This document shows, one piece after another, positions 1 to 64,000 of a stretch of DNA of 64,000 bases. The DNA comes from Promethearchaeota archaeon. GTDB taxonomy: Archaea; Asgardarchaeota; Lokiarchaeia; Sigyniarchaeales; SOKP01. Location of the stretch: the NCBI GenBank assembly GCA_048938005.1, contig JBHLMQ010000011.1, positions 1 through 64,000 on the forward strand. The letters are read 5' to 3'. The notes beneath the pieces were generated by a model, which was not told the origin of the DNA, searched no databases, and saw only the letters and a program-made list of their open reading frames with translations. Made by a program: the position numbers and the translations under genes. Within the stretch, counting starts at the first letter, position 1. The number at the start of each line of letters is the position of its first letter.

Positions 1-452
1 AGATTTGCTTTTTTTAAACCCTTTATCCATTTTTTCATCATTACTTTAGCAATGAATTTTGTACTTTTTTTAGGATAATAGAGTGGGAATCCTCCAATAA
101 TAGCGCTTATAAAGCGTTCTGCCTTTTGAAGTAAAATATCTGTAGTTATTCTTGCCCCCATAGAATATCCGAAAAAATTAGCTTTCTCAATAGATAAATG
201 ATCAAGTAATTTAACGATATCTTCATTCATCTTTTCTCCATATTGAGTAGCATCTTTAGGTTTATCACTTTTCCCGTGCCCACGACAATCTATAAGTATC
301 AATTTATAATCATCCTTTAGAACATCTACCCAATTAGTAGTTTTCCAATTAGCTTCAATATTTGCGGCAAACCCATGAATCATTATCACAGGTGGCCCCA
401 TCCCTTCAATTTCATAATATATTTTAACTCCTTCATTATCAAAAAATGGCAT
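1..452 (-). CDS. Alpha/beta hydrolase, 3' end outside the window
   Basis: Manual translation from ATG at 452: MPFFDNEGVKIYYEIEGMGPPVIMIHGF...DCRGHGKS...GYSMG (HG oxyanion motif, GxSxG nucleophile elbow). Not in the ORF track. Confidence 0.85.
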   Translation of the reverse strand, partial: MPFFDNEGVKIYYEIEGMGPPVIMIHGFAANIEANWKTTNWVDVLKDDYKLILIDCRGHGKSDKPKDATQYGEKMNEDIVKLLDHLSIEKANFFGYSMGARITTDILLQKAERFISAIIGGFPLYYPKKSTKFIAKVMMKKWIKGLKKAN

Positions 453-500
453 TGTTATTAATCCTCACAAATTTTTTGATTAAACATTTATATTATTTTC

Positions 501-522
501 GTGCATTAGTGTATGAATGCAC
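501..522. promoter_or_regulatory. Palindrome GTGCATT-N8-AATGCAC, candidate operator
   Basis: Perfect 7-bp inverted repeat between the divergent hydrolase and glycyl radical enzyme genes. Confidence 0.45.
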
Positions 523-602
523 TGTATATTATTATATTTAAAAGGCTTTAGCTTGAATTTTCAAGTTATAGATTTATTAATAAGAAGAGAATTATTTATA
601 GT

Positions 603-3062
603 ATGGTAGTCCAAAATTTGAAAATGAGCCCTCTTGAAGGCGTACCCTCTGAGAGGGTTCGAAAAATTAGAGATAAAATGCTATCGCATCCTTTCGAATA
701 TGATATTGAGCGTGCACGATGTTATACAAGAATATGGAAGCAGATGTTAGATTCTCCGCCTTGTATGCGGAAAGCTAAAGCATTAGAAGAATTCTTACGC
801 TGCCTTCCTATAAGGATTGATGATAATGAGCTTCTTGTAGGAGTAAAATCTAGTAAAATAAGAGCTGATCCTTTCGAAATAGAACTTGGAGGGCATCTTA
901 ATATTTTAGGTTTAATCTTAGACGATACAATCAATGAAAATGCAAAAAAGTTATTCACTGCACAATTAAAATCACTTGAACGTTATGCTCCTCTTACAGA
1001 GCAAGAGCGTAATGAGTTGAAAAATGAGATTTTCCCCTTTTGGGAGGGAAAGACTTTAAGTAGTCGAAAAGCAGCTCTCTTAAGGGAAGCAGGTTTATTA
1101 ACGGATCAGACAGGACCTATGGCTGAAATAATTAATAAATTTTTAAGTCAGACTCCCGATACCTATACATTACTTTCTGACTCTCAAGGTCATGTCATTC
1201 CTGGTTATAAACGTGTTTTAAAAATAGGATTTAAAGGAATAGAAAAAATGGCTGCTGAAGGTCTTGCAAAACTCAAGGAAACGGATGAAAATTACGAGCA
1301 GCGTAAGGATTTTTATGAATCAGTTCTAGTAACTTCAAAAGCAGTTTGTGATTATTCCAATCGTTATGTCGATCTCGCGCTAATAAAGGCCGAAAAGGCA
1401 TCAGGAGCAAGAAAGACAGAACTTTTAGATATTGCCGAACGGATTAAAAGAGTACCTGCCCTTCCACCTAGGACATTTATGGAAGCTATCCAATCGATAT
1501 GGATGACGAATGTTGTTATGGAAATGAGTCATGGTGAATTGAGTGTGTATTCTCAAGGACGAGTAGACCAATATCTCTATCCTTATTATTTCGCGGATTT
1601 AGAAGAAGGACGGATTACTTATGAGGAGGCATTAGAAACAGTTGAAGAATATCTAGTAAAACTTGCTACTGTGGTTATGGCAGGACAAAACAACATAACT
1701 ATTGGGGGAGTAGATAAGGATGGTAACGATGCTACAAATGAAGTATCTTACATGTTTCTCGAGGCCATTGCAAATGTAAAAAGCTTATTGAATACATTAT
1801 CGATACGAATTTCTTCCAAAACGCCCCGTGATTTTGTAAAAAGAACAATTGAAACATTTAAACATACTGCGGGAATGGCCATTCATAATGATGATATATT
1901 AATACCACAACTTCAAGAAGATGGTTATTCATTAGAAGATGCACGAGATTATTCAATTGTTGGGTGTACGGAACCTACAGGTACAGGTAATGATTTCTCA
2001 TATACAGGAGGTAATGGTATATTTATGGCGATCGTTTTTAACATGGCGTTAAATGAAGGACGTGTTCTAATGTCAGGAAATCGAACTGTTGGAGCAAAAA
2101 CCCCCGATCCTAGTACTTTCACTTCTTTTGAAGATGTAAAACAAGCGTTTGTAGATCAACTTACTTTTGCAATTGATAGGGTTGCCAAAATGGCTGAGAT
2201 AAAAGATAAAGCATTTGCAGAAGCTTATCCCTATCCATTAATATCATCTACAATAGAGGGATGCCTAGAGAGTGGAATGGATATAAGCCGAAATGGGGCA
2301 CGCTATAATAATGGTTGTATGAATGGACAAGCATTAGGAACAGTAACTAACTCACTGGCAGCAATTCGATGGGCGGTATTCGAAGAGAAGTTAGTTACAA
2401 TGGGAGAATTGGTTAAACATCTTCGTAGTAATTTCAGGGGTGCAGAAAAACTCAAAGAAATATTGAGGAACAAGGCACCTAAATACGGTAATGGTGATGA
2501 AAAGGTAGATGAACTTGCAAAATGGGTTACAAAAGTTTTTAGTGAACTTCCAAGAAAATATCATGTGAGGGGTGGTAATGGTATATGTCGCGCAAGTCTG
2601 GTATCTGCCGCAGGAACACAAGTTATAGAGGGTAAAATGTTAGGAGCAACTCCAGATGGAAGATTATATGGAGAACCCGTATCTAACGGACTTTCTCCTG
2701 TAAACGGTACTGAAAAGAATGGTCTTACCATGGTCCTCCGGTCAGTAGCTTTAGCTTCACGTGATGCCCTGCTAACCGATGGGGTAGCATTAAATGTAAG
2801 GATTAATCCCAGTCTAATAGAGACAGATGAAGGTATAGAAAAAATGACTTATTTATTAGAAGCTTATTTTGAGTTAGGAGGACGAGAGCTTCAGATTAAT
2901 CCAATAAGTTCAGAAATACTGAGAGACGCACAAGTACATCCAGAAAAATATCCGGACCTTTCAGTTAAGGTTACGGGGTATTCCGCTCGATTTATAGATC
3001 TCACTAAAGCTCTTCAGGACGATATCATCGCACGAACCGTCTTCAATGAATTACAGACTTAG
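603..3062 (+). CDS. Glycyl radical enzyme (PFL-like family, not classical PFL)
   Basis: 819 aa. Single-Cys loop GCTEP, C-terminal glycyl motif KVTGYS, GRVDQYLYPY and ATPDGR motifs. Confidence 0.92.
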   Translation: MVVQNLKMSPLEGVPSERVRKIRDKMLSHPFEYDIERARCYTRIWKQMLDSPPCMRKAKALEEFLRCLPIRIDDNELLVGVKSSKIRADPFEIELGGHLNILGLILDDTINENAKKLFTAQLKSLERYAPLTEQERNELKNEIFPFWEGKTLSSRKAALLREAGLLTDQTGPMAEIINKFLSQTPDTYTLLSDSQGHVIPGYKRVLKIGFKGIEKMAAEGLAKLKETDENYEQRKDFYESVLVTSKAVCDYSNRYVDLALIKAEKASGARKTELLDIAERIKRVPALPPRTFMEAIQSIWMTNVVMEMSHGELSVYSQGRVDQYLYPYYFADLEEGRITYEEALETVEEYLVKLATVVMAGQNNITIGGVDKDGNDATNEVSYMFLEAIANVKSLLNTLSIRISSKTPRDFVKRTIETFKHTAGMAIHNDDILIPQLQEDGYSLEDARDYSIVGCTEPTGTGNDFSYTGGNGIFMAIVFNMALNEGRVLMSGNRTVGAKTPDPSTFTSFEDVKQAFVDQLTFAIDRVAKMAEIKDKAFAEAYPYPLISSTIEGCLESGMDISRNGARYNNGCMNGQALGTVTNSLAAIRWAVFEEKLVTMGELVKHLRSNFRGAEKLKEILRNKAPKYGNGDEKVDELAKWVTKVFSELPRKYHVRGGNGICRASLVSAAGTQVIEGKMLGATPDGRLYGEPVSNGLSPVNGTEKNGLTMVLRSVALASRDALLTDGVALNVRINPSLIETDEGIEKMTYLLEAYFELGGRELQINPISSEILRDAQVHPEKYPDLSVKVTGYSARFIDLTKALQDDIIARTVFNELQT

Positions 3063-3305
3063 ATTTAAATTTTAAAATATTTCATATTTCTTTTATTAAT
3101 TTGGATAAGCATCTTTATTGATATCCTTTACCCATTTTTATACATTTAAAGATGACCCATCATTTAATTTGAATATAAATAAAACAACAACAAATCAAAC
3201 TTTAAAATAATCCACCTCGTCTAAATTCTCTTATACATTATAATGAGAAAAAAAGAAAAAAAAATATTATAAATTTAAAATAGATTAAAGGGTGAAAACA
3301 AGAAA

Positions 3306-5711
3306 TCATTCATTTTCTTTTAAAATTTTATTGAGGGTTTCTATCGCATTTTCTTTAATCGATTTTGAAGTCATTTTTTTAATCATCTTTGCCATCATTT
3401 TATAGGCTCCTGAGACTGTAATATCTATGTCAACAAAAAGACCAATGCCAGATTCAGTATCTTCAAAACTTAGTGTATAAAAAGTTGTACCAGCAGAAGG
3501 GACGACTTCGAATTTCGTGGAACGTTCGGTTCTTGGGCCAACCTCATTAGTTTTAATTTCTCTTCCCTGTACCTCAGTAACATGTTGTCCAACGGTATCG
3601 AAATATTTATTAATTATTTCTTGAAAATTATCTGGTTTCTCTTTTAATTCAAAGATTAATTCCTTACCTTCAGGTTCTTCCTTTTTCTTTCCTTTACCAG
3701 TTACCACGACTCTCACACGACCAATATTCTGGATTCTTGCGTGTCGAGTGTTAGGATCGCCCTGTCTATGCGAGGTTGCACGAATTGCGGGGAAGTAAGT
3801 ACCTGGCTCTGAAAATGAATAAGTTGTTTTTACCTCTACATGAGTGCTTTTAGTGTCTTTGAGTTTCTCGGTCACTGGATAGTCACCATTACCCTCAAAA
3901 TCCCATTCTGCCCCAACTACATAGCCGGCATCGGGTGGTGTTTCAATAACCGCGGAAAATTTAACTTTCTTACCAATGTTAACATCTGCACGTTCACCTC
4001 TATTTACTGTAAGATTAACCACCGGTTGGATCCCCTTACGCTCCGTAGCAGTCGGAGGCACTTCTACTTGTGCATCCATTATTTTATATGTAGAACTTGC
4101 TGGAGGTGCTACACCTTTTTCAACCCATGCGCTCAAATCACGTAGTGCTTGTTGTAAAACACCACCATAATTGATAACTCGCGTCGTTATTACTGGAGGA
4201 GTATCAAATTTCGTAACTACTGGTGGTACATGCATCGCATGGTCAATGTACCAGAGTCGGTAGTTATCGTCAAACTTATCTCCCAATACCTGTTTTATCC
4301 TCGAGCGATACCATTCAGCACCCCATGGATAGGCGATTTCATCCATCAGCATATTCACCACAATCATCTTACCATCAAATTGACCGCTTAAGCGTGCAAC
4401 AGTACTTTTTGAATAACGATTACATAATAATTCAGCGCGTTGTGGATATAATGGTTTACCATCATCGTCTCGGAATTGATCATAACCATAATAATCAGCT
4501 GAAGGAATTTGGTGACGATGGTAGGTTTGAGCAGCGAGATATACAGAGTTGTCTATCTCTACTTTGTCACCTGCCTTAACTTTAGCCAATTCTTCGAAAT
4601 ACTCCTCTCCGAAGGCTATCATGACGAATTTTTCAAACGCTCCAGCAATATAAACTACGCAACCTTCAGCTTCACCACTTTTTAAGATTAATGAAGCCCC
4701 TTGAAAATCTACATCCGGTAAATCTTCCATCACAAACCCTGCCGGTACTTTAATTTTACTAACACTCGCTGCCGATAAAGTTATACCAAAACCCATTTCC
4801 TTCAAATCTTCGGGCCAGATTAGTTTGCTGATTTTTGTCTCGTGGTGAACTCTGGCATTTAAGAGGGATTCGGGTGCCTTTGAGCCGAGATAGCCTGGTT
4901 CATTCCAAAAATCCTCAAAGTAGGTGGGATCCCATTTGACCATTTGATCAAAAAACATAGTTAAAACTCCCGTATAGCCAAATGCGATCCTTCTGTAATT
5001 AAACCAAGCACGTGGTGGAAATCCCATTTTAGTTACTTCAGTGAGCGCTTCCCGTTCCTCGATATTTAGGCTAGCATACATATCACCACTACCACCTGGT
5101 TCCATTGCATCGATAATACCAGGCATTTTATCTTTTAATATACGCATCGCATGAGCTTGCACCGTAAAATTATTGGGTATAGCTATTGGTGTTGCGTGAA
5201 TAAATGGCACCGCACCATCCCAAACACCTTCAGTGTTTTCCACACAAGCAATTGTTTTAAACGCCCCACCGCTACCGCCATAAACATAACCATAAGGGCG
5301 ATGGGGGCCGTACATTTCAGAAGCCAAAACACGTGAATACTTCGCTACTGCCGCACTGGCTCGATAAGCAGTGATAGTTGGATCATCTCCTACAAACATG
5401 TTCAGTCTCCCCAGATTTGATTCTACAAGATAAGCACCACTCTCGATTGCAAAACCTAATGAATAACTAGGATTAGGATATTCTGGATTCTGAACAGCAT
5501 TCTCATTTCCTGATATCGCCATTAGATACTGGAAAAATCGACCGTCATATTGTTCCTTCGGAGGGAAATAGATTGAGAATCGGGCATCGGTACCCTTAAA
5601 ACCACCATGTACATATCGATGACGCTCGGGTTCATCTCGCCATTCATCAATATCTATATATGGTTCGGTGAAAAGAGAATCGTTTAATTCAGTAGACTCA
5701 TTTGTTTCTAT
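3306..5711 (-). CDS. Tannase/feruloyl-esterase-like alpha/beta hydrolase with a PKD-like domain and an extra C-terminal domain
   Basis: GGSGG nucleophile-like motif and EWDFEGNG PKD-like motif. The frame stays open 63 codons upstream of the ORF-track ATG (5522), reading FTEPYIDIDEWRDEPERHRYVHGGF, up to ATA at 5711 behind a GAGGTG site. Confidence 0.65.
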   Translation of the reverse strand: METNESTELNDSLFTEPYIDIDEWRDEPERHRYVHGGFKGTDARFSIYFPPKEQYDGRFFQYLMAISGNENAVQNPEYPNPSYSLGFAIESGAYLVESNLGRLNMFVGDDPTITAYRASAAVAKYSRVLASEMYGPHRPYGYVYGGSGGAFKTIACVENTEGVWDGAVPFIHATPIAIPNNFTVQAHAMRILKDKMPGIIDAMEPGGSGDMYASLNIEEREALTEVTKMGFPPRAWFNYRRIAFGYTGVLTMFFDQMVKWDPTYFEDFWNEPGYLGSKAPESLLNARVHHETKISKLIWPEDLKEMGFGITLSAASVSKIKVPAGFVMEDLPDVDFQGASLILKSGEAEGCVVYIAGAFEKFVMIAFGEEYFEELAKVKAGDKVEIDNSVYLAAQTYHRHQIPSADYYGYDQFRDDDGKPLYPQRAELLCNRYSKSTVARLSGQFDGKMIVVNMLMDEIAYPWGAEWYRSRIKQVLGDKFDDNYRLWYIDHAMHVPPVVTKFDTPPVITTRVINYGGVLQQALRDLSAWVEKGVAPPASSTYKIMDAQVEVPPTATERKGIQPVVNLTVNRGERADVNIGKKVKFSAVIETPPDAGYVVGAEWDFEGNGDYPVTEKLKDTKSTHVEVKTTYSFSEPGTYFPAIRATSHRQGDPNTRHARIQNIGRVRVVVTGKGKKKEEPEGKELIFELKEKPDNFQEIINKYFDTVGQHVTEVQGREIKTNEVGPRTERSTKFEVVPSAGTTFYTLSFEDTESGIGLFVDIDITVSGAYKMMAKMIKKMTSKSIKENAIETLNKILKENE

Positions 5712-5808
5712 AATAATCCACCTCTTTTTTTATTTAATTATAGTTTTTAATTTTATTTTATGATATGAAAAGTGTTTTATTTTAATTTTTAAATCCATTT
5801 TAATCCAA

Positions 5809-5829
5809 TTTATGGTAGTGTACCATAAA
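5809..5829. promoter_or_regulatory. Palindrome TTTATGGTA-GTG-TACCATAAA, candidate operator
   Basis: Perfect 9-bp arms with a 3-nt spacer, between the divergent hydrolase and HTH regulator genes. Confidence 0.55.
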
Positions 5830-5914
5830 GCTAATAAAAAGAGAATCTTTATTTATATAATAATCTTAAGCTTGAAAATTCAAGTTATTTAAATCTGTTA
5901 ATATATACCTACAA

Positions 5915-6562
5915 ATGAAGCAATTAAAAAAGATTGTTCTGAAAGTACCTTTAGATTCACAATCTAGGAAATTCTTTGATCTATTGGAAAAATATGAATT
6001 ACTCCAAATACACCGTCAAGACGAGGATCAAATCTTTGCAACACAGAAGGTAAAATTCAAAGATCCTAAAATGCATCCGAAAATATTGGAAGGTGAATAT
6101 TATGGGATGTCATATATAGAAGTTATAAAAGAGGATAGGAGGAATAATGAATTTATTTTCTTTTCTAAGCATAAATGGGTTAAGGAAACGAAAGAATTCC
6201 TAGATAGACTAGATTTAATTATCGATCCTCCAATTATTCTGGATAAAGATCGTCTTTTAGTGAGTATTATAGCGAATAGCAAAAATATAGACAAATTCGT
6301 TGTATCTTTAGATACTTTTTATAATACTAAATTGGAGATTTTAAGCATATCTGACATCCAACCTAACTATGAAAATCTTTTTTTAAAATTAACAGACCGT
6401 CAGAAAGAGATTCTGTATTACGCTATTCAGCATGGATATTTTGAAATACCTCGTAGAATCAATTCAAAGAAAATCGCTAATCATTTTAAAATTTCTCGGA
6501 GTGCATTATATGAACATTTGCGAAAAATAGAAAGAATAATTTATCACACAATATTCAGTTAA
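5915..6562 (+). CDS. Bacterio-opsin-activator-type (HTH_10) transcriptional regulator
   Basis: C-terminal LTDRQKEIL..A...GYFEIPR...IA....ISRS...EHLRK.E signature. Confidence 0.88.
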   Translation: MKQLKKIVLKVPLDSQSRKFFDLLEKYELLQIHRQDEDQIFATQKVKFKDPKMHPKILEGEYYGMSYIEVIKEDRRNNEFIFFSKHKWVKETKEFLDRLDLIIDPPIILDKDRLLVSIIANSKNIDKFVVSLDTFYNTKLEILSISDIQPNYENLFLKLTDRQKEILYYAIQHGYFEIPRRINSKKIANHFKISRSALYEHLRKIERIIYHTIFS

Positions 6563-7437
6563 CTTTTGTTGCTATTCGCAACTATAGCCTCTATTATTCG
6601 TTGTAAAACTTCACGAGGAAAGCTATGCCCCATTCCATCAATAATCAATAATTCAGCATTAGGTATAGTTGCCGCAATATCTTTACCTGCTTCTATAAGA
6701 TTAAAGGGATCCTCACTTCCATGAATAACAATTGTAGGAGCGGATATTGCGCTGATATAAGGTTTAATATTGCCAGGTACCGCCATTGCTGCTAATTGGC
6801 GAGTTATTCCTTCGGGGTAGTAACACTGATCATATTCTCTTGTTCTATACTCTCTTGATTGAGACTCATCAAAAGGAAATTTACCAGTAATTAAACTATC
6901 CCGTTTGACCATTTCATTAATATATGCTTCACGCTCGGACGGAACAGGCGCAAAAAACTGCATCATGATTTCAGGTTTAGAAGGTGGAAGCTCAGGATTT
7001 CCTGTAGTGCTCATAATTACTGCAAGAGATAGTACACGAAAAGGATGTCTATATGCTATAATTTGTGCAATCATACCCCCCATCGAAGCACCACAAATAT
7101 GAGCTTTTTCAATATTCAAAGCGTCCAATACACCAATGGAATCATCAGCCATATCCTCTAAAGTGTAGGGAACCTTGGGTATTTCTCCACGAGTATAAGC
7201 AGCACTAATCTCCATCATGTCTGGTATACCTGCATCTTCAAATTTAGTTGACAAACCAACATCTCTGTTGTCGAATCTGATGACAAAAAAGCCATTATCG
7301 ACAAAACTTTCGCAAATCTCATCTGGCCAAGCAAAAAATTGGCCACCCAACCCTGCTATCAATAGTAATGGTTTTGAAATTGGATCACCCATTGTTTCAT
7401 ATTCAATCGTTATATCATTTACTTTTGCTTTCGTCAT
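6559..7437 (-). CDS. Alpha/beta hydrolase
   Basis: RFDNRDVGLS, GASMGG, IHGSED and GMGH motifs. Likely start MTKAKVND at 7437 (ORF track extends to 7533). Confidence 0.9.
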   Translation of the reverse strand: MTKAKVNDITIEYETMGDPISKPLLLIAGLGGQFFAWPDEICESFVDNGFFVIRFDNRDVGLSTKFEDAGIPDMMEISAAYTRGEIPKVPYTLEDMADDSIGVLDALNIEKAHICGASMGGMIAQIIAYRHPFRVLSLAVIMSTTGNPELPPSKPEIMMQFFAPVPSEREAYINEMVKRDSLITGKFPFDESQSREYRTREYDQCYYPEGITRQLAAMAVPGNIKPYISAISAPTIVIHGSEDPFNLIEAGKDIAATIPNAELLIIDGMGHSFPREVLQRIIEAIVANSNKS

Positions 7438-7562
7438 TTTGGAATACCTAATTTTTATTCTTATTTTTATGCTAATAGGTAAATGATATTTACAGTTAAA
7501 GATTATGATTATATATTTTATACATATTCTCATTAAATATTAATAACTAATTTGTTTAAAAA

Positions 7563-7880
7563 ATGATAGCAAGAATCTGGCATGGTTGGACTTCATTTGA
7601 AAATGCTGATACTTATGAAGAATTGCTAAAAAATGAAATATTTCCATCCATCGAAAAAAAAAATATAGAAGGATATAGAAAAATAAGTCTTTTAAGACGT
7701 CCTTTGGAAAACGAAGTTGAATTTATTACTATAATGATATTTGATAATTTGAGTGCTGTAAAAGAATTTGCCGGGGAAGAGCATGAAAAATCATATGTTC
7801 CTCAAAAAGCGCAAGAAGTTCTTCTAAGACATGACAATTTGTCGCAACATTATGAAATAATTAAGGAATATAATTATTGA
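7563..7880 (+). CDS. Antibiotic biosynthesis monooxygenase-like (dimeric alpha-beta barrel) protein
   Basis: MIARIWHGWT...ADTYE...AVKEFAGE motif; 105 aa. Confidence 0.75.
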   Translation: MIARIWHGWTSFENADTYEELLKNEIFPSIEKKNIEGYRKISLLRRPLENEVEFITIMIFDNLSAVKEFAGEEHEKSYVPQKAQEVLLRHDNLSQHYEIIKEYNY

Positions 7881-7891
7881 TTATTTCTAAT

Positions 7892-8842
7892 TTATGCTAT
7901 AGCGTCAAAACGACCAAAATTTTGATCATACCCTATTACTCTTTCAGTATTCATATCGAAATCAAATTGAACATTAAGAGCCCTATTACGTACCATCGGC
8001 TCTAAAAAGAAAAATCTTATAGAGAATACTCTATCATTTCTAAAAATTATTGGCAAAACAGTCCATTTTGCAAAGTAATAATTTTCTATGCACATTTCCA
8101 TTCCTTTCTTAAAAAAGCCCATTTCTTGTGGTGTTAGGTTTGAATTATTCTTATATATAAGTTTAGTTTTTGATATATGAGACTTCTTTTCAAGACTTAA
8201 TGATATATTATTGTTTACAATCTTTTTCTCGAATATGTAAAAATAAAAGGGTAATACTCCAGGAAAGTATTTTTGATTCTCTTTAAGATGAGAACTAACC
8301 CAGACTTTCGTAAGAATTCGAAAAATGTAATAACCTAATATGAAATATGTATAGATATTAATTACTAAGAAAAGAAGAGCTATATCCAGAAAATTATAAT
8401 AGATTATTAAAATGGTTGTTATAAATATCCAAGAAGTTAATAACGTAAACGAGCTACCTGCCTTTTCAACATAGAAACAATATTCTTTTTTAGATATAGG
8501 ATAAAAACAGGGTATTTTTGTAGTAGTGAGTAAGTCAAGAGATACATGTATTCCATAAAAAATTATCCCGATAATCCACACAATAAAAAAGGATTGTTGT
8601 GTTATAATTGAATAAATTCCTCCTATAATCGTAGATAATATAACTCCTATAACATAAGAGTGGGAACCAGAACGATGCTCAAGATAATTTGATTTGAATC
8701 TTCGTTTTAGTGGAGAGATAAATACATCCAAATCGGGTAAAACTGTAAAAAACATAGCTAAAAAGAAATAATCAAAAGTAACTTCCTTGAGAAAAAGAGT
8801 ATACATAAGTGCTCCAAAAATTAAATGTGTGAAGAAGTCCAT
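7892..8842 (-). CDS. YdjM-like membrane metal-dependent hydrolase
   Basis: MDFFTH, LPDLD, HRSGSHS and H...D motifs plus hydrophobic segments. Confidence 0.8.
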   Translation of the reverse strand: MDFFTHLIFGALMYTLFLKEVTFDYFFLAMFFTVLPDLDVFISPLKRRFKSNYLEHRSGSHSYVIGVILSTIIGGIYSIITQQSFFIVWIIGIIFYGIHVSLDLLTTTKIPCFYPISKKEYCFYVEKAGSSFTLLTSWIFITTILIIYYNFLDIALLFLVINIYTYFILGYYIFRILTKVWVSSHLKENQKYFPGVLPFYFYIFEKKIVNNNISLSLEKKSHISKTKLIYKNNSNLTPQEMGFFKKGMEMCIENYYFAKWTVLPIIFRNDRVFSIRFFFLEPMVRNRALNVQFDFDMNTERVIGYDQNFGRFDAIA

Positions 8843-8935
8843 ATTTTAAATCTCAGTTGATTATTTTTTATACTTAGCAAAAATTATAAAGAGAAAAAAA
8901 AAATCTCTAAATCAAATTAGTTAAAAAATTTACAT

Positions 8936-10144
8936 TCATTTTTGATAGCTATTCCATTTTTCTTCAAGATTAGGATCTTGAATTGTCTCCATTATATATT
9001 TTGCAAATTCTTCTCCTGTAACGCCAGTATCTCTTCCAGTAACCTTTAATCTTTTCTCATAAATTGCACATATATCCAATGCCATTTCTAGTTTTTTAGC
9101 TTTCTCTACAAAACCAATATGATTTAAAAGCATGGCTGATGCTTTTATAATGCTTGTTGGATCTGCATATTGAATTCTACCGGTTTCAACCATTCTTGGA
9201 GCAGTACCATGAATTGCCTCAAACATAGCATAGCGTTTACCAATATTTGCACTACCCGCGGTACCAACAGATCCTTGAATCTGAGCAGCTTCATCTGTAA
9301 TAATATCTCCATAAAGATTTGGAGCTACAAAAACTTTAAACTCTGATTGTCGTGCTGGGTCAATTAATTTTGCCGCCATGATATCAATATACCAATCATC
9401 GAATTTTACTTCTGGATATTCATTTTTAGCAATCTCTTTTGCCATATTTAAATACATTCCATCTGTAGTTTTAACAACGTTAGCTTTAGTGACCAAGGAA
9501 ACTCTATTAACTCCTGTTTTTTTAGCATAATCAAAAGCTAATCTTAAGATGCGATCTGTTCCCTGTTTAGTGTGTACGCAAAAATCAAAAGCTAAATCAT
9601 CAGTAACTCTAATTCCTTTTGACCCTAATACATAAGCTCCTTCAGTATTCTCTCTGAAAAATATCCAATCAATTCCATGTTCTGGAACTTTTACTGGACG
9701 AACGTTTGCAAATAAATCTAATTCTCGTCGCATGGAAACGTTTGCACTTTCGAGATTTGGCCATTTCCCGGAAGCTAAATCAGCTGAACTTGGCGTGTGA
9801 GTGGGACCTTTTAAAATAACATGACACATTTTTAATTGTTCTAAGGATTCATTGGGGATTGCTTTCATTAATTTTGCCCTATTTTCGATAGTAAGGCCTT
9901 CAATATCTCTAAATTCAACCGTTCCATTTTCAATTTCATTTTTCAGCAGAAATTTTAAAATGTTTTCTGCATGTTTTGTGATTTCTGGGCCAATACCATC
10001 CCCTCCTGCAACTCCAATTATTATTGGTTTTAGTTTAGAATAATCTATCCAATCTTCTGCTTTTTTCATCTGCTCAATCCGTTCTAGTTGCTCTTTTATA
10101 AGTTTTTCAAAATGATTTTTAGCTTTTTCTACTACTTCATTCAT
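8936..10144 (-). CDS. Isocitrate/isopropylmalate dehydrogenase family protein, likely isocitrate dehydrogenase
   Basis: GDGIGPE, LKGP, RENTEG, NLYGDI.D and FEAIHGTAP motifs; near aconitase and ACL genes. Confidence 0.88.
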   Translation of the reverse strand: MNEVVEKAKNHFEKLIKEQLERIEQMKKAEDWIDYSKLKPIIIGVAGGDGIGPEITKHAENILKFLLKNEIENGTVEFRDIEGLTIENRAKLMKAIPNESLEQLKMCHVILKGPTHTPSSADLASGKWPNLESANVSMRRELDLFANVRPVKVPEHGIDWIFFRENTEGAYVLGSKGIRVTDDLAFDFCVHTKQGTDRILRLAFDYAKKTGVNRVSLVTKANVVKTTDGMYLNMAKEIAKNEYPEVKFDDWYIDIMAAKLIDPARQSEFKVFVAPNLYGDIITDEAAQIQGSVGTAGSANIGKRYAMFEAIHGTAPRMVETGRIQYADPTSIIKASAMLLNHIGFVEKAKKLEMALDICAIYEKRLKVTGRDTGVTGEEFAKYIMETIQDPNLEEKWNSYQK

Positions 10145-10502
10145 TTTCTTATAATCCTTGAGTAATATATTTTGATTTTCTATGTTTTTTTATTAGTTTT
10201 ATTGATTTTAGTTTATGTAATTTCAATGGAATAACACCCACCTACTTTCCATTGATTAATTACAATACTTGTTCTAACAATATAATTTAAAAGATTTAAT
10301 AAGGATTTTTAAATCCTTCAATTTTAAAATATAACTTCTTTTATAATCCTTCATATAGATTTACCCCCCACTTCGGGGAGTTTCTCTAAAATTAACTTTT
10401 AATTTAAAGCAAAAATTAAATAAATTTTATTTGACACTAATCTTTGAATTATAAAACTTAGTTCATTTCCTTAAAACAAACATTAATTATATAGTTATCA
10501 TT

Positions 10503-11468
10503 ATGGAAAAGAAGTTGTTAATAACTGGATCGGATGGATTTATAGGTAAAGAATTAAAAAATTATTTTTTAAAAGCAGGTTTTGAAGTCTTTGGAACAAC
10601 TTTTTTTAGACAGCCTATTGATAAGAAAGAAATACAGTTTGACATAAGAAAAAAAGAAAATTTTTCTGCATTATGGCATGATGAGGATTTTGATACAATA
10701 ATACATACAATTGGTTTAATGAATCAAAACGAACCTTATACATCCATGTATGCTATAAATGCTCAAGGTACTAAATATATGTGTGAGTATGCCAAATCTA
10801 GAGGTTGTAATCACCTGATTTTTACAAGCTCCGTAAGTATTTATGGAACTAAAGTAATTGGTGAAAATAGAACTGAAAATGATATAAAAAGAAAATATAA
10901 ACATTTTATAACGCCATATGGAAAATCTAAAGCTATTGCAGAACAATTTATTGAGAAGAGTGGTCTAAATTACACAAATTTAAGACTTCCGATTGTTTTA
11001 GGACATGGAGACACTTTCATTTCGCCTTCAATAGTTCCAAGATTAATCAATGATACGATTTTCACATGTGGAAAAAAGCCACGTAAAATTTCATTATTAT
11101 ATGTCAAGAATCTTGCTCCTCTTGCTGAGAGATTAATTAATATTGGGCCTCTTAATAAATCTCTAAATTGTATCTCACATACAATTTTCTGGGAAGATTT
11201 AGTAAAAGAATATGCAACTAATTTAGGTATTGAATATAACCCAAAAATAAAATCAAAATTGACCATTTTTACTAATTTTAAAAATAGGGATTATCAATTT
11301 ATAGCTTCTTATTCTGCATTTGGAGCACATTATTTAAGTGATAACCTTTTTAAAGTTTTGAATAATTGGAAACCTCCTTATGACTGGAAAGAGGGCGTTA
11401 AAGAAGCAATTGAGGGATATCTTGAAAGAAAAAATAAATATGAAAAATATTCAAGGAAAACTAATTAA
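10503..11468 (+). CDS. NAD-dependent epimerase/dehydratase (extended SDR)
   Basis: TGSDGFIG Rossmann motif and YGKSK catalytic motif. Confidence 0.88.
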   Translation: MEKKLLITGSDGFIGKELKNYFLKAGFEVFGTTFFRQPIDKKEIQFDIRKKENFSALWHDEDFDTIIHTIGLMNQNEPYTSMYAINAQGTKYMCEYAKSRGCNHLIFTSSVSIYGTKVIGENRTENDIKRKYKHFITPYGKSKAIAEQFIEKSGLNYTNLRLPIVLGHGDTFISPSIVPRLINDTIFTCGKKPRKISLLYVKNLAPLAERLINIGPLNKSLNCISHTIFWEDLVKEYATNLGIEYNPKIKSKLTIFTNFKNRDYQFIASYSAFGAHYLSDNLFKVLNNWKPPYDWKEGVKEAIEGYLERKNKYEKYSRKTN

Positions 11469-11517
11469 AAATTTATAATCGTCAAACAATCTTGATTTTT
11501 TAGTAATTTATTTATTA

Positions 11518-13353
11518 TTAGTCACTAAATAAAATCTCATCCCAAGGTTGTCTGTATAGTCCGGCACGTTGCCGTTTCTGATCAAATATATGTCCCATCA
11601 TCCCAATTGAACGTCCAAGGACAAACAACCCATTTAATGCTTCGCTGTATATAACATCTTCAATTTCATCTGGTGTAAAATCTAAATTCTCTAATAAATC
11701 TAAAAAAGTAATCCCTATACAACCGTCAACATTTAATATAAGGTTATTCCTTTTAGCTGTTGTTAGTTTCTCTACTTCTAAAGCAAAATCTAAGTGCGGA
11801 TGCTTTTTGAAATTCTTAAATACAAATTCCTTTAGTAATACAACTCTGACATCGGGATTTTGAACTGATTTAATTCGATGTCCTATTCCTGGAATATTAA
11901 TTTTTACCACATCTTTCATATATTTGACGAACTCTGGAGGTTTCATTCTCTTTTGCAAAGCTTCTCTTACGTATTTTGCAGCATCTGATATTGCTCCTCC
12001 AAATCTAGGCCCAATAGTTAGAATTCCACTCGCGAGAGCTGACATTAGATCTTTCCCAGCACGCGCAGTAATAATTGCGTTATGTGCTCCCGATACTGCT
12101 GGACCATGATCTGCTGTTAATTTAATTACTATTTCAATAAATTGTTGAGCAAATTCTGGTAACTCTCGCTTAAACCATAAAAGTCCAATAACATATCCAA
12201 TTGATCGATTATCCCTAATGATATCATCTAATCCAACCCCAGCAAATGTAGGAACATCGCCTCGATCATCACTAATAGTTACAACTACATCGGAGGGTCT
12301 TCTAACTAATCCTAATCTTACAGCTTCATTGAAATCCGTTGGAATTTTGGGAGGCTTAATATCTTTAGCAGGTTCAAGTTTCCCTTCTTGAACTAGTTTT
12401 TCATATGTTTTTTTAATTAATTTATCAAAATCTTCATAAGATTCAGGAACAAGGGCTCCTGCTTCCTTAAGAGCTTGGTTTTTAGCTTCTGCTGTCTCTT
12501 TTGAAGTACCTGCCATAGCACCAGCATGTCCAAATTGTAAACCTTGGGGCAAAATCTTAGCTGCTGTACCAGTAACCCATATAACGAGTGGTTTAGTAAT
12601 CTTACTATTTTTTAAAGAATTTACTATCTCATATTCTTCTGTTCCTCCTATTTCTCCCAGACAGACTAACATTTTAATATTTGGATTTACCTCATAACGT
12701 AAAAGATGATCAATTAATCGCGAACCAGGATAGCGATCTCCTCCAATTGCGATGGATTCATAAACTCCATCTGTAGTTTGTGCTATCATAAAATTCATTT
12801 CATTGCTTAAACCACCTGACTTAGACACAAATCCTACTGACCCTGGGCGATATAGCTTTGAAAGGATGATATTTTCAAGTGTTCCTGCTGTATTAGCGAT
12901 CTTAAATGCCCCAGCTTTGATACCACCTACGGTTGCTGGACCTATGATGATTTTGTTTTTCTCATTAGCGATTTTTATCAAGAATCTACTTTGCCTTTCT
13001 GGAACACCTTCTGCAATTATAACAACCACACGAATAGTTTCTGCTTCAAGTGCTTCTTTACTTGTATCATAAGCAGATCGAAATGATGCGAAATTTATCA
13101 TAACATCAGCATTGGGATGCTTTTTAACTGCCATTTCCAATGTTTTATAAACTGGGATGACAATTTCTTTACTTCCCCAAAAAACTTTATGATATGCTAT
13201 TGCTGCTTCTTGAGTAGGTCTAATCATGGCAGCAACAGAAGGTTTTTTACGTCTACAAACGTAATCAAAATCAAGCATTCTCTGAACTGGATTTACCTGG
13301 AATCCATATATTATTGCCTGCGTATCTTCATTAAACAATTCATAACTTTCCAT
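11518..13353 (-). CDS. aclA: ATP-citrate lyase alpha subunit (CoA-binding plus citryl-CoA lyase domains)
   Basis: QRMLDFDYVC, NFASFRSA, QFGHAGA phospho-His motif, ADHGPAVSG, GIGHRIKS and LNVDG motifs. Confidence 0.95.
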   Translation of the reverse strand: MESYELFNEDTQAIIYGFQVNPVQRMLDFDYVCRRKKPSVAAMIRPTQEAAIAYHKVFWGSKEIVIPVYKTLEMAVKKHPNADVMINFASFRSAYDTSKEALEAETIRVVVIIAEGVPERQSRFLIKIANEKNKIIIGPATVGGIKAGAFKIANTAGTLENIILSKLYRPGSVGFVSKSGGLSNEMNFMIAQTTDGVYESIAIGGDRYPGSRLIDHLLRYEVNPNIKMLVCLGEIGGTEEYEIVNSLKNSKITKPLVIWVTGTAAKILPQGLQFGHAGAMAGTSKETAEAKNQALKEAGALVPESYEDFDKLIKKTYEKLVQEGKLEPAKDIKPPKIPTDFNEAVRLGLVRRPSDVVVTISDDRGDVPTFAGVGLDDIIRDNRSIGYVIGLLWFKRELPEFAQQFIEIVIKLTADHGPAVSGAHNAIITARAGKDLMSALASGILTIGPRFGGAISDAAKYVREALQKRMKPPEFVKYMKDVVKINIPGIGHRIKSVQNPDVRVVLLKEFVFKNFKKHPHLDFALEVEKLTTAKRNNLILNVDGCIGITFLDLLENLDFTPDEIEDVIYSEALNGLFVLGRSIGMMGHIFDQKRQRAGLYRQPWDEILFSD

Positions 13354-14646
13354 TTATAATTCACCCTTCATTTTTTCAATCATTCTTGCAACAGGACGCG
13401 TCATACTGTTATAACGGTCATAAATTTCAATAGGAATACCGGTTTCTTCTCCAACTTGTCTCATTAATTCTAAACCCTGCTTCTCATTGGGACCCCCTCT
13501 ACGAACTAATATTTTAACATTTGCTTTCTTTAATTTATCAACTGATTTTTTAATTGCACTAACAATACCCGAAAAAGTTGCTTTTACATCAGTAAAATTT
13601 GCAATTCCTCCTCCAATAATTAAATATTTTTCTTTTCCTTTTGGATTAGGTTTTTCTGTTATGAGATCTATCAATGTTTGGGCATATATTTCTGTATGTT
13701 CTTGACTAGGATTTCCACTATACTCACCATAATTACCGAGTTCTTCCGAAAAACCAAGATCAGCAATAGTATCTGTATATATAACTGACGCTCCTCCTCC
13801 AGCTACCATTGTCCATACATTTCCTTCTCGATTTAGGATAGTTAACTTAAGAGAAGCTCCCGTTTTTTCATCAAGTTCCTTTATCTTAGATTCTTCTATA
13901 CTCATTTTCTGTCCAAATCCTGCCGGAAATTCAATAGGATTCGATGGATTTCCCCATGTATCTGTATGAAGAAATGCTGCAGTGTCATCTAAACGAGCTT
14001 TTACATCTAATGGAACAATTCTTTTATCTTTTGTTATCGCAAAAGGATTGATTTCCAGAAATGTAAAATCTTGATCTATAAAAACTTGGTAAAATCCTTT
14101 TATGAAAGGAATTAAAACATCTTTTAAATCTCCTAAATCGGGTAATTTGTTTTCTAAATCATAAGTTTTAATATCTGTACCAATTGGAATGGGAATATGT
14201 GTAACCTTCTCCCAATTTTCTTCAATAAATATACCTCCCTCAAAACTAAAATGAATTATATCGGAATCTCTTTCAGATGTTATAGAAACATAATATTCTT
14301 TATCATGTGGAATAAACGGTTCAACAATTAAACGTGTTAATTCTCCTTTTATGCTCCCAATAACAAATTCTTTATTTAATTTTTCTTTACAGAATTTTAC
14401 TACTTTGTTATAATCAGCATCTAATAAAATTAATTTTGCCTTACCTCTTTTTCCAAAGAGTTGATCTGGTTTAACTACTACTCTATCCGATTTAATCCAT
14501 AAATTTTTTTCAACTAATTTGTCTAAATCTGTATCGCTTTCTATTATTGCCAGTTTATTATGATAATTAAAGTCTGAGTAATATTTTGGTAATTCCCTAG
14601 CTAAAAGTATTTTTGCATCATATTCATAAATATTTTTCTGTGCCAA
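13354..14646 (-). CDS. aclB: ATP-citrate lyase beta subunit (ATP-grasp, citrate-binding)
   Basis: VKPDQLFGKRGK, LEINP, MVAGGGASV, NYGEYSG, GGIANFT and RRGGPN motifs; abuts aclA. TTG start at 14646 or 14655. Confidence 0.93.
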   Translation of the reverse strand: MAQKNIYEYDAKILLARELPKYYSDFNYHNKLAIIESDTDLDKLVEKNLWIKSDRVVVKPDQLFGKRGKAKLILLDADYNKVVKFCKEKLNKEFVIGSIKGELTRLIVEPFIPHDKEYYVSITSERDSDIIHFSFEGGIFIEENWEKVTHIPIPIGTDIKTYDLENKLPDLGDLKDVLIPFIKGFYQVFIDQDFTFLEINPFAITKDKRIVPLDVKARLDDTAAFLHTDTWGNPSNPIEFPAGFGQKMSIEESKIKELDEKTGASLKLTILNREGNVWTMVAGGGASVIYTDTIADLGFSEELGNYGEYSGNPSQEHTEIYAQTLIDLITEKPNPKGKEKYLIIGGGIANFTDVKATFSGIVSAIKKSVDKLKKANVKILVRRGGPNEKQGLELMRQVGEETGIPIEIYDRYNSMTRPVARMIEKMKGEL

Positions 14647-14917
14647 GATTATCAAACTCTCAAAATTATTTAGAAAAATTTCATTAAGCCAATAATTTAG
14701 GTAGAAAGTGTTTTCTAATAAATTTTCTTACTCTAATAATATGGGAAATCTTTCCCTGACATAAAAACCGTTAAAGAAGAATTTAAGCGAGTTATAGATT
14801 TATAAAAGGATAATAGCATAAATAATTCAAACTCTTCTTTTTCGTTATTTCAAGGATCAATTTATTAAAGATTTAAACGAATTAAATTATATCAAAAAAT
14901 ACAGTTGAAAATTAATT

Positions 14918-16336
14918 TTGAAAACTTCTGAGAAAGTTAAAAAATCAGCCAATATTGAGGAACCCCCCACAGGAAAAATGATAATGTTCTCTATGGGATA
15001 TTTCCTTAATGGTTTTTTAATTGTTGCTTTTGGTAGTTTTGTTTGGCATTATTACGAGATCGAGCTTGGCTTAATTAGTATAATTAATTTATGGCCACTC
15101 TATTTATGGATTATCTTTGTAGTATTTACACTATTTAGTATGATTACTAATCCTATTATAGGTTATCTTACTGATAAGCCTATGAAATGGACAAGAAAGA
15201 GGGGATTTCATACTCCTTGGATTATAATTGGGGGTATTCCTCTTGTTATCCTTTTTTTTTTAATTTTCACGCCACCCGCAGTAACAGGAAGTGAAAGTGT
15301 ATTTCCTATACTATTTTATTTTTTAATTACAGTTTTTTTATACGACATATGTTATTCACTGTTTCAAACTCATTCTTTTGGGGCTTTTCCAGCTCATTTT
15401 CGGGGTGATAAGGTCCGAAGAAAAGCGGGGATGGTGACTCAAATATTTATTTTTTTAGCAAATTTTTTAGCAACAACAATTTGGTCAATTATTATCATTC
15501 CTGGAAAACCTGGAACGTTCACTATAGCTGCTTTTATAAGTTTTATCACTTTAGGGATTTCTTTAGCTATTTTTATCCCTGGTTCAAAAGAATCAGATGA
15601 GATAAAAGCGCGTTTTATTTTAGGTTATAAAACAGCCGAAAAGAAATCCTTTTTTTGGACTATGAAAATGGCGATAAAGCAAAAAAATTTTATGTTAGCT
15701 CTTTTGACTTATATTTTTTTTATGATAGCACTTGGTTTAATGAGTACGAATACTGTAAATTTTGTCGATGATGTTTTACAAAGAGGACAAATAATAAGAA
15801 TGTATGGGTCCATTTTTATGTTAATTACTTCTACTTTAACAATGCCTATTTGGATTCGTGTTGCAAGGAAGATTGGTCATTCTAACACATATACTATCGG
15901 TTTATTATTGTTCGGTTTTAGCTTATTATTATACTCCTTTGTTTCAGAAATAATTGGATTCTATATAGTTAATTCTCTGAGTGGGATGTCAGTTGCTATG
16001 TTTACCATTATGTTATCCCCTGTGTTTGCTGATTGTTATGATGAGATTGCAGTAAAAACCAAAAAACATCTTGAATCAACATTAATAGGCATTAGAAACT
16101 TATTTTTACGACTTTCAAGTATAATCCAAGTTTTAATCATTGCAATTGTACATATTATAACCGTTTATAACCCCATTAGCCCGAGTCAGGACGCGTTAAA
16201 AGGACTACGCCTGATACAAGGACTTCTTCCCTACATTTTCTGTATCACAGCAGCTTTAATCTTCTATAATTGGTACGATTTAAAAGGAAGAAAAAAGCAA
16301 GAAATAATGCAAAAATTAAAAGAAATGGGTTTATGA
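14918..16336 (+). CDS. MFS transporter (GPH/MelB-like)
   Basis: About 12 hydrophobic segments; NPIIGYLTD and ADCYDE motifs. Confidence 0.85.
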   Translation: MKTSEKVKKSANIEEPPTGKMIMFSMGYFLNGFLIVAFGSFVWHYYEIELGLISIINLWPLYLWIIFVVFTLFSMITNPIIGYLTDKPMKWTRKRGFHTPWIIIGGIPLVILFFLIFTPPAVTGSESVFPILFYFLITVFLYDICYSLFQTHSFGAFPAHFRGDKVRRKAGMVTQIFIFLANFLATTIWSIIIIPGKPGTFTIAAFISFITLGISLAIFIPGSKESDEIKARFILGYKTAEKKSFFWTMKMAIKQKNFMLALLTYIFFMIALGLMSTNTVNFVDDVLQRGQIIRMYGSIFMLITSTLTMPIWIRVARKIGHSNTYTIGLLLFGFSLLLYSFVSEIIGFYIVNSLSGMSVAMFTIMLSPVFADCYDEIAVKTKKHLESTLIGIRNLFLRLSSIIQVLIIAIVHIITVYNPISPSQDALKGLRLIQGLLPYIFCITAALIFYNWYDLKGRKKQEIMQKLKEMGL

Positions 16337-16445
16337 AAAGAAATAATTCAATCTATAATTGGATTTCAATTTAATATTTAATTTTGGTAAAATAATATTA
16401 ATAATTCGATTGAATTACAAATATATAAAAAAAGTAAAAAAGATA

Positions 16446-17489
16446 ATGAACTCGAGGGAATTAACTCTTTCTGCAATTAATGGCATACCTGAAAAGATCC
16501 CATTTAATCCATTTATTATGCATATGGCCGCCAGTTTAGCTAATGTAGATTATAATCATGAGTATTGTCAAAAACCAGAGGTTCTTGTTGATTCACAAAT
16601 TAAATGTGCTGAATTCTTTGGTATCCATCATGTGAATGTGTCAACCGATGCTTACAGAGAAGCAAACGCGTGGGGTGTTGAAATTGATTGGGAAAGCCAT
16701 ACGCCTGTAGCTAAAACTCATATTAAGATTGAAGATTTTGAATCAATCGAAACTCCTTTATTGCTTGAAAATCAGAGAATCATAAATAGGATCAATGCTG
16801 TTAAAAAATTTTCAGAAAAAATTGGTGGAAGTCAATGCATAATAGGGTGGATTGAAGCTCCTTTCGCTGAAATATGTTGTTTATTTGGATTAGTTAATGT
16901 TCTTCTACAATGTAGAAACAGTGATTGGGTTGAAAAAATAAAACAATTAATTACTAGAATACTACCTGTACAAAAAGAATTTGCCAAATTGCAGATTGAA
17001 GCTGGAGCAGATATAATTGGAGCTGGCGATTCCGCTATTTCTCAGATTGGTCCTATGAGATATGAAAAATGTTGCTTAGGTGCTACAAAAGAACTATTTA
17101 AGTACATCCAAAAAGATGTACCAGTGCTCTATCACGTGTGTGGAGATAATGATATTATTGACAAAGATGGTAGAGATATGTTAAAATCAATTTCAAGCAC
17201 CAATGCAGCAATCTTAGATTTAGATTATCAAATAGATTTAAAGATGGCAAAATTAAAAATTGGAAACAGAAATTGTATAAGAGGAAACACTAATACACAA
17301 ATTCTTGGAAGTCCAAAATATTCCATTTCGAGAATAATTGAAGAAATTACAAAAACAATTGAGTTTGGAAAGCCAGGTGGAATGTATATGTATGCGGCAG
17401 GGTGCGAATGGCCATGGGAACCGAAAAATATGGCAGTTAGAAATCTGGGAATAGCTAAAGCGTTAATTGAAAAATTAGGATTGTATTAG
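16446..17489 (+). CDS. Uroporphyrinogen decarboxylase / MtaA-CmuA methyltransferase family protein
   Basis: MNSRE start, EANAWG, EAPF, QIEAGADII, YHVCG, RGN and GCE motifs. Start placed at ATG 16446. Confidence 0.85.
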   Translation: MNSRELTLSAINGIPEKIPFNPFIMHMAASLANVDYNHEYCQKPEVLVDSQIKCAEFFGIHHVNVSTDAYREANAWGVEIDWESHTPVAKTHIKIEDFESIETPLLLENQRIINRINAVKKFSEKIGGSQCIIGWIEAPFAEICCLFGLVNVLLQCRNSDWVEKIKQLITRILPVQKEFAKLQIEAGADIIGAGDSAISQIGPMRYEKCCLGATKELFKYIQKDVPVLYHVCGDNDIIDKDGRDMLKSISSTNAAILDLDYQIDLKMAKLKIGNRNCIRGNTNTQILGSPKYSISRIIEEITKTIEFGKPGGMYMYAAGCEWPWEPKNMAVRNLGIAKALIEKLGLY

Positions 17490-17562
17490 ATTTAGTATAA
17501 ACTTTTTTTATATATTTATTCTAATTAAAAATATTAAAAACTAATTTATATTGTGAGAAAAT

Positions 17563-18942
17563 TTGAATTTTCGCATTGAAAAGGATGTTTTAGGGGAGGT
17601 AGAAGTCCCGACTAGTGCGTATTGGGGCATCAATACTCAAAGAGCAATTCAAAACTTTAAAATAAGTGGACAGACTTTCCCTAAAATATTCATAATATCA
17701 TTAGCACAACTGAAAAAAGCTTGTTTATTAGCAAATTTAGAGTTAAAATTAATTGATAAAGAGAATGGGAATGCTATCCTTCAAGCAGTTAATGAAATTT
17801 TAGAAGGAAATAAATATTTGGATCAATTTCCAATTGATATTTTTCAAACTGGGTCTGGAACTCAAACAAATATGAATATGAATGAAGTTATAGCTAATCG
17901 TGCAAATGAAATTTTAGGGTATCCTTTGGGTAAAAAATTTCCAGTACATCCTAATGATCATGTAAACAAGGGTCAATCTTCCAATGATGTAATCCCTAGT
18001 ACAATGCATTTATCCGCTTTATATATGATTCAAAAACTATTTACCCCTTTAGAAAGGTTGATAGATCAATTAGATCATAAAATGAAAGAGTTTCAAGATA
18101 TAGTTAAAGTAGGTAGAACACATCTTCAAGATGCTGTCCCAATCCCGTTATCTTTAGAATTTGAAGTATATAAAAAACAAATCGAAACTAACATAGAGAG
18201 ATTACGTAACACATGCAATGAATTATCTTTTATTCCAATTGGAGGTACAGCATTAGGAACAGGACTAAATACTCATAAAGATTTTGCCCGACTTACTGTG
18301 TCTCATCTCGTTAAAATCACTCATTTACCATTTAAAGTAAATCCTGTGAAAGCCGAAGGAATTGCTTCACATAATACAATAGTTAAAGTTAGTGGTAATT
18401 TACGTTTATTAGCATTATCCCTACTAAAAATGGCTAATGATATTCGTTGGATGGGGAGCGGACCTCGAGCAGGATTATCGGAATTAATGTTACCACAAAA
18501 TGAACCTGGATCCTCAATAATGCCCGGTAAAATAAATCCAACTCAATCCGAGGCATTAATCCAAGTATGTCTCCAAGTAATTGGGAATGATTCCGTAATT
18601 TCTTTTGGAGAGGCGCATGGGAGTATATTGGATTTGAATGTGTGCAAACCCGTTATGATAATAAATCTGCTTGAATCAATTGAAATTTTGATTGGAGGGA
18701 TTAATTCTTTTGTTGATCATTGCTTAATAGCCTTGAAGGCCAATAAAGATCAAATTAATGATCAACTAGAGCGAATGCTTATGGTAGTCACAAGATTAGC
18801 ACCAATAATTGGTTATGATAAATGTTCAGAGATAGCTCATAAAGCATTTAAAGAAGGAAAAACATGTAGACAAGTTATAAAAGAGATAGGTTTAGAAATA
18901 GATAATTTAGATGAGTTATTAGATCCAAAAAAAATGGTATAA
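17563..18942 (+). CDS. fumC: Class II fumarate hydratase
   Basis: FQTGSGTQTNMN, HPNDHVN.GQSSND, GRTHLQDA and GSSIMPGKINP signatures. Confidence 0.93.
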   Translation: MNFRIEKDVLGEVEVPTSAYWGINTQRAIQNFKISGQTFPKIFIISLAQLKKACLLANLELKLIDKENGNAILQAVNEILEGNKYLDQFPIDIFQTGSGTQTNMNMNEVIANRANEILGYPLGKKFPVHPNDHVNKGQSSNDVIPSTMHLSALYMIQKLFTPLERLIDQLDHKMKEFQDIVKVGRTHLQDAVPIPLSLEFEVYKKQIETNIERLRNTCNELSFIPIGGTALGTGLNTHKDFARLTVSHLVKITHLPFKVNPVKAEGIASHNTIVKVSGNLRLLALSLLKMANDIRWMGSGPRAGLSELMLPQNEPGSSIMPGKINPTQSEALIQVCLQVIGNDSVISFGEAHGSILDLNVCKPVMIINLLESIEILIGGINSFVDHCLIALKANKDQINDQLERMLMVVTRLAPIIGYDKCSEIAHKAFKEGKTCRQVIKEIGLEIDNLDELLDPKKMV

Positions 18943-19107
18943 ATTTTAAGGTTAAAATACGACAATTAAAATACTGTGTATAATAAACACAAAATTAAGA
19001 AAATTTGTTAAGGCAAATTAATAATTTAACTCAAATCTGCTTTACTAATCGCAAACGTTTAAAAACAAATATTTTAACTATTTAATTACGATGTATAAAG
19101 ATGAGGC

Positions 19108-20148
19108 TTGATGGTTGAACCTGGAATAAAAATTTTTAAGTTAAATTTTGATGGAACTTTTGATGAGATTGCATATGAAAACATAAAAGAAGTCTTTACT
19201 ATCGTTAATATTTTGGCCATTTATATCCAAAAAATAAAAACAATGTACATATGGATTGGAAGGAACGCAACTCAAGCCTTAAAGAACCATATTTCTCAAA
19301 TCCGTGTATTATTGAAAGAAGAGTTTCCTCAATTTAGAATTATCAGAAATATCACTTTTGATATGAAATCAGAACCATTTGAATTCTTTCAGAATTTGAA
19401 TATCAAAAAAGACGAATTATATGAATTAATTAATTATCAAGAAAAGACTGTCCTCCCTATGTTAGAGAAAATAGAGGAGCTAAAAGAGAAATCAGAAACA
19501 TTGATAAAATCTGAACAATATAAGAACGCGATTGAATTAATGAAAGAAATAATAACATTAGCACAAAAAATTAATGATGATGCTCTTGTTACAGAACAAA
19601 AAAGGTTAATTTTTGAATTGACAAAAAAATTTGAAGATAAGCAAATAGTTTCCGAAATTGAGGAAGAAGCTATTCGGATTGAAAAAGAATATAATGAATT
19701 AATCAAATCGAAAAGGGTATTAGAAGCTCATAATTTAGTTAAAACCTTCATGAAAAAATATGAGACTATATACGATTTATCATTGATTTCAAGTGCTAAA
19801 GATTTGATATTAAAAGAGAAAAAAAAATGGATAGCGGAACATGAGAAAATTAGAAATGATCTCTTAACAATGGAAAAAGAATTTAAGAAATTTTTAGAAG
19901 ATTTGGATATCTATGGTGCAACTGAGATTTATGAAAAAGGATCAAATCTCCTTTCTAATCTTGTTGATGAGGAAATTAAAACAAAATGGGATAATTTTCG
20001 AACGAACTTGCTTGCTGCCAAGCAATTACTAGAGAAGATAGAGGTCTTAAGTAGAAATGGTATTGATGCTCTAAATGATGGTTCTTGTTCAGAATCTTTA
20101 AAATTTTTTGAACAAATAATATCTCAATTACAAGAATATATTAAATAA
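19108..20148 (+). CDS. Gelsolin-like N-terminal domain followed by a helical/coiled-coil region
   Basis: N-terminal ~90 aa with MYIWIGRNA...SEPFEF resembles a gelsolin repeat; the rest is E/K-rich helical. Confidence 0.55.
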   Translation: MMVEPGIKIFKLNFDGTFDEIAYENIKEVFTIVNILAIYIQKIKTMYIWIGRNATQALKNHISQIRVLLKEEFPQFRIIRNITFDMKSEPFEFFQNLNIKKDELYELINYQEKTVLPMLEKIEELKEKSETLIKSEQYKNAIELMKEIITLAQKINDDALVTEQKRLIFELTKKFEDKQIVSEIEEEAIRIEKEYNELIKSKRVLEAHNLVKTFMKKYETIYDLSLISSAKDLILKEKKKWIAEHEKIRNDLLTMEKEFKKFLEDLDIYGATEIYEKGSNLLSNLVDEEIKTKWDNFRTNLLAAKQLLEKIEVLSRNGIDALNDGSCSESLKFFEQIISQLQEYIK

Positions 20149-20162
20149 AAAGGAGAAATAAT

Positions 20163-21158
20163 TTGACAAAAGATCAAGCTAAAAACGTAGAGGAAAAAGA
20201 AGAAAAAAGAAAAATTAGAGTCATTGCCCAAATTGATGAATTTCTTGGTGTTCAAGGTCAAGCATATATTAAAGGAAAATTAAAAGAAGTTTTATCAGTG
20301 GCCCATCAGATCATAGACATAGCTAAATCTGAGAATTTAAAATCATTTATTAGAGATCAAAAAGATCTAATTGCTAAAATTGAAAAGCTATTAAAAGAAA
20401 GAGAAGAACAGGAACGTGAAAGAATAAGTGCTGAAAAAGAAAGGCTAAGACTTGAAAGAATTAAAAATTTAAAGATTGAATTAAACCAATTGGAACATAA
20501 ATTTAATGCAGGACTTATTGCAGAGGACTTTTTAAAAACAGAGGAGGCTATTAAAAATGCAAAAAATCTACTTTTGAACCTTGATGATACTAAATTAAGT
20601 AGCAAATGGGAGAACTTTGAGAAAAAACATATACGAGCTAAAACAAAAGAAGCACTTATTGAGAAAGCTCAAAATCTTATAAAAGAAAGCATTAATTTGA
20701 AAAAGAAATTTCTTTTTGACGATTTGAAGTTAAAATTATTAGATATGATGAATCAACTTAAAGACAACGGAATTTCAGAATATCTTAAAGAACTTGAAGA
20801 TATACAAACGAATATTATAAAAGCAGAGCAAAATTATTTGAATGTTGTACAAACCATAGATAAACTAGTACAAGAAATTGAAACTCTTCAAGTAGAAAAA
20901 GAATACGAAAATGCGATCGCAAAATGTGAAAATCTTCTTAAACTTGCTGAATCTATAAAAAAAAATGATTTAATTGAAACTTATTTAAAAGTTCTTATAA
21001 AACTTCAAAAAGATCTTAGTTTTCAAGAGCTTAAGGAAACTGTTAATAAGTTAAATGAAGAAGGATTAAGCTTATTAAAAAAGGGTAAAATATTACTTTC
21101 ACTTGAAAAGTTTAAGATGATTAAAGGATCAATAAATCACTTTCTAGAAGGATCTTAA
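20163..21158 (+). CDS. Helical-repeat / coiled-coil hypothetical protein
   Basis: 331 aa, E/K/L-rich; 14 nt downstream of the previous gene; segments resemble its helical part. Confidence 0.7.
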   Translation: MTKDQAKNVEEKEEKRKIRVIAQIDEFLGVQGQAYIKGKLKEVLSVAHQIIDIAKSENLKSFIRDQKDLIAKIEKLLKEREEQERERISAEKERLRLERIKNLKIELNQLEHKFNAGLIAEDFLKTEEAIKNAKNLLLNLDDTKLSSKWENFEKKHIRAKTKEALIEKAQNLIKESINLKKKFLFDDLKLKLLDMMNQLKDNGISEYLKELEDIQTNIIKAEQNYLNVVQTIDKLVQEIETLQVEKEYENAIAKCENLLKLAESIKKNDLIETYLKVLIKLQKDLSFQELKETVNKLNEEGLSLLKKGKILLSLEKFKMIKGSINHFLEGS

Positions 21159-21171
21159 TTATTTCTCAAAT

Positions 21172-21954
21172 TTACATTAATTTCCCATAAAAAACTTCTG
21201 TATCATATTCAAATCTAATAAGACCATTTTTCTGGAACTTTTCGAATAATTCCTTTAAATCAAGCAACATATCATTGAATTTTGGATGATCACTTAAAGG
21301 TATATACGAAGTAGAAAGTAACCGCCCCTCTAAACCTTTGTAATCGAATATTTGATGGTTTTCAAATGTAGTTTTATCATATGTATGCTCCGTTTTATTT
21401 CCCGTAAAAAATTTATCGTAATCAAGTTTACTTTGTTCGATAGCTTCATAGTCCGTTCCGTATAATAGAAGAAATTTTTCATACTCCTTTAAAAATTCAT
21501 TTGTAAGTTTTCTTCGGCGATTCCAAATAAGAATAACCCATCCTTCAGGCTTAAGAATACGCATAAATTCTAATCTAGCTTTTTCTAGGTCAAACCAATG
21601 AAATGCTTGACCAGCAGTTATAATATCGATTGAATTATCATCTAATTTCGTATCTTCCGCACAGCCATCAATACTAATAAAATTTGAATATTTACTCAAT
21701 AAATTTTCTGCCGCATTTCTCATATCAATATTGGGTTCGACTCCGTAGACCAAATTCCCTCTCTTAAGAAAAATTTCACTTAATATCCCCGTTCCTGATC
21801 CTATATCTGCGATTACAGAATTGGCAGAAAGAATTTTCTTCTCTTTCAAGAATTCAATTATTTCTGGAGGATAACCGGGTCTATATTTAATATATCTCTC
21901 CACTCTCGAAGAGAATCTTTTCTTGGAATCAAATATAAACTTCTTTTTTGGCAT
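21172..21954 (-). CDS. Class I SAM-dependent methyltransferase
   Basis: YRPGYP, IADIGSGTG, VEPN, AGQAFHWF and LKPEG motifs. Confidence 0.9.
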   Translation of the reverse strand: MPKKKFIFDSKKRFSSRVERYIKYRPGYPPEIIEFLKEKKILSANSVIADIGSGTGILSEIFLKRGNLVYGVEPNIDMRNAAENLLSKYSNFISIDGCAEDTKLDDNSIDIITAGQAFHWFDLEKARLEFMRILKPEGWVILIWNRRRKLTNEFLKEYEKFLLLYGTDYEAIEQSKLDYDKFFTGNKTEHTYDKTTFENHQIFDYKGLEGRLLSTSYIPLSDHPKFNDMLLDLKELFEKFQKNGLIRFEYDTEVFYGKLM

Positions 21955-21989
21955 TGTAATAAAAAAAAAGGAAAAAAATTTGTATTAAT

Positions 21990-23927
21990 TCATTGAGCAT
22001 GTTTTTGTTTAATAAGAGTTAACTTTCCACCAGCCATTAATTCTTCTAAACCTTGTTCACTTAGAGAATGAGTTAACTCAATTTCTAAATTTTTAGTTTT
22101 ATTTTTTAATGAAACCTTACCAGATTTGATAGTAGTTAAATCAATCTCAAATTGATCTCCAGCATCAATTTTATTGTAATCTTCTTTATTTACGAAGGTA
22201 AGTGGCACTATACCAAAATTTAAAAGATTAGCTAAATGAATCCTTGCAAAACTCTTTACTATTACCGCTTTGATTCCGAGATATTTGGGTGCTATTGCAG
22301 CATGTTCCCGACTTGAACCTTGTCCATAGTTCTCGCCTCCTACAATAAATCCTCCTCCCTTCTCAAGAGATCTATCATGAAAGGATTCATCAACCACATT
22401 AAAAACATATTTGCTAATTTCTGGTATATTGCTTCTTAATGGTAAGATTTTTGCTCCAGCTGGCATTATGTGATCTGTTGTTATATCATCTTCAACCTTT
22501 AAAAGAACTTCTCCTTCTAATTTATCTGGTAAAGGATTAAATTCAGGCAAAGGTTTAATGTTGGGACCTCTGACTATTTCTATATTTTTAGCTTCTTCAG
22601 GTGGTAATGGTGGCACTATTAAATTATCATTTACCATAAATCGCTTCGGCATTTCTAACTTAGGTAAATCACCATATTTTCTTGGATCTGTAATTTTTCC
22701 TTCTATCGCAGCTATAGCGGCAGTTTCAGGACTAACTAAGTAAATATTTGCATTTTTTGTTCCTGATCGTCCAAGAAAGTTCCTATTAAAGGTTCTTAAA
22801 GAAACAGCTTTACTTTTAGGGGCTAAACCCATACCAATGCAAGGACCACATGCATTTTCTAAAATTCTTGCTCCAGCTTTTATTAAATAACCCATTTCAC
22901 CAGAATCTATCATATGATCAACTACTTGTCGAGAACCAGGAGATACAGTTAAAACAGTATTCAAGTTTATAGTTTTCCCTTTTAACATGTTTGCAACGAT
23001 TTTGAGATCTCTTAAGGAAGAATTAGTACAACTTCCGATACAAACCTGATCTACATTTAATCCTTCTAATTCTTTAACAGTTTTAACATTGCCAGGACTA
23101 TGAGGCTCGGCAATTAATGGTTCTAATTCACTTAAATTAATTTCGATTATCTCATCATATTCAGCATCATCGTCTGGTTCTAATCGAATCCATTGCTCTC
23201 CTCTTTCTTGAGCTTCTAAAAATTCTTTAGTAATTTTATCAGAAGGAAAAATTGATGTTGTAGCTCCCGTTTCAGTACCCATATTGGTTATTGTACCACG
23301 TTCAGGAACTGTTAGTGTTTTTATTCCTGGACCAGTATATTCTAGAACCTTATTTATAGCTCCTTTTACTCCAATTCTTCTTAAAACTTCTAATATTACG
23401 TCTTTAGCAGAAACAAAATCAGGAAGTTTCCCTGTGAGATACACATTAACAACTTTAGGCATTTTCAAGTGGAAGGGTTCTCCTGCCATTGCAGCGGCGA
23501 CGTCAAGTCCTCCTGAACCAATTGCTATTGATCCAACACCACCTCCAGTAGGAGTATGGCTGTCGCTTCCTAATAATGTTTTTCCTGGTCGAGCAAAACG
23601 TTCAAGATGCACTTGATGGCAGATCCCATTCCCTGGACGTGAAAAGTATAATCCATATTTTGCGGCAATACTTTGGAGATATCTATGATCATCAGGATTT
23701 TTAAAATCAGTTTGTAAAGTATTATGATCGACATAACTCACTGATAATTCCGTTTGAACACGCGAGACTCCCATTGCTTCGAATTGTAAGTATGCCATTG
23801 TTCCAGTAGCATCTTGAGTTAATGTTTGATCCATTTTTATGGCAATATCCGTCCCTTTTTCTAATTTACCATCAACTAAATGCTGTTCCAATATTTTTTC
23901 TGTTAGAGTTTTTCCCATAATCTTCAA
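21990..23927 (-). CDS. acnA: Aconitate hydratase
   Basis: TQDATG, DHN, GICHQ, GSDSHT, GSCTNS, ACGPCIG, TTDHI and NYGQGSSREHA motifs; single chain with swivel domain. Confidence 0.92.
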   Translation of the reverse strand: MKIMGKTLTEKILEQHLVDGKLEKGTDIAIKMDQTLTQDATGTMAYLQFEAMGVSRVQTELSVSYVDHNTLQTDFKNPDDHRYLQSIAAKYGLYFSRPGNGICHQVHLERFARPGKTLLGSDSHTPTGGGVGSIAIGSGGLDVAAAMAGEPFHLKMPKVVNVYLTGKLPDFVSAKDVILEVLRRIGVKGAINKVLEYTGPGIKTLTVPERGTITNMGTETGATTSIFPSDKITKEFLEAQERGEQWIRLEPDDDAEYDEIIEINLSELEPLIAEPHSPGNVKTVKELEGLNVDQVCIGSCTNSSLRDLKIVANMLKGKTINLNTVLTVSPGSRQVVDHMIDSGEMGYLIKAGARILENACGPCIGMGLAPKSKAVSLRTFNRNFLGRSGTKNANIYLVSPETAAIAAIEGKITDPRKYGDLPKLEMPKRFMVNDNLIVPPLPPEEAKNIEIVRGPNIKPLPEFNPLPDKLEGEVLLKVEDDITTDHIMPAGAKILPLRSNIPEISKYVFNVVDESFHDRSLEKGGGFIVGGENYGQGSSREHAAIAPKYLGIKAVIVKSFARIHLANLLNFGIVPLTFVNKEDYNKIDAGDQFEIDLTTIKSGKVSLKNKTKNLEIELTHSLSEQGLEELMAGGKLTLIKQKHAQ

Positions 23928-23936
23928 CCATGTTCT

Positions 23937-24059
23937 ATATTTTTTTGCGTTTCTGGACTTAATAAATTCTAAAATAATTAAAATTGAAATGCAATTAAAT
24001 TTTTCTTTTGGAATTTACCCATCTTTATCCCCGTTTAGATAAGGTTTAGATATCTATCA
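23937..24059. repeat. ~123-bp direct repeat, copy 1 (aconitase upstream region)
   Basis: Aligns with 25539-25661, sharing for example aaatgcaattaaatttttcttttggaatttacccatct and agataaggtttagatat. Confidence 0.9.
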
Positions 24060-24245
24060 TTTAATTTTGGGGAGAAATTCCCTTTATTGAAAATAACAAC
24101 TTTAGTGAAAAAAGAGTTTGCTATTTCAATTAAGATGACAAAAATAAAGACAAATTTTTACTAAAAAGTATAAATATCAAGCTATTAATATTACCTTCGT
24201 ATCATATAATATTTTAATTTTTAACAAAATAAGGCGAAATTTAAA

Positions 24246-25274
24246 ATGTATAGTGTGATAAGTAGAAAAAGAATGATTATTTCAACTATAGTATTTTTCT
24301 TTATAATTACTAACCCGATTATTACTGTTATACTCGATATAAATTTAGGGAATGATATAGTTAATAAAAATCTGTTAAAACTTTCTAATTCAGATATTGC
24401 TATAATCACACCGGAGAATAAAACTTACATTGAATCTATGAGTGGTTATTATCCCGCTACCTTTGGATTTGAAAATGATGAAGATCATTCTGATCCAAAT
24501 GGATGGATAATTTTTAATGAAAATCCTGAAGCAGAAGTTATTTCAAAATTGTATGGACATAATAAAGTACTAAGATTCTATGATACTGTTAGTGCAAGTA
24601 TTATCATTCCCGATAATTCATGTTCATGGGAGGTAGATTCTCCTCAAAATATATCTTGGAACTCAACAGGAGCAATTTCTGACGTAAAACTTGAATTATA
24701 TAAAGAGGACGTATTAGTAATGGAAATTGTTTCAGAAACGTCTAATGATGGTTTCTATTCTTGGAATATATCCTCGATTTTAGAAGGTTCTACTCATTAT
24801 CAAATCAAAATTAGTAATGTGTCCAATTCTTCTATTTATGATTATACTGAATATTTTGAAATATATACATCCATAATTGATTCACTCACAGTTACCACTC
24901 CTGATATTCTTACCATATGGGAAACTGGTACTTCTCAAGATATTACTTGGACCTCCACTGGTACTATCTCTTATGTAAAGATAGAATTGTATGAAAATGA
25001 TGAATTTGTAATGGACATCACGACAAGCACTATTAATGATGGTTCTTATATGTGGGCTATATCACCTGATCTTGAAGAGGGGATTGACTATCAAATAAAG
25101 ATCAGCAATGTTTTCGATCCCATAACCTATGATTTTAGTGATTATTTTGAGATAAAGAAACCAACATCTGAGGGTTTAACTGATATTCCAGGATACGATT
25201 TATACCTCTTAATAAGTATAATATCCATTATTTCAGTAATTCTATTTAGAAACAGGTTTAAAAAATTAAAATAA
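24246..25274 (+). CDS. Surface protein with two Ser/Thr-rich Ig-like (Kre9/KNH-like) repeats and an IPGY-TM-basic sorting tail
   Basis: N-terminal hydrophobic segment; repeated I.W.STG.IS.VK.ELY...NDG.Y.W.I...YQIKISNV; ends IPGY + TM + RNRFKKLK. Confidence 0.8.
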   Translation: MYSVISRKRMIISTIVFFFIITNPIITVILDINLGNDIVNKNLLKLSNSDIAIITPENKTYIESMSGYYPATFGFENDEDHSDPNGWIIFNENPEAEVISKLYGHNKVLRFYDTVSASIIIPDNSCSWEVDSPQNISWNSTGAISDVKLELYKEDVLVMEIVSETSNDGFYSWNISSILEGSTHYQIKISNVSNSSIYDYTEYFEIYTSIIDSLTVTTPDILTIWETGTSQDITWTSTGTISYVKIELYENDEFVMDITTSTINDGSYMWAISPDLEEGIDYQIKISNVFDPITYDFSDYFEIKKPTSEGLTDIPGYDLYLLISIISIISVILFRNRFKKLK

Positions 25275-25395
25275 AATTTTTTTTTGCTTATTAAAAATTA
25301 TTGTTCCATCTTTTACTTTTTTAATTATTTTTTTTGTGATTAAATAAAATTATTTAGCAAAAATCAAATTATTGATAAAGAGTAGATAAATCTAA

Positions 25396-25539
25396 TTAAA
25401 TTATCTTTATGTAAATTTAAATGATATAGAGAAATTAGATGCTTTATTCAATGCATTGGATGAAATGATTGAAGGGAAAAAGTTATTCGATCAATTTCCT
25501 ATAGGTATATTTCAAACAGGTTCGGGAACTCAAGGTTAA
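25396..25539 (+). pseudogene. fumC fragment
   Basis: Translates ...DIEKLDALFNALDEMIEGKKLFDQFPIGIFQTGSGTQG*, matching DKENGNAILQAVNEILEGNKYLDQFPIDIFQTGSGTQTN of the intact FumC. Bounded by in-frame stops. Confidence 0.8.
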
Positions 25540-25661
25540 TATTTTTTTACGTTTCTGGATCAACGAAATTCTAACTTAATTAAAATTAAAATGCAATTAA
25601 ATTTTTCTTTTGGAATTTACCCATCTCTATCCACTTTAAGATAAGGTTTAGATATATATCA
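25539..25661. repeat. ~123-bp direct repeat, copy 2
   Basis: Near-identical to 23937-24059; begins at the stop of the fumC fragment. Confidence 0.9.
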
Positions 25662-25688
25662 AGATTTTGTTTAATTATATAGTTTATA

Positions 25689-26222
25689 ATGTCGATTAAC
25701 ATGAGAGAAGATTTGGAATTACTTACTAAGGAGGAATTATTGAATTATATCGAAGATATATCCAAAAACTGGTTAGCTATCGATGGTACGTGGTTTCAAG
25801 TAGTTGAAAGCGAATATGGGCTTGAAAAGGCAATAGAACTTGATGTAAATCAATGGAAAAGATTCACTGTTATTGAGGCAAAAAGAATCATGGATAGATT
25901 TAAAATTCCTGAAAATGGGGGAATCCCCGCTTTAATTAAAGCTCTTAAATATAGAGTATATGCGAATATTAATATACAGGAAGTTATTGAAGTTTCAGAT
26001 AATAAATGTGTGTTTAGAATGATTGATTGCCGTGTTCAATCTGCTAGAAAACGGCGAGGTCTTCCTGATTTTCCTTGCAAACAAGTAGGTATCGTAGAAT
26101 ATGGTCTGTTTGCTAAAACAATAGATCCAAGAATAGAAACAAAATGTATGGCATGTCCTCCTGGTCCGCATCCAGATGAATTTTGGTGTAGTTGGGAGTT
26201 CACAATAAAAGAATCCTCTTAA
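25689..26222 (+). CDS. DUF6125-like protein (Cys-rich, V4R-like)
   Basis: NWLAIDGTWF, CRVQ.AR...FPCK and C.ACPP...WCSWEF motifs. Confidence 0.7.
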   Translation: MSINMREDLELLTKEELLNYIEDISKNWLAIDGTWFQVVESEYGLEKAIELDVNQWKRFTVIEAKRIMDRFKIPENGGIPALIKALKYRVYANINIQEVIEVSDNKCVFRMIDCRVQSARKRRGLPDFPCKQVGIVEYGLFAKTIDPRIETKCMACPPGPHPDEFWCSWEFTIKESS

Positions 26223-26414
26223 ATTCATTTAGCTAATAAACATTTTTTATTAAATTTCTATTTATTACATATTTAATTTTTAAAGAATGGTGAAAGAAAG
26301 TTTAATAAGTTATTTTTATTAAGACTATTATAAGATTTTATAAAAAATTTTATCCTAAATTAATAATGAACAAAGATAATAATATTTTAAAAAATAATTA
26401 GGTTTTGATGTAAT

Positions 26415-26834
26415 ATGTCCGAAGAACATATCCGAGGTCAAATTAGTGCAAAAGAAGATGAAATAACGAGAATTGAAGAAGATGCTGCGAAAAAAGAAGC
26501 ATCAGCAGAAGCAGAAATTGAAGAAGAATTTGACCCTAAGATTGAAGAAGCAAAATTAAAATTAGAAGAAGAAGAAACCTTACGAGATGAAGCTATTGAA
26601 AAAACATCGGAATGGAGTGATAAAAAGAAAGAAAAGATCGCCGCAGCAAAAGAAGCTAATAAAGCGTTTAACAGTTTAAAAAATGATAAAGAAAAAGCTC
26701 TTAATGCTAAATTGAAAGAAATTGAAAACGAAAAGAAAAGTAAAGTTAAAGAGGTTCAAGGAGAAATTAAAATACTCCAAAAACAATTAATTGCTTTGGA
26801 AAAAGCAAAAGAGAAAGAAGCTTCTGAGGAATAA
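26415..26834 (+). CDS. Highly charged coiled-coil protein
   Basis: 139 aa dominated by E, K and A. Confidence 0.7.
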   Translation: MSEEHIRGQISAKEDEITRIEEDAAKKEASAEAEIEEEFDPKIEEAKLKLEEEETLRDEAIEKTSEWSDKKKEKIAAAKEANKAFNSLKNDKEKALNAKLKEIENEKKSKVKEVQGEIKILQKQLIALEKAKEKEASEE

Positions 26835-26968
26835 AATAAGAAAATTTAGTGTATAAACTTTTTCATAATTCTTTTTTAAAATTTTTTCTTCTTTAATAAA
26901 AATCCTTTTTTTTATAATAAAATAGCAAACAATCTAGAATAAATATAAAAGTAATAGTTATAGAAGAA

Positions 26969-27112
26969 TTATAGGTTTAATGGCAATTTTTGCCCTTTTT
27001 CATTAACAATTTCTTTCAAATTTTCAGGTTGGAGCCTCAACTCGTCGTAAAGCCAGTTCAAAATCCTTATCTTAGAGTTATATAATTCAACTTCTTCTTC
27101 AAATAACTGCAT
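26969..27112 (-). CDS. Possible small protein or gene remnant (47 aa)
   Basis: Manual translation MQLFEEEVELYNSKIRILNWLYDELRLQPENLKEIVNEKGQKLPLNL*. Confidence 0.3.
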   Translation of the reverse strand: MQLFEEEVELYNSKIRILNWLYDELRLQPENLKEIVNEKGQKLPLNL

Positions 27113-27263
27113 AATATAATTACTAATATTCTTATTTGACTATATTCCAAGAGATTTGAATTTACATATTTAACTATGTAATATCTAAATATCATTTGAA
27201 AAAGAGCACCTTTAATTCGCAATTTTTAAGAAAAATGATAAGTGAACTTTAAGGGTTAAAATT

Positions 27264-27677
27264 CTAAGATCTCATATATTTTTTCTGAATATCGTCAAGT
27301 TCATACATAATATTTTCAATTGGATATCCATTTATCACTCTATGCATTTTATTGATTAATTCTTTAGGGAACATATCAAATTGAGCAATTAATTCTCTAT
27401 AATCCTTAAATTCGTTTGTTACTTCATATATATCGGAACTTCTCTTAACATCAAATTCTCTTGTTACAATCTCTACAAAAGATTTAATTAAATCATTATA
27501 AAATTCATCTTCCAACTGTTGAGCAGTATAATTGATATCGTATATCATATGATCGTATTTTTTGTTTACATCTTGGATTTCTCTTTCTCTTTTAACATTT
27601 ATATCATCGATTTTTGGTTGTAATTCTTTCTTTTTTTTATCTAATTCTTCAAGCTTGGCTTTTAACCGATCACTCAT
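27264..27677 (-). CDS. Hypothetical protein with N-terminal coiled coil
   Basis: 137 aa ORF with protein-like composition. Confidence 0.7.
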   Translation of the reverse strand: MSDRLKAKLEELDKKKKELQPKIDDINVKREREIQDVNKKYDHMIYDINYTAQQLEDEFYNDLIKSFVEIVTREFDVKRSSDIYEVTNEFKDYRELIAQFDMFPKELINKMHRVINGYPIENIMYELDDIQKKYMRS

Positions 27678-27861
27678 AATAGTCTTTAATAAAGGACATT
27701 ATTTAAAGAATTAGCTAAAACTCTCTCTAATATATAACAGAGTAAAATATAAGAAATAGGCGTAAATAAACTTTAGTAATTTAATAAAATCTTAATAAAA
27801 CTATTTATTAAAAAATTTAACTAAATAGAATTTCTGATAAAATCATCGATTTTTACTCAAG

Positions 27862-28767
27862 ATGGCTAAAAAAATAAATATACCAGAACCGGAATTAGAC
27901 TTGAAATTTATTGACGTTCACTGCCATTTACCTTTTCCTCGCCCTAAAACTGATCGGTTACCACCAGATCAAAAACAATATTTGGATTATTTAAAAATGG
28001 GTGGAATATATTTAATCACAAGCACTATAGATATGTTAACATTGAATTTAACTCAAAAATTTATGAAGCAAAAAGAAAAAAATTTCGGTTTTACATGTGG
28101 GTGGGCTCCACAGACAGTAACTTATACACCTAAACAACAATATGCTTCTGAATGGAAAAGTTGGGTTGAATTTATTCAAAACAATCAAGATAAATTTTTG
28201 GCAATAGGAGAAATAGGATTAGACTTTCATCATGCTAAAACTTTAGAGAAGAGAAATAGACAAGTAGAAGTATTCAAAGAAATTCTCGAATTAACTAAAG
28301 ATTTTAACAAACCTTATGTTTTGCATGTTAGGAATGCTGCTGAGCATGAATTCGACAGAGAGCACCTAAAGCATAGATATAATAAAAGAGATGGAGCAAT
28401 TAAGGAAATTTTAAACATTTTAAAAGAATTTAAGATTAATCCTGAAAATGTAATGTGGCATTGTTTTTCAGGACCAGAAGAATATGGTAGAACCTTACCA
28501 AATCAAGGATTTATACTTTCTGTACCCAGTTCTGCTTATGGGTTTGATAGATGGCGTAAGGTTACGAAGTTCTCACCATTAGAATCGCTGGTTACTGAGA
28601 CAGATGCTTATTATCAACATCCTTATAAAAGAGGGCCGATAAATACACCTTCTAACGTAAGATATTCTATAGCTGCTATTGCTTATACTCACAATACACC
28701 TCAAAAGTTAGTAAGTGAAAAAACAGTTGAAAATGCTAAAAGATTTTTTAATTTAGAAATAGAATAG
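27862..28767 (+). CDS. tatD: TatD family hydrolase
   Basis: DVHCH, AIGEIGLD, LHVR, WHCFSG and ETD motifs. Confidence 0.9.
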   Translation: MAKKINIPEPELDLKFIDVHCHLPFPRPKTDRLPPDQKQYLDYLKMGGIYLITSTIDMLTLNLTQKFMKQKEKNFGFTCGWAPQTVTYTPKQQYASEWKSWVEFIQNNQDKFLAIGEIGLDFHHAKTLEKRNRQVEVFKEILELTKDFNKPYVLHVRNAAEHEFDREHLKHRYNKRDGAIKEILNILKEFKINPENVMWHCFSGPEEYGRTLPNQGFILSVPSSAYGFDRWRKVTKFSPLESLVTETDAYYQHPYKRGPINTPSNVRYSIAAIAYTHNTPQKLVSEKTVENAKRFFNLEIE

Positions 28768-28837
28768 AAACTATTAATAATGCTTTATTCCTAAATTTAG
28801 AAACTTAAATTATAAAATATTTACTGTGGTGAATTAG

Positions 28838-29353
28838 TTGAAAATTTTAGTAACTTATTATTCGCAATCAGGAAATACAGAAAAAGTTGCGAGAAGCATT
28901 TATGAAGGTTGTGAAGGTGAAGAAACAGATTTAAAACCTATAAATCAGGTAAGTTCTTCAGATTTGAAAAATTATGATTTAATCTTTTTAGGATCAGGAA
29001 TATATGCTAGTCGTGTACATAAATCATTAAGTGAACTAGTAAATTCAGCTGAATCATTACCTGTAAACTTTGTATTTTTCTGTACACATGCAAGTTTAGA
29101 TATGTATCAAGATGGATTTAAATTAATTAAAAGAAAACTAGGGAAAACTAGTTCTAAGATTATAGATATATTTGATTGTATGGGTGATAATATTGGAGTA
29201 CCAGAAGCGACACGAAAAGCAATGTTGGATAAATTACCCCCAGAGCAACGAAAAAAAGCTGAAGAGCATCAACAGAGGCTCAAAGGGCATCCAGATGAAG
29301 AAGACCTTGAAAATGCAAAAAATTTTGCTCAATCTCTTATTAAAAAGTTATAA
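28838..29353 (+). CDS. Flavodoxin family protein
   Basis: YYSQSGNTEKVA FMN-binding loop and HPDEEDL..A..FA motif. Confidence 0.88.
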   Translation: MKILVTYYSQSGNTEKVARSIYEGCEGEETDLKPINQVSSSDLKNYDLIFLGSGIYASRVHKSLSELVNSAESLPVNFVFFCTHASLDMYQDGFKLIKRKLGKTSSKIIDIFDCMGDNIGVPEATRKAMLDKLPPEQRKKAEEHQQRLKGHPDEEDLENAKNFAQSLIKKL

Positions 29354-29489
29354 TTTCTTTATATCCTATTTTTTTTAAATTTTTATATGCATATTTATAG
29401 AATATAAAAATCAGCCTCAAGTTCATTTAAATATTAGGTGTAATAATAGATTCTTATAATTTAATCAACTCTATTTAAAAATGATTTAA

Positions 29490-30584
29490 ATGATAAGAAG
29501 TACAAGAATAATACTAATTGTAGCGGCTATTATAATTGTTGGTGGGGCTTCTATATTTGGAATCATTGTAGCTGTAAATTGGGGTAGATTTGATTACTCA
29601 AACTCATATTATTATCAAGGAATACCGCTTCCTATCGAAAGACTTAACATCAATAGTGATATTGGAGCTATAAATATTAAGTATAATACAACTCCAACTA
29701 ATTATATTGTTGAAATTGATTTAGATATTAGAATCGAAGGTGGTTTTGTAGCTGGAAAATCATTTTCTGATTTTTTTGAAGATATAATTTGGGTAAACGA
29801 TAGTTCTCCTATTACATTCGAACTAGATAAAAAACCTATTACAGGACTTATTATCCCTATTATATTTGACATTAAAATTAATGTTGCCCTCAGAACTGAT
29901 ATTATTTATGATATAAATGCGTTAACTAGCACAGGTGCGGTTGATATGGTTATACCTCAAAATGTTATTCTTAACAACACTATTATAGGAACCTCTACAG
30001 GTTCAATTTTTCTTAGTGCTGATAAAAACACTACAGTTCAAGGAAATCTTGGATTGAGCACTAGTACAGGTTCGATTGATTTTTATGCTAATCAAGTTAA
30101 TTTAAATCGTGGTATTAGTACAGAAACTTCAACAGCATCTATTATTATGAACTTTACGAGATGTGTTATTGGTGATGATATAAGTGGATTATCATCAACA
30201 GGGAGTATAATAGTTAATAGTTATAATATGAAATATACTAAAGATTGTGATTTTGAGATTATTACTTCTACAAGTAGTATTGATGCGAACATCAAGCAAT
30301 ATGTAGAAATGAATGCTAATATTACAGGCACTTTCGAAACATCTACAGGGAGTATTGACATATTATACGATGATTCTTTAAGTATTGTAGGCGCGGAATT
30401 TACGTGTACCACTGGCACAGGCTCAATAAATTATTATGATTTGGGATCTGGAGGGATGAGCGTAATAACCGGTTTAATATCGACTACAATATCGACTGAT
30501 GATTATAACAGTGCGACTAGTAAATATACATTTAGTGTATCCACAGGAACAGGTAGTATCAAAGTATGGGGTCAAAGTTTCTAA
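29490..30584 (+). CDS. Membrane-anchored beta-solenoid protein (DUF4097/adhesin-like)
   Basis: N-terminal TM and repeated (T)STG(S/A)I units; N-terminal half is paralogous to 38978, 47849 and 57121. Confidence 0.7.
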   Translation: MIRSTRIILIVAAIIIVGGASIFGIIVAVNWGRFDYSNSYYYQGIPLPIERLNINSDIGAINIKYNTTPTNYIVEIDLDIRIEGGFVAGKSFSDFFEDIIWVNDSSPITFELDKKPITGLIIPIIFDIKINVALRTDIIYDINALTSTGAVDMVIPQNVILNNTIIGTSTGSIFLSADKNTTVQGNLGLSTSTGSIDFYANQVNLNRGISTETSTASIIMNFTRCVIGDDISGLSSTGSIIVNSYNMKYTKDCDFEIITSTSSIDANIKQYVEMNANITGTFETSTGSIDILYDDSLSIVGAEFTCTTGTGSINYYDLGSGGMSVITGLISTTISTDDYNSATSKYTFSVSTGTGSIKVWGQSF

Positions 30585-30805
30585 GATTACATTTTTAACT
30601 TATTTTTTTTTATCTTAATCCTTTTTATTTTTTAAATTTCTAAAAGAAAAGAATCATTTTTGTGCTCAAAACATCACCATTGTCTTAATCTTCTAAATAT
30701 AATATTGTTATTACAAATAAAACCTTTTAATATATTCAAAATTTAAATAATTATCTTTGAATTAAAGATGTTTTAGATTATTGAAAAAAAGAGGATGGAT
30801 AAATA

Positions 30806-31228
30806 ATGGTTAGTGATGATTTACTTAAAAAATTAAAAGATATAAGAGAGGGAGTAGGTGAGAGACAGCCATCTGATGCTCTTTTATTGGCTGAGGCTTT
30901 AAAACAATTAGCTGTAGAAAATGAAGATATTAAAGAAGAGGTAGAAGATATGGATACTATTATCGCTCAATTTGAATACACTGATATGGATTATAAATAT
31001 TGGGTAAAAGTTGGGGAAGGGCAAGTAGATTATGGAGAAGGGGTGGCTGAAGATGCAAGTGTTACTATGAAAGCAGCAGCAGCCACTTGGGCAGGAATGG
31101 GATCAGGAGAAATTGATGCTACGAGTGCATATATGAGTGGAGATCTACAAATCGAGGGAAATCTCCAAGATGCAATAGCATATGGAGAAGTTAATAACAT
31201 GGTTGGAGAAGTATTGAGAGAACTTTGA
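30806..31228 (+). CDS. SCP2 sterol/lipid-binding domain protein
   Basis: GEIDATSAYMSGDLQIEGN C-terminal signature. Confidence 0.85.
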   Translation: MVSDDLLKKLKDIREGVGERQPSDALLLAEALKQLAVENEDIKEEVEDMDTIIAQFEYTDMDYKYWVKVGEGQVDYGEGVAEDASVTMKAAAATWAGMGSGEIDATSAYMSGDLQIEGNLQDAIAYGEVNNMVGEVLREL

Positions 31229-31281
31229 GGAGAGTAATATCATAAACATTACAATCTGAATTTTAATTCAATTTTTAAATA

Positions 31282-31593
31282 TTAATTTTTTTTATTACTT
31301 TTTCTATGCTTAAATTTTATTCTTATATAGTCTACTAGATTAATTATCAGAAACATTATAAAACTCCATGCTAGGATGTTTATTAATAAATTAGACCAGT
31401 TAATTGTTTTCTCCGCTCCTGGATATACTAATCGGCTCAACCAATAGAATGGAAAGCCCCATCTCTCAATGCCCATAACTTCTCCTATTGGATAGGGAAA
31501 TAATCCAGTAATAATTGTAATAATTAAACCTCCAATAATAGAAAAAAGTAATTTAATGATTAATTTAGTTTTCATAGGAGGATCTATTTGCAC
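31282..31593 (-). CDS. Small two-TM membrane protein
   Basis: Two hydrophobic segments flanking a WGFPFYW motif. Confidence 0.6.
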   Translation of the reverse strand: MQIDPPMKTKLIIKLLFSIIGGLIITIITGLFPYPIGEVMGIERWGFPFYWLSRLVYPGAEKTINWSNLLINILAWSFIMFLIINLVDYIRIKFKHRKSNKKN

Positions 31594-31670
31594 ATGTTAT
31601 ATTTAATACCTCTATCAAAAGTCATTTCTAGGAATTCATGACCAAATAGATGTTTATATATTTCTACTAT

Positions 31671-33155
31671 TTATGTATTCCATCTCCCTGGATTAAAGAT
31701 ATTATTAGGATCCATACAGTTTTTTATCTTATCAAATAACTTTAACCAGCCTGGATTGATTTTCTCTCGCAATTTTGCTGTTATCCAAGAGGGTGTTTTA
31801 TAAGGGATACACCCTAAATCTATACAGACATCAGCAATTTCATTTAATAATTTTACAATTCTTTCTTGATCTGAAAATTTTTTAAAACGAAAAATTGGTC
31901 TAAATATTCCATAATGACCCCCTTTCATAATTTTAAGATAATTATAGGGTGGTACACCATATTTATAATATAATTCATCAGTTTTTTTAATCAATTCCTC
32001 AAACTTATCTGACGGGGCATAAGCACCAAACCATGTAAGACCACTATATTCATGCAAAGAAAGGATTTGAGAGGGTAGATCATAAATATTTCGAGCTTTT
32101 AAATTAAAGAGCTTTGCAAACTCATTATAATCAACCAAATGAATATTAGCTCCTTTTTTATTCAAATCTTCAATTATCATTGTTAATATTTCTAATTTAG
32201 CTTCCATTTGTTTTTCTGTTTTTGCTGAGATTGGCATTACTCCTGTATATATTGGTTCTCCTGGATATCTTTTAGGTTCAGGAATACCTATTTCCATTTT
32301 AGCCACTTCTACGGAGAAGGCTGCAATATCATTAATTATATCTGCTCTTCCAACCTCTCTTAAAAACGGAGCTATATCCGTTAAACCAAAAAATAATACA
32401 AGTTGAGGTTTTTCAATTGGTTCTTTTGGCCATAATTGAACTGAACATTTTGTTACAAGACCTGTCATTCCTTGAAAATTTACAAATAGCCCAATTAAAT
32501 CAGGCATAGGATATCGACACCACCAACTATCAAAATTCTCATTATTTGTTCCATAAAAGCATGAACCAATCCTTACAACTTCTCCATCTGCGGTTATGAC
32601 TTCTAAACTATTAATACTTTCTGCCATTGATCCTATTTTTGCGGCTAAACTTGTCATACCGCTTAAAAGGGCATTTCCTACGACACCAGCATATGGAGGA
32701 GCGTTGGGATAACTATATCTTAAATTAGGATAATTATCATCTAAGCATTTTTTTAATTGCCCAAAAGTAACTCCTGGTTCCAACACAGCATACATCATAT
32801 TTTCATCTATGTAAAGAATTTTATTCATTTTCTTACCGAAATCTACAATTATTCCACCATAATCAGGAATTGTAAGCCCTCCTACATTATTACCAGTTGC
32901 ATAAGGAACAATAGGAATTACATTTTTGTTACAAAATTTAACAAGCTGGACTAATTGTTCTACTTTCTCAGGAATTACAACAAAGTCAGGCATATGTGGC
33001 TCATTTTCTGTCATATCATAAGAATAGGGATATAGATCTACTTGTTTACTTGTTACATTCGATGAACCGAATATATCAACTAATTTGTCATAGACATCTT
33101 GTTTAGAAGCTCTTTCAAATATGTTTCTTTTATTAGTTTTTGTAATTTCCATCAA
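31671..33155 (-). CDS. FAD-binding oxidoreductase (FAD-linked oxidase, GlcD/VAO-like family)
   Basis: PDFVVIP, EPGVTF, G..GLVTK and DPNNIFNPG motifs. Confidence 0.88.
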   Translation of the reverse strand: MMEITKTNKRNIFERASKQDVYDKLVDIFGSSNVTSKQVDLYPYSYDMTENEPHMPDFVVIPEKVEQLVQLVKFCNKNVIPIVPYATGNNVGGLTIPDYGGIIVDFGKKMNKILYIDENMMYAVLEPGVTFGQLKKCLDDNYPNLRYSYPNAPPYAGVVGNALLSGMTSLAAKIGSMAESINSLEVITADGEVVRIGSCFYGTNNENFDSWWCRYPMPDLIGLFVNFQGMTGLVTKCSVQLWPKEPIEKPQLVLFFGLTDIAPFLREVGRADIINDIAAFSVEVAKMEIGIPEPKRYPGEPIYTGVMPISAKTEKQMEAKLEILTMIIEDLNKKGANIHLVDYNEFAKLFNLKARNIYDLPSQILSLHEYSGLTWFGAYAPSDKFEELIKKTDELYYKYGVPPYNYLKIMKGGHYGIFRPIFRFKKFSDQERIVKLLNEIADVCIDLGCIPYKTPSWITAKLREKINPGWLKLFDKIKNCMDPNNIFNPGRWNT

Positions 33156-33159
33156 CTCT

Positions 33160-33582
33160 TTATCTTGTTTCTTTATTTAATTCATAATATTTTAGATTAG
33201 GGTCTTCAGCAACCATTATCATAGAGTCTACAAAAACATTGTAAAATTTGACAATCATACTACTGTCTTCACCTAATCCTTCAATTTCCATTTTTCCTTC
33301 ATTTAACACATTGAAAGGATCTAATCTTCCGTATGCAATGTCTAACATCGTATGAATATCTATTTTTACTTTTAGATCTGCATCCTCGAGATAAATTCTC
33401 TCAAAACTAATATTATTTTCTTTAAAAATGACAGTTATAGGATAAAACGGTGTTATATGCAGAACAACCTTTTTATTCCAATCTTTTATGTGTTTAATAA
33501 AGTTCTTATCATTTTTACGGTATTTAAAAATATTATACAAGGATAGAGATATCAAATCATCTGGCATGTCTATACTTAGCAT
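33160..33582 (-). CDS. SCP2-like domain protein
   Basis: ADLKV...GRLDPF....GKMEIEG motif; 4 nt upstream of the FAD oxidoreductase. Confidence 0.6.
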   Translation of the reverse strand: MLSIDMPDDLISLSLYNIFKYRKNDKNFIKHIKDWNKKVVLHITPFYPITVIFKENNISFERIYLEDADLKVKIDIHTMLDIAYGRLDPFNVLNEGKMEIEGLGEDSSMIVKFYNVFVDSMIMVAEDPNLKYYELNKETR

Positions 33583-33711
33583 AATTTACTCTTAAGAAAT
33601 TTTACTATAATTGGACAAATGAATTTATAATAATTAAATTATGAATATTTAAAATTAAGAATTATCGTTAAATTGATCTTTTTTCATAATAAAAAAATTA
33701 AATAATAAATT

Positions 33712-34962
33712 TTAAGGGAAAATGCCTCTTAATTTTATTGCTTCAGCAATCCTTGATACTGCGATAATATAAGCGGCTGTACGAAGTTGTAGATTCCTTT
33801 CTTTTGAAATTTGATAAACTTCTTCAAACGCTTTTAAAATAATTTTCCTTAATTCTTTATTAATCCTTTCTAAATCCCAAAAATATGCACGAATATCTTG
33901 AACATATTCAAAATATGAAACACATACGCCACCGCCATTTGCAAGAATATCTGGAAGCACATGAATTCCTTTATTAAACAATATTTTATCTGCTTCAGGC
34001 GTAACAGGTCCATTAGCCCCTTCTAAAACAATTTTACATTTAATATCATTAGCATTCTTTTCTGTTATCTGATTCTCGAGAGCAGCTGGAATTAAAACAT
34101 CACAATCGATTATAAGCAAATCATCATTGGTAATTAATTTATACCTCTTATCTTTATAATCTTTCAAGTAATTCCCTTCTACAGTCCACTCTAATAATTT
34201 GTCAATTTCCAATCCTTCGGAAAAATAAAGTCCTCCAGATATATCTGAAACCGCTATTACATTACAACCCTCTTTATATAATATATCGGCAATCGTACCA
34301 CCTACATTTCCAAAACCTTGAACTACAATATTCTGCGATTTTAAATCTAAATTCAGCTTTTCACACATCGCCTCAAGCACAAAATATAATCCCATTCCTG
34401 TAGCAGGTTCTCGACCAACAGATCCACCAATGGAAATAGGTTTTCCTGTAACTACTCCTGGAACAGAACGCCCTTTATTCATACTATAGGTATCCATCAT
34501 CCAAGCCATAATTTGGGCATTTGTGTTAACATCTGGTGCAGGGATGTCGATATCTGGACCAATAATATTAATTATTTCGGATGTATATCTCCTAGTAAGG
34601 CGTTCTAATTCCGCTCGTGATAATTTTCTAGGATCAACACAAACTCCTCCCTTAGCTCCCCCTAAGGGCAAATTTAAAAGACTACACTTCCAAGTCATCC
34701 AAGTAGCTAAAGCTTTAACTTCATCTAAAGTGACTTCTGGAGAAAATCTTACACCTCCCTTTCCAGGACCTCGAACAGTTGAATGATGAACTCGATATCC
34801 CTCAAAAATTTGGAGATTTCCATCATCCATCATAATAGGAATTGAAACGATTAGTGATCGTTCTACTCTCTTAAGATATCTAGTTAAATTAGGATCTAAT
34901 CCCATCTCTTTAGCAACAATATCTATTTGTTTTTTTGCTACTTCAAATGGATTTAATTTCAT
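33712..34962 (-). CDS. gdhA: Glutamate dehydrogenase (Glu/Leu/Phe/Val dehydrogenase family)
   Basis: GPGKGGVRF, GGAKGG, DIPAPDV, VTGKP, QGFGNVG and EGANGP motifs. Confidence 0.95.
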   Translation of the reverse strand: MKLNPFEVAKKQIDIVAKEMGLDPNLTRYLKRVERSLIVSIPIMMDDGNLQIFEGYRVHHSTVRGPGKGGVRFSPEVTLDEVKALATWMTWKCSLLNLPLGGAKGGVCVDPRKLSRAELERLTRRYTSEIINIIGPDIDIPAPDVNTNAQIMAWMMDTYSMNKGRSVPGVVTGKPISIGGSVGREPATGMGLYFVLEAMCEKLNLDLKSQNIVVQGFGNVGGTIADILYKEGCNVIAVSDISGGLYFSEGLEIDKLLEWTVEGNYLKDYKDKRYKLITNDDLLIIDCDVLIPAALENQITEKNANDIKCKIVLEGANGPVTPEADKILFNKGIHVLPDILANGGGVCVSYFEYVQDIRAYFWDLERINKELRKIILKAFEEVYQISKERNLQLRTAAYIIAVSRIAEAIKLRGIFP

Positions 34963-35074
34963 AAGTTATCACCTTTTTGAAAAATAAATTTTGAATTGAT
35001 CTTAATAAAGTAATTTTTAGATTATATGAATTGTATTATTATTTTTTAATATTTAAAAAATTTCAAAAAAAGTA

Positions 35075-36112
35075 TTATAAATTAACAAGGCAATATTGTA
35101 CAAATTTTAAAGGATCATTTGCGCATCCTCCTGAATCTAATCCTCCTAATTGATCTAGAATCTTTTGAGGGATAAGATTATCAGCAATCCACAAATCTTT
35201 TAAATTCATCAAGGATTCTAATCCTTTAATTTGTATTATCTGGTTTTGGCCTAAATCAAGCGTTTCTAAATTTGTCAATGTTTCAAGTCCTTTAATTTCA
35301 CTTATATTATTTTCTGATAGAAAGAGATTCTCTAAATTAAGTAAGGAATATAGTCCTTTAATGTGGCGAATATTGTTTTGTTTTAAATTTAGTATTATTA
35401 AATCTTTACAGTTATCCAAACCTTTAATTTCTGAAATTTGATTAGTATTAAGCCATAGAGTTTCCATACTTTCTAAAGTATTTAATCCATTTATTTCTTC
35501 GATTAAATTGTTATTTAGATAAAGACTCTTTAATTTTTTAAGATTTTCTAACCCAGCAATATTTTTAATTTGATTTCCAGCAAGGTTTAACACTTCTAAA
35601 TTCTCTAAATTTTCAAGATTTTTCATTTCCTGTAGTTGATTTCCTGCAATCCATAAAACTTCTAGATTTGTTAAATTATCAAGAGCTTTAATTTCTGTTA
35701 TGTTATTCCATGAAAGATCTAACCTTATTAACGAAGTTAAATTTTCTAAACCTTTTAGCTCGGTTATTTTATTTCCCCTTAAATATAACTCTTCCAAATT
35801 TCTTAAATTTTCTAATCCCTTTATCTCCGTTAATTTATTACTTACTAGATGTAAAATCTTGAGTTTTTCTAAATTTTCTAAACCTTTAATTTCTACAATT
35901 TTATTACTACCCAAATTTAAAATTTCTAAATCGGTTAAGTCGTCCAAACCTTTTATTACTACAATGTCATTTGAACTTAACTCTAGATTCTTTAAATCCT
36001 TTAGTTTCGATAATCCTTGTATTTCATCGATATCTTTTATTTCTAAAAGACCTAAATCCAGAAAACCGTCCTTAACATCAAACCTAGTACCCGCTAATTC
36101 AACAGATTTCAT
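35075..36112 (-). CDS. Leucine-rich repeat protein (SDS22-like 22-aa repeats)
   Basis: About 13 repeats of LxxLxLxxNxIxEIKGLENL. Confidence 0.92.
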   Translation of the reverse strand: MKSVELAGTRFDVKDGFLDLGLLEIKDIDEIQGLSKLKDLKNLELSSNDIVVIKGLDDLTDLEILNLGSNKIVEIKGLENLEKLKILHLVSNKLTEIKGLENLRNLEELYLRGNKITELKGLENLTSLIRLDLSWNNITEIKALDNLTNLEVLWIAGNQLQEMKNLENLENLEVLNLAGNQIKNIAGLENLKKLKSLYLNNNLIEEINGLNTLESMETLWLNTNQISEIKGLDNCKDLIILNLKQNNIRHIKGLYSLLNLENLFLSENNISEIKGLETLTNLETLDLGQNQIIQIKGLESLMNLKDLWIADNLIPQKILDQLGGLDSGGCANDPLKFVQYCLVNL

Positions 36113-36294
36113 ATAGTTTACGCCATTTAACTTTCTAAAATAACATACTGTTATTAATTCGATATAAATAATTATATAAGCCTTATTATTTATTCATTTT
36201 TTTTATAAAAACTTATTATAAGTTTAAACAAGATTTAACCTGATTCTATAACATAATAAAAACTTATTAAATCTTAATTTAGTATAAGATTAAT

Positions 36295-36447
36295 ATGAAT
36301 GTAGTTGTTTGTAAAGAGTGTGGATACTCCTTCGAAAATAAAATTGAAGGTAAATATTTTTGCCCAAATTGTTCGAAAGAAATGAAATTTTTTAAATTTG
36401 AAGCTTTTTGTGGAGCTAAACCTAATGAAATTCATGAAAATGATTAA
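36295..36447 (+). CDS. Small zinc-ribbon/rubredoxin-like protein (50 aa)
   Basis: Manual translation MNVVVCKECGYSFENKIEGKYFCPNCSKEMKFFKFEAFCGAKPNEIHEND*; two CxxC pairs. Confidence 0.65.
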   Translation: MNVVVCKECGYSFENKIEGKYFCPNCSKEMKFFKFEAFCGAKPNEIHEND

Positions 36448-36478
36448 AGTTATAAGTTAACGTATTTTCTTTCTTTTT

Positions 36479-37186
36479 ATGGCAAGAGCACTCTATATGG
36501 ATGATTCTTATCTTAAAAATTGGAATGCTAAAGTCCTAAACGTTACAGATGATAAATATATTGTTCTTGATAAGACGGCATTCTATCCTAAGGGAGGCGG
36601 TCAACCATGGGATGAAGGCTTTATCATTAAAGATGATGAAAAATTTAAAGTGATTTATGTTGGAAAGTTCTCAGGTAAAATAAGTCATGAAGTAGATAAA
36701 CCAGGTTTAAAAGAAGGTGATGAAGTGAATTGTGAAATTAACTGGGAACGAAGATATACTTTTATGCGCTATCATACAGCTTCTCACTTAATCAGTAATA
36801 TACTTTACAACAGAGCAGGAGCAAAAATTACAGGTAATCAAATTGAGTTGGATAAAACGAGGATGGATTTTTCAATGAAAGATTATTCTCCAGAAAAACT
36901 GCGTGAATTTGTCGATGAAGCTAATAGGATTATCAAGAAAAATTTGCCAATAACCATCAATTACATGACTAAAGACGAAGTTTTAGGAAGACCAGAATTA
37001 GCTAGATTAGCAGTAGGATTACCCGAAAATATTAAGGAATTTCGTATCGTTAATATCGGTGAGATAGATGAACAAGTCGATGGTGGCACTCATGTTAACA
37101 CCCTAAAAGAAATTGGGAATATTGAAGTTATTAAAACCATAAATAAAGGGAAAAATAACAGAAGAATGTATTTTGTTTTGAAATAA
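36479..37186 (+). CDS. alaX: Alanyl-tRNA editing protein (AlaX-M type)
   Basis: TAFYPKGGGQP.D, RYHTASH and DGGTHV motifs; 235 aa. Confidence 0.9.
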   Translation: MARALYMDDSYLKNWNAKVLNVTDDKYIVLDKTAFYPKGGGQPWDEGFIIKDDEKFKVIYVGKFSGKISHEVDKPGLKEGDEVNCEINWERRYTFMRYHTASHLISNILYNRAGAKITGNQIELDKTRMDFSMKDYSPEKLREFVDEANRIIKKNLPITINYMTKDEVLGRPELARLAVGLPENIKEFRIVNIGEIDEQVDGGTHVNTLKEIGNIEVIKTINKGKNNRRMYFVLK

Positions 37187-37233
37187 TAATTATACTGTTC
37201 TTAATAAAAATATAAAATAATATTGTTTTTACT

Positions 37234-38967
37234 ATGGTTGAAAATAAACCTGGTAAGAAGGAGAAAAAGAAGTTAATAGCTCGGTTGGGGAAAAAACAAG
37301 TAATTTCTGTAGGAATAATATCATCAGTAGCAATAGCAGTGATTATTAGCGGTATTTATTTCTTTACAATACCAGAGGTAAGAGGTGATGAAATTATCAT
37401 TGGTTTGAACGATGCTCCAAATTCTATCGATCCACTTAAGAATCCAACTCCAAAATATGTAAATCTAATCATAATTGATCAAATTGCGGAAGGATTATTT
37501 GCTTACGACCAAAACAAAACGGATACTCCCATTACTCCTAATCTAGCATTGAATGGGAGTTGGAGCCTTGATCACCTAAATTTCACTTGTACTCTAAGAA
37601 GTAATGTCACATTCCACGATGGAACACCATTTAATGCTACAGCTGTAAAATGGAACTTTGATAGAATTTATAAATTTATTGAAATTATGCCGCAATATGA
37701 CACGATGTATTGGTATCCTGCATATTTAGACTCAGAAGGTAATCCAATCATAAATCGCACTGAAATAGTAAATGATTATACTGTAAAATTTGTCTTAAAC
37801 AAACCTTATGTTCCTATAAGGGATTTACTTACCCTCTGGAACTCTTACATACTTTCCCCGAATTCTACTCCAGATGACGAATTCATCGATATTAGGACTG
37901 GGAAGCTAGTCGGAACTGGCCCTTTTATTTTTGATTCCTGTGAGGTAGATTTCTACGGTGAGAGTTTGAAAACAGATATGCATGCTAATCCAAATTATTG
38001 GGGTGGAACACCCTCAATTAATATACTGTCATTTCTTGCATTAAATTCTGGTACAGAAAGAATGGAAAGAATGTTATCTGGAGAGCTTTCATATACTATG
38101 GGACCTCGTGATGATAGTGTACTCGATATATACAGAAACACTCCCGGAATTACTGTAGTTCCAAAAACAAGATTGAATTTATTTTATCTTGGTATGAATA
38201 ACAACACAATAGATGTCACAATGAGAAGGGCAATTTCTTATGCTTTTAATTATACTCGCCATATTGAAGAATATTGGGGAGGACATGCAGAGAGAGCAAG
38301 ATCTCCTCTTTCAAATAGGATGCGTTATTCTAACTGGGAGGATTTTGATGTGCCAGATTATAATATTACAAGAGCAAGACAAATCTTAAAAGATGCGAAT
38401 TGGCCTGGAACAAGTGGGTTAACCGCAAACGATAATATAACTACTGGAAACGAGTGGGAAATGATAGCAAATAGTTCAACACCTCTAAGAATATATAATT
38501 TTTCGACTTGTACTTCATGGATGGAATTCGTAGCTAATCTAACAATTGCAGATCTCAAACAGATTGGAGTGAAAGTAAATATTCTTAAAATGGGAGGTGT
38601 TGAATTTTTTGATAAATTATATGAAGGTGAACACGATATTTTTACGGCAGGATGGGGAGTTACTCGTACGGACCCTGTTGATGTTATCAACCCATTATAC
38701 TCAAGTAAAGTAGATGGGGTTAGTAATTATATTAATTTCAATGATACAAAAGTACAACAATGGATGGAACAAGCTCTTGAAGAATTTAATGAAACCAAAA
38801 GGGAACAATTATACTTTAAGATTCAACAGCGCTTTATTGAACAGCTTAATCCATTCCTATGGCTAGCTCATCCTATAGATTATGATATTTGGGATTCAGA
38901 TGTAAAAGGAATCCCAATAGATGGAGCTCCATTGAGACTTATATTAAAATATTGTTATTTAACTTAA
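37234..38967 (+). CDS. Family 5 solute-binding protein, membrane-anchored (cassette 1)
   Basis: LR..V.FHDGTPFNATAVKW and GTGPF motifs; Lys-rich N-terminus followed by one TM. Confidence 0.88.
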   Translation: MVENKPGKKEKKKLIARLGKKQVISVGIISSVAIAVIISGIYFFTIPEVRGDEIIIGLNDAPNSIDPLKNPTPKYVNLIIIDQIAEGLFAYDQNKTDTPITPNLALNGSWSLDHLNFTCTLRSNVTFHDGTPFNATAVKWNFDRIYKFIEIMPQYDTMYWYPAYLDSEGNPIINRTEIVNDYTVKFVLNKPYVPIRDLLTLWNSYILSPNSTPDDEFIDIRTGKLVGTGPFIFDSCEVDFYGESLKTDMHANPNYWGGTPSINILSFLALNSGTERMERMLSGELSYTMGPRDDSVLDIYRNTPGITVVPKTRLNLFYLGMNNNTIDVTMRRAISYAFNYTRHIEEYWGGHAERARSPLSNRMRYSNWEDFDVPDYNITRARQILKDANWPGTSGLTANDNITTGNEWEMIANSSTPLRIYNFSTCTSWMEFVANLTIADLKQIGVKVNILKMGGVEFFDKLYEGEHDIFTAGWGVTRTDPVDVINPLYSSKVDGVSNYINFNDTKVQQWMEQALEEFNETKREQLYFKIQQRFIEQLNPFLWLAHPIDYDIWDSDVKGIPIDGAPLRLILKYCYLT

Positions 38968-38977
38968 TTAAACGAAG

Positions 38978-39967
38978 TTAAGTTGGGACACTATATAGAT
39001 TCCAAAAATAATCTCCTCCATCCCATTTAAATAAAGTGAAATTATAGTTATTTTGAGTAGGAAAATCTTTGGAATAAAAAAATTGTCCTGCCATTAATGG
39101 TAAGGTATCCCTCTCGAAGCCTATCCATGTATTTTGTCCTTCAACGCCGAAACCAGTTTTATTATACAATGTAAATTGAGCCCCGATATTAGGTGAATAA
39201 TCATTATAGATTAAAGAGATGTATCCAGTTTTTGTAATTCCAGTACCAGTAATATTGGCACCCATTTCTTCAAATTGATAAATATCAATAGTAATATAAC
39301 CTATTTCATTAACAAAAGTCAATGTACAATTTTGATTATATTGATTGTTATAAGCTTTTAATGTTATATCTCCATTATTGACAATTCCAGTTACATTGCC
39401 TAAAATGTTACAGGAAGTAAAATCATAAAAAATATTACCATTAATGACATTTGTGAATACGTTATTTAGGTTAATTCCCATTGGTGTGATCACTTCGACT
39501 GCCCCTTCTAGAACTGATGAATTAATATCAAAAATAACATCAGCTCGTAATAAAACATTTATGTTAATATTTGCTTTATGTAGATTTGAAAAATCCGCTA
39601 TCATGTCTGATTTTATTTCTAAAGTGAAATTTATTGGAGAAGTCAAGTTTTCCCAATAAATATTCAATAGATCTAAGTACGATTTTCCATCTAAGTTTGG
39701 ACCTGCCATCTCAATATTTACGTCTATTTTTACAAGATAATCAACCGGTTGAGTATTATAATTTATATTGATTTTACCTACATCAGCATTAAGATTCAAT
39801 TGTCTTTCAAGAGGGTGTGTAGTTGATGAATATACATATGTAAGGGATTCATCAATCCTACTATAATTTGAATATTCAGCTAATAGAATGACGGTTGGAA
39901 TACTTATAATAATAAGAGCAAAAGTAATGTTTATTATGATAAGTATGGTTTTATAATTTCTCTCCAT
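38978..39967 (-). CDS. Membrane-anchored beta-solenoid-like protein (cassette 1)
   Basis: N-terminal TM; LNLNADVGKI and GANITG motifs; paralog of 29490, 47849 and 57121. Confidence 0.72.
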   Translation of the reverse strand: MERNYKTILIIINITFALIIISIPTVILLAEYSNYSRIDESLTYVYSSTTHPLERQLNLNADVGKININYNTQPVDYLVKIDVNIEMAGPNLDGKSYLDLLNIYWENLTSPINFTLEIKSDMIADFSNLHKANININVLLRADVIFDINSSVLEGAVEVITPMGINLNNVFTNVINGNIFYDFTSCNILGNVTGIVNNGDITLKAYNNQYNQNCTLTFVNEIGYITIDIYQFEEMGANITGTGITKTGYISLIYNDYSPNIGAQFTLYNKTGFGVEGQNTWIGFERDTLPLMAGQFFYSKDFPTQNNYNFTLFKWDGGDYFWNLYSVPT

Positions 39968-40007
39968 TATTACAATTCTTGAAAGATTACAAATTTCTCT
40001 AAGTAAT

Positions 40008-40033
40008 TAGATAAGATAAGTTTGTATTTAAAT
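40008..40033 (-). promoter_or_regulatory. Conserved promoter motif upstream of the beta-solenoid genes
   Basis: TTAGATAAGA(T/G)AG-N4/5-TATTTAAAT recurs at about 40008, 48918 and 58157; it contains a TATA-like ATTTAAATA on the minus strand. Confidence 0.6.
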
Positions 40034-40150
40034 TGTTTACCAAAAATAATCCTATATAGCCCTCTATTGAAATTTATCAAAAAAGCATAATTTATTAATA
40101 TTGAAATTCCTTAATAGATATTTATTGATTAATTTAACTTAGCAGATGTT

Positions 40151-41143
40151 ATGACATTCGATCCTCTAGAACGTTTTTTCTCAAGCATGGCTATTTTTCT
40201 ATTATTTATTTGTAGTCTTTTATATATCTCCAGGGGATTTAAAAGAGACGATAAAAATGAAAGAATTTTAATGTTCGGATTTGGAGTTTTTTCGTTTAAG
40301 ATTGCCTTAACAAGACTATTTTTTTATATCATCGACTATTTTTTGATCGGAACTTACACTGGCGATTTAAATATTATTATTCAGACTTACGATGTCGTAA
40401 ATTATATTTTTCTATATTTCTACTTATATCTATATATCCAAGTTTTTATAAGTACAATAGTTATAATGACCATATTTATTTGGTCGTCATTCAAGTCAAA
40501 ACATGAATTTCAGGCAATCTCATCAGTTATAGCGATCGGATTTGCCATATTTTTAATTGGATGGAGTTTTGAGGCATTTATTATAAAAAATTTAAGAATA
40601 TTTACTCCTGCAATACCTCCGATATTTATAATAATGGGAGTTCTTATAACTATTTCACCGTTAATAGGCTATATTGAATTCTTTTCAAAACGCATTGTCA
40701 AAGTATTTATTTTAATCATGATAAGTTTACTCGCAATATATATAGGATTAACTTTAATTTTTAATATTCAATTGGTTGATTTGGTCCTAATTATAATTTG
40801 GATAGCCGTTTTTACTCTCATTTTAACAATAGGATATATATTTTATAATTATGTGAAAAGAAGAGAATCTGGCAAGTATAAGGAAGAACTAAAAGATACA
40901 TTAAGAATTTTTACCAAACCTCCTAAATTTGATATACAAGAAATCAAATATAGTAGAGAAAAAGAATTATGTCTGGTGTGCAAAAATAAGATTTCAGGAT
41001 TGACATATGTTTGTCCTAAATGTGGTGCATGGTACTGTTTAGCCTGTTGTGAAGCCTTAACTGAGTTAGAAAACGCTTGTTGGGGATGCGAAACACCTTT
41101 TGATAAGTTTAAATCTGTAAAATATATGAATAAAAATTATTGA
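40151..41143 (+). CDS. ~7TM membrane protein with C-terminal C4C4 RING-like zinc finger (cassette 1)
   Basis: Seven hydrophobic segments by eye; Cx2Cx10Cx2Cx4Cx2Cx10Cx2C tail. Confidence 0.8.
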   Translation: MTFDPLERFFSSMAIFLLFICSLLYISRGFKRDDKNERILMFGFGVFSFKIALTRLFFYIIDYFLIGTYTGDLNIIIQTYDVVNYIFLYFYLYLYIQVFISTIVIMTIFIWSSFKSKHEFQAISSVIAIGFAIFLIGWSFEAFIIKNLRIFTPAIPPIFIIMGVLITISPLIGYIEFFSKRIVKVFILIMISLLAIYIGLTLIFNIQLVDLVLIIIWIAVFTLILTIGYIFYNYVKRRESGKYKEELKDTLRIFTKPPKFDIQEIKYSREKELCLVCKNKISGLTYVCPKCGAWYCLACCEALTELENACWGCETPFDKFKSVKYMNKNY

Positions 41144-41173
41144 AGAAATTTTATAAAAAAAATTCATGAAAAA

Positions 41174-41371
41174 GTGAAGTTAATGATTGATTTTATTTTT
41201 TTAATTCTAATTATTTTCTTAATAATTTCATTTCTTACTTCATTAATTATATCAATATGGGTTTATAGAGATGCAAAAAACAGGGATCTAAATGCTTTCC
41301 TATGGATTTTAATAATATGGTTGATCCCTAGCTTATTTGGATTATATTTTTATCTAAAAAGTAGAGAATAA
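41174..41371 (+). CDS. Small membrane protein, PLDc_N-like (cassette 1)
   Basis: IWVYRDAK.R..NA..W...W.IP...G...Y motif; paralog of 59460. Confidence 0.7.
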   Translation: MKLMIDFIFLILIIFLIISFLTSLIISIWVYRDAKNRDLNAFLWILIIWLIPSLFGLYFYLKSRE

Positions 41372-41530
41372 TTATTAAAAAATATACATCCTTATATCAT
41401 TAGAGAATATCGTAAAGTCTTTTTGATTATAATCAATAAATTTACTTCAATTAGAATTAATATCTATAAATAAATTAGCTAGAAGCATAAAAACAGAAAG
41501 CTACACAATTATGGAGGGGTATAATTAATC

Positions 41531-42610
41531 CTGGCTCAAATTTTATTAACAGGAGAGGAAGGTGTAGGGAAATTAACAATCTTGAATCTATTCCCAGGTG
41601 AAAATATTTTAGAAATAGACTTACATTTGAATGAAATTTTTAAAAAATCAATTGAGATAAGAGGGCTCAATGGTATAAAACAATGTATGTTAAGAGTTAT
41701 CGATTTAAAAGAATTAGTTAGGAATTTAAGATCATATAAAGATCTATTACAATCAATTGATATAATTTGTATTATCACAAATTCGCAACTAAGAAATTTA
41801 AAAAGTACTCGTATATTGTTATCAAAACTAAAACAAAAAGTCCCTGAAGCAAATTATTATGTAATTGCTAATTTTCAAGATAGAAAGCGAATAGTTTTAG
41901 AAGTAGAAGAAGTTGAAAAAATGTTAGAAGAAAAAACGTTTGGATTTTCAGCAGTTCAGAAAGATTCTATGGATAAATTAATTTCTATTATTAAAAATAT
42001 GTTAAAATTAACAAAATTAGAGAAAGAGATAAAAACTATCTCTAAGATAGAAATTATATCAAAAGAGGAAAAGAAGGAATCTATTATTAAAGCCAAGGAG
42101 AATTATTCAAATATTTGGTCAGAATTAGAGGAAGCAAGAATATTAGATAATCAAGGAAAAAAGCTCATTGCTGCAAAAAAGTTCTCCAGTGTTGCCTCTC
42201 ATCTTAAAGAACTTGGTTCAGAAATAGAACTTAAACAAGAAGGAGAAAAGATTAATGGTTTACATTATTTGTGTAAAGCATGGGAGTTTATGGCACTTGC
42301 TGAAGAATATAAAGATCCTAAAAATTATTTAGAAGCAGCAAATCTCTTTACCGAGGCTAGTGAATGTATTCATGATAGTAAACTAAAACTATTAGCCTTA
42401 GGAAATTCAGAGTTATGTAGAGCACTAAAGTTAGGGCTTGAACTCTGTAAACTGAATCAAACTAAGAATAACTTAGAATATTACCCAAAAATAAAAATAT
42501 TGATTAAAAAAGCTGTGGATTTATACAGAAAGGGTGGTTTTGAAAAAGAAGCAGAGTGGGCTTTAGATAAATCCTCTCATTTTAATGCCACCAATCACTC
42601 TAGTCCATAG
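41531..42610 (+). CDS. Degenerate small-GTPase-like domain fused to a helical domain (cassette 1, C-terminally shortened)
   Basis: The P-loop ILLTGEEGVGKLT lies in frame upstream of the ORF-track TTG (41582); ANFQD and FSAV motifs; paralog of 50284. Confidence 0.72.
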   Translation: MAQILLTGEEGVGKLTILNLFPGENILEIDLHLNEIFKKSIEIRGLNGIKQCMLRVIDLKELVRNLRSYKDLLQSIDIICIITNSQLRNLKSTRILLSKLKQKVPEANYYVIANFQDRKRIVLEVEEVEKMLEEKTFGFSAVQKDSMDKLISIIKNMLKLTKLEKEIKTISKIEIISKEEKKESIIKAKENYSNIWSELEEARILDNQGKKLIAAKKFSSVASHLKELGSEIELKQEGEKINGLHYLCKAWEFMALAEEYKDPKNYLEAANLFTEASECIHDSKLKLLALGNSELCRALKLGLELCKLNQTKNNLEYYPKIKILIKKAVDLYRKGGFEKEAEWALDKSSHFNATNHSSP

Positions 42611-42838
42611 TTCTAATTTATCATTTTCTTTTAAACCAAAATCTTGAACGGCTTCTCTTATGGATAAGGAATTAGGTAATTCTTTACCTTTATAGACTAA
42701 AGCAAATGATCGATCTTCTAAGCTCATTGTGCCTAAATGTTTAACAACTATATTTATGATACTTTCAATCATATGTTTTTCATTAACATCTATTTTAATT
42801 ATTTTCCCTTTTCTCGTATCTTCAACTGATAGTATCAT
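42563..42838 (-). CDS. Ubiquitin-like protein 1
   Basis: Beta-grasp-like pattern LVYKGKEL and LELWTRVIGG followed by IKMRGFI; two paralogs nearby. Confidence 0.75.
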   Translation of the reverse strand: MILSVEDTRKGKIIKIDVNEKHMIESIINIVVKHLGTMSLEDRSFALVYKGKELPNSLSIREAVQDFGLKENDKLELWTRVIGGIKMRGFI

Positions 42839-42955
42839 AATATCTTGAATATTGTTTTTATTAATTCCTATTTAATAATTAACTATTTTACAATTTAAAG
42901 AATATTCTAATCAATTATTTTTAATTATTGTTATTTAATTCATAGTTTATTAAGC

Positions 42956-42998
42956 ATTTTTAGATTTAACTTCGGAATATTTTAAAAAGTTCGAAGTT
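42956..42998 (-). promoter_or_regulatory. Cassette motif copy A (upstream of Ubl 1)
   Basis: 42/43 identical to the reverse complement of 44587-44629. Confidence 0.8.
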
Positions 42999-43188
42999 CC
43001 TTGAAATTTAAATCTAACCAGAGATAGTGATTTATTTTAAGATTTAAATGTAGTATCTTGTTAAGATGAGATTAAATTATTTAAACAGGATTGAATTATC
43101 TCTATATTGAAATTATAAATATATGTTTTAAAAAAGTATAAACTAAATTATTTTAGAAAAAATAAGAGTTATATGGTGTTTTATTAAG

Positions 43189-44532
43189 ATTTGTGCTAAA
43201 AAATTAAATTATCCCCCACAAGAGATACTTACACCTTCAGGGATTGAAAAGAAAGATTTTGAATATATTATTCTTTGGATGTTAACTAATAATGAAGAAT
43301 GCAATTGGTCAGATTTTTCAGACGAACCCATAGAAATCAGCTTAGCTACATTATCAAAATATATGAATCAATTAATGACAAATGGATTTGTGGAAAAAAA
43401 AGAGAAGGGGATCTATAAAATTACAACCGAAGGTAAAAAACGATATTTTGATTTGCGATTTAAAGATTCTTATGACAAGAAATTAAGGTACCCCCCAGAA
43501 ATCCTTCTAAATAAAAGAAATTATGACCACATTATCCTTTGGATGTTGTTCAATAATGATTATTGTAAATGGTCAGATTTCCTCGAAAAACCTCTCTCAA
43601 TTAATCACAATTCTCTTTCGAAAAATCTAAATCTTTTATTAAAAAAAGAATTTGTTGAAAAAGAAAAAATGGAATATCGAATCACTAAACAAGGTGAATT
43701 ACAATATTCTAAAATGTTAAAAAAATATGATTTAGACTATCAAACTATTTTAGAAGAAGAAGTTAAAAGAATTGAAAATGCCAAAGAAAAGGTAAATGAT
43801 CTTCTTGAAAAGTTCGAAATTGAGGAGGATGAGATAAAAGTCATATTATTGGATTTAGTTAACCATGTAGACTATGCTACAATTGAAAACTTACTACCGT
43901 CAGAGGAGGATTATTATAGGATATTATTATTCTTTTCGTTGAATCATCCTTACAATTATCCAGAATACATATTACCTGAAATATTCTCTCTTAAATTTAA
44001 TATTAAACTTGTCTCATTAAATTTCTTCATACAAAAAATTGTAGAAGAGAATTTGTGTGGAATAAAATTCTTTAAGTTAAGTATTAATGAGGACGGAACA
44101 TATTATTTCCGAGTAGACGAAAAATTTGAGAAGATGTTATATTTAATCATAGATGAGAATATTGTAAAATTTAGTTATCTAACTAAACTAAAACCAAGTA
44201 TTCCAAATGAAAAACAAGTTTTACAAACAATGAGTTTAATAGAGAATATTGTAGAGGATATCTCGAATAAGTTGTTCGATGAAAATATAAAACCGCATAT
44301 AATAAAATTCTTACCACAATATATCAAATATTTATACTCGAAATTTCAGAGAACTGATTATACTAATGATGGAATGGAAAAGTTCAAAGGGATTGCTTAT
44401 CAAAACATTATTAATTTAAATTGGGATGATTTCAATGAAATACTTCTCAAAAAGAAATTAATCACAAATCTTATGCATACTTTTCCGAAGTATACAATAT
44501 TGGATAAAATCAAAAAGAAATGGGCAAAATGA
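43189..44532 (+). CDS. Tandem winged-HTH (MarR-like) regulator (cassette 1)
   Basis: Two YPP...IILWML.NN..C.WS.F...LS..L...Y.IT..G repeats. Homology to 60655 extends 30 codons upstream of ATG 43279 to ATT 43189. Confidence 0.75.
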   Translation: MCAKKLNYPPQEILTPSGIEKKDFEYIILWMLTNNEECNWSDFSDEPIEISLATLSKYMNQLMTNGFVEKKEKGIYKITTEGKKRYFDLRFKDSYDKKLRYPPEILLNKRNYDHIILWMLFNNDYCKWSDFLEKPLSINHNSLSKNLNLLLKKEFVEKEKMEYRITKQGELQYSKMLKKYDLDYQTILEEEVKRIENAKEKVNDLLEKFEIEEDEIKVILLDLVNHVDYATIENLLPSEEDYYRILLFFSLNHPYNYPEYILPEIFSLKFNIKLVSLNFFIQKIVEENLCGIKFFKLSINEDGTYYFRVDEKFEKMLYLIIDENIVKFSYLTKLKPSIPNEKQVLQTMSLIENIVEDISNKLFDENIKPHIIKFLPQYIKYLYSKFQRTDYTNDGMEKFKGIAYQNIINLNWDDFNEILLKKKLITNLMHTFPKYTILDKIKKKWAK

Positions 44533-44586
44533 ATACTAAATTTATTATTTAGATCTATCCTATATTGTATTGAACGAATTTCAATA

Positions 44587-44629
44587 AACTTCGAACTTTT
44601 TAAAATATTCCGAAGCTAAATCTAAAAAT
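44587..44629 (+). promoter_or_regulatory. Cassette motif copy B (upstream of the secreted protein gene)
   Basis: aacttcgaactttttaaaatattccgaagctaaatctaaaaat; inverted relative to copy A. Confidence 0.8.
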
Positions 44630-44686
44630 AAATTGGTGAAGTAAAGATCAATTAATAAAAATTTAAATAAAAGAGGTTAAATATAA

Positions 44687-45373
44687 ATGAAAAAATCTAA
44701 CTTAATGAAAAGTTTATTGGTGATAATTACTTCCTCAATATTTTTTTCGTGCTTTCTCCCGATTGCTTATTCTGATGAAGTTGGAATTTTCGATGGTATG
44801 GAAGTTAAACATACTTATACTCTCTCCCAAATGCCAGGAACAGAAATACCTATGATCTTTACGTTCTCTAAGTTGTCAGATGACATGTTTCATATTGAAA
44901 ATGAATTGAAGGCTCCTATTTATGATACAGGTTCTTGGGATGTAAATACCAGCACAAGAGTTATATCAAATGTGAAGAAATTTGGCCCAGACGAAGGTGA
45001 TCATGCGGTGTTTTGGATTTATACTGATGTTTCCCTTAATGATCAATTTTTGATGTGTAATTTATGGAAGGGCCAGCTTTCCCCTCCGGGTGACACTCTT
45101 TTCAATGTTACTGGTGAAGCGATGCATGGTTCTATGGCAGTTTGGATATTAGAAGATGCTTATGGAAGTGAACTATGGTATGAGAAAACTAAAGGATTTT
45201 TTGTAAATGGCACAATTAGCTATGCTCCAGAATGGAATCATTATGAGTTCGTGGAGACCAATGCCCTTCGTACAAGTGGAGCAGCGATTCCAGGATACAG
45301 TTATCTCTTCTTAATTAGTATTATAATTGCTGTCTCAATTATTATACTGAAAAAGCAGAAAATCAAAAAATAA
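44687..45373 (+). CDS. Secreted/surface protein with IPGY-TM-basic sorting tail (cassette 1)
   Basis: Signal peptide; GSWDVN and WYEK motifs; ends IPGY + TM + KKQKIKK; paralog of 62793. Confidence 0.8.
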   Translation: MKKSNLMKSLLVIITSSIFFSCFLPIAYSDEVGIFDGMEVKHTYTLSQMPGTEIPMIFTFSKLSDDMFHIENELKAPIYDTGSWDVNTSTRVISNVKKFGPDEGDHAVFWIYTDVSLNDQFLMCNLWKGQLSPPGDTLFNVTGEAMHGSMAVWILEDAYGSELWYEKTKGFFVNGTISYAPEWNHYEFVETNALRTSGAAIPGYSYLFLISIIIAVSIIILKKQKIKK

Positions 45374-45466
45374 AATTTAAATAAATTACTTTTTTTTCCT
45401 TTTTTTTATTCCTTTAACAATATAATTAAACTAATAACATTCCAAGAAATATCTTTTATCTTTATC

Positions 45467-45727
45467 TTAAATTTTGCCCCCAATCACTCTAGTCCATAAT
45501 ATTAATTTATCTCCTTCTTTTAGATCAAATTTATGAATTGCATCCTTAATGGTTATTGAATTTGGTAATTCTTTTTCATTGTAGATTAAGGAGTAAGATC
45601 TTTGTTCAGAGTTTGAAAATTGCTTATTTTGAATAATATATTCGAGAATAGACCTAACTACCTGGTTAGGTTTAACATCTATTCTTATTAATTTCCCTGT
45701 TCTCGGATCTTCAACAGATAATCGCAT
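45467..45727 (-). CDS. Ubiquitin-like protein 2
   Basis: LIYNEKEL and LILWTRVIGG followed by KI. Confidence 0.75.
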   Translation of the reverse strand: MRLSVEDPRTGKLIRIDVKPNQVVRSILEYIIQNKQFSNSEQRSYSLIYNEKELPNSITIKDAIHKFDLKEGDKLILWTRVIGGKI

Positions 45728-45823
45728 AATAGTTTCATTTAATTTTTGATTCTGAATATCGCTTATTATACAATTAGGGAATCTATTATTTTTTTTATAC
45801 TAATAATTAATTTAAAAATGTCA

Positions 45824-45863
45824 TTATTTAGATTTAGGTTTGGAACTACTTTGAAAGTTCGAA
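45824..45863 (-). promoter_or_regulatory. Cassette motif copy C (upstream of Ubl 2)
   Basis: tttagatttaggtttggaactactttgaaagttcgaa; same layout as copy A. Confidence 0.7.
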
Positions 45864-46119
45864 TCTTTTTTAGGAATAAGCTTGGTTTCTTTATTGAATT
45901 TTATTAAGAGTCTTAAAAAAATTTAAGTAATAATCCTTTTTTTCTGTAAGGATTAGCTTTCTATTCTAAAAGTTTACAAAAAAGTAGTAATAATTTTAAA
46001 TAATTTCATCTTATCTATTTACATTAGTGAAATATTTAGCTTCCTTCTGAAATCTACTGCATATCAAGAACATTTATCAAAAAAAAATAAATAAATAAAA
46101 AAAAGCAGTTGATTGTCTT

Positions 46120-47817
46120 ATGGTAGAAGCCGAAATTAGTCCGAAAAAGAAAAAAAAGTTTTTTAAAGTACTGAATAAAAGACAAAAAATAGCAGTTGGA
46201 ACAACGAGTATTATCGCTTTAGCGGCAATTGTTAGCGGTATTTATTTCTTTTTACAGCTGCCAAAGAAAAATTCTCTTGTTGTAGGTATTAATGGTGGCT
46301 TGTATGGTATTGAAAGTATTGATCCATTTAAAGCTTTTTTTCAGGAACGAATGGTAGTTGATCAGCTTGCTGAGTGTTTATTTGTTTATGATCCTTCTGG
46401 GGATCATTTTCAAATTAGTCCAAATTTAGCAGTAAATTATAGTTGGAATGGGAATTACACAGAATTAACATGTAGCCTTAGAAGAGGCGTGAAGTTTCAC
46501 GATGGAACAGAATTCAATGCTACAGCAGTTCAATGGAATTTTGACAGAATATGTTTTCTTGTTAATAACACACAATATTTTCAATATTTTAATTACCTTC
46601 ATTGTTTTCCAAACGGCCGCAGGATTCTCAATAAAACTCAAGTTGTTGATGATTATATAATAAAATTTGTACTAAATGCACCCTATATTTCATTTAGAGC
46701 ATTATTGACCCACTATTCCACAAGTATTTTATCCCCTACATCCACCCCGCATAACAATTTTACAGACATTACAGGGAATTTAATTGGGACTGGTCCTTTT
46801 ATCCTTGATAGTTTTGAGCCTGGTGTCAAAGCTATATTATCCCCTAATCTGAATTATTGGGGCGCGAAACCTAAGATTGATAAATTAATTTTTTCAGTGT
46901 TTTCTAATCGTAAAGCGCAATGGGACGCAATGCTTGCAGGAGATATTTCCATGTTGGATCCATTTTGGACATTTGGATATCAATTCAATTATTCATTAGA
47001 TTTACTCAAAAATGATCCTCATATCACTGTACGAGAAGAAGGAACATGGGCTCATTTATCTTATATTGCCATGAATAATAAATTGATCAATATACCCATG
47101 AGAAAAGCAATCTCTTATGCCATTAACTATTCTTATATATTTGAAAAAGCTATACTTTATAATACCTCTATAAGATGTAGGTCTCCTATTCCAGTAGGAT
47201 TATTATATTCTAATACAACTGGTATTAATCTTCCTTATTACAACATTACTATCGCGAGACGTACTTTAAAAGAAGCTGGTTGGGCTGGAACCGCTAACTT
47301 GACTGCAAATGATGATATTAGCCCTGGTAACGAATGGGAGCAGTTAGTAACTGAGGGGACGCCTCTTGCAACATATAATCTTACACACTATATAGTTGAC
47401 CAACGAAAAAATATCCAATCAATTCTATTACAAGATAATCTTAAACAAATTGGAGTTGAAATAGACCAAGCAGGTTATGTTCCATATAAGCATATTATGT
47501 TAACTGGCTGTGCGGCAGATTTTAATGATCCAGCTAACACGATCAATTTATTTTACTCAAATAACTCATTATTTTGTAATGATTGTCAATTTAATGACAA
47601 TTTAACGCAGCAATGGATGGATCAAGCTATAAAAGACCCTAATCCTAATTCAAGAAGACAGTTATACAACAAAATTCAAAAACGTATAATTGAAGAGCTT
47701 TTTCCATGTGTATTGACTTATACCTATAAGAATTTTGGTATCTATATTCGAAATTTAAGAGGATTTAACATAGATCCATTTAAACGAATAAAATTTAATG
47801 AGATTTATTTCGATTAA
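46120..47817 (+). CDS. Family 5 solute-binding protein, membrane-anchored (cassette 2)
   Basis: LRRGVKFHDGTEFNATAV and GTGPF motifs; paralog of 37234. Confidence 0.88.
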   Translation: MVEAEISPKKKKKFFKVLNKRQKIAVGTTSIIALAAIVSGIYFFLQLPKKNSLVVGINGGLYGIESIDPFKAFFQERMVVDQLAECLFVYDPSGDHFQISPNLAVNYSWNGNYTELTCSLRRGVKFHDGTEFNATAVQWNFDRICFLVNNTQYFQYFNYLHCFPNGRRILNKTQVVDDYIIKFVLNAPYISFRALLTHYSTSILSPTSTPHNNFTDITGNLIGTGPFILDSFEPGVKAILSPNLNYWGAKPKIDKLIFSVFSNRKAQWDAMLAGDISMLDPFWTFGYQFNYSLDLLKNDPHITVREEGTWAHLSYIAMNNKLINIPMRKAISYAINYSYIFEKAILYNTSIRCRSPIPVGLLYSNTTGINLPYYNITIARRTLKEAGWAGTANLTANDDISPGNEWEQLVTEGTPLATYNLTHYIVDQRKNIQSILLQDNLKQIGVEIDQAGYVPYKHIMLTGCAADFNDPANTINLFYSNNSLFCNDCQFNDNLTQQWMDQAIKDPNPNSRRQLYNKIQKRIIEELFPCVLTYTYKNFGIYIRNLRGFNIDPFKRIKFNEIYFD

Positions 47818-47848
47818 TATATTCTAATACAATAAAGTTTTGAGAAAT

Positions 47849-48877
47849 TCAATTTATACTTTTAAGATCCAAGTAAAAACTTGAATCAATGATTTCAAAT
47901 ATCAAATTATAATAGTAATTCACCTTATTTGTCAAAACATCATTTGAGGTAAAACAATGAATACCGACCGAAGCATTATTATATATAGCATCATTATATT
48001 CAAACCCATCTAGGCATTCGGTTAGGTCATGATACATACAATTCGGTTCAGTTACATGTCTGCTATTTCCATAGGGTATTTGAAATTTAGCCCCAATATT
48101 AGCACTGTTGTCATCATAATTTATATTTAGGATTCCACCATTCATTATTACTTTACCTGTTATATTCGCCTCTAGATCGATATATTGAGAAATATAAATG
48201 TCGAAGTTTCCAGTTTCTATTGTAAAATTCCAATAACTATTTTGTGTATATCTCGCATCAAAGGTCTTTAATTCAAAATTACCCAAATTAATTATCCCTG
48301 TCACATTTCCCCTGATAATACAGCTGTAAAAATTATAGAAAACATTACCGTTGGTGAGATTTATTAATAAATTATTTATAGAAACACCAGATGGAACTGT
48401 TAGTTTAATATTTCCATCATATACTGTTGTTATAATATCAAGAACGATATCAGATCTTATAGTTACTGAAATGCTGACATTTCTTTCAAAAAACTTTGAA
48501 GAATCAAACCAACTACCTGATATAAGCTTCATTGTAAAATTTACTGGAGAGCTTGTATTATGCCAAGCAATATTAAAGAAATCTAAATATGATTTCTCAT
48601 TTAAACCTGAACCACTCATTTTAATATTCACATTTATCTTCAAAATATAATTAACTGGTTGATCAGTATACTTTATATCGACGTTTCCTATATCCGAATA
48701 AATATTTAATTTTTCAATAGGTGATGGTGTACTTGGTGTATATTCATAGGTAATTGATTCATCAATCCTACCGTAGTTTGAATAACCGAGTAAAAGAATA
48801 GTAGTTGGAATAGTTGCAATGATAATAACTATGATAATGTTTATTATAGCAATTGTAATTATACTTTTTTTCGCCAT
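47849..48877 (-). CDS. Membrane-anchored beta-solenoid-like protein (cassette 2)
   Basis: Paralog of 38978; start MAKKSII at 48877 chosen by alignment with the paralogs. Confidence 0.72.
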   Translation of the reverse strand: MAKKSIITIAIINIIIVIIIATIPTTILLLGYSNYGRIDESITYEYTPSTPSPIEKLNIYSDIGNVDIKYTDQPVNYILKINVNIKMSGSGLNEKSYLDFFNIAWHNTSSPVNFTMKLISGSWFDSSKFFERNVSISVTIRSDIVLDIITTVYDGNIKLTVPSGVSINNLLINLTNGNVFYNFYSCIIRGNVTGIINLGNFELKTFDARYTQNSYWNFTIETGNFDIYISQYIDLEANITGKVIMNGGILNINYDDNSANIGAKFQIPYGNSRHVTEPNCMYHDLTECLDGFEYNDAIYNNASVGIHCFTSNDVLTNKVNYYYNLIFEIIDSSFYLDLKSIN

Positions 48878-49093
48878 TATTGAGTTCATTAAATAAAGTG
48901 AAAAATCCTTCAAATTATTAGATAAGAGAGATTTATATTTAAATCATGCACATAAATAATACTTAAAGAACTCCTATTGAAATTTATATGAGAAATTAAA
49001 AATTTATTATATAGAATTCCTTAATTGGTATTTATTAATTACATGAAAATGCTCAGGTGAATCCAAATACCAAATGGTATAATCTTTGATCCA

Positions 49094-50071
49094 GTGGAAC
49101 GTTTTTTTTCAAGTATGGCTATTTTTTTGTTTTTTATATCCAGTATTTTCTATATATCTAGAGGATTCAAAAGAGAAAAAAAAATTGAAAAGATTTTAAT
49201 GTATGGATTTGGAAGTTTTTGGCTTATCGTTTCGCTTTCAAGGTTATTTTTTTATATCTTTGACTATATTTTAGAGGGAACTTATTCTGGTGATTTATAT
49301 GTTATTATTGTAACTTCTGATGTTGTACTTTATATATTTTTATATTTCTATTTATATTTCTATATCTATATATTTATAAATATAATAATAATAATTGTGA
49401 TATTTATTTGGTTTTCTTTTAAATCAAAACATGAGTTTCAAGCAATTTCTTCAATTATAACTATCGGATTTGTTACTTTTTTAATTGGATGGACTATTGA
49501 GGCAGTATTTATAAAAAATTTAAATATATTTTCACCTGCCATCCCTTCGATATTGGTAATAATAGGAGCCATTATTGCAATTTTCCCATCAATAGGGTAT
49601 TTTGAATTTTTTTCTAAGACTATTATTAAACTTTTTATTATAATAATGATAATTTTAATAGCGTTGTTTTTAGGTTTTAATCTATTCTTTAATCTTCAAT
49701 TAATTACTTTGATTTTATTCATAATTTGGAGTTCAGTTTTTACACTTATTTTGGTGATAGGTTATGTAATTTATCGCTATGCTAAAAGAAGAGAATATCA
49801 TATAGAAAAAGAAGAAATCCATGATACTATACAAAAATTTGCTCGACAACCAAAATTTAGCGTAGAAGATGTAAAGTATCACAGAGATAAAGGATTATGC
49901 CTTGTATGTAAAAATAAAATTTCAGGATTAACATATGTTTGTCCTAATTGTAATGTATGGTATTGTATTAAATGCGCTGAAGCTTTAATTGGAATAGAAA
50001 ATATTTGTTGGGTTTGTCAAACACCTTTAGACAGATCTAAACCAGTAAAAAATCAGAAAAAACTCCCATAA
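49094..50071 (+). CDS. ~7TM membrane protein with C4C4 RING-like tail (cassette 2)
   Basis: Paralog of 40151 with identical Cys spacing; true start may be ATA at 49067. Confidence 0.8.
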   Translation: MERFFSSMAIFLFFISSIFYISRGFKREKKIEKILMYGFGSFWLIVSLSRLFFYIFDYILEGTYSGDLYVIIVTSDVVLYIFLYFYLYFYIYIFINIIIIIVIFIWFSFKSKHEFQAISSIITIGFVTFLIGWTIEAVFIKNLNIFSPAIPSILVIIGAIIAIFPSIGYFEFFSKTIIKLFIIIMIILIALFLGFNLFFNLQLITLILFIIWSSVFTLILVIGYVIYRYAKRREYHIEKEEIHDTIQKFARQPKFSVEDVKYHRDKGLCLVCKNKISGLTYVCPNCNVWYCIKCAEALIGIENICWVCQTPLDRSKPVKNQKKLP

Positions 50072-50283
50072 GAAATATTATAAGGAAATAATGGAATATG
50101 TAAAAATGGGGAGTGAGTGAATCCTTTCAGTATATTAATTGTTAATAATCTTTAAAACTCTATATGAACTCTTTAATTAATGTTAGAATATATAACTAAA
50201 TTAAATGCATCTAAAAAGAAAATCTAAGTTGATATTAAAAAATAAATCATTTGAAGTAATAAGCCAGTTATTCCAAAATATTA

Positions 50284-51567
50284 ATGGATGTGCATAGATT
50301 GATACCTCCAAGCATTTTAATTACAGGAGAAAAGAGTGTAGGAAAATCAACAATTTTAGATCTGTTTCCTAGTGAAAAGATTTTAGATATAGATGAAAAT
50401 TTAAAAACAATGATAAAAAAACAAATTGAAATAGATAATTTGAAAGGTATTAACCAATGCATTCTCAGAGTTATAAATTTGGAAGATTTGGTCAGAGATT
50501 TCAAATCTTACAAAAATCTATTACAATTTGTTGATATAATTTGTATTATAATAAATTCAACTATTAAGAATTTAGAAAGTACACATAAATTGCTCTTAAA
50601 ATTAAAACAAAATATACAGGATATCGATTACTATGTTATAAATAGTTTCCAAGATAGAAAAAAAGCTTTAGAAATGAAAAAAGTCGAAGAATTATTGGGA
50701 GAAAAAACCTTTGGATTTTCAGCCGTTCAGAAAGATTCTAAGGAACAAATGCTCTCCATTATCAAAGATATTTTAAGAATTTCTATTTTAAATAAGGAAG
50801 AATTTAAACGGTTAAAACCTGAAGAGAGAGGATTAATCGATTTAAAAGAAATTACAACTAAACGGACTGAAGAAATTCTTAAAATGAAGGAAAAATATCT
50901 AGATCTCTGGTCAGAGGTAGAAAAAGCAAAAATTTTAGAGAAGCAAGGAGAGCATTTCAGAGCGGGAAAAAAATTTTCAGATGTGGCTTCCCTATTTAAA
51001 GAAGCAAGTTCAGAATTACATATCAAACAAGAAAAGGAAAAAATCTGTGCGATGTATTATTTATGTAAAGCATGGGCGAGCATGGAATTAGCTCGAGAAT
51101 ATAAAGAACCTGAAAAGTTTACAGAAGCTGTGAAATTATTTACCCAAGCTAGCGAACATATATATGACAATGAATTAAAATTATTAACACTAGGAAATTC
51201 GGTGTTTTGTAAAGCTCTAGAGCTAGGATTAGAATTTGATATTTTGGATGAAACTAGTCTTAAGGCAGAATATTATCCAAAAATAAAAGAAATGATTAAA
51301 AAAGCAGCTGATTTGTATAGAGAGGGTGGTTTTATAAATGAAGCAGAATGGGCTCTAGCAACATCATCCTATTTTGATGCAATTTGGCATTTAATCAGAG
51401 CAGAAAAAGAAATAAATTTAGATGAGAAAAAAAGAATTATAGGTATCATTCCTGACATTTTTTTATCCTCAGCTAAACTATTCGGAAAAGCAGGGTATAA
51501 AGAAAAAGAAAAAGAAGTATTAGATTATTTAGAACTGTTTCATAAGGAATGGGATAAAAATCGTTAA
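50284..51567 (+). CDS. Degenerate small-GTPase-like domain fused to a helical domain (cassette 2)
   Basis: GEKSVGKST P-loop, SFQD and FSAV motifs; long alpha-helical C-terminus. Confidence 0.75.
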   Translation: MDVHRLIPPSILITGEKSVGKSTILDLFPSEKILDIDENLKTMIKKQIEIDNLKGINQCILRVINLEDLVRDFKSYKNLLQFVDIICIIINSTIKNLESTHKLLLKLKQNIQDIDYYVINSFQDRKKALEMKKVEELLGEKTFGFSAVQKDSKEQMLSIIKDILRISILNKEEFKRLKPEERGLIDLKEITTKRTEEILKMKEKYLDLWSEVEKAKILEKQGEHFRAGKKFSDVASLFKEASSELHIKQEKEKICAMYYLCKAWASMELAREYKEPEKFTEAVKLFTQASEHIYDNELKLLTLGNSVFCKALELGLEFDILDETSLKAEYYPKIKEMIKKAADLYREGGFINEAEWALATSSYFDAIWHLIRAEKEINLDEKKRIIGIIPDIFLSSAKLFGKAGYKEKEKEVLDYLELFHKEWDKNR

Positions 51568-51607
51568 AAATTGAATAAATTATCCCAAATACAAAAAAAA
51601 TATCTAG

Positions 51608-51880
51608 TTAAATCTTATTATTAGTTATTCCTCCAATCACTCTAGCCCATAAAGATAATTTATCATGTTCTTTTAAATCATATTTTTGAATTGCTTCTCC
51701 AATGGTTATTGAATTTGGTAATTCTTTTCCATGATGGATTAGAGCATAGGATCTCTGTTCTGAATCTATGATACCCATATGTTCCACTACAAGTTTTATT
51801 ATACTTTCAACATAATGGCTTCTTTTAACATCTATTTTAATTGATTTTCCCAATCTCGTATCTTCAACTGATAGTAGCAT
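51608..51880 (-). CDS. Ubiquitin-like protein 3
   Basis: LIHHGKEL and LSLWARVIGG followed by ITNNKI; start MLLSVED at 51880 by alignment. Confidence 0.75.
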   Translation of the reverse strand: MLLSVEDTRLGKSIKIDVKRSHYVESIIKLVVEHMGIIDSEQRSYALIHHGKELPNSITIGEAIQKYDLKEHDKLSLWARVIGGITNNKI

Positions 51881-52020
51881 TAATTGATCATTTTGAATTA
51901 TTATAAACAAGAAAAATTTTATTATCTAATTTTGGGGGTGATTAACATATTATATAAATAATTAATAAAAAATTCTCTAAATTTTTTCATTGCTTTTTTA
52001 TAAATTATATTTTATCCTTC

Positions 52021-52060
52021 ATTTTTAGATTTACATTCGTAACTTATCACAAAGTTCAAA
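52021..52060 (-). promoter_or_regulatory. Cassette motif copy D (upstream of Ubl 3)
   Basis: 35/40 identical to the reverse complement of 53600-53639. Confidence 0.75.
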
Positions 52061-52066
52061 TAGGAT

Positions 52067-53416
52067 TTAAAAATTATCTTTTAACTTTCTTCTAATTTCA
52101 TCCAAAATTACATATTTTGGAAATTCCACCAAAAAGGGGATTATCTTTCTTCTCCCTGGAGTTAAAGTACTAAACTCATTTAAATCTAAGTTCAATATAT
52201 TTTGATACGCTATACCCTTGAATTTATCCATTAAATTCTGTGGATGGGAATCTCTTTGAAATTTTAAGTAGATAAATCTTATGTATTCTTGTAAGAATTT
52301 CCTTAATAATGGCTTTATTCTTTTATCAAATAGTTTATTGCAAACGTCATTTAAAATATTATCTAGTAAAATTGCTGTTTCTAAAACTTTTTTATTATCT
52401 GAAATATCTGGTTGTAGTTTATTAAGATAACTATATTTAACAATATTCTCATCTAAAATTAAATACATCATCTGCTCAATCTTTTCGCCTTCTCGAAAAT
52501 AGTAAGTTGCATTATTATCAATAATAAATTTAAAAAATTTTATATTATAGAGATTCTCTTCTACAATATTTTGTATTAAAAAGTTAAGAGTTGGAATTTT
52601 GATATTATATTTAAGAGAGAAATCTTTAGGTAATATATAATCTGGATAATTATTTGGGTGATTAATAGAGAGGTATAATATAATTTTATAAAAATCCTCC
52701 TTGCTTACTAATGACTTTTCAGTTTTAGTATAATCTAAAAGATTAAACAAGTCAAAAAATATAATTTTAATGTTATTATTTTTAACTTCATACTCTTCTA
52801 GGAAAGCATTAACAGTTTTCTTGAGTTTTTCGATTCCTTTAATTTCTTCTTCTAAAATTGATTTGTAGTCTAAATCATAAAGTTTTAATATTTTATTATA
52901 CTCAGATACGCCTTTTCTTGTAATTTGATACTTAGAATTGTCTTTCTTTATAAATGTTTTTTTTAATAAGAGATTTAAATTTTTTGATAAAGAATTATGA
53001 TTAATTGAGAGAGGTTTCTCAATGAAATCTGACCATTTACAATAATTGTTATTAAATAGCATCCAAAGAATTATATGGTCGTAATTTCTCTTATTTAAAA
53101 TTATTTCTGGAGGATATCTTAGTTTCTTGCCGAATGAGTCTTTAAATCTTAGATCAAAATAACGTTTTCTTCCTTCAGGTGTAACTTTATAGAGACCTTT
53201 CTCTTTTTTTACTACATGTTCGTTTGTCATTAATTTTTTCATATATTTTGATAATGTAGCGAGATTAAATTTCAAGGGATCATCTAAAAAGTCAGACCAA
53301 TTACATTCTTCATTATTATTAAGCATCCACAGAATAATATATTCAAAATCTTTCTTTTCGATTCCAGGGGGATTAATTAATTCTTGAGGAGGATAAATTA
53401 TATTTTTTCCAGTAAT
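52067..53416 (-). CDS. Tandem winged-HTH regulator (cassette 2)
   Basis: Close paralog of 43189. The frame extends 30 codons upstream of ATG 53326 (IYPPQELINPPGIEKKDFEYIILW) to ATT 53416. Confidence 0.75.
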   Translation of the reverse strand: MTGKNIIYPPQELINPPGIEKKDFEYIILWMLNNNEECNWSDFLDDPLKFNLATLSKYMKKLMTNEHVVKKEKGLYKVTPEGRKRYFDLRFKDSFGKKLRYPPEIILNKRNYDHIILWMLFNNNYCKWSDFIEKPLSINHNSLSKNLNLLLKKTFIKKDNSKYQITRKGVSEYNKILKLYDLDYKSILEEEIKGIEKLKKTVNAFLEEYEVKNNNIKIIFFDLFNLLDYTKTEKSLVSKEDFYKIILYLSINHPNNYPDYILPKDFSLKYNIKIPTLNFLIQNIVEENLYNIKFFKFIIDNNATYYFREGEKIEQMMYLILDENIVKYSYLNKLQPDISDNKKVLETAILLDNILNDVCNKLFDKRIKPLLRKFLQEYIRFIYLKFQRDSHPQNLMDKFKGIAYQNILNLDLNEFSTLTPGRRKIIPFLVEFPKYVILDEIRRKLKDNF

Positions 53417-53599
53417 CTTATGAAATCACCGTGGATCTCTTGATTTTTAATAATATACATTATTTCCAACATTTCTTAGACTTAAATTTCCAATATCTGT
53501 ATAAAAATATGCAAGACGGATTTAAATAGTTTAATCTAAATAAAAATCTACTCATTTTATCCAAATCTCTTATTAATCTCAATTTAAAATTCAATAGAC

Positions 53600-53639
53600 T
53601 TTGAACTTTGTGAAAAGTTACTAAGCTAAATCTAAATAT
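53600..53639 (+). promoter_or_regulatory. Cassette motif copy E (upstream of the secreted protein gene)
   Basis: tttgaactttgtgaaaagttactaagctaaatctaaa; contains the dyad AACTTT-N4-AAAGTT. Confidence 0.75.
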
Positions 53640-53695
53640 TAAAATGTGATCTAAACGTCATTTGACAGCAATCAAAAAAATGAGGCTGTATAAAA

Positions 53696-54340
53696 ATGAA
53701 GAAATCTAATTTAATGAAAAAATTGATGTTGCTAACTTTAGTAGGGCTTATGATCTCTGGTTTTACAATAGGAGTTCTAGGAGCAAAAACCGAAAAAATT
53801 AGACCGCTTGAAGAATGGGGTGAAGTTAATCCCTGGCTTGGTGTTTCGTTTGTTTTCCCTAGAGCGTTTTTTTCTTATGACTGGTATGGTGAACTTGCCG
53901 ACCCTGATATAACCTATAATGGGTTCATTCTCGAACAAGAGAACTCTGATGGATCCATCGATGTAAAAGTGAACTTACGCATCCACAATTTACCTATGGG
54001 TGTGCTTGAAGTGGGAAAAGGCTTAATATTTATGGGGATTGGAGAGCTATATTTTTATATAGAATTCACAATGGATAATGGATACTATGGTATTGAACTA
54101 CCAACATTAGATAATCTTTTTGAGAATTACACCTTTGGAATCCATGGCCAATTAAAATCAATACATGAAATTGCTAATGGTTCTGGATATTATTTTGAAC
54201 CTGGTATGGAACCCGTACCGGCACAAGTCACATATAAAGGATTAGGGTTAGTAAAACCCGATATAAGAGAAGATCATCCATTGCGTGAAATTTACCCTAT
54301 AATTTGGCCTGGTGAATTCATAGATATTCATATGATATAA
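53696..54340 (+). CDS. Secreted hypothetical protein (cassette 2)
   Basis: Signal peptide begins MKKSNLMK as in 44687; body unrelated by eye; no IPGY tail. Confidence 0.75.
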   Translation: MKKSNLMKKLMLLTLVGLMISGFTIGVLGAKTEKIRPLEEWGEVNPWLGVSFVFPRAFFSYDWYGELADPDITYNGFILEQENSDGSIDVKVNLRIHNLPMGVLEVGKGLIFMGIGELYFYIEFTMDNGYYGIELPTLDNLFENYTFGIHGQLKSIHEIANGSGYYFEPGMEPVPAQVTYKGLGLVKPDIREDHPLREIYPIIWPGEFIDIHMI

Positions 54341-54576
54341 GAAAGGCAGATACCTATCTAGGGTTGAATTTTTTAATTAAATATAGAAGCGGAGGTTTAA
54401 GTTTAGATAATTGGTCTCTCGATAAACCATACCTAAATTATTATTCCTCCTTTCTATATCTTTTTTTTTTAAATTTCGAAATTATTATTAATGAAAATAA
54501 GAGTTTTAACAAACCTTTTTATTTTTTAAAATCTAATCATATTTTAAGTACAATCCTGTAGTATTTATTCTAATCT

Positions 54577-55122
54577 ATGAGTAGCTCTGGAAAAAAATTA
54601 AAATTTAAAGTTACTGTTATAGGGGATGGAAGAGTCGGAAAAACATCCCTAATTAAAAAATTCACACTTGGCACATTTGAAACGGATTATGTTGAGACTA
54701 TTGGGGCCCAATTTTCTAAATATGATAAAGAGATCAATAGTGATAATATTAGATTAATATTTTGGGATATTGCCGGACAACGAGATTTCGATTTTCTACG
54801 TCCTTCCTTTTATAGAGAGAGCAATGCCGCTATCATTGTATATAGTCTTGAAGAGAATCAACTGGGGAAGCGTAGCTTTGAACACATAACAGATTGGCAT
54901 CAGGATATTAAACAGTTCTGTGGAGATATCCCTATTGTTCTTTTTGCTAATAAAATTGATTTAATTGATGAGTCTAATTTAGAGCACTCTGAAATTCAAA
55001 ATATTGCAAATAAATTTAGTTTTCTTGGCTATTATATAACATCCGCCAAAACAGGTCAGGGAGTTTATCAAGCATTTAACGCTATTATTGAAGAATTATA
55101 TTATAAATCTAAAGCAATTTAA
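54577..55122 (+). CDS. Rab/Ras-like small GTPase
   Basis: Canonical G1 GDGRVGKT, G2 TIG, G3 WDIAGQ, G4 NKID and G5 TSAK; no C-terminal prenylation Cys motif. Confidence 0.93.
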   Translation: MSSSGKKLKFKVTVIGDGRVGKTSLIKKFTLGTFETDYVETIGAQFSKYDKEINSDNIRLIFWDIAGQRDFDFLRPSFYRESNAAIIVYSLEENQLGKRSFEHITDWHQDIKQFCGDIPIVLFANKIDLIDESNLEHSEIQNIANKFSFLGYYITSAKTGQGVYQAFNAIIEELYYKSKAI

Positions 55123-55303
55123 ATTCTACTTACAAATTCTTAAGAAAATAATAGAGAGAATTTGACAAGATTGTACATTCTACTGACCAAAAACCTTATT
55201 TATGAATCTATCTCATATTTATTTTGTATTAAAATAGAGGAATCTAATAAAATGCCTATTGTAATATTTTTATCATTAGAGAATAACCTAAGTGAATCTT
55301 ATA

Positions 55304-57103
55304 ATGAGTACAGACAAGAAAACACAAAAGAAAATACTTCCTAAAAAGGAAGGCCGATTATTAAAGAAAAGGACGATTATAGCTTTTGGAACAGTGGCTG
55401 TTGTGGCTATAGCAGGTATTATTGGTGGTATATACCTTTTCAGTGAACCAGCTAAATATCCTAACTTGACTGTAGGAACAATTTGTGGAATATGGGGAGC
55501 GATTGATCCATTAAATACCATTGCTCCAACAGATTATGATGTTATAAGTCAAGTTGTTGAAGGATTATTTGATCATGAAATGGTGGGTGGTAATTCTTTA
55601 CTTACCCATAATTTAGCGATAAATCATATCTGGAGTAATGATTATTTAAATCTTACTTGCTATCTCAGACAAGGCGTTAAATTCCACGATGGAACAATAT
55701 TTAATGCTGCCGCGGTTAAATGGAATATCGATAGAATTTATAACCTTATGAATCTCGGCGAAAAACCATATTTTTTATATGACTGGCTTATACCGAATGG
55801 TACAAAGTTTGTAGATGGATCTAAAGTTGCCAATAGCGCTAGGAGGATTATTAATGATACTGAAATTATTAATGATTACACAATTAAGTTTGTTTTAAAC
55901 AAACCATACCTCCCACTTCCAGCATTATTAGCTTCTGTTCATTCTTATATCCTGTCACCAACTTCCACTCCCTTTGATAGTTTCATTCCAATTGATGGAG
56001 ATTTAATTGGAACAGGGCCCTTTATCTATGATAATTATATAGAAAATGATAAAATAATATTTTCTTCTAATCCATCTTATTGGGGTGGGCAACCAAAGAT
56101 AAATAACTTAATTTTTTTAATTCTTAATAAGACTGCTCGATATGATGCTTTATTATCAGGAGAAGTTTCAATGCTTAATAGCTTTAATCATTTATATGAC
56201 CCAACCCCCGATGCAATTTATTATGATGATACTATTGATGTGGATTCATTTTTTGATGATCCTTCTATTATAATCCAAAAGGGTCCACCAGCATTCACCT
56301 TCACCTATCTTATTATGAATAATAAATTGATCCCTGTAGAAATGCGAGAAGCAATCTCTTATAGCCTTGATTATTCTTCCATAATCGAAGAAATGATTAA
56401 CGGGCATGGTACAAGACTTAAATCACCTATTCCTGAAGGGATGAAGTATTCAAATATCACAGATATCGATTATCCTTATTATAATATCTCCAAAGCAAGA
56501 AGTGCATTGAAAGATGCTGGATGGCCCGGTACTGCTAATTTAACTGCAAATAATAATATCACTACTGGTAATGAATGGGAAAAATTAGTAGATGATGGAA
56601 CACCTCTCGCAATATATAATTTTACCTATACCTTAAATGATTTTTTAGCTATAAATTTTGCGCCTTTAATAGCAAATTATCTTAAACAAATTGGCATTAA
56701 GTTAGAAGACGCTATTATTTCAGATATAGTGTCTTATTATATTTATTTTGAAAGATTTGGGTACAACCTCAACATGATTGAGCTTAGTATAATGGGATTT
56801 AATGGTCCCTGGTATAACGATCCTAGCAGTATTATTAATTGGATGTATTCCAATAAAACAATAGATCTGAATTATTCTCAATTTAACGATACAAAAATTC
56901 AAGATTGGTTAGAAGAGGCCTTAGAGGAGTCTGACCAGAATGTAAGATCACAAATATACTTTGATATTCAAAAAAAGGTTATGGAAGAACTTTTTCCATA
57001 TTGTTTCCTCTATAGGAAAAATTTTTTGAGCATTTTCCGATCGGATGTAAAGGGATGGGAAGTCCAACAATTTAAATCAAATTTTAAAAATGTTTATTTT
57101 TAA
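55304..57103 (+). CDS. Family 5 solute-binding protein, membrane-anchored (cassette 3)
   Basis: LRQGVKFHDGTIFNAAAVKW and GTGPF motifs; start at ATG 55304 (ORF track gives 55292). Confidence 0.88.
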   Translation: MSTDKKTQKKILPKKEGRLLKKRTIIAFGTVAVVAIAGIIGGIYLFSEPAKYPNLTVGTICGIWGAIDPLNTIAPTDYDVISQVVEGLFDHEMVGGNSLLTHNLAINHIWSNDYLNLTCYLRQGVKFHDGTIFNAAAVKWNIDRIYNLMNLGEKPYFLYDWLIPNGTKFVDGSKVANSARRIINDTEIINDYTIKFVLNKPYLPLPALLASVHSYILSPTSTPFDSFIPIDGDLIGTGPFIYDNYIENDKIIFSSNPSYWGGQPKINNLIFLILNKTARYDALLSGEVSMLNSFNHLYDPTPDAIYYDDTIDVDSFFDDPSIIIQKGPPAFTFTYLIMNNKLIPVEMREAISYSLDYSSIIEEMINGHGTRLKSPIPEGMKYSNITDIDYPYYNISKARSALKDAGWPGTANLTANNNITTGNEWEKLVDDGTPLAIYNFTYTLNDFLAINFAPLIANYLKQIGIKLEDAIISDIVSYYIYFERFGYNLNMIELSIMGFNGPWYNDPSSIINWMYSNKTIDLNYSQFNDTKIQDWLEEALEESDQNVRSQIYFDIQKKVMEELFPYCFLYRKNFLSIFRSDVKGWEVQQFKSNFKNVYF

Positions 57104-57120
57104 TTATGATATTAGTAGCT

Positions 57121-58116
57121 TTAGCTATTATTGAGATCAAGTACCAAATAGAGCCCATTTGAATTATTAAATAATAAATTATAGTTATTTTTAGTTGGAT
57201 AATCATCGGACCATAGATAAAAAATATCTTGCTCATCTGAAGGAATAGAATTGAATCCTATAACCTGATTCATAGCTTGACGTAAAGAGAGATCATCAGC
57301 ATTGTAATATAAAGTAAAGTATGCCCCAACATCTGTATTATCATCTTTATACTTAAATCTAATATTACCATGATCATGAGAGATGGTACCAGAAACGTTT
57401 GCATTCATATCAGTATATTGAAAAATTTCAATTAAGAAATCTCCTGATCCAGTATTGAGAACCCAAGTAGTGTTTTGTGAGTATTCTATATTATATGTTT
57501 TTAATTCTATATTTCCTGTTTCCTGGATAATTCCGGTTAAATTACCTTCTAAAATACAGTAGGAAAAGTCATAGTGAATGTTGCCTTTTGAAATGTTAGT
57601 TAGTATATTCCCAACAGAAATACCATATGGAACTGCTATTTTAACACCTCCTTGAACATTGACAACTACACTAATATCACATATTATATCTGCTTTAAGC
57701 GCTACAGCTATGTTGACATTCTTTATAAGGGATAATATTTCAGCTTGATCTATACCTGCTTTTAGCTCCATGCTAAAGTTTACGATACCGCTTGTATTTT
57801 GCCAAACAATCTTGAAATAATCTGAATAATTTTTTTCAATTAAATTTGGACCTATCATTTCAATACTTACCTCAATTTTGGCATCATAATCAACTGGGGG
57901 ATCAATATATTGTATTTCAATATTTCCTATATCAACATATAGGTTTAATTTGTCAAGATAAGGAGGTGAAATTGGAGCATATTTATAAGTAAGAAACTTA
58001 TTAAGCTTACCATAAGATGAGAGCCCAACTGAGAGAAATGTGATTGGAGCGGCAATAATAAAACTGAACACAATTACAATCATTATAGCAATAGCACTTA
58101 TAACATTCCTAGCCAT
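57121..58116 (-). CDS. Membrane-anchored beta-solenoid-like protein (cassette 3)
   Basis: Paralog of 38978 and 47849. Confidence 0.72.
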   Translation of the reverse strand: MARNVISAIAIMIVIVFSFIIAAPITFLSVGLSSYGKLNKFLTYKYAPISPPYLDKLNLYVDIGNIEIQYIDPPVDYDAKIEVSIEMIGPNLIEKNYSDYFKIVWQNTSGIVNFSMELKAGIDQAEILSLIKNVNIAVALKADIICDISVVVNVQGGVKIAVPYGISVGNILTNISKGNIHYDFSYCILEGNLTGIIQETGNIELKTYNIEYSQNTTWVLNTGSGDFLIEIFQYTDMNANVSGTISHDHGNIRFKYKDDNTDVGAYFTLYYNADDLSLRQAMNQVIGFNSIPSDEQDIFYLWSDDYPTKNNYNLLFNNSNGLYLVLDLNNS

Positions 58117-58339
58117 CTTTAAATCTTATGTAAAGGTTTATTAATTTTACAATTATTTAGATAAGAGAGCCTTTTATTTAAATTAATCCATCTAAATCAT
58201 TCAATTATTATTCAATTCTCTCTATAATAAATTAGATAAATCAAAGTGCGAAAAATCAAAACTCTTTTATATTGATATCTCTTATAGGCTAATTATTGTA
58301 AAAGAGTATAATTTTGTTTTTTTTAGGTGATTCTAAGCA

Positions 58340-59407
58340 ATTATTTTTATTGTTTATGACGCATTAGAGCGTTTTTTTGCAGGTTTTGCGATTTTTACAT
58401 TAATAATTAGCAGTTTAATGTATGTATCTCGAGGTCGTAAAAGAGAAATTATACATGAAAAAATGCTAATGTACGGATTTGCAAGCTTTTGGCTAAGTAT
58501 TGGATTGGCACGTCTTTTCTTTTATTTCTCTGATTTTTTTTTAGAAGGGACTTATACGGGTGATTTAAGCATAATAATTCAAACTTATGACATCATTCAC
58601 TATACTTTTCTTTATTTCTATTTATATTTTTATGTCTATATCTTCATTAATATAATATCTTTAACCATATTGTTTATTTGGTTTTCTATGAGATCGAAAA
58701 AGGAATTCCAAGCAATATCCTCTGTGATGGCAATTGGATTTACTGTATGTTTGATAGGATGGGCTTTTGAGACAATGATTGTAAAAGATTTAAATCTAAT
58801 TTCTCCAATAATCCCCCCTATACTTGTCTTAATTGGTGCGATCATCGCAATAGCCCCTTTAATTATCAATCTTGAGTTTTTTTATAGATCTTTAGCTATT
58901 TGGTTTGTAGCAATTTTAATTAGTTTTATATTGATATTTTTAGGATTGACATTTTTTACTAATTTTCCTTTACCAATAATAAGTCTAATAATAATCTCTA
59001 TTTCAGCTCTGGCACTGGTATTGTTAACAGTTTATATATCGATTAGCATAGTTAAGAGAGTTAGAACACGAGAAGATACTTCTCCGGTTAAAAAAGAGGA
59101 ACTCAAAGATTTTCTTACTATTTTCACTAAACCTCAAACCATTACTGAAGAAGAACTTAATACTTATAGAGAAAAGAAAATTTGCGTCGTATGTAAAAGT
59201 AAAGTTTCACGACTAAATTATGTGTGTCCCGAATGTGATGTCTTATATTGCATTAGATGCTCTAAAGCGTTAGTTAATTTAGAAAATGCATGTTGGGTAT
59301 GTGATACTCCTATCAATATATCAGATCAGGTTCCAGTTTTGAAAGTAGAGGAATTATTAAAAGAAACAGAATTAAATCCTAATGACAAAGAAATTAGAAA
59401 TAATTAA
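58340..59407 (+). CDS. ~7TM membrane protein with C4C4 RING-like tail (cassette 3)
   Basis: Same Cys spacing. The first TM (YDALERFFAGFAIFTLIISSL) lies in frame upstream of ATG 58418, back to ATT 58340. Confidence 0.8.
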   Translation: MIFIVYDALERFFAGFAIFTLIISSLMYVSRGRKREIIHEKMLMYGFASFWLSIGLARLFFYFSDFFLEGTYTGDLSIIIQTYDIIHYTFLYFYLYFYVYIFINIISLTILFIWFSMRSKKEFQAISSVMAIGFTVCLIGWAFETMIVKDLNLISPIIPPILVLIGAIIAIAPLIINLEFFYRSLAIWFVAILISFILIFLGLTFFTNFPLPIISLIIISISALALVLLTVYISISIVKRVRTREDTSPVKKEELKDFLTIFTKPQTITEEELNTYREKKICVVCKSKVSRLNYVCPECDVLYCIRCSKALVNLENACWVCDTPINISDQVPVLKVEELLKETELNPNDKEIRNN

Positions 59408-59459
59408 ATAAAGCGAGAAAAAAAATAAAATGAGTAAACCTTAAAATAAAAGTGATTTT

Positions 59460-59681
59460 ATGATTTTTGACCTTTTCTCTTTAATGATGACGCTTCTTTT
59501 GGTTTTTATATTAATCCCATTTATAATTTTATCTTTTATAGCGATTTGGGTATATAGAGATGCTAAAAAAAAAAGGATTAATGCAGCTATATGGGTTATC
59601 ATCATATGGATAATTCCTTTTTTTATTGGTGTAATTATATACTTTATAATGAGAGATAAAATCTCAGAAGAAGTTCAATGA
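59460..59681 (+). CDS. Small membrane protein, PLDc_N-like (cassette 3)
   Basis: IWVYRDAKKKRINAAIW motif; paralog of 41174. Confidence 0.72.
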   Translation: MIFDLFSLMMTLLLVFILIPFIILSFIAIWVYRDAKKKRINAAIWVIIIWIIPFFIGVIIYFIMRDKISEEVQ

Positions 59682-59701
59682 GTTTTTTATTGGATACTTA
59701 G

Positions 59702-60583
59702 TCAATCATAAATTTCAAAAACGTTATTTAACATTTCCTTTATTATTGAAAAAATCTTATTTTCAGCATCTTTTGATTTTGCTGAAAAACCAAATGTTCT
59801 AACTCCAAAAATTTCCTCAACTTCTTCTGGTTCGAGAGAGACCTTATCTAAATCTTGAAAGTTTGCGATTACAAAGAAGGTTGCTTTCTTTACTTTTGGT
59901 CTTAATGATAAGAATAATTTCTGGGTTTTACTTATATTAGTTGCACCCGAATTAGTAACAAGACAAATTATATCAATAGAATCTAAGAGTTGTCTGTAAG
60001 ATCTTGAATTATCAACCAATTCCTTTAAATTAATTTCCCTTAAAATACACTCATTAATACTCTTAAAATCAGGTAAGAAAATAGATTTTTGTATAACTTC
60101 TCTCATGTCTTCATCTAATTCAATTATTGTTTCTCCTGCAAATAAGTTCATTATAGTAGTCTTACCAACACCATCCTCGCCAACCAACAAAATTATAGGA
60201 GGAATAAAAATGTGTTTTTCAACAAATTCATCAAAACTTTCAAATTTTCCTATATCATGATCCCAATTTATTAAATCATCATGATATCGTTTGATAAATT
60301 CCTTTTTTAGAAGTTCCAATTTATTCCTTAGTTTTTCCTCTGGGTCATTGATATCAGCTAATAATATAAAAATGCAACGCTTATCATTATCATAAGAATA
60401 GATAATGTTAAAATTTCTAAAATTTAATGATCTTATTTCTCCTCCTCCAATCTTTTTAGAAATATCAATAGTCGCTGTGAGAAATGCACTTACAAAATCC
60501 TCATCAATCTGATTTGTACCAAATAGCGTTTTTGAATAACAAAGTATACCGCTAGATAATATAATTAAAACCTTAGAAATCAT
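59702..60583 (-). CDS. Longin-like domain fused to a degenerate small-GTPase-like domain (cassette 3)
   Basis: N-terminal IILSSGILCYSK...FVSAFLTA...GGGEIRSL longin-like pattern, then GEDGVGKTT, ANFQD and FSAK. Confidence 0.75.
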   Translation of the reverse strand: MISKVLIILSSGILCYSKTLFGTNQIDEDFVSAFLTATIDISKKIGGGEIRSLNFRNFNIIYSYDNDKRCIFILLADINDPEEKLRNKLELLKKEFIKRYHDDLINWDHDIGKFESFDEFVEKHIFIPPIILLVGEDGVGKTTIMNLFAGETIIELDEDMREVIQKSIFLPDFKSINECILREINLKELVDNSRSYRQLLDSIDIICLVTNSGATNISKTQKLFLSLRPKVKKATFFVIANFQDLDKVSLEPEEVEEIFGVRTFGFSAKSKDAENKIFSIIKEMLNNVFEIYD

Positions 60584-60654
60584 CTGAGATTTCGAAATTT
60601 TCTTTTTTATTTTGACTAATATTTAATCATAATATGATTGAAAAATTATAATAA

Positions 60655-62559
60655 TCATTCTAAATCTTCAATCTCAGCAAGAAAAATATCTGCTATTTTA
60701 TGCCATTTCTGTTTAATATCTAGTTCTTTTGACATCGAATCTGTTAATTCTTTTCCCTTTTTAAGATATTTAACTGCAGACTTCTTATTTCCGAGCTCTT
60801 TATAACATATACCTAACTTTATATATGTCTGATTAATATACCATTCATCAATAGCAATTTCAATTACTTTTTGAAATTGTTCTACAGCATTTTCATACTC
60901 TTCGAAATACATCAAAATTTCTCCATAGGTATCATAGTAAGTCCCATTATCAGGGTCAAGTTCTATGATATTGCGAATGAGATTTAATGATTCTTCTTTT
61001 TTATTTAGATATTGCAACCAATAAGCCTTATAAATAAGTATCTCGTTATCTTTAGGATATTTTTGGAGTAATTCATTAATGATGGTTAATCCGGCTTCAA
61101 GATTCCCTATTCTTTTAAGTATAGACGCTTTTTTTATTTTAATGTCTATCTCATTTTTAGGAAAAATTTCAAGCATATAATCCAATAATGCCAAAATTTC
61201 ATCAAATTGGCCAAAATAAATTAGAATCCTAATTTTTGAGTTATATAAGTCTAGCGATTTTGGATTCAATTCAATTTTTTTATTAATTTCGTTAAGTTCT
61301 TCCCGATATTGAATTTCTAGCTTTTCAGGACTTTTTGATTGAAAGATTTTTGGTATGTTTTGCCAAATAATTCCTTCTAATTTATCATATGTTTCTATTA
61401 ATTCCCTCTCAGCTTCGATTTTATATGCCAAATAATTAATATATCCAGGTATAAACTCTTTTAACGCTTCCTTTAAACCTTTATCAAGCAAAGTTTCACA
61501 GATTTCTTCTACAATATCATTTAAAGTACTTGCTGCATCTGAGGATCTAGCGAATAATTTGTTTAAATATATAAATTCTGTTAAATGATTCTCAGTAATC
61601 GCACGCATTATTGTCTCCAATTTTTCATATTCCTGAAAATAATAATGTTTATCTGGTGGTACTCTTAATTCAAAAAATTTTAGTGGATATATATTATTCT
61701 CAACAATTTCATCAACATAATAGGTTAGAGTATTCTCCTTAATTCTATAATTCTTAGAAAATTCTTCAGCTGAAACGTAATCGGGAAATTGATCTGGATG
61801 ATTAATTGAAAGAAATAATAAAATCTTATGAAAATCTTCCTCGTTTTTTAACATAGATTTAACTCTATTATAATCTAATTTTAAAACATTGTTTAAAAAT
61901 CTAAATTGGATACGCTTATCCTTAATATTATAACTATTAAAAAAATTGATTGTTTGTTTTGTGATTTCTTCAATTCGCTTACTTTCTTCTTCCAAGATTG
62001 TTTGTCTGTCCAAATCGTAATATTTCAGCATCCCTGAATACTCAGATTTGCCTAATTGAGTAATTCTATATTCTCTATTTTCATCATCCTTTCTAATAAA
62101 TCCATTTTTTATCATCATTTTCATTGTTTTTGATAATGATGATTGATTAATTGAAAGAGGTTCTTCAAGAAATTCAGACCATTTACAATAATTATTATTG
62201 TACACCATCCATAAAATCCAATGATCGTAATTCCTTCCACTTTTTAAGATTGTCTCAGGAGGATAACTTAACTTTCTTTCCTTCTTTTCAACTTTAGATA
62301 AGTCATAAAATCTCCTTTTTCCATCTAATGTAATTTTATAATGTCCTTTTGATAGTTTAGTGATGTATCCTTCACTCTTTAATACATTAAGGTGTCTTGA
62401 TAAAGTTGATGTGGGAATTTCAAGTGGGCTCTCAAGAAAATTAGACCACTCACATTCATCGTTATTAAATAACATCCAAAGAATAATATGCTCATAATTC
62501 TTTTTGTCTACCGTTGGAGGATTAATGATCTCTTGAGGGGGGTAATTAATCGTTGACAT
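60655..62559 (-). CDS. Tandem winged-HTH regulator with C-terminal TPR repeats (cassette 3)
   Basis: Same wHTH repeats as 43189 and 52067; TPR-like IELDPDNGTYYDTYGEIL...YENAVEQFQKVI. Confidence 0.82.
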   Translation of the reverse strand: MSTINYPPQEIINPPTVDKKNYEHIILWMLFNNDECEWSNFLESPLEIPTSTLSRHLNVLKSEGYITKLSKGHYKITLDGKRRFYDLSKVEKKERKLSYPPETILKSGRNYDHWILWMVYNNNYCKWSEFLEEPLSINQSSLSKTMKMMIKNGFIRKDDENREYRITQLGKSEYSGMLKYYDLDRQTILEEESKRIEEITKQTINFFNSYNIKDKRIQFRFLNNVLKLDYNRVKSMLKNEEDFHKILLFLSINHPDQFPDYVSAEEFSKNYRIKENTLTYYVDEIVENNIYPLKFFELRVPPDKHYYFQEYEKLETIMRAITENHLTEFIYLNKLFARSSDAASTLNDIVEEICETLLDKGLKEALKEFIPGYINYLAYKIEAERELIETYDKLEGIIWQNIPKIFQSKSPEKLEIQYREELNEINKKIELNPKSLDLYNSKIRILIYFGQFDEILALLDYMLEIFPKNEIDIKIKKASILKRIGNLEAGLTIINELLQKYPKDNEILIYKAYWLQYLNKKEESLNLIRNIIELDPDNGTYYDTYGEILMYFEEYENAVEQFQKVIEIAIDEWYINQTYIKLGICYKELGNKKSAVKYLKKGKELTDSMSKELDIKQKWHKIADIFLAEIEDLE

Positions 62560-62587
62560 TTTCTATGTAACTAAATATTATGAACCT

Positions 62588-62686
62588 TAGATAATGTTAT
62601 ACTATTATTCTATTTATATTTTTTTCCTAATACTGCCATGATAGTTCGGAATTACTATGGGACTGCGATGATAAAAACTATAAATG
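62588..62686 (+). repeat. ~100-bp upstream repeat, copy 1
   Basis: Core tgccatgatagttcggaatt...actgcgatgataaaaactataaatg is repeated within 63722-63821. Confidence 0.85.
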
Positions 62687-62792
62687 TAACAGGATCTATC
62701 TGTTATATTGATCTGATAACTATGATCGAAATTTACATAAAAAGAGGAGTTGATAAAAAATAAAACAACGTAAAAATAGGATTATTAAAGTC

Positions 62793-63479
62793 TTGAAATA
62801 TAGCTTTCTACTAATTATATTAATAGGTCTATTCTCGCAATTTATTAGTTATGGCCGTTCTGCTCCGTCAGGAATATTCGATGGTTTGTATATTAGTCAT
62901 ATACATAGCCTTTCTACATATCCTGAAGAAATTCCTACAAATCTCTCATATACTCATGTTTCAGGTGATATTTATCATGTTGAATGGGCTTGGGGAGGTT
63001 CAATCGGTTCTACGGGTTCTTGGGATGTCAATATTAACACTAGAATTGTCTCAAATGTGCAAGTTTTTGGTCCTCCAAATGGATCTCATCCTGCATTTTG
63101 GATTCACACAAATATTTCACTTTATGATGAAATTATATCATCCTGTGCTTTAACTTCTGCTGGTACCTTTACCATTTCTAATAATTTAGTTATACCCTAT
63201 GGAAATATCTCTATAAATATTTGGGAAATGACAGATCCAGATAATACTAAAGTATGGTATGAAAAGAGTACTGGAATTCTTTTAAATGGCACGTTTCGTA
63301 AGGGAACAATCCATTGGGAGAGTTTTGAATATGTTGATACTAATGCTGTTTTCAATGAAGCAACAATACCTTCAGATGGGGGCACAATTCCAGGATACAA
63401 TTATTTCTTACTAATTAGTATGTTTTGCTTAATTGGAATAATAATAATTCAATACAAATCAAAAAAAAGGAAAAAATGA
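62793..63479 (+). CDS. Secreted/surface protein with IPGY-TM-basic sorting tail (cassette 3)
   Basis: Paralog of 44687 (GIFDG, GSWDVN, FGP, FWI.T, WYEK, IPGY). Confidence 0.8.
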   Translation: MKYSFLLIILIGLFSQFISYGRSAPSGIFDGLYISHIHSLSTYPEEIPTNLSYTHVSGDIYHVEWAWGGSIGSTGSWDVNINTRIVSNVQVFGPPNGSHPAFWIHTNISLYDEIISSCALTSAGTFTISNNLVIPYGNISINIWEMTDPDNTKVWYEKSTGILLNGTFRKGTIHWESFEYVDTNAVFNEATIPSDGGTIPGYNYFLLISMFCLIGIIIIQYKSKKRKK

Positions 63480-63721
63480 TAATATTAGCAAGTAGAAATT
63501 ATAGATTTATTTTTGCAATATTAAAATAATTAAAAGATATGGAAAAAGGAGGAGTAAGGTTAAAAAAGCACACATAAACTTTTATTCCTCCATTCTATCT
63601 ACCTTTTTTTTAAAATTATACAAAAAAAGTGGAGTGAAAATATTCAACGTTTTTTAATATTTAATAGAATTTATTACTTGAAATTCCATAACAACAGAAC
63701 TATATAATCGAATAAAAGTTA

Positions 63722-63821
63722 TAGATAATATCATATTTATTACTCTATTTATATCTGTTTTCCAATATTGCCATGATAGTTCGGAATTCCCATGGAACTG
63801 CGATGATAAAAACTATAAATG
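63722..63821 (+). repeat. ~100-bp upstream repeat, copy 2
   Basis: Direct repeat of 62588-62686, ending in the TATA-like TATAAAT. Confidence 0.85.
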
Positions 63822-63905
63822 GAATTAAATCATCACTTTTAATTGGTCATCCATAAGATGATCACTAAAAAATTTAAAAAATATAAAAAAAAGAGATTGA
63901 AAAAA

Positions 63906-64000
63906 ATGAAAAATACAAAAATACTATTAGGTGCAATTCTAGGGGTTTTAGTACTTAGCTTTGTACCCACAGTTCTCGGATATGGAACTATAAAAAGATC
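63906..64000 (+). CDS. Secreted protein, 5' part only
   Basis: MKNTKILLGAILGVLVLSFVPTVLGYGTIKR, signal-peptide-like; runs off the window. Confidence 0.65.
   Translation, partial: MKNTKILLGAILGVLVLSFVPTVLGYGTIKR

What the first reader, a model, noticed from the sequence alone, without database searches (positions are those of the whole stretch)
37234..64000. Triplicated ~9-kb cassette: candidate sensor / 7TM-RING / GTPase / ubiquitin-like / wHTH signalling system
Seen: three diverged units starting at 37234, 46120 and 55304 share the order solute-binding protein(+), beta-solenoid membrane protein(-), ~7TM-C4C4 protein(+), optional small membrane protein, degenerate GTPase fusion, Ubl (units 1-2), tandem wHTH regulator, secreted protein(+). 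No ABC permease/ATPase, His kinase, E1 or E2 is present. Shared upstream motifs link the Ubl and secreted genes. Inference: each unit is a ligand-specific pathway in which an external binder signals through a membrane RING-like protein and GTPase-like/Ubl parts to a transcription factor that controls surface proteins. I know of no described system with this composition, but I could not search for one.
Basis: partly seen in the sequence, partly recalled or inferred. Interest (0 to 1): 0.92.

Follow-up and report, generated by a model that had tools for sequence, protein, structure and literature searches.

The report
Membrane RING ubiquitin-like signalling cassettes, Asgard
Three diverged copies of a conserved Asgard-archaeal gene cassette that seems to couple cell-surface binding proteins, through a seven-helix membrane protein with a RING-type ubiquitin-ligase tail, to a ubiquitin-like modifier, GTPase-like proteins and a gene regulator; this would be a membrane-receptor form of ubiquitin signalling outside eukaryotes.

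Summary
The triplication is real. Three units (from 37234, 46120 and 54577/55292) share gene order, with 36-64% protein identity between homologous copies.

The genes are linked by more than chance:
- The same cassettes recur in the same order in many Asgard (Promethearchaeota) MAGs of at least two genera.
- Their proteins co-diverge.

Orthologous cassettes carry Ubl-E2-E1-JAB between the small membrane gene and the GTPase gene. This genome keeps that set at contig C9:63076-70299.

What the parts are:
- The 7TM protein ends in an invariant C4C4 finger. It resembles RINGs and is predicted to dock on the cognate E2 (ipSAE 0.69, best control 0.00).
- The "GTPase fusion" combines a longin-like domain, an Arf-like G domain with a degenerate G3 motif, and a helical domain with a Bro1-like fold (lead only).
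- The "solenoid" is a Toast-rack/DUF4097 protein.

A 34-bp palindrome-containing motif occurs five times in the 3.7-Mb genome, each time upstream of a Ubl or secreted-protein gene of units 1-2.

Verdict: a new membrane-E3 variant of the archaeal ubiquitin-like system. The direction of signalling is inferred.

The parts
37234..38967 (+). SBP1: membrane-anchored family-5 solute-binding protein (unit 1)
   Evidence: Pfam SBP_bac_5 at E 4e-64. It has an N-terminal Lys-rich tail followed by a hydrophobic helix (sequence). No permease lies on the contig.
38978..39967 (-). SOL1: N-terminally anchored beta-solenoid protein of Toast-rack/DUF4097 type
   Evidence: No Pfam hit. The ESM Atlas structure search gives TM 0.60-0.79 to Toast_rack_N and DUF4097 clusters. 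Distances co-vary with SBP at r=0.93.
40151..41143 (+). TMZ1: 7TM protein with a cytosolic C4C4 RING-like finger; candidate membrane E3
   Evidence: 8 Cys are invariant in 19 sequences. The AF2 model shows 7 TM helices plus a finger. The finger matches the TRIM37 RING (Foldseek prob 0.98; profile E 0.017). Predicted docking on the E2 scores 0.69 against 0.00 for the best control.
41174..41371 (+). SM1: small two-helix membrane protein directly after TMZ
   Evidence: 48% identical to SM3 over 31 aa. Present next to 26 of 40 full-length TMZ genes in related loci.
41525..42610 (+). GTP1: Arf-like pseudo-GTPase plus helical (Bro1-like?) domain. The first canonical start is at 41582.
   Evidence: 55% identical to GTP2. 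A degenerate P-loop (GKLT) lies upstream of the first start codon. Alignment.
42563..42838 (-). UBL1a: ubiquitin-like modifier ending VIGG plus 7 residues
   Evidence: Pfam ubiquitin/TUG-UBL1 hits are weak. The GG is invariant in 33 of 33 unique homologues. The profile hits ubiquitin.
42959..42992 (-). Operator-like motif upstream of UBL1a
43279..44532 (+). WH1: tandem wHTH regulator
   Evidence: Pfam HTH_45 at 32.8 bits (cut-off 25.5) and HTH_34 at 27.4 bits (cut-off 27). NCBIfam Sso10a, Sta1 and Lrs14 families score below cut-off.
44593..44626 (+). Operator-like motif upstream of SEC1. It matches the UBL1a copy at 42 of 43 bases.
44687..45373 (+). SEC1: surface protein with a signal peptide and a Loki-CTERM-like sorting tail
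   Evidence: NCBIfam Loki-CTERM at 18.4 bits (cut-off 19.9), E 0.002. 36% identical to SEC3.
45467..45727 (-). UBL1b: second Ubl, ending VIGGKI
45827..45860 (-). Operator-like motif upstream of UBL1b
46120..47817 (+). SBP2
   Evidence: Pfam SBP_bac_5 at E 1.3e-57.
47849..48913 (-). SOL2
   Evidence: 46% identical to SOL1.
49094..50071 (+). TMZ2
   Evidence: 63% identical to TMZ1. An 84%-identical orthologue lies in G014.
50284..51567 (+). GTP2: Arf-like G domain (intact P-loop GEKSVGKS) plus helical domain
51608..51910 (-). UBL2 (start probably at 51880)
   Evidence: Pfam TUG-UBL1 at 28.0 bits (cut-off 23.3). Alignment.
52024..52057 (-). Operator-like motif upstream of UBL2
52067..53326 (-). 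WH2
   Evidence: Pfam HTH_45 at E 3.3e-10. 62% identical to WH1.
53603..53636 (+). Operator-like motif upstream of SEC2. Its palindrome variant is close to that of UBL2.
53696..54340 (+). SEC2: secreted protein, unrelated to SEC1 and SEC3
   Evidence: A 68%-identical orthologue sits at the same place in G014.
54577..55122 (+). Ras-family small GTPase; first gene of unit 3
   Evidence: Pfam Ras at E 2.3e-41. A Ras gene lies upstream of the SBP in many orthologous cassettes. A paralogue lies beside the C9 core locus.
55292..57103 (+). SBP3
   Evidence: Pfam SBP_bac_5 at E 5.6e-59.
57121..58116 (-). SOL3
58364..59407 (+). TMZ3 (first ATG at 58418; homology starts at 58364)
   Evidence: Pfam zf-C3HC4_3 at E 0.0015, below cut-off.
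59460..59681 (+). SM3
59702..60583 (-). GTP3: longin-like domain plus Arf-like G domain (P-loop GEDGVGKT), with no helical tail
   Evidence: The N-terminal profile hits the AP-2 sigma longin domain at E 0.0032.
60655..62559 (-). WH3: three wHTH domains, a middle domain and a TPR tail
   Evidence: Pfam HTH_34 at E 3.6e-10 plus TPR families. The PDB profile hits TPR proteins only.
62793..63479 (+). SEC3: surface protein with a Loki-CTERM-like tail

Best explanation
Each unit is a paralogous specificity cassette of a ubiquitin-like conjugation system. Its E3 is a seven-helix membrane protein (TMZ) with a cytosolic C4C4 RING-type finger.

Shown or strongly indicated:
- The cassette is conserved and inherited as a block.
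- The Ubl ends in a di-glycine.
- A cognate E1 (ThiF type), E2 (HPN motif plus catalytic Cys) and JAB protease belong to the same cassette in sister genomes. In this genome they lie at contig C9.
- The finger is RING-like and is predicted to dock on the E2 through the first zinc loop, the central helix and the CW loop.

Inferred:
- The three window cassettes use the single C9 E1/E2/JAB set in trans.
- The extracellular, membrane-anchored solute-binding protein and its co-diverging Toast-rack partner report a ligand or envelope state to the conserved outer loop of TMZ.
- TMZ then directs E2~Ubl to cytosolic targets in the cassette. Candidates are the longin/Arf-like GTPase-like protein, the Ras-like GTPase, the wHTH protein, and the Lys-rich tail of the binder.
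- The wHTH regulator acts on the palindromic operator in front of the Ubl and surface-protein genes, so the output is a change of surface proteins and of Ubl supply.
- JAB matures the Ubl precursors that carry C-terminal extensions and reverses conjugation.
For: Triplication.

Conserved order:
- 11 other genomes of the genus have full-length TMZ, often as two tandem units.
- The search for related loci returned 47 loci from Promethearchaeota MAGs.
- Of 40 full-length TMZ genes, these numbers have each family within 9 kb: Ubl 26, SM 26, GTPase-like 25, SBP 23, SOL 23, wHTH 21, E1/E2 17, JAB 17, Ras 12. One contig is counted twice, and many loci are cut by contig ends.
- The core TMZ-Ubl-E2-E1-JAB-GTPase(-Ras) is also found in genera g14, g16 and g17.

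Ubiquitin-system enzymes:
- E1, E2 and JAB by Pfam: ThiF E 1.5e-46 and 2.6e-47; UQ_con 37.7 and 42.3 bits (cut-off 27); JAB E 7e-13 and 6e-14.
- The E2 has invariant HPNI and Cys116 in 21 sequences.
- The Ubl ends V[IV]GG in 33 of 33 unique sequences, with 0-9 extra residues. The ubiquitin profile match aligns GG with GG.

The finger:
- 8 invariant Cys plus W311.
- TRIM37 RING: Foldseek prob 0.98, TMt 0.52; profile E 0.017.
- Complex prediction scores 0.69 (three runs: 0.72, 0.63, 0.69) against 0.00 for the best of 3 controls. That mark was reached by 58 of 80 solved complexes and 2 of 110 mismatched pairs. Runs agree in at least 55% of contacts, and partner pLDDT is at least 79. RING-E2 complexes are solved, so the pass may be from memory: it shows likeness, not proven binding.

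Co-divergence: all 15 family pairs give r 0.35-0.93, and 0 of 500 permutations reach the observed value. SBP-SOL gives 0.93.

Operator motif:
- 5 in the window against 0.00 expected, and 5 in the genome.
- Variants pair within units: UBL1a with SEC1, and UBL2 with SEC2.
- In related loci it lies upstream of 5 of 33 Ubl and 4 of 15 SEC genes, and of 0 of 331 genes of the other families.
Against: - No biochemical or expression data exist. No RNA run was available.
- Pfam RING families score below their cut-offs (18.8 against 27 bits). The cross-brace zinc arrangement could not be read from coordinates.
- The TMZ model is only moderate (pLDDT 68.5), and its 7TM bundle has no significant relative.
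- Use of the C9 enzymes in trans is inferred. The genome has two further E1/E2 clusters, on C76 and C97.
- Ten TMZ-like genes in related loci (about 27-35% identical) have no cassette neighbours.
- Outside family f1, longin-GTPase genes were not found next to Ub genes with these queries.
- The mirror-tree correlations partly reflect shared descent of blocks, not contact.
- The strict motif was found upstream of a minority of Ubl genes in other genomes and is absent from unit 3.
- The substrates are unknown.
Confidence: 0.6

Rival explanations
1. Ubiquitin-dependent turnover or sorting of surface receptors, not signalling to a regulator. TMZ tags the Lys-rich cytosolic tail of its cognate SBP or other membrane proteins. 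The longin/Arf-like protein, through its Bro1-like helical domain, hands the tagged proteins to ESCRT-III. This would resemble MARCH/Rsp5-type receptor down-regulation, or ERAD-type quality control.
For: - TMZ has a multi-pass membrane RING architecture.
- The SBP N-terminal tails are very Lys-rich (sequence).
- The genome has two Snf7/ESCRT-III genes.
- SBP-SOL pairs multiply (up to 3 per TMZ), as substrates or adaptors would.
Against: - Pfam BRO1 finds nothing at these genes.
- This reading does not explain the conserved wHTH gene or the operator motif in front of the Ubl and SEC genes.
- The genome is AT-rich, so Lys-rich tails are expected anyway.
Confidence: 0.2
2. A conflict or defence system. 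Variable surface sensors detect an invader or competitor and trigger a Ubl/E1/E2/JAB module, as in bacterial Bil or type II CBASS operons.
For: - The E1-E2-JAB-Ubl operon core is present.
- The external parts occur in many copies and diverge strongly: SBP and SOL are about 40% identical, against 51-63% for TMZ.
- The C9 GTPase-like protein is fused to a CN-hydrolase that matches the nitrilase of DRT models at domain level only.
Against: - PADLOC gives only generic E1 and JAB domain hits and names no system. TMZ, SOL, SEC, Ubl and E2 have no hit.
- There is no recognisable toxic effector in the window cassettes.
- The flanking genes are housekeeping genes.
- The locus has stable synteny across species and is not a variable island.
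Confidence: 0.08
3. An SBP-dependent uptake system. The 7TM domain would be a new permease fed by the binder, with the finger, Ubl and GTPase-like parts only regulating it.
For: - SBP_bac_5 proteins normally serve transporters (Pfam).
- SBP and TMZ are always adjacent.
Against: - No ABC permease or ATPase is in any cassette.
- The genome's canonical SBP paralogue on C97 does sit beside permeases. The cassette SBPs therefore form a separate, permease-less set.
Confidence: 0.06
4. A lineage-specific segmental triplication of functionally unrelated neighbours.
For: The three units are tandem and diverged. The full SBP-to-SEC form was seen only in genera g1 and g14.
Against: - The order is conserved in over 20 MAGs, and unit types 1 and 3 are kept as orthologous blocks.
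- E1/E2/JAB are embedded in orthologous cassettes.
- Genome-unique motifs are shared between cassette genes.
- RING-E2 docking is predicted.
Confidence: 0.04

Closest known systems
Archaeal eukaryote-like E1/E2/(RING)E3 ubiquitylation operons (Caldiarchaeum subterraneum, Asgard). PMC5654768 and PMC6043591: search listing and start of abstract only. PMC9192718: passages.
   Same: A Ubl with a GG end, a ThiF-type E1, a UBC E2, a RING-type finger protein and an Rpn11/JAB protease are encoded together. Some Ubls carry a C-terminal extension that needs processing.
   Different: - The RING sits at the end of a 7TM protein, whereas those abstracts describe a small RING protein.
- The operon is extended by a small membrane protein, a longin/Arf-like GTPase-like protein, a Ras GTPase, a tandem-wHTH regulator, SBP and Toast-rack ectoproteins, and a surface protein.
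- Satellite cassettes carry their own Ubl but no E1, E2 or JAB.
Eukaryotic multi-pass membrane RING E3 ligases (Hrd1, MARCH, RNF types; recalled, not tested here).
   Same: A polytopic membrane domain with a cytosolic RING that recruits an E2.
   Different: No sequence or significant fold match of the membrane domain. The finger is C4C4, not RING-H2 or RING-CH. The genes are linked to extracellular binders and a regulator.
Fungal Pal/Rim101 ambient-pH pathway (7TM sensor, helper membrane protein, ubiquitylated adaptor, Bro1-domain protein, transcription factor; recalled).
   Same: Works-like analogy only: a 7TM protein with a small membrane partner, ubiquitin-type modification, a Bro1-like domain (lead) and a transcription factor in one pathway.
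   Different: No homology shown. There is no arrestin and no calpain. The Bro1 likeness is structural only, and Pfam BRO1 does not detect it.
Bacterial Toast-rack systems (LiaF, PspC/DUF4097 fusions) and SBP-coupled sensors (names from Atlas clusters; biology recalled).
   Same: A membrane-anchored beta-solenoid Toast-rack protein is encoded with a membrane sensor and a transcription regulator. An SBP is used without a transporter.
   Different: The transmitter is a RING/Ubl module in place of a histidine kinase or anti-sigma factor. The Toast-rack is predicted to be outside the cell (N-terminal anchor, many N-x-S/T sequons; sequence).
Longin- or roadblock-regulated small GTPases (SR alpha/beta, Rag-Ragulator, adaptor sigma subunits with Arf; Asgard ArfR structures 8oul, 8oum and 8oun appear among the hits).
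   Different: The two are fused in one chain. The G3 DxxGQ motif is replaced (D-L-E-E-L aligned with D-I-G-G-L). G4 reads NFQD. GTP1 has lost its P-loop. The genes are embedded in a ubiquitin-like operon.
Bacterial Bil and type II CBASS E1/E2/JAB operons (10.1101/2023.09.26.559546 and PMC11601596: search listing only).
   Same: Ubl, E1, E2 and JAB lie in one operon.
   Different: Only domain-level PADLOC hits. E1 and E2 are separate genes. A RING E3 and the sensor and regulator genes are present. No effector is recognisable.

Membership tests
Eukaryote-like archaeal ubiquitylation system | Beta-grasp modifier ending in Gly-Gly | tested here: met
   33 of 33 unique Ubls end V[IV]GG with 0-9 further residues. 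The profile aligns to ubiquitin residues 7-77, GG on GG. E is 0.025 for single ubiquitin and 1.7e-23 for a nine-repeat polyubiquitin chain (summed over repeats). Pfam TUG-UBL1 passes its cut-off for UBL2 only.
Eukaryote-like archaeal ubiquitylation system | E1 adenylating enzyme (ThiF fold) encoded with the modifier | tested here: met
   Not in the window. Present at C9:65268-66152 (ThiF, E 2.6e-47) and inside orthologous cassettes (E 1.5e-46; 17 of 40 TMZ neighbourhoods).
Eukaryote-like archaeal ubiquitylation system | E2 with UBC fold, HPN motif and catalytic Cys | tested here: met
   Not in the window. UQ_con scores 42.3 and 37.7 bits against a cut-off of 27. H96-P97-N98 and C116 are invariant in 21 sequences.
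Eukaryote-like archaeal ubiquitylation system | JAMM/MPN+ protease | tested here: met
   Pfam JAB at E 6e-14 and 7e-13. The H-x-H...S-x-x-D motif can be read in the sequences. Not in the window.
Eukaryote-like archaeal ubiquitylation system | ATP-dependent conjugation of the modifier to proteins | not testable with these tools
   Needs biochemistry.
RING-type E3 finger | Eight zinc ligands in RING spacing, with a cross-brace fold | tested here: inconclusive
   The pattern C-x2-C-x10-C-x2-C-x4-C-x2-C-x10-C-x2-C is invariant in 19 sequences. Matches: TRIM37 RING (Foldseek prob 0.98, TMt 0.52, 27% identity; profile E 0.017) and TFIIH p44 C4C4 RING (E 0.14). Ligand pairing could not be read from coordinates.
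RING-type E3 finger | Score above the curated cut-off of a Pfam RING family | tested here: not met
   zf-C3HC4_3 scores 18.8 bits against a cut-off of 27 (TMZ3). C1_2 scores 18.7-24.7 bits against a cut-off of 26.
RING-type E3 finger | Binds an E2 through the zinc loops and central helix | tested here: inconclusive
   Prediction only: score 0.69 against 0.00 for the best control. The mark was reached by 58 of 80 solved complexes and 2 of 110 mismatched pairs. Interface: E2 residues 6-20 and 124-131; finger residues 275-279, 298-302 and 306-312. The pass may come from memory of solved RING-E2 complexes.
Arf-family small GTPase | G-domain fold | tested here: met
Arf-family small GTPase | Intact G1, G3 (DxxGQ) and G4 (NKxD) motifs | tested here: not met
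   G1 is intact in GTP2 and GTP3 but degenerate or untranslated in GTP1. G3 has no Gly or Gln. G4 reads NFQD, with F, Q and D invariant.
Longin domain | Sequence or fold match to longin domains | tested here: inconclusive
   The N-terminal profile (26 sequences) hits AP-2 sigma residues 1-96 at E 0.0032. TRAPP and HPS1 longin proteins appear at E 0.8-0.9. In the model this part shows strand-strand-helix-strand-strand-helix order but only pLDDT 45-70.
Bro1 domain | Fold match covering the domain | tested here: inconclusive
Bro1 domain | Detected by the Pfam BRO1 model | tested here: not met
   PF03097 against the whole genome gives one unrelated 12.2-bit match on C44 and nothing at the GTPase-like genes.
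ABC-transporter solute-binding protein, family 5 | SBP_bac_5 domain | tested here: met
   E 1e-57 to 4e-64. NCBIfam NikA, SapA and DppA models all score far below their cut-offs.
ABC-transporter solute-binding protein, family 5 | Encoded with permease and ATPase genes | tested here: not met
   BPD_transp_1 gives 9 matches in the genome and none on contig C70. None was seen in the mapped cassettes of other genomes with the queries used.
Toast_rack / DUF4097 beta-solenoid | Fold or sequence match | tested here: inconclusive
   Atlas structure search: Toast_rack_N and DUF4097 clusters at TM 0.60-0.73. Feature search: 0.90 for DUF4097. Pfam hmmscan gives no hit and the PDB profile gives no hit.
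wHTH (PadR/ArsR/MarR-like) DNA-binding regulator | wHTH domains above curated cut-offs | tested here: met
   HTH_45 scores 40.3 and 32.8 bits (cut-off 25.5). HTH_34 scores 40.3 bits (cut-off 27). DNA binding itself was not tested.
Known anti-phage defence systems (PADLOC) | System-specific models matched | tested here: not met
   Only generic E1, JAB, nitrilase and wHTH domain hits. 5 of 10 proteins have none.

The most novel reading that the evidence does not exclude
Asgard archaea may have a receptor-type ubiquitin signalling and sorting pathway at the cell membrane.

- A GPCR-topology 7TM protein carries a RING E3.
- It would be gated by an extracellular binding protein paired with a Toast-rack protein.
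- It would ubiquitylate cassette partners.
- It would work with a longin/Arf-like GTPase that carries the first Bro1-like domain seen in archaea, and so link to ESCRT-III.
- It would feed back on a dedicated transcription factor.

This would be a prokaryotic forerunner of eukaryotic receptor ubiquitylation with ESCRT sorting, and of Rim/Pal- or Rag-type nutrient and envelope sensing. The pathway would have diversified by cassette duplication into ligand-specific channels that share one E1/E2/DUB set.
Probability: 0.25. Interest if true: 0.93.

Novelty: new variant of a known kind. Interest (0 to 1): 0.74.

Why it matters
Ubiquitin systems of Asgard archaea are used to argue that eukaryotic protein tagging and ESCRT sorting predate eukaryotes. 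The E3 side and the physiological inputs of those systems are almost unknown.

What these cassettes offer:
- A concrete, conserved candidate for a membrane-embedded E3 with identifiable inputs (surface binders), accessory GTPase-like switches and an output (a regulator with a genome-unique operator).
- Three natural paralogues in one genome, which allow cognate against non-cognate tests.
- A possible Bro1-like domain. [quoted passage not shown]

All 76 database homologues of the 7TM-RING protein are unnamed and carry no Pfam domain.

Tried and rejected
- **SOL:** the PDB profile search found nothing.
- **wHTH protein:** the PDB profile matched only the TPR tail, so the middle domain remains unassigned.
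- **Small membrane protein:** only a sub-threshold PLDc_N hit.
- **Bro1 by sequence:** not found.
- **Defence-system models:** only generic domains.
- **Expression:** no RNA holder was listed. DNA runs were laid only to check the junctions.
- **Spread outside family f1:** longin-GTPase genes of families f7, f12 and f25 were not next to Ub genes with tblastn at 1e-4. This is "not found with these queries", not absence.
- **Phylum search:** the tally of 245 of 301 genomes mostly reflects the helical domain, which is shared with a family of about 1280 aa. I do not use it as evidence for the cassette.
- **First motif search:** a fuzzy search with at most 10 substitutions found only 3 sites. I replaced it with a degenerate pattern.
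- **Literature:** searches, and passages read, gave no description of a 7TM-RING cassette. Supplementary tables of those papers (asCOG neighbourhoods) were closed and may list these families.

Full report
**Observation.** The window is the first 64 kb of a 101-kb contig (C70) of a 3.72-Mb, roughly 29% GC genome. Public relatives are labelled Promethearchaeota, that is Asgard archaea.

After an AlaX-like gene (36479-37186), three units follow. Each contains:
- a membrane-anchored SBP_bac_5 protein (+ strand);
- a divergently oriented beta-rich membrane protein, SOL (- strand);
- a multi-helix membrane protein ending in a C4C4 finger, TMZ (+ strand);
- a small membrane protein, SM (units 1 and 3 only);
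- a P-loop GTPase-like protein;
- a small protein ending in GG, the Ubl (two in unit 1, one in unit 2, none in unit 3);
- a tandem-wHTH protein;
- a secreted protein.

Homologous copies are 36-64% identical, with E-values down to 1e-178. The exception is SEC2, which is unrelated to SEC1 and SEC3. A Ras-family GTPase (54577-55122) precedes SBP3 and belongs to unit 3, judged from other genomes. Upstream of 36.4 kb the genes are housekeeping genes, apart from a distant SOL paralogue at 29490-30584.

**Is the linkage more than a local duplication?** Yes.
- A search with TMZ2 in 40 relatives found full-length matches in 11 other genomes, all of the same genus. Five of them have two matches each: four 6-11 kb apart on one contig (G006, G007, G011, G016), and one (G014) on separate contigs.
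- Mapping all cassette proteins on these stretches gave the same order again and again.
- A pattern scan of one genome per species returned 47 loci from Asgard MAGs. I examined 40 full-length TMZ genes there and in four further loci. One contig is present twice (L061 = L123), and many loci are cut by contig ends.
- Within 9 kb of those 40 genes, the counts are: Ubl 26, SM 26, GTPase-like 25, SBP 23, SOL 23, wHTH 21, E1/E2 17, JAB 17, Ras 12, SEC-type 10. Ten distant TMZ-like genes had none of them.
- Best-hit types agree within cassettes. Type 1 combines TMZ1, SBP1, SOL1, SM1, UBL1a, WH1 and SEC1. Type 3 combines TMZ3, SM3, GTP3 and WH3. The paralogous cassettes are therefore older than the species.
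- Distance matrices of all 15 family pairs correlate (r 0.35-0.93), with 0 of 500 label permutations reaching the observed value. SBP and SOL correlate at r = 0.93. This shows block inheritance, and for SBP-SOL it suggests partnership. It does not prove contact.

**The missing enzymes.** In orthologous type-3 cassettes the roughly 2-kb gap between the GTPase-like gene and the Ubl holds three genes:
- a JAB/MPN+ protease (Pfam E 7e-13);
- a ThiF-type E1 (E 1.5e-46);
- a UBC-type E2 (37.7 bits, cut-off 27).

In the window's unit 3 these genes and the Ubl are absent. SM3 ends at 59681 and GTP3 ends at 59702. Loci L074 and L086 share this reduced form.

The genome keeps the set elsewhere. Contig C9:63076-70299 encodes, in order:
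- a TMZ paralogue (25% identical overall, finger conserved);
- a Ubl;
- an E2 (42.3 bits);
- an E1 (E 2.6e-47);
- a JAB (E 6e-14);
- an 880-aa protein with a longin-like domain, a G domain, a helical domain and a CN-hydrolase;
- a Ras GTPase.

The same core occurs in three further genera of the family. The genome has two other E1/E2 clusters, on C76 and C97, so use of the C9 enzymes by the window's cassettes is an inference.

**The Ubl and the E2.**
- All 33 unique Ubls end V[IV]GG, followed by 0-9 variable residues.
- Their profile aligns to ubiquitin, GG on GG.
- The E2 keeps HPN and the catalytic Cys in 21 of 21 sequences.

**The 7TM-finger protein.**
- Nineteen sequences share eight invariant cysteines (C274 to C313 in TMZ1), W311, and a conserved loop (E)GTYTGD between helices 2 and 3.
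- The AlphaFold model (pLDDT 68.5) has seven membrane helices followed by two short helices and the finger.
- Positive charges lie in loops 1, 3 and 5 and after helix 7. By the positive-inside rule (my inference), the N-terminus is outside and the finger is in the cytosol.
- The finger matches the TRIM37 RING (Foldseek prob 0.98, TMt 0.52, 27% identity; profile E 0.017) and the C4C4 RING of TFIIH p44 (E 0.14). Pfam RING, C1 and B-box families stay below their cut-offs.

Complex prediction of the C9 E2 (residues 1-175, 21-row alignment) with the TMZ1 tail (residues 255-325, 19-row alignment) gave these results:
- Score 0.69 (three runs: 0.72, 0.63, 0.69) against 0.00 for the best of three controls.
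- That mark was reached by 58 of 80 solved complexes and 2 of 110 mismatched pairs. My own alignments were used, so these counts hold only roughly.
- The runs agree in at least 55% of contacts, and partner pLDDT is at least 79.
- Contacts: E2 residues 6-20 and 124-131; finger residues 275-279, 298-302 and 306-312.
- From recalled knowledge, these correspond to helix 1 and the loop after the active site of E2s, and to the two zinc loops and central helix of RINGs.
- RING-E2 complexes are solved, so the pass shows likeness. It does not show that this pair binds.

All 76 database homologues of TMZ1 are "hypothetical protein" or unnamed and carry no Pfam domain.

**The GTPase-like protein.** The full form (C9) has four parts.
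1. **N-terminal domain.** It is about 120 aa long. Its 26-sequence profile hits the AP-2 sigma longin domain over its whole length (E 0.0032), with TRAPP and HPS1 longin proteins at E near 1. It is modelled with low confidence.
4. **CN-hydrolase**.

In the window, GTP3 has parts 1-2. GTP2 has parts 2-3. GTP1 has parts 2-3, with a degenerate P-loop lying before its first start codon.

**The outer parts.**
- SBP1-3 have a Lys-rich N-terminal tail, one hydrophobic helix and many N-x-S/T sequons (sequence). No permease lies on the contig. The SBP paralogue on C97, by contrast, sits next to two permease genes.
- SOL has no Pfam or PDB sequence match. The Atlas model of this very protein aligns with Toast_rack_N and DUF4097 clusters (TM 0.60-0.79), and the feature search agrees (0.90).
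- SEC1 and SEC3 end in a Loki-CTERM-like sorting signal (18.4 bits, cut-off 19.9).

**Regulation.**
- The wHTH proteins pass the cut-offs of HTH_45 and HTH_34.
- A motif GAACTTT-N(16-22)-TAAATCTAAA occurs 5 times in the window (0.00 expected from 100 shuffles). It occurs exactly 5 times in the whole genome.
- The copies lie 100-160 bp upstream of UBL1a, SEC1, UBL1b, UBL2 and SEC2.
- The variable part contains an inverted repeat whose sequence pairs within units. UBL1a and SEC1 match at 42 of 43 bases. UBL2 and SEC2 share GAACTTTGTGA[T/A]AAGTTAC.
- In related loci the motif is upstream of 5 of 33 Ubl and 4 of 15 SEC genes, and of none of 331 genes of the other nine families.
- This fits a unit-specific operator read by the unit's wHTH protein. 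Binding itself is inferred. Unit 3, whose wHTH protein has a TPR tail, lacks the motif.

**Interpretation.** The best-supported reading is a ubiquitin-like conjugation system with a dedicated membrane RING E3. Cassette duplication has expanded it into paralogous channels that share one E1/E2/JAB set.

I think signalling is more likely than mere turnover: surface binder and Toast-rack protein, then 7TM-RING, then Ubl conjugation to cytosolic cassette proteins, then the wHTH regulator, then the Ubl and surface-protein genes. My reason is the conserved regulator and operator. The turnover and ESCRT reading is not excluded and may coexist with signalling.

Known defence systems are not matched. 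A transporter role has no support. The "unrelated neighbours" rival is largely refuted.

**Novelty.** Archaeal E1/E2/RING/Rpn11 operons are known (PMC5654768 and PMC6043591, listing and abstract starts only; PMC9192718, passages). I found no description of any of the following in searches or in the passages read:
- a 7TM-RING E3;
- its linkage to SBP and Toast-rack ectoproteins, a longin/Arf-like protein, a Ras GTPase and a wHTH regulator;
- satellite cassettes with their own Ubl;
- a Bro1-like domain in Asgard archaea.

Supplementary tables were closed and might list these families as asCOGs. I rate it a new variant of a known kind.

Noticed in passing
G000 contig C9:71357-74062 and 74328-76997 (L036:13357-16062 and onward): Two membrane proteins of about 900 aa with extracellular FG-GAP repeats (Pfam FG-GAP_3, E 4e-36) end in the same C4C4 RING-like finger as TMZ. 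The genome has at least 8 further proteins carrying this finger. In another family of the order it sits on proteins of 700-2800 aa. This may be a broad class of receptor-RING proteins.
   Followed up: partly
G000 contig C9:66777-69419 (L036:8777-11419); C62 (L128:3439-7305): The core-locus GTPase-like protein is fused to a carbon-nitrogen hydrolase (Pfam E 1.2e-9). The helical domain plus CN-hydrolase also forms a family of about 1280 aa, found in many genomes of the phylum. The role of an amidase-type enzyme in a Ubl operon is unexplained.
   Followed up: partly
window 29490-30584 (+): A distant SOL (Toast-rack-like) paralogue, 27-34% identical, lies about 6.6 kb upstream of unit 1. A similar gene occupies the same relative place in L040, L044 and L047.
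   Followed up: partly
L082 (contig of a MAG labelled Anoxychlamydiales bacterium), 2333-2563: A bacterial-labelled contig encodes the Asgard-type finger: 40% identical to TMZ1 over residues 251-324 and 45% identical to TMZ4 over 96 aa. Binning error or gene transfer was not resolved.
   Followed up: no
G000 contigs C60:21247-22761 and C92:3881-6355 (L037, L038): Two further wHTH-TPR paralogues (830-852 aa open frames, 45-49% identical to WH3) lie outside any cassette. A Ras-like gene lies next to the C92 copy (L038:6924-7427).
   Followed up: no
G000 contig C9:59771-60823 (L036:1771-2823): A 350-aa protein has an N-terminal domain of about 170 aa fused to a canonical Ras-family G domain (Pfam Ras, E 5.5e-46). 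It lies 2 kb from the core Ub locus.
   Followed up: no
window 41525-41582: The P-loop-like stretch of GTP1 (reading GKLT) lies between a stop codon and the first ATG/GTG/TTG. Several type-1 orthologues also start inside or after the P-loop. Type-1 copies look like pseudo-GTPases.
   Followed up: partly
window 42959-42992, 44593-44626, 45827-45860, 52024-52057, 53603-53636: The operator-like motifs lie unusually far (about 100-160 nt) from the annotated start codons. Either the leaders are long or the true starts or promoters differ from the ORF calls. The UBL2 copy starts only about 10 nt after the stop codon of WH2.
   Followed up: no
window 24246-25274 and 25689-26222: A Kre9/KNH-like Ig domain protein (E 1.8e-21) and a DUF6125 protein (E 6.5e-80) lie upstream of the cassettes. 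Neither is linked to them in other genomes, as far as I looked.
   Followed up: no

Follow-up and report, generated by a model that had tools for sequence, protein, structure and literature searches.

A Promethearchaeota archaeon locus carries two genes for winged-helix proteins (wHTH1 and wHTH2), each bracketed by inverted repeats and lying in opposite orientations, between genes for ubiquitin-like (Ubl) and secreted (sec) proteins that keep theirs, which raises the question of what these repeats are and whether they invert, or once inverted, the regulator gene. The original prediction, made on the 64,000-nucleotide stretch analysed here (the window), favoured paralog-specific operators defining a Ubl and secreted-protein regulon, and considered that the repeats also mediated, or still mediate, inversion. 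We regard it as probable that the repeats are conserved promoter-plus-docking modules, and that the pair of cassette 1 recombined in the past, flipping wHTH1 permanently; nothing indicates a working switch (Table 1).

Table 1. Genes and module copies of the locus, with coordinates in the window.
Feature	Position	Strand	Description
Ubl1	42563..42838	-	ubiquitin-like, weak Pfam TUG-UBL1/ubiquitin matches; product ends ...VIGG + tail; module A target
Module A	42945..43008	-	nhmmer E=7.5e-13; left arm of pair 1 (IR I4); faces Ubl1
wHTH1	43189..44532	+	tandem winged-helix; Pfam HTH_45 32.8 bits (cutoff 25.5); inverted relative to all relatives
Module B	44577..44639	+	nhmmer E=7.2e-15; right arm of pair 1 (IR I4); faces sec1
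sec1	44687..45373	+	signal-peptide-like N-terminus, Loki-CTERM-like anchor; module B target
Ubl2	45467..45727	-	module C target
Module C	about 45821..45872	-	nhmmer E=1.5e-7; solo copy, faces Ubl2
Ubl3	51608..51880	-	Pfam TUG-UBL1 28.5 bits (cutoff 23.3); module D target
Module D	52018..52070	-	nhmmer E=3.5e-8; left arm of pair 2 (IR I7); faces Ubl3
wHTH2	52067..53416	-	paralog, Pfam HTH_45 40.3 bits (cutoff 25.5); putative ancestral orientation, tail towards Ubl3
Module E	53588..53648	+	nhmmer E=9.5e-11; right arm of pair 2; faces sec2
sec2	53696..54340	+	signal-peptide-like N-terminus; module E target

A repeat search of the window and a profile scan of the genome recovered the five repeat copies where they had been predicted. 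The arms of pair 1 (42956-43008 and 44577-44629) extend over 53 nt with 50/53 complementary positions (94%) and a longest common exact stretch of 29 nt, those of pair 2 (52018-52060 and 53600-53642) over 43 nt with 86% alike, and the solo copy is placed at 45818-45870, within 3 nt of its bounds in Table 1; the 43-nt and 40-nt cores described previously are indeed identical at 42/43 and 35/40 positions, respectively. The wHTH genes of the two cassettes are homologous in the inverted sense (I1, I2; 73-76% of nucleotides) and the Ubl and secreted-gene flanks in the direct sense (D1, D6, D8), in agreement with a regulator gene flipped between flanks of constant orientation. Each pair also resembles itself more than the other: identity, counted over the 56-nt model, is 50/56 within cassette 1 and 42/56 within cassette 2 (34-40/56 in 11 other pairs), and the repeat search gave 72-78% for matches between the cassettes (I5, I6, D6, D8). 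The scan of the 3.72-Mb genome for the motif gave five significant profile matches, all on contig C70 at 42950-53648 (E≤1.5e-7, next best 0.07), spanning less than 11 kb, and the module is restricted to this locus in the genome. Furthermore, a whole-genome self-BLAST census of inverted pairs (at least 35 nt, at least 85% identity, 50-3000 nt apart) returned only three in 3.72 Mb, two of them pairs 1 and 2 and the third (C32) inside two divergent paralogous coding genes. The inverted-repeat pairs are far above chance.

Judged from their alignment, the repeats represent a single conserved module of about 55-80 nt. In target-gene sense its core consists of a TTCG-N17-CGAA dyad, 2 nt and a TATA-like AAATCTAAAAAT, with an optional AAATTCAATAAAC extension at the module start; the half-sites lie 21 bp apart from centre to centre, i.e. 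two helical turns. A conserved patch, ATCAATAAC or ATGATTTA, is found about 17 nt beyond AAATCTAAAAAT, at the expected position of a transcription start. A GAACT-N8-AGTTC-like dyad had been proposed; a dyad does exist, but that form is perfect in the solo copy only, and (C)TTCG-N17-CGAA(G) is what is conserved across 38 aligned copies, pairing in 90% of cells. No organism promoter consensus was derived from the upstream regions of tRNA genes (9 tRNAs called), and the BRE, TATA and transcription-start assignments of the module are putative.

Every module copy faces a downstream gene. Across 14 genomes of the genus we counted 46 unique copies; in 43 of these, a co-oriented ORF with an ATG start and a length of 60 aa or more begins no further than 260 nt downstream. 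One additional copy is positioned before the Ubl2 ortholog, identified by tblastn, and another is 116 nt away from the end of its contig. The downstream genes fall into Ubl (15), secreted or surface (sec-type, 17) and beta-helix (11) classes, with one other and two unknown. Start codons of sec-type genes are positioned 53-58 nt after AAATCTAAAAAT in 15 of 17 cases; here the sec1 ATG follows the end of AAATCTAAAAAT in module B by 57 nt and the sec2 ATG follows module E by 56 nt. Ubl start codons lie 41-145 nt after the module, and a simple promoter model gives no account of these long, variable leaders. In this genome, where the cassette is triplicated in tandem, tblastn located four Ubl genes. 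Three of them are preceded by the module; the fourth, canonical paralog on C9 is without one and adjoins E2-, E1- and JAB-like genes (labels from translations only). The translations of Ubl1, Ubl2 and Ubl3 all contain ...VIGG followed by 2-7 residues, with the TUG-UBL1 match above the Pfam cutoff for Ubl3 only and below it for Ubl1 and Ubl2. The sec1 product scores 18.4 bits against NCBIfam Loki-CTERM, below the cutoff of 19.9, and sec2 has no family match in Pfam or NCBIfam. The module would drive a small, locus-confined regulon of ubiquitin-like and secreted or surface-anchored proteins, joined in relatives by a secreted beta-helix protein.

The most probable regulator of the module is the tandem winged-helix protein whose gene lies between two outward-facing copies. 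The module pattern (at most one mismatch) occurs in 14/14 genomes with a short tandem-wHTH gene as opposed to 1/40 genomes without; reversed as a control, the pattern gave 20 matches in the 54 genomes at up to two mismatches. In addition, all 13 wHTH genes examined are flanked by two outward-facing module copies. Two stretches in each of wHTH1 and wHTH2 match HTH_45 (PF14947) above the Pfam gathering threshold, and an AF2 model of a tandem-wHTH protein contains two helix-helix-helix-strand-strand units (residues 19-73 and 107-160), followed by a helical C-terminal part of about 260 residues. Other matches in Pfam and NCBIfam were to HTH_34 and, below cutoff, to Sso10a, Sta1 and Lrs14, with none to AsnC/Lrp. 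Although wHTH1 is annotated from an ATG at 43279, its conserved coding sequence begins further upstream, and translation likely begins at a non-AUG codon, either the ATT in frame at position 43189 or the TTA at position 43204; likewise wHTH2 likely starts at ATT 53416 or ATA 53401. The protein is predicted to bind the module dyad, probably as a dimer. Since the promoter-proximal half-site occupies the expected BRE position, we lean slightly towards repression by TFB occlusion over activation by recruitment.

The regulator is invariably enclosed by two modules in inverted arrangement, which makes them potential substrates of homologous recombination, and several observations suggest that such recombination occurred in cassette 1. 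The wHTH tail faces the co-oriented Ubl gene in 14 of the 15 loci where both are visible, cassette 1 being the sole exception, although the compared genomes are related to one another and the 14 loci do not equal 14 independent observations. In the closest relative, G014 (80-86% amino acid identity), the wHTH1 ortholog and sec1 point away from each other, but here they are co-directional; the sec1-Ubl2-SBP1 flank is collinear, in a comparison that covers the sec1 side and not the Ubl1 side, as the G014 contig stops inside wHTH1. The solo module C has its orthologous copy before the G014 Ubl2 ortholog, and the wHTH2 ortholog is 86% identical, with unchanged layout. Logan contigs from another study span both junctions of cassette 1 in the assembled orientation (X2 records 9 and 10), the right one being spanned also by X7 record 27 and X4 record 19. 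In view of these contigs, and with no exact match longer than 29 nt between its arms, the arrangement of cassette 1 is not an assembly artefact; by comparison with the relatives, its flip is very probably a fixed, derived inversion.

The arms themselves carry further traces. The identical tract of pair 1 is exactly 53 nt long, and its inner flanks score no better than shuffled sequence (19 versus 19.8 ± 3.3). Arm A is a mosaic, with an inner 13 nt of the sec/X-type (secreted-gene) extension (8.8/13 versus 4.9/13) and an outer part of Ubl type (15.2/27 versus 9.6/27); arm B keeps the sec-type inner extension, with 44 nt separating it from the stop codon of wHTH1. A single crossover in the core cannot yield arm B, hence at least two events are needed: the sequences would fit conversion plus crossover or inversion plus a later conversion, in an order that is unrecoverable. 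Gene conversion and crossover between the cassette 1 modules in the lineage of this genome would have homogenised the sharply bounded 53-nt tract and inverted a 1.57-kb segment with wHTH1 and its own promoter. Because modules A and B still face outward, the module before each target gene is unchanged, and the inversion could have been tolerated and is now probably fixed. The flip would thereby be an evolutionary rearrangement and not a programmed switch. The locus also lacks the beta-helix gene X, which in G014 separates wHTH1 from sec1, implying that its history is more complex than one flip.

It is possible, yet unlikely, that each wHTH paralog recognises its own site variant and that selection for cognate binding, with no recombination, keeps the arms alike. 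The cassette 2 core (TTTGAACTTTGTGA.AAGTTAC.AA) is common to both arms and kept in G014, where the 34-nt core of module E is identical (34/34) and that of module D differs at one base (33/34), and the within-pair identity of cassette 2 exceeds that of the 11 other pairs. However, the predicted recognition-helix residues (A48 T49 L50 S51 K52 Y53; N134 S137 K140) are invariant among 36 family members including both paralogs, and G015, in which one short wHTH was found (E≤1e-130), has both ATTCCGAAG- and GTTACGAAC-type modules. Moreover, the identity in cassette 1 extends over the non-conserved spacer and the extension and breaks off abruptly at either end in the manner of a recombination tract, and the solo Ubl2 copy represents a third variant. 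Thus the favoured part of the original prediction is retained as an element of a Ubl and secreted-protein regulon, backed by same-sense modules in 14 genomes and by co-occurrence with the wHTH gene, but the operators do not appear paralog-specific, given the invariant recognition helices, the two variants in G015 and the pair 1 tract.

A broader and unlikely reading takes the dispersed modules as a recombinase-independent shuffling system, in which direct and inverted copies keep undergoing homologous recombination with one another. If this were true, Ubl and surface-protein genes would be inverted, deleted and duplicated within populations; the flipped wHTH1, the missing gene X and the tandem triplication of the cassette would be instances. 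Cells would then differ in their complement of surface genes and in which target is reached by read-through from the regulator gene, and the symmetrical flanking of the regulator would make it orientation-neutral, with flips tolerated.

A reversible switch, with the repeats as recombination sites and both orientations present in the population, is improbable. The near-perfect 53-nt inverted repeat around the segment and the opposite wHTH orientations in the two cassettes would suit it. Nevertheless, a Pfam scan that covered 48 of the 52 ORFs with 110 aa or more in the 64-kb window, together with three Ubl ORFs, revealed no recombinase or transposase domain and nothing that matches an integrase or invertase. 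Both orientations of the wHTH1 segment were sought in contigs of four runs from four studies, with no joint at the arms and no flipped junction, the bridging contigs being in the assembled orientation only; contigs drop rare variants, and a minor flipped form is compatible with these data. One orientation is common to 14 of the 15 loci, and the arms of all other pairs are merely 34-42/56 alike. Furthermore, in the flipped cassette module A is directed at Ubl1 and module B at sec1, an arrangement matched by D and E in the unflipped one; with promoters in the arms directed outward either way, a flip would link no promoter to a new target. We therefore retain the past half of the predicted inversion, which the repeats very probably mediated, and not present-day switching, as no recombinase was found in the ORFs scanned and no flipped junction in the contigs, and the 14 other loci are constant in orientation.

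That the module works as RNA, be it a leader hairpin, a small RNA or a terminator, instead of a DNA site is very improbable. An RNA copy of the 5-bp dyad could form a stem, and the tail-side copy adjoins the wHTH stop codon (module D in the case of wHTH2), i.e. a terminator position. On the other hand, the dyad does not covary (score 0.073 versus 0.076 ± 0.014 in shuffles, with 259/500 shuffles reaching the observed score and only 2 dyad cells changed on both sides). Pairing in 90% of cells with no covariation is what a protein site is expected to give, not an RNA stem. The RNA form would be a 17-nt loop closed by a 5-bp stem, the module has no Rfam match at E≤1, and transcription from the promoter with the TATA-like box would leave out the dyad, which lies 5' of that box. 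Finally, the repeats might be taken for terminal inverted repeats of a mobile element carrying the wHTH gene, as the 1.6-kb unit superficially resembles an insertion sequence: it ends in inverted repeats of 43-53 nt and has one gene, for a DNA-binding protein. This reading is already largely refuted and hardly credible, as solo copies precede genes in fixed sense, the unit is confined to a syntenic locus rather than dispersed, the ORFs searched encode no transposase domain, 12 of 13 pairs have strongly diverged arms and both flanks are syntenic across the genus.

The preferred reading, of promoter modules with one past inversion, invites comparison with known systems. Ptr2 of Methanocaldococcus jannaschii, TFB-RF1 (PF1088) of Pyrococcus furiosus and EarA of Methanococcus maripaludis are archaeal regulators whose docking sites coincide with BRE/TATA or lie just 5' of it. 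As with their sites, a short conserved site is here placed directly 5' of a TATA-like box at several target genes, and the regulator is encoded beside a target. A passage in PMC5512572 describes archaeal activators as typically binding upstream of BRE and recruiting TBP or TFB, and repressors as binding in the promoter and blocking TFB or TBP. In contrast to the sites of these three regulators, the proximal half-site of the module overlaps the expected BRE rather than preceding it, and, in contrast to Ptr2, an Lrp/AsnC protein, the regulator combines two tandem HTH_45 winged helices with the long helical C-terminus. The wHTH system is predicted to work like these regulators, without homology to the Ptr2 family.

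Invertible promoter switches such as fimS of E. coli and hin of Salmonella likewise consist of a short segment bounded by inverted repeats and adjoin surface-protein genes. Unlike them, the present locus showed no recombinase gene among the ORFs scanned, its arm promoters point outward either way and each locus is seen in one orientation only.

In bacteria, inversions arise by recombination between inverted rRNA operons or IS copies, and inversions are also frequent in Thermococcales. Like such repeat-mediated chromosomal inversions, cassette 1 shows a flipped segment with breakpoints inside the repeats and an apparent conversion tract at the arms. Archaeal chromosomes undergo such inversions as well, according to PMC5495485. 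Here, unlike in those bacterial cases, promoter modules of 53 nt take the place of kilobase-scale repeats, a single gene is inverted, and the flip leaves the module of each target unchanged.

The window covers the initial 64 kb of a contig of 101 kb in an assembly of 3.72 Mb (101 contigs, 29.8% G+C). Proteins homologous to the central one are listed in public databases under Promethearchaeota (Asgard) MAGs. Beyond about 37 kb, one gene cassette is present in three tandem, diverged copies; it comprises an SBP_bac_5 binding protein, an orphan protein of 330-350 aa (no known family), a multi-pass membrane protein whose C-terminus is rich in Cys, a P-loop/TPR protein, a ubiquitin-like protein (Ubl), a tandem winged-helix candidate regulator (wHTH) and a protein with a signal-peptide-like N-terminus (sec). 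Cassette 3 carries a long wHTH-TPR paralog and no Ubl. A Loki-CTERM-like sorting signal scored just under the cutoff in sec1 and sec3 (18.4 vs 19.9 bits). The membrane protein ends in CxxC...CxxC...CxxC...CxxC with a weak Pfam C1_2 match (E=0.002) and could bear a RING-like zinc finger, which, if true, would be of interest next to Ubl genes. In addition, the gene after sec2 encodes a small GTPase of the Ras family (Pfam Ras, E=2.3e-41), and relatives carry one or two of this type at the corresponding cassette position.

Self-BLAST of the whole genome, with minima of 35 nt and 85% identity and a maximum distance of 3 kb, detected three inverted pairs. Two of them bracket wHTH1 and wHTH2, the regulator genes of the first two cassettes; the third, on contig C32, was rejected as coding similarity of two divergent paralogous genes unrelated to these repeats. 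Both pairs and a fifth, solo copy ahead of Ubl2 were recovered where the original prediction had placed them, and the regulator gene is flipped between the cassettes as proposed, since the wHTH genes align inverted (73-76% nucleotide identity) and the flanking Ubl and sec genes align directly. All five are copies (A to E) of one conserved putative promoter/operator module of about 55-80 nt with a TATA-like box. The genome scan for this motif gave exactly five significant profile matches, all within the same 11-kb stretch (E<=1.5e-7; next best 0.07); as the profile was built from 33 copies with these five included, its informative part is that nothing else matches. Given the self-BLAST census and the profile search, the repeats are not due to chance. 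A weak palindromic profile match (E=0.37) lies upstream of a long paralog on contig C92, and the genome-wide search found no module in the intergenic region of cassette 3, where a different small palindrome, TAACAG-N7-CTGTTA, takes its place between the long wHTH-TPR paralog and sec3, perhaps as a site for that paralog itself. Outside the window, contig C9 carries a fourth Ubl paralog with 58-67% identity to those of the cassettes; it adjoins genes that look, from their translations alone, like E2, E1 (ThiF-type GxGxxG) and JAB/MPN genes; the profile search found no module copy upstream of it.

Positions of the cassettes, module copies and neighbouring features (window coordinates unless another sequence is named)
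Feature	Position	Remarks
Three tandem cassettes	37234-63479
Inverted pair 1 (arms A and B, around wHTH1)	42956-43008 / 44577-44629	53 nt, 50/53 matching
Inverted pair 2 (modules D and E, around wHTH2)	52018-52060 / 53600-53642	43 nt, 86% alike
Solo copy (module C)	~45821-45872
Upstream region of wHTH1 with A/T-rich block	43040-43150
Upstream region of wHTH2 with A/T-rich block	53450-53560
Region of conserved peptide upstream of annotated wHTH1 ATG	43147-43281
Region of conserved peptide upstream of annotated wHTH2 ATG	53326-53434	- strand
Ras-family small GTPase gene	54577-55122
Long wHTH-TPR paralog, cassette 3	60655-62559
Region of palindrome TAACAG-N7-CTGTTA	62680-62712
Region of fourth Ubl paralog	64234-69449	contig C9
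Secreted beta-helix gene of closest relative (G014)	1278-2591	locus L044

Orthologous loci were gathered from the same genus and three metagenome contigs. The short wHTH form (~440-460 aa) was present in 14 of 54 genomes, this one counted, and in all 13 genes with both sides examined it was flanked by two outward-pointing module copies, with extra copies before neighbouring genes. Oriented like the gene that follows, the profile consensus reads aaatt.aataaacTTCGaaCTTT.t.aaat.TTcCGAAGctAAATCTAAAAATaaa. A co-oriented ATG ORF begins within 260 nt after 43 of the 46 unique copies; a 44th precedes the Ubl2 ortholog of G014, and a further copy is 116 nt away from the end of its contig, its counterpart in locus L047 preceding a Ubl gene. 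The downstream genes encode Ubl (15 copies), sec-type proteins (17), secreted right-handed beta-helix proteins (11, an assignment backed by Pfam) and another protein with a signal-like N-terminus (1), the class being unknown for two copies; this comparison supports the proposed regulon of Ubl and secreted-protein genes. Spacing is tight for the sec type, with 15/17 start codons 53-58 nt past AAATCTAAAAAT, and loose for Ubl (41-145 nt). The sequence past AAATCTAAAAAT falls into two conserved types, GCTTAG..ACTATGATTTATTTAATA before Ubl genes and AAAATTGCGAGA..GATATCAATAAC before sec genes and the beta-helix gene beside wHTH in relatives (gene X); if AAATCTAA is a TATA box, this patch would lie roughly at the expected transcription start. 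The dyad (C)TTCG-N17-CGAA(G) has standard pairs in 90% of cells with no covariation (0.073 vs 0.076 ± 0.014 in shuffles), and Rfam gave no match at E<=1 in window positions 41000-55000. We thus interpret the dyad as a palindrome for protein binding whose half-sites are spaced by two turns of the helix.

At one mismatch or less, the core pattern occurred in all 14 genomes with a short wHTH (1-4 matches each, nearly all on the wHTH contig) and in 1 of the 40 without. Single matches at two mismatches arose at about the rate of a reversed-pattern control (20 matches over 54 genomes); one such match at a contig start in genome G056 looks genuine, hence the wHTH absence there may be an assembly gap. 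The wHTH protein has two HTH_45 domains over the Pfam cutoff, and its confident AF2 model (mean pLDDT 85.3) predicts a pair of winged helices, after which the C-terminal half is mostly helical. Foldseek of the whole protein against the PDB returned nothing at E<=0.001, and the top entries were multi-winged-helix proteins, e.g. RPC62 at TM 0.15, and single-domain PadR/AspA matches. From adjacency and co-occurrence only, we infer that the wHTH protein binds the module dyad. The original prediction went further and assigned each paralog its own operator, and the cassette-2 core variant TTTG...GTTAC.AA, stable between G000 (the present genome) and G014, could hint at such a cognate site. Strict paralog specificity is nevertheless unlikely: the predicted recognition-helix residues of both helices are invariant in 36 family members, and genome G015 carries both core variants with one short wHTH found there (search at E<=1e-130). 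As to the mode of action, PMC5512572 describes archaeal activators as binding upstream of the BRE and recruiting TBP or TFB, and archaeal repressors as binding within the promoter and blocking TBP/TFB. The proximal half-site CGAAG lies directly 5' of the TATA-like box, overlapping the position where the BRE is expected, and we therefore lean slightly towards repression. The 9 tRNAs called by aragorn were too few for a tRNA-upstream promoter consensus of this organism.

No canonical start codon is apparent in the short wHTH genes. A conserved peptide, (L/I)NYPPQE..GIEKKDFEYIILW, with synonymous changes is encoded upstream of the annotated ATG (also in the equivalent loci L031-L043), and the codon where some homologues have Met is ATG in 1, TTG in 2 and CTA/ATA/TTA in 12 of 15 aligned loci. 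In 15/15 loci a conserved GGTG is followed at 10 nt by an ATT/ATC codon in frame, and an in-frame TGA just upstream in three loci confines the start to a short interval. The start is likely a non-AUG codon of the AUU type, and the gene calls (417-419 aa) are probably about 25-30 codons too short. A conserved A/T-rich block, ..AAAAAGAATATAAA..TAGCATATTTTTAAATGAATAT.., about 90-140 nt ahead of the coding start in the 15 aligned loci is probably the wHTH's own promoter and forms part of the inverted segment along with the gene.

Orientation was counted in the 15 loci with wHTH and Ubl both visible. In 14 of them (cassette 2 of G000 and of G014; genomes G015, G011, G013, G006, G016, G007, G060, G061 and G058; loci L046, L047 and L048) the wHTH 3' end points towards the Ubl module and both genes are co-oriented, with sec between them in four; L047 is probably the same organism as G048 (beta-helix protein 99% identical), and a truncated extra wHTH copy in G006 has this layout too. 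Cassette 1 of G000 is the sole locus with the wHTH 5' end facing Ubl. In G014, the closest relative, with cassette proteins 80-86% identical and gene order collinear from sec1 through sec2, the ortholog of wHTH1, with 83% identity across the 86 aa present up to the contig end, is divergent from sec1 with gene X between them. Taken together, the common layout and this ortholog indicate that the head-to-Ubl orientation is derived in the G000 lineage. The beta-helix protein of G014 (~440 aa, Pfam Beta_helix) has equivalents in G011, G013, G015, G016, G007, G058 and G061, and its gene is a regular putative regulon member beside the wHTH 5' end in relatives. A whole-genome search found no homologue of gene X in G000, where the loss accompanies the cassette 1 inversion.

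The arms of cassette 1 match at 50/56 positions of the module model, those of cassette 2 at 42/56 and the other 11 pairs at 34-40/56. The near-identical tract of pair 1 is exactly 53 nt; flank alignment against shuffles did not extend it, and the inner flanks have no similarity (score 19 vs 19.8 ± 3.3 in shuffles). Arm A has a mosaic make-up: the outer 27 nt follow the Ubl type (15.2/27 vs 9.6/27), and the inner 13-nt extension AATTTCAAGGAAC resembles the sec/X type (mean 8.8/13 vs 4.9/13 for Ubl-type copies) and is otherwise matched only before sec/X genes, a pattern that exchange within the module between Ubl and sec/X promoters would leave. A crossover-only model was rejected: arm B retains an inner extension of sec type, and 44 nt separate this arm from the stop codon of wHTH1, thus a single reciprocal crossover is insufficient. 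In the simplest history, conversion would have made the long near-perfect repeat together with a crossover, in either order.

Since the longest exact stretch common to the arms of pair 1 is 29 nt, any k above 29 lets an assembler orient the segment. Independent Logan contigs from another study's run span both junctions in the assembled orientation (set X2, record 9, 42574-43583, and record 10, 44103-45162), and the right one is also spanned in X7 (record 27) and X4 (record 19). No joint at the arms was found in contigs, which drop rare variants, of four runs from four studies. Two opposite-strand joints, 43231/53089 and 43249/53131, were set aside because they lie in the most conserved coding stretch of both paralogs (side 32-36 nt) and not in the arms; nothing was read into several contigs ending inside or at the arms (X4 record 17; X7 records 25 and 26). 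No recombinase or transposase domain was found in 48 of the 52 window ORFs of at least 110 aa, the other four being nested antisense. Of the repeat-mediated inversion foreseen in the original prediction, the past event is supported by the lone exception of cassette 1, its uniquely alike arms and the mosaic arm A, and ongoing flipping is disfavoured by the contigs and the recombinase scan. Functionally the flip changes little, because both modules face outwards in either orientation; its sole effect is that the neighbour divergent from the wHTH promoter and the neighbour past the wHTH 3' end trade places.

Asgard archaea are the archaeal group closest to eukaryotes. The locus offers a compact, directly testable putative regulon in this group, with one regulator, one site of about 45 nt and five targets in the genome, linking ubiquitin-like proteins with secreted and surface-anchored proteins. 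The promoter modules, being repeated, also act as substrates for recombination, which reshapes the locus with regulation undisturbed and leads to differences in gene order and orientation between otherwise collinear relatives. An inverted repeat around a regulator gene is by itself not evidence of a switch. Particular to this window are the tandem triplication, three Ubl paralogs putatively driven by the module, and the inversion, whose arms have become homogenised. A literature search, with subscription literature largely outside its scope, found no paper on the module or the regulator. The putative system would work like archaeal regulator sites next to the BRE/TATA box, such as those of Ptr2, TFB-RF1 and EarA; in contrast to Ptr2, the wHTH protein has no match to the Lrp/AsnC family. 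With regard to inversions between inverted repeats, the cassette 1 rearrangement is an ordinary case; only the nature of its repeats, promoter modules of 53 nt, sets it apart.
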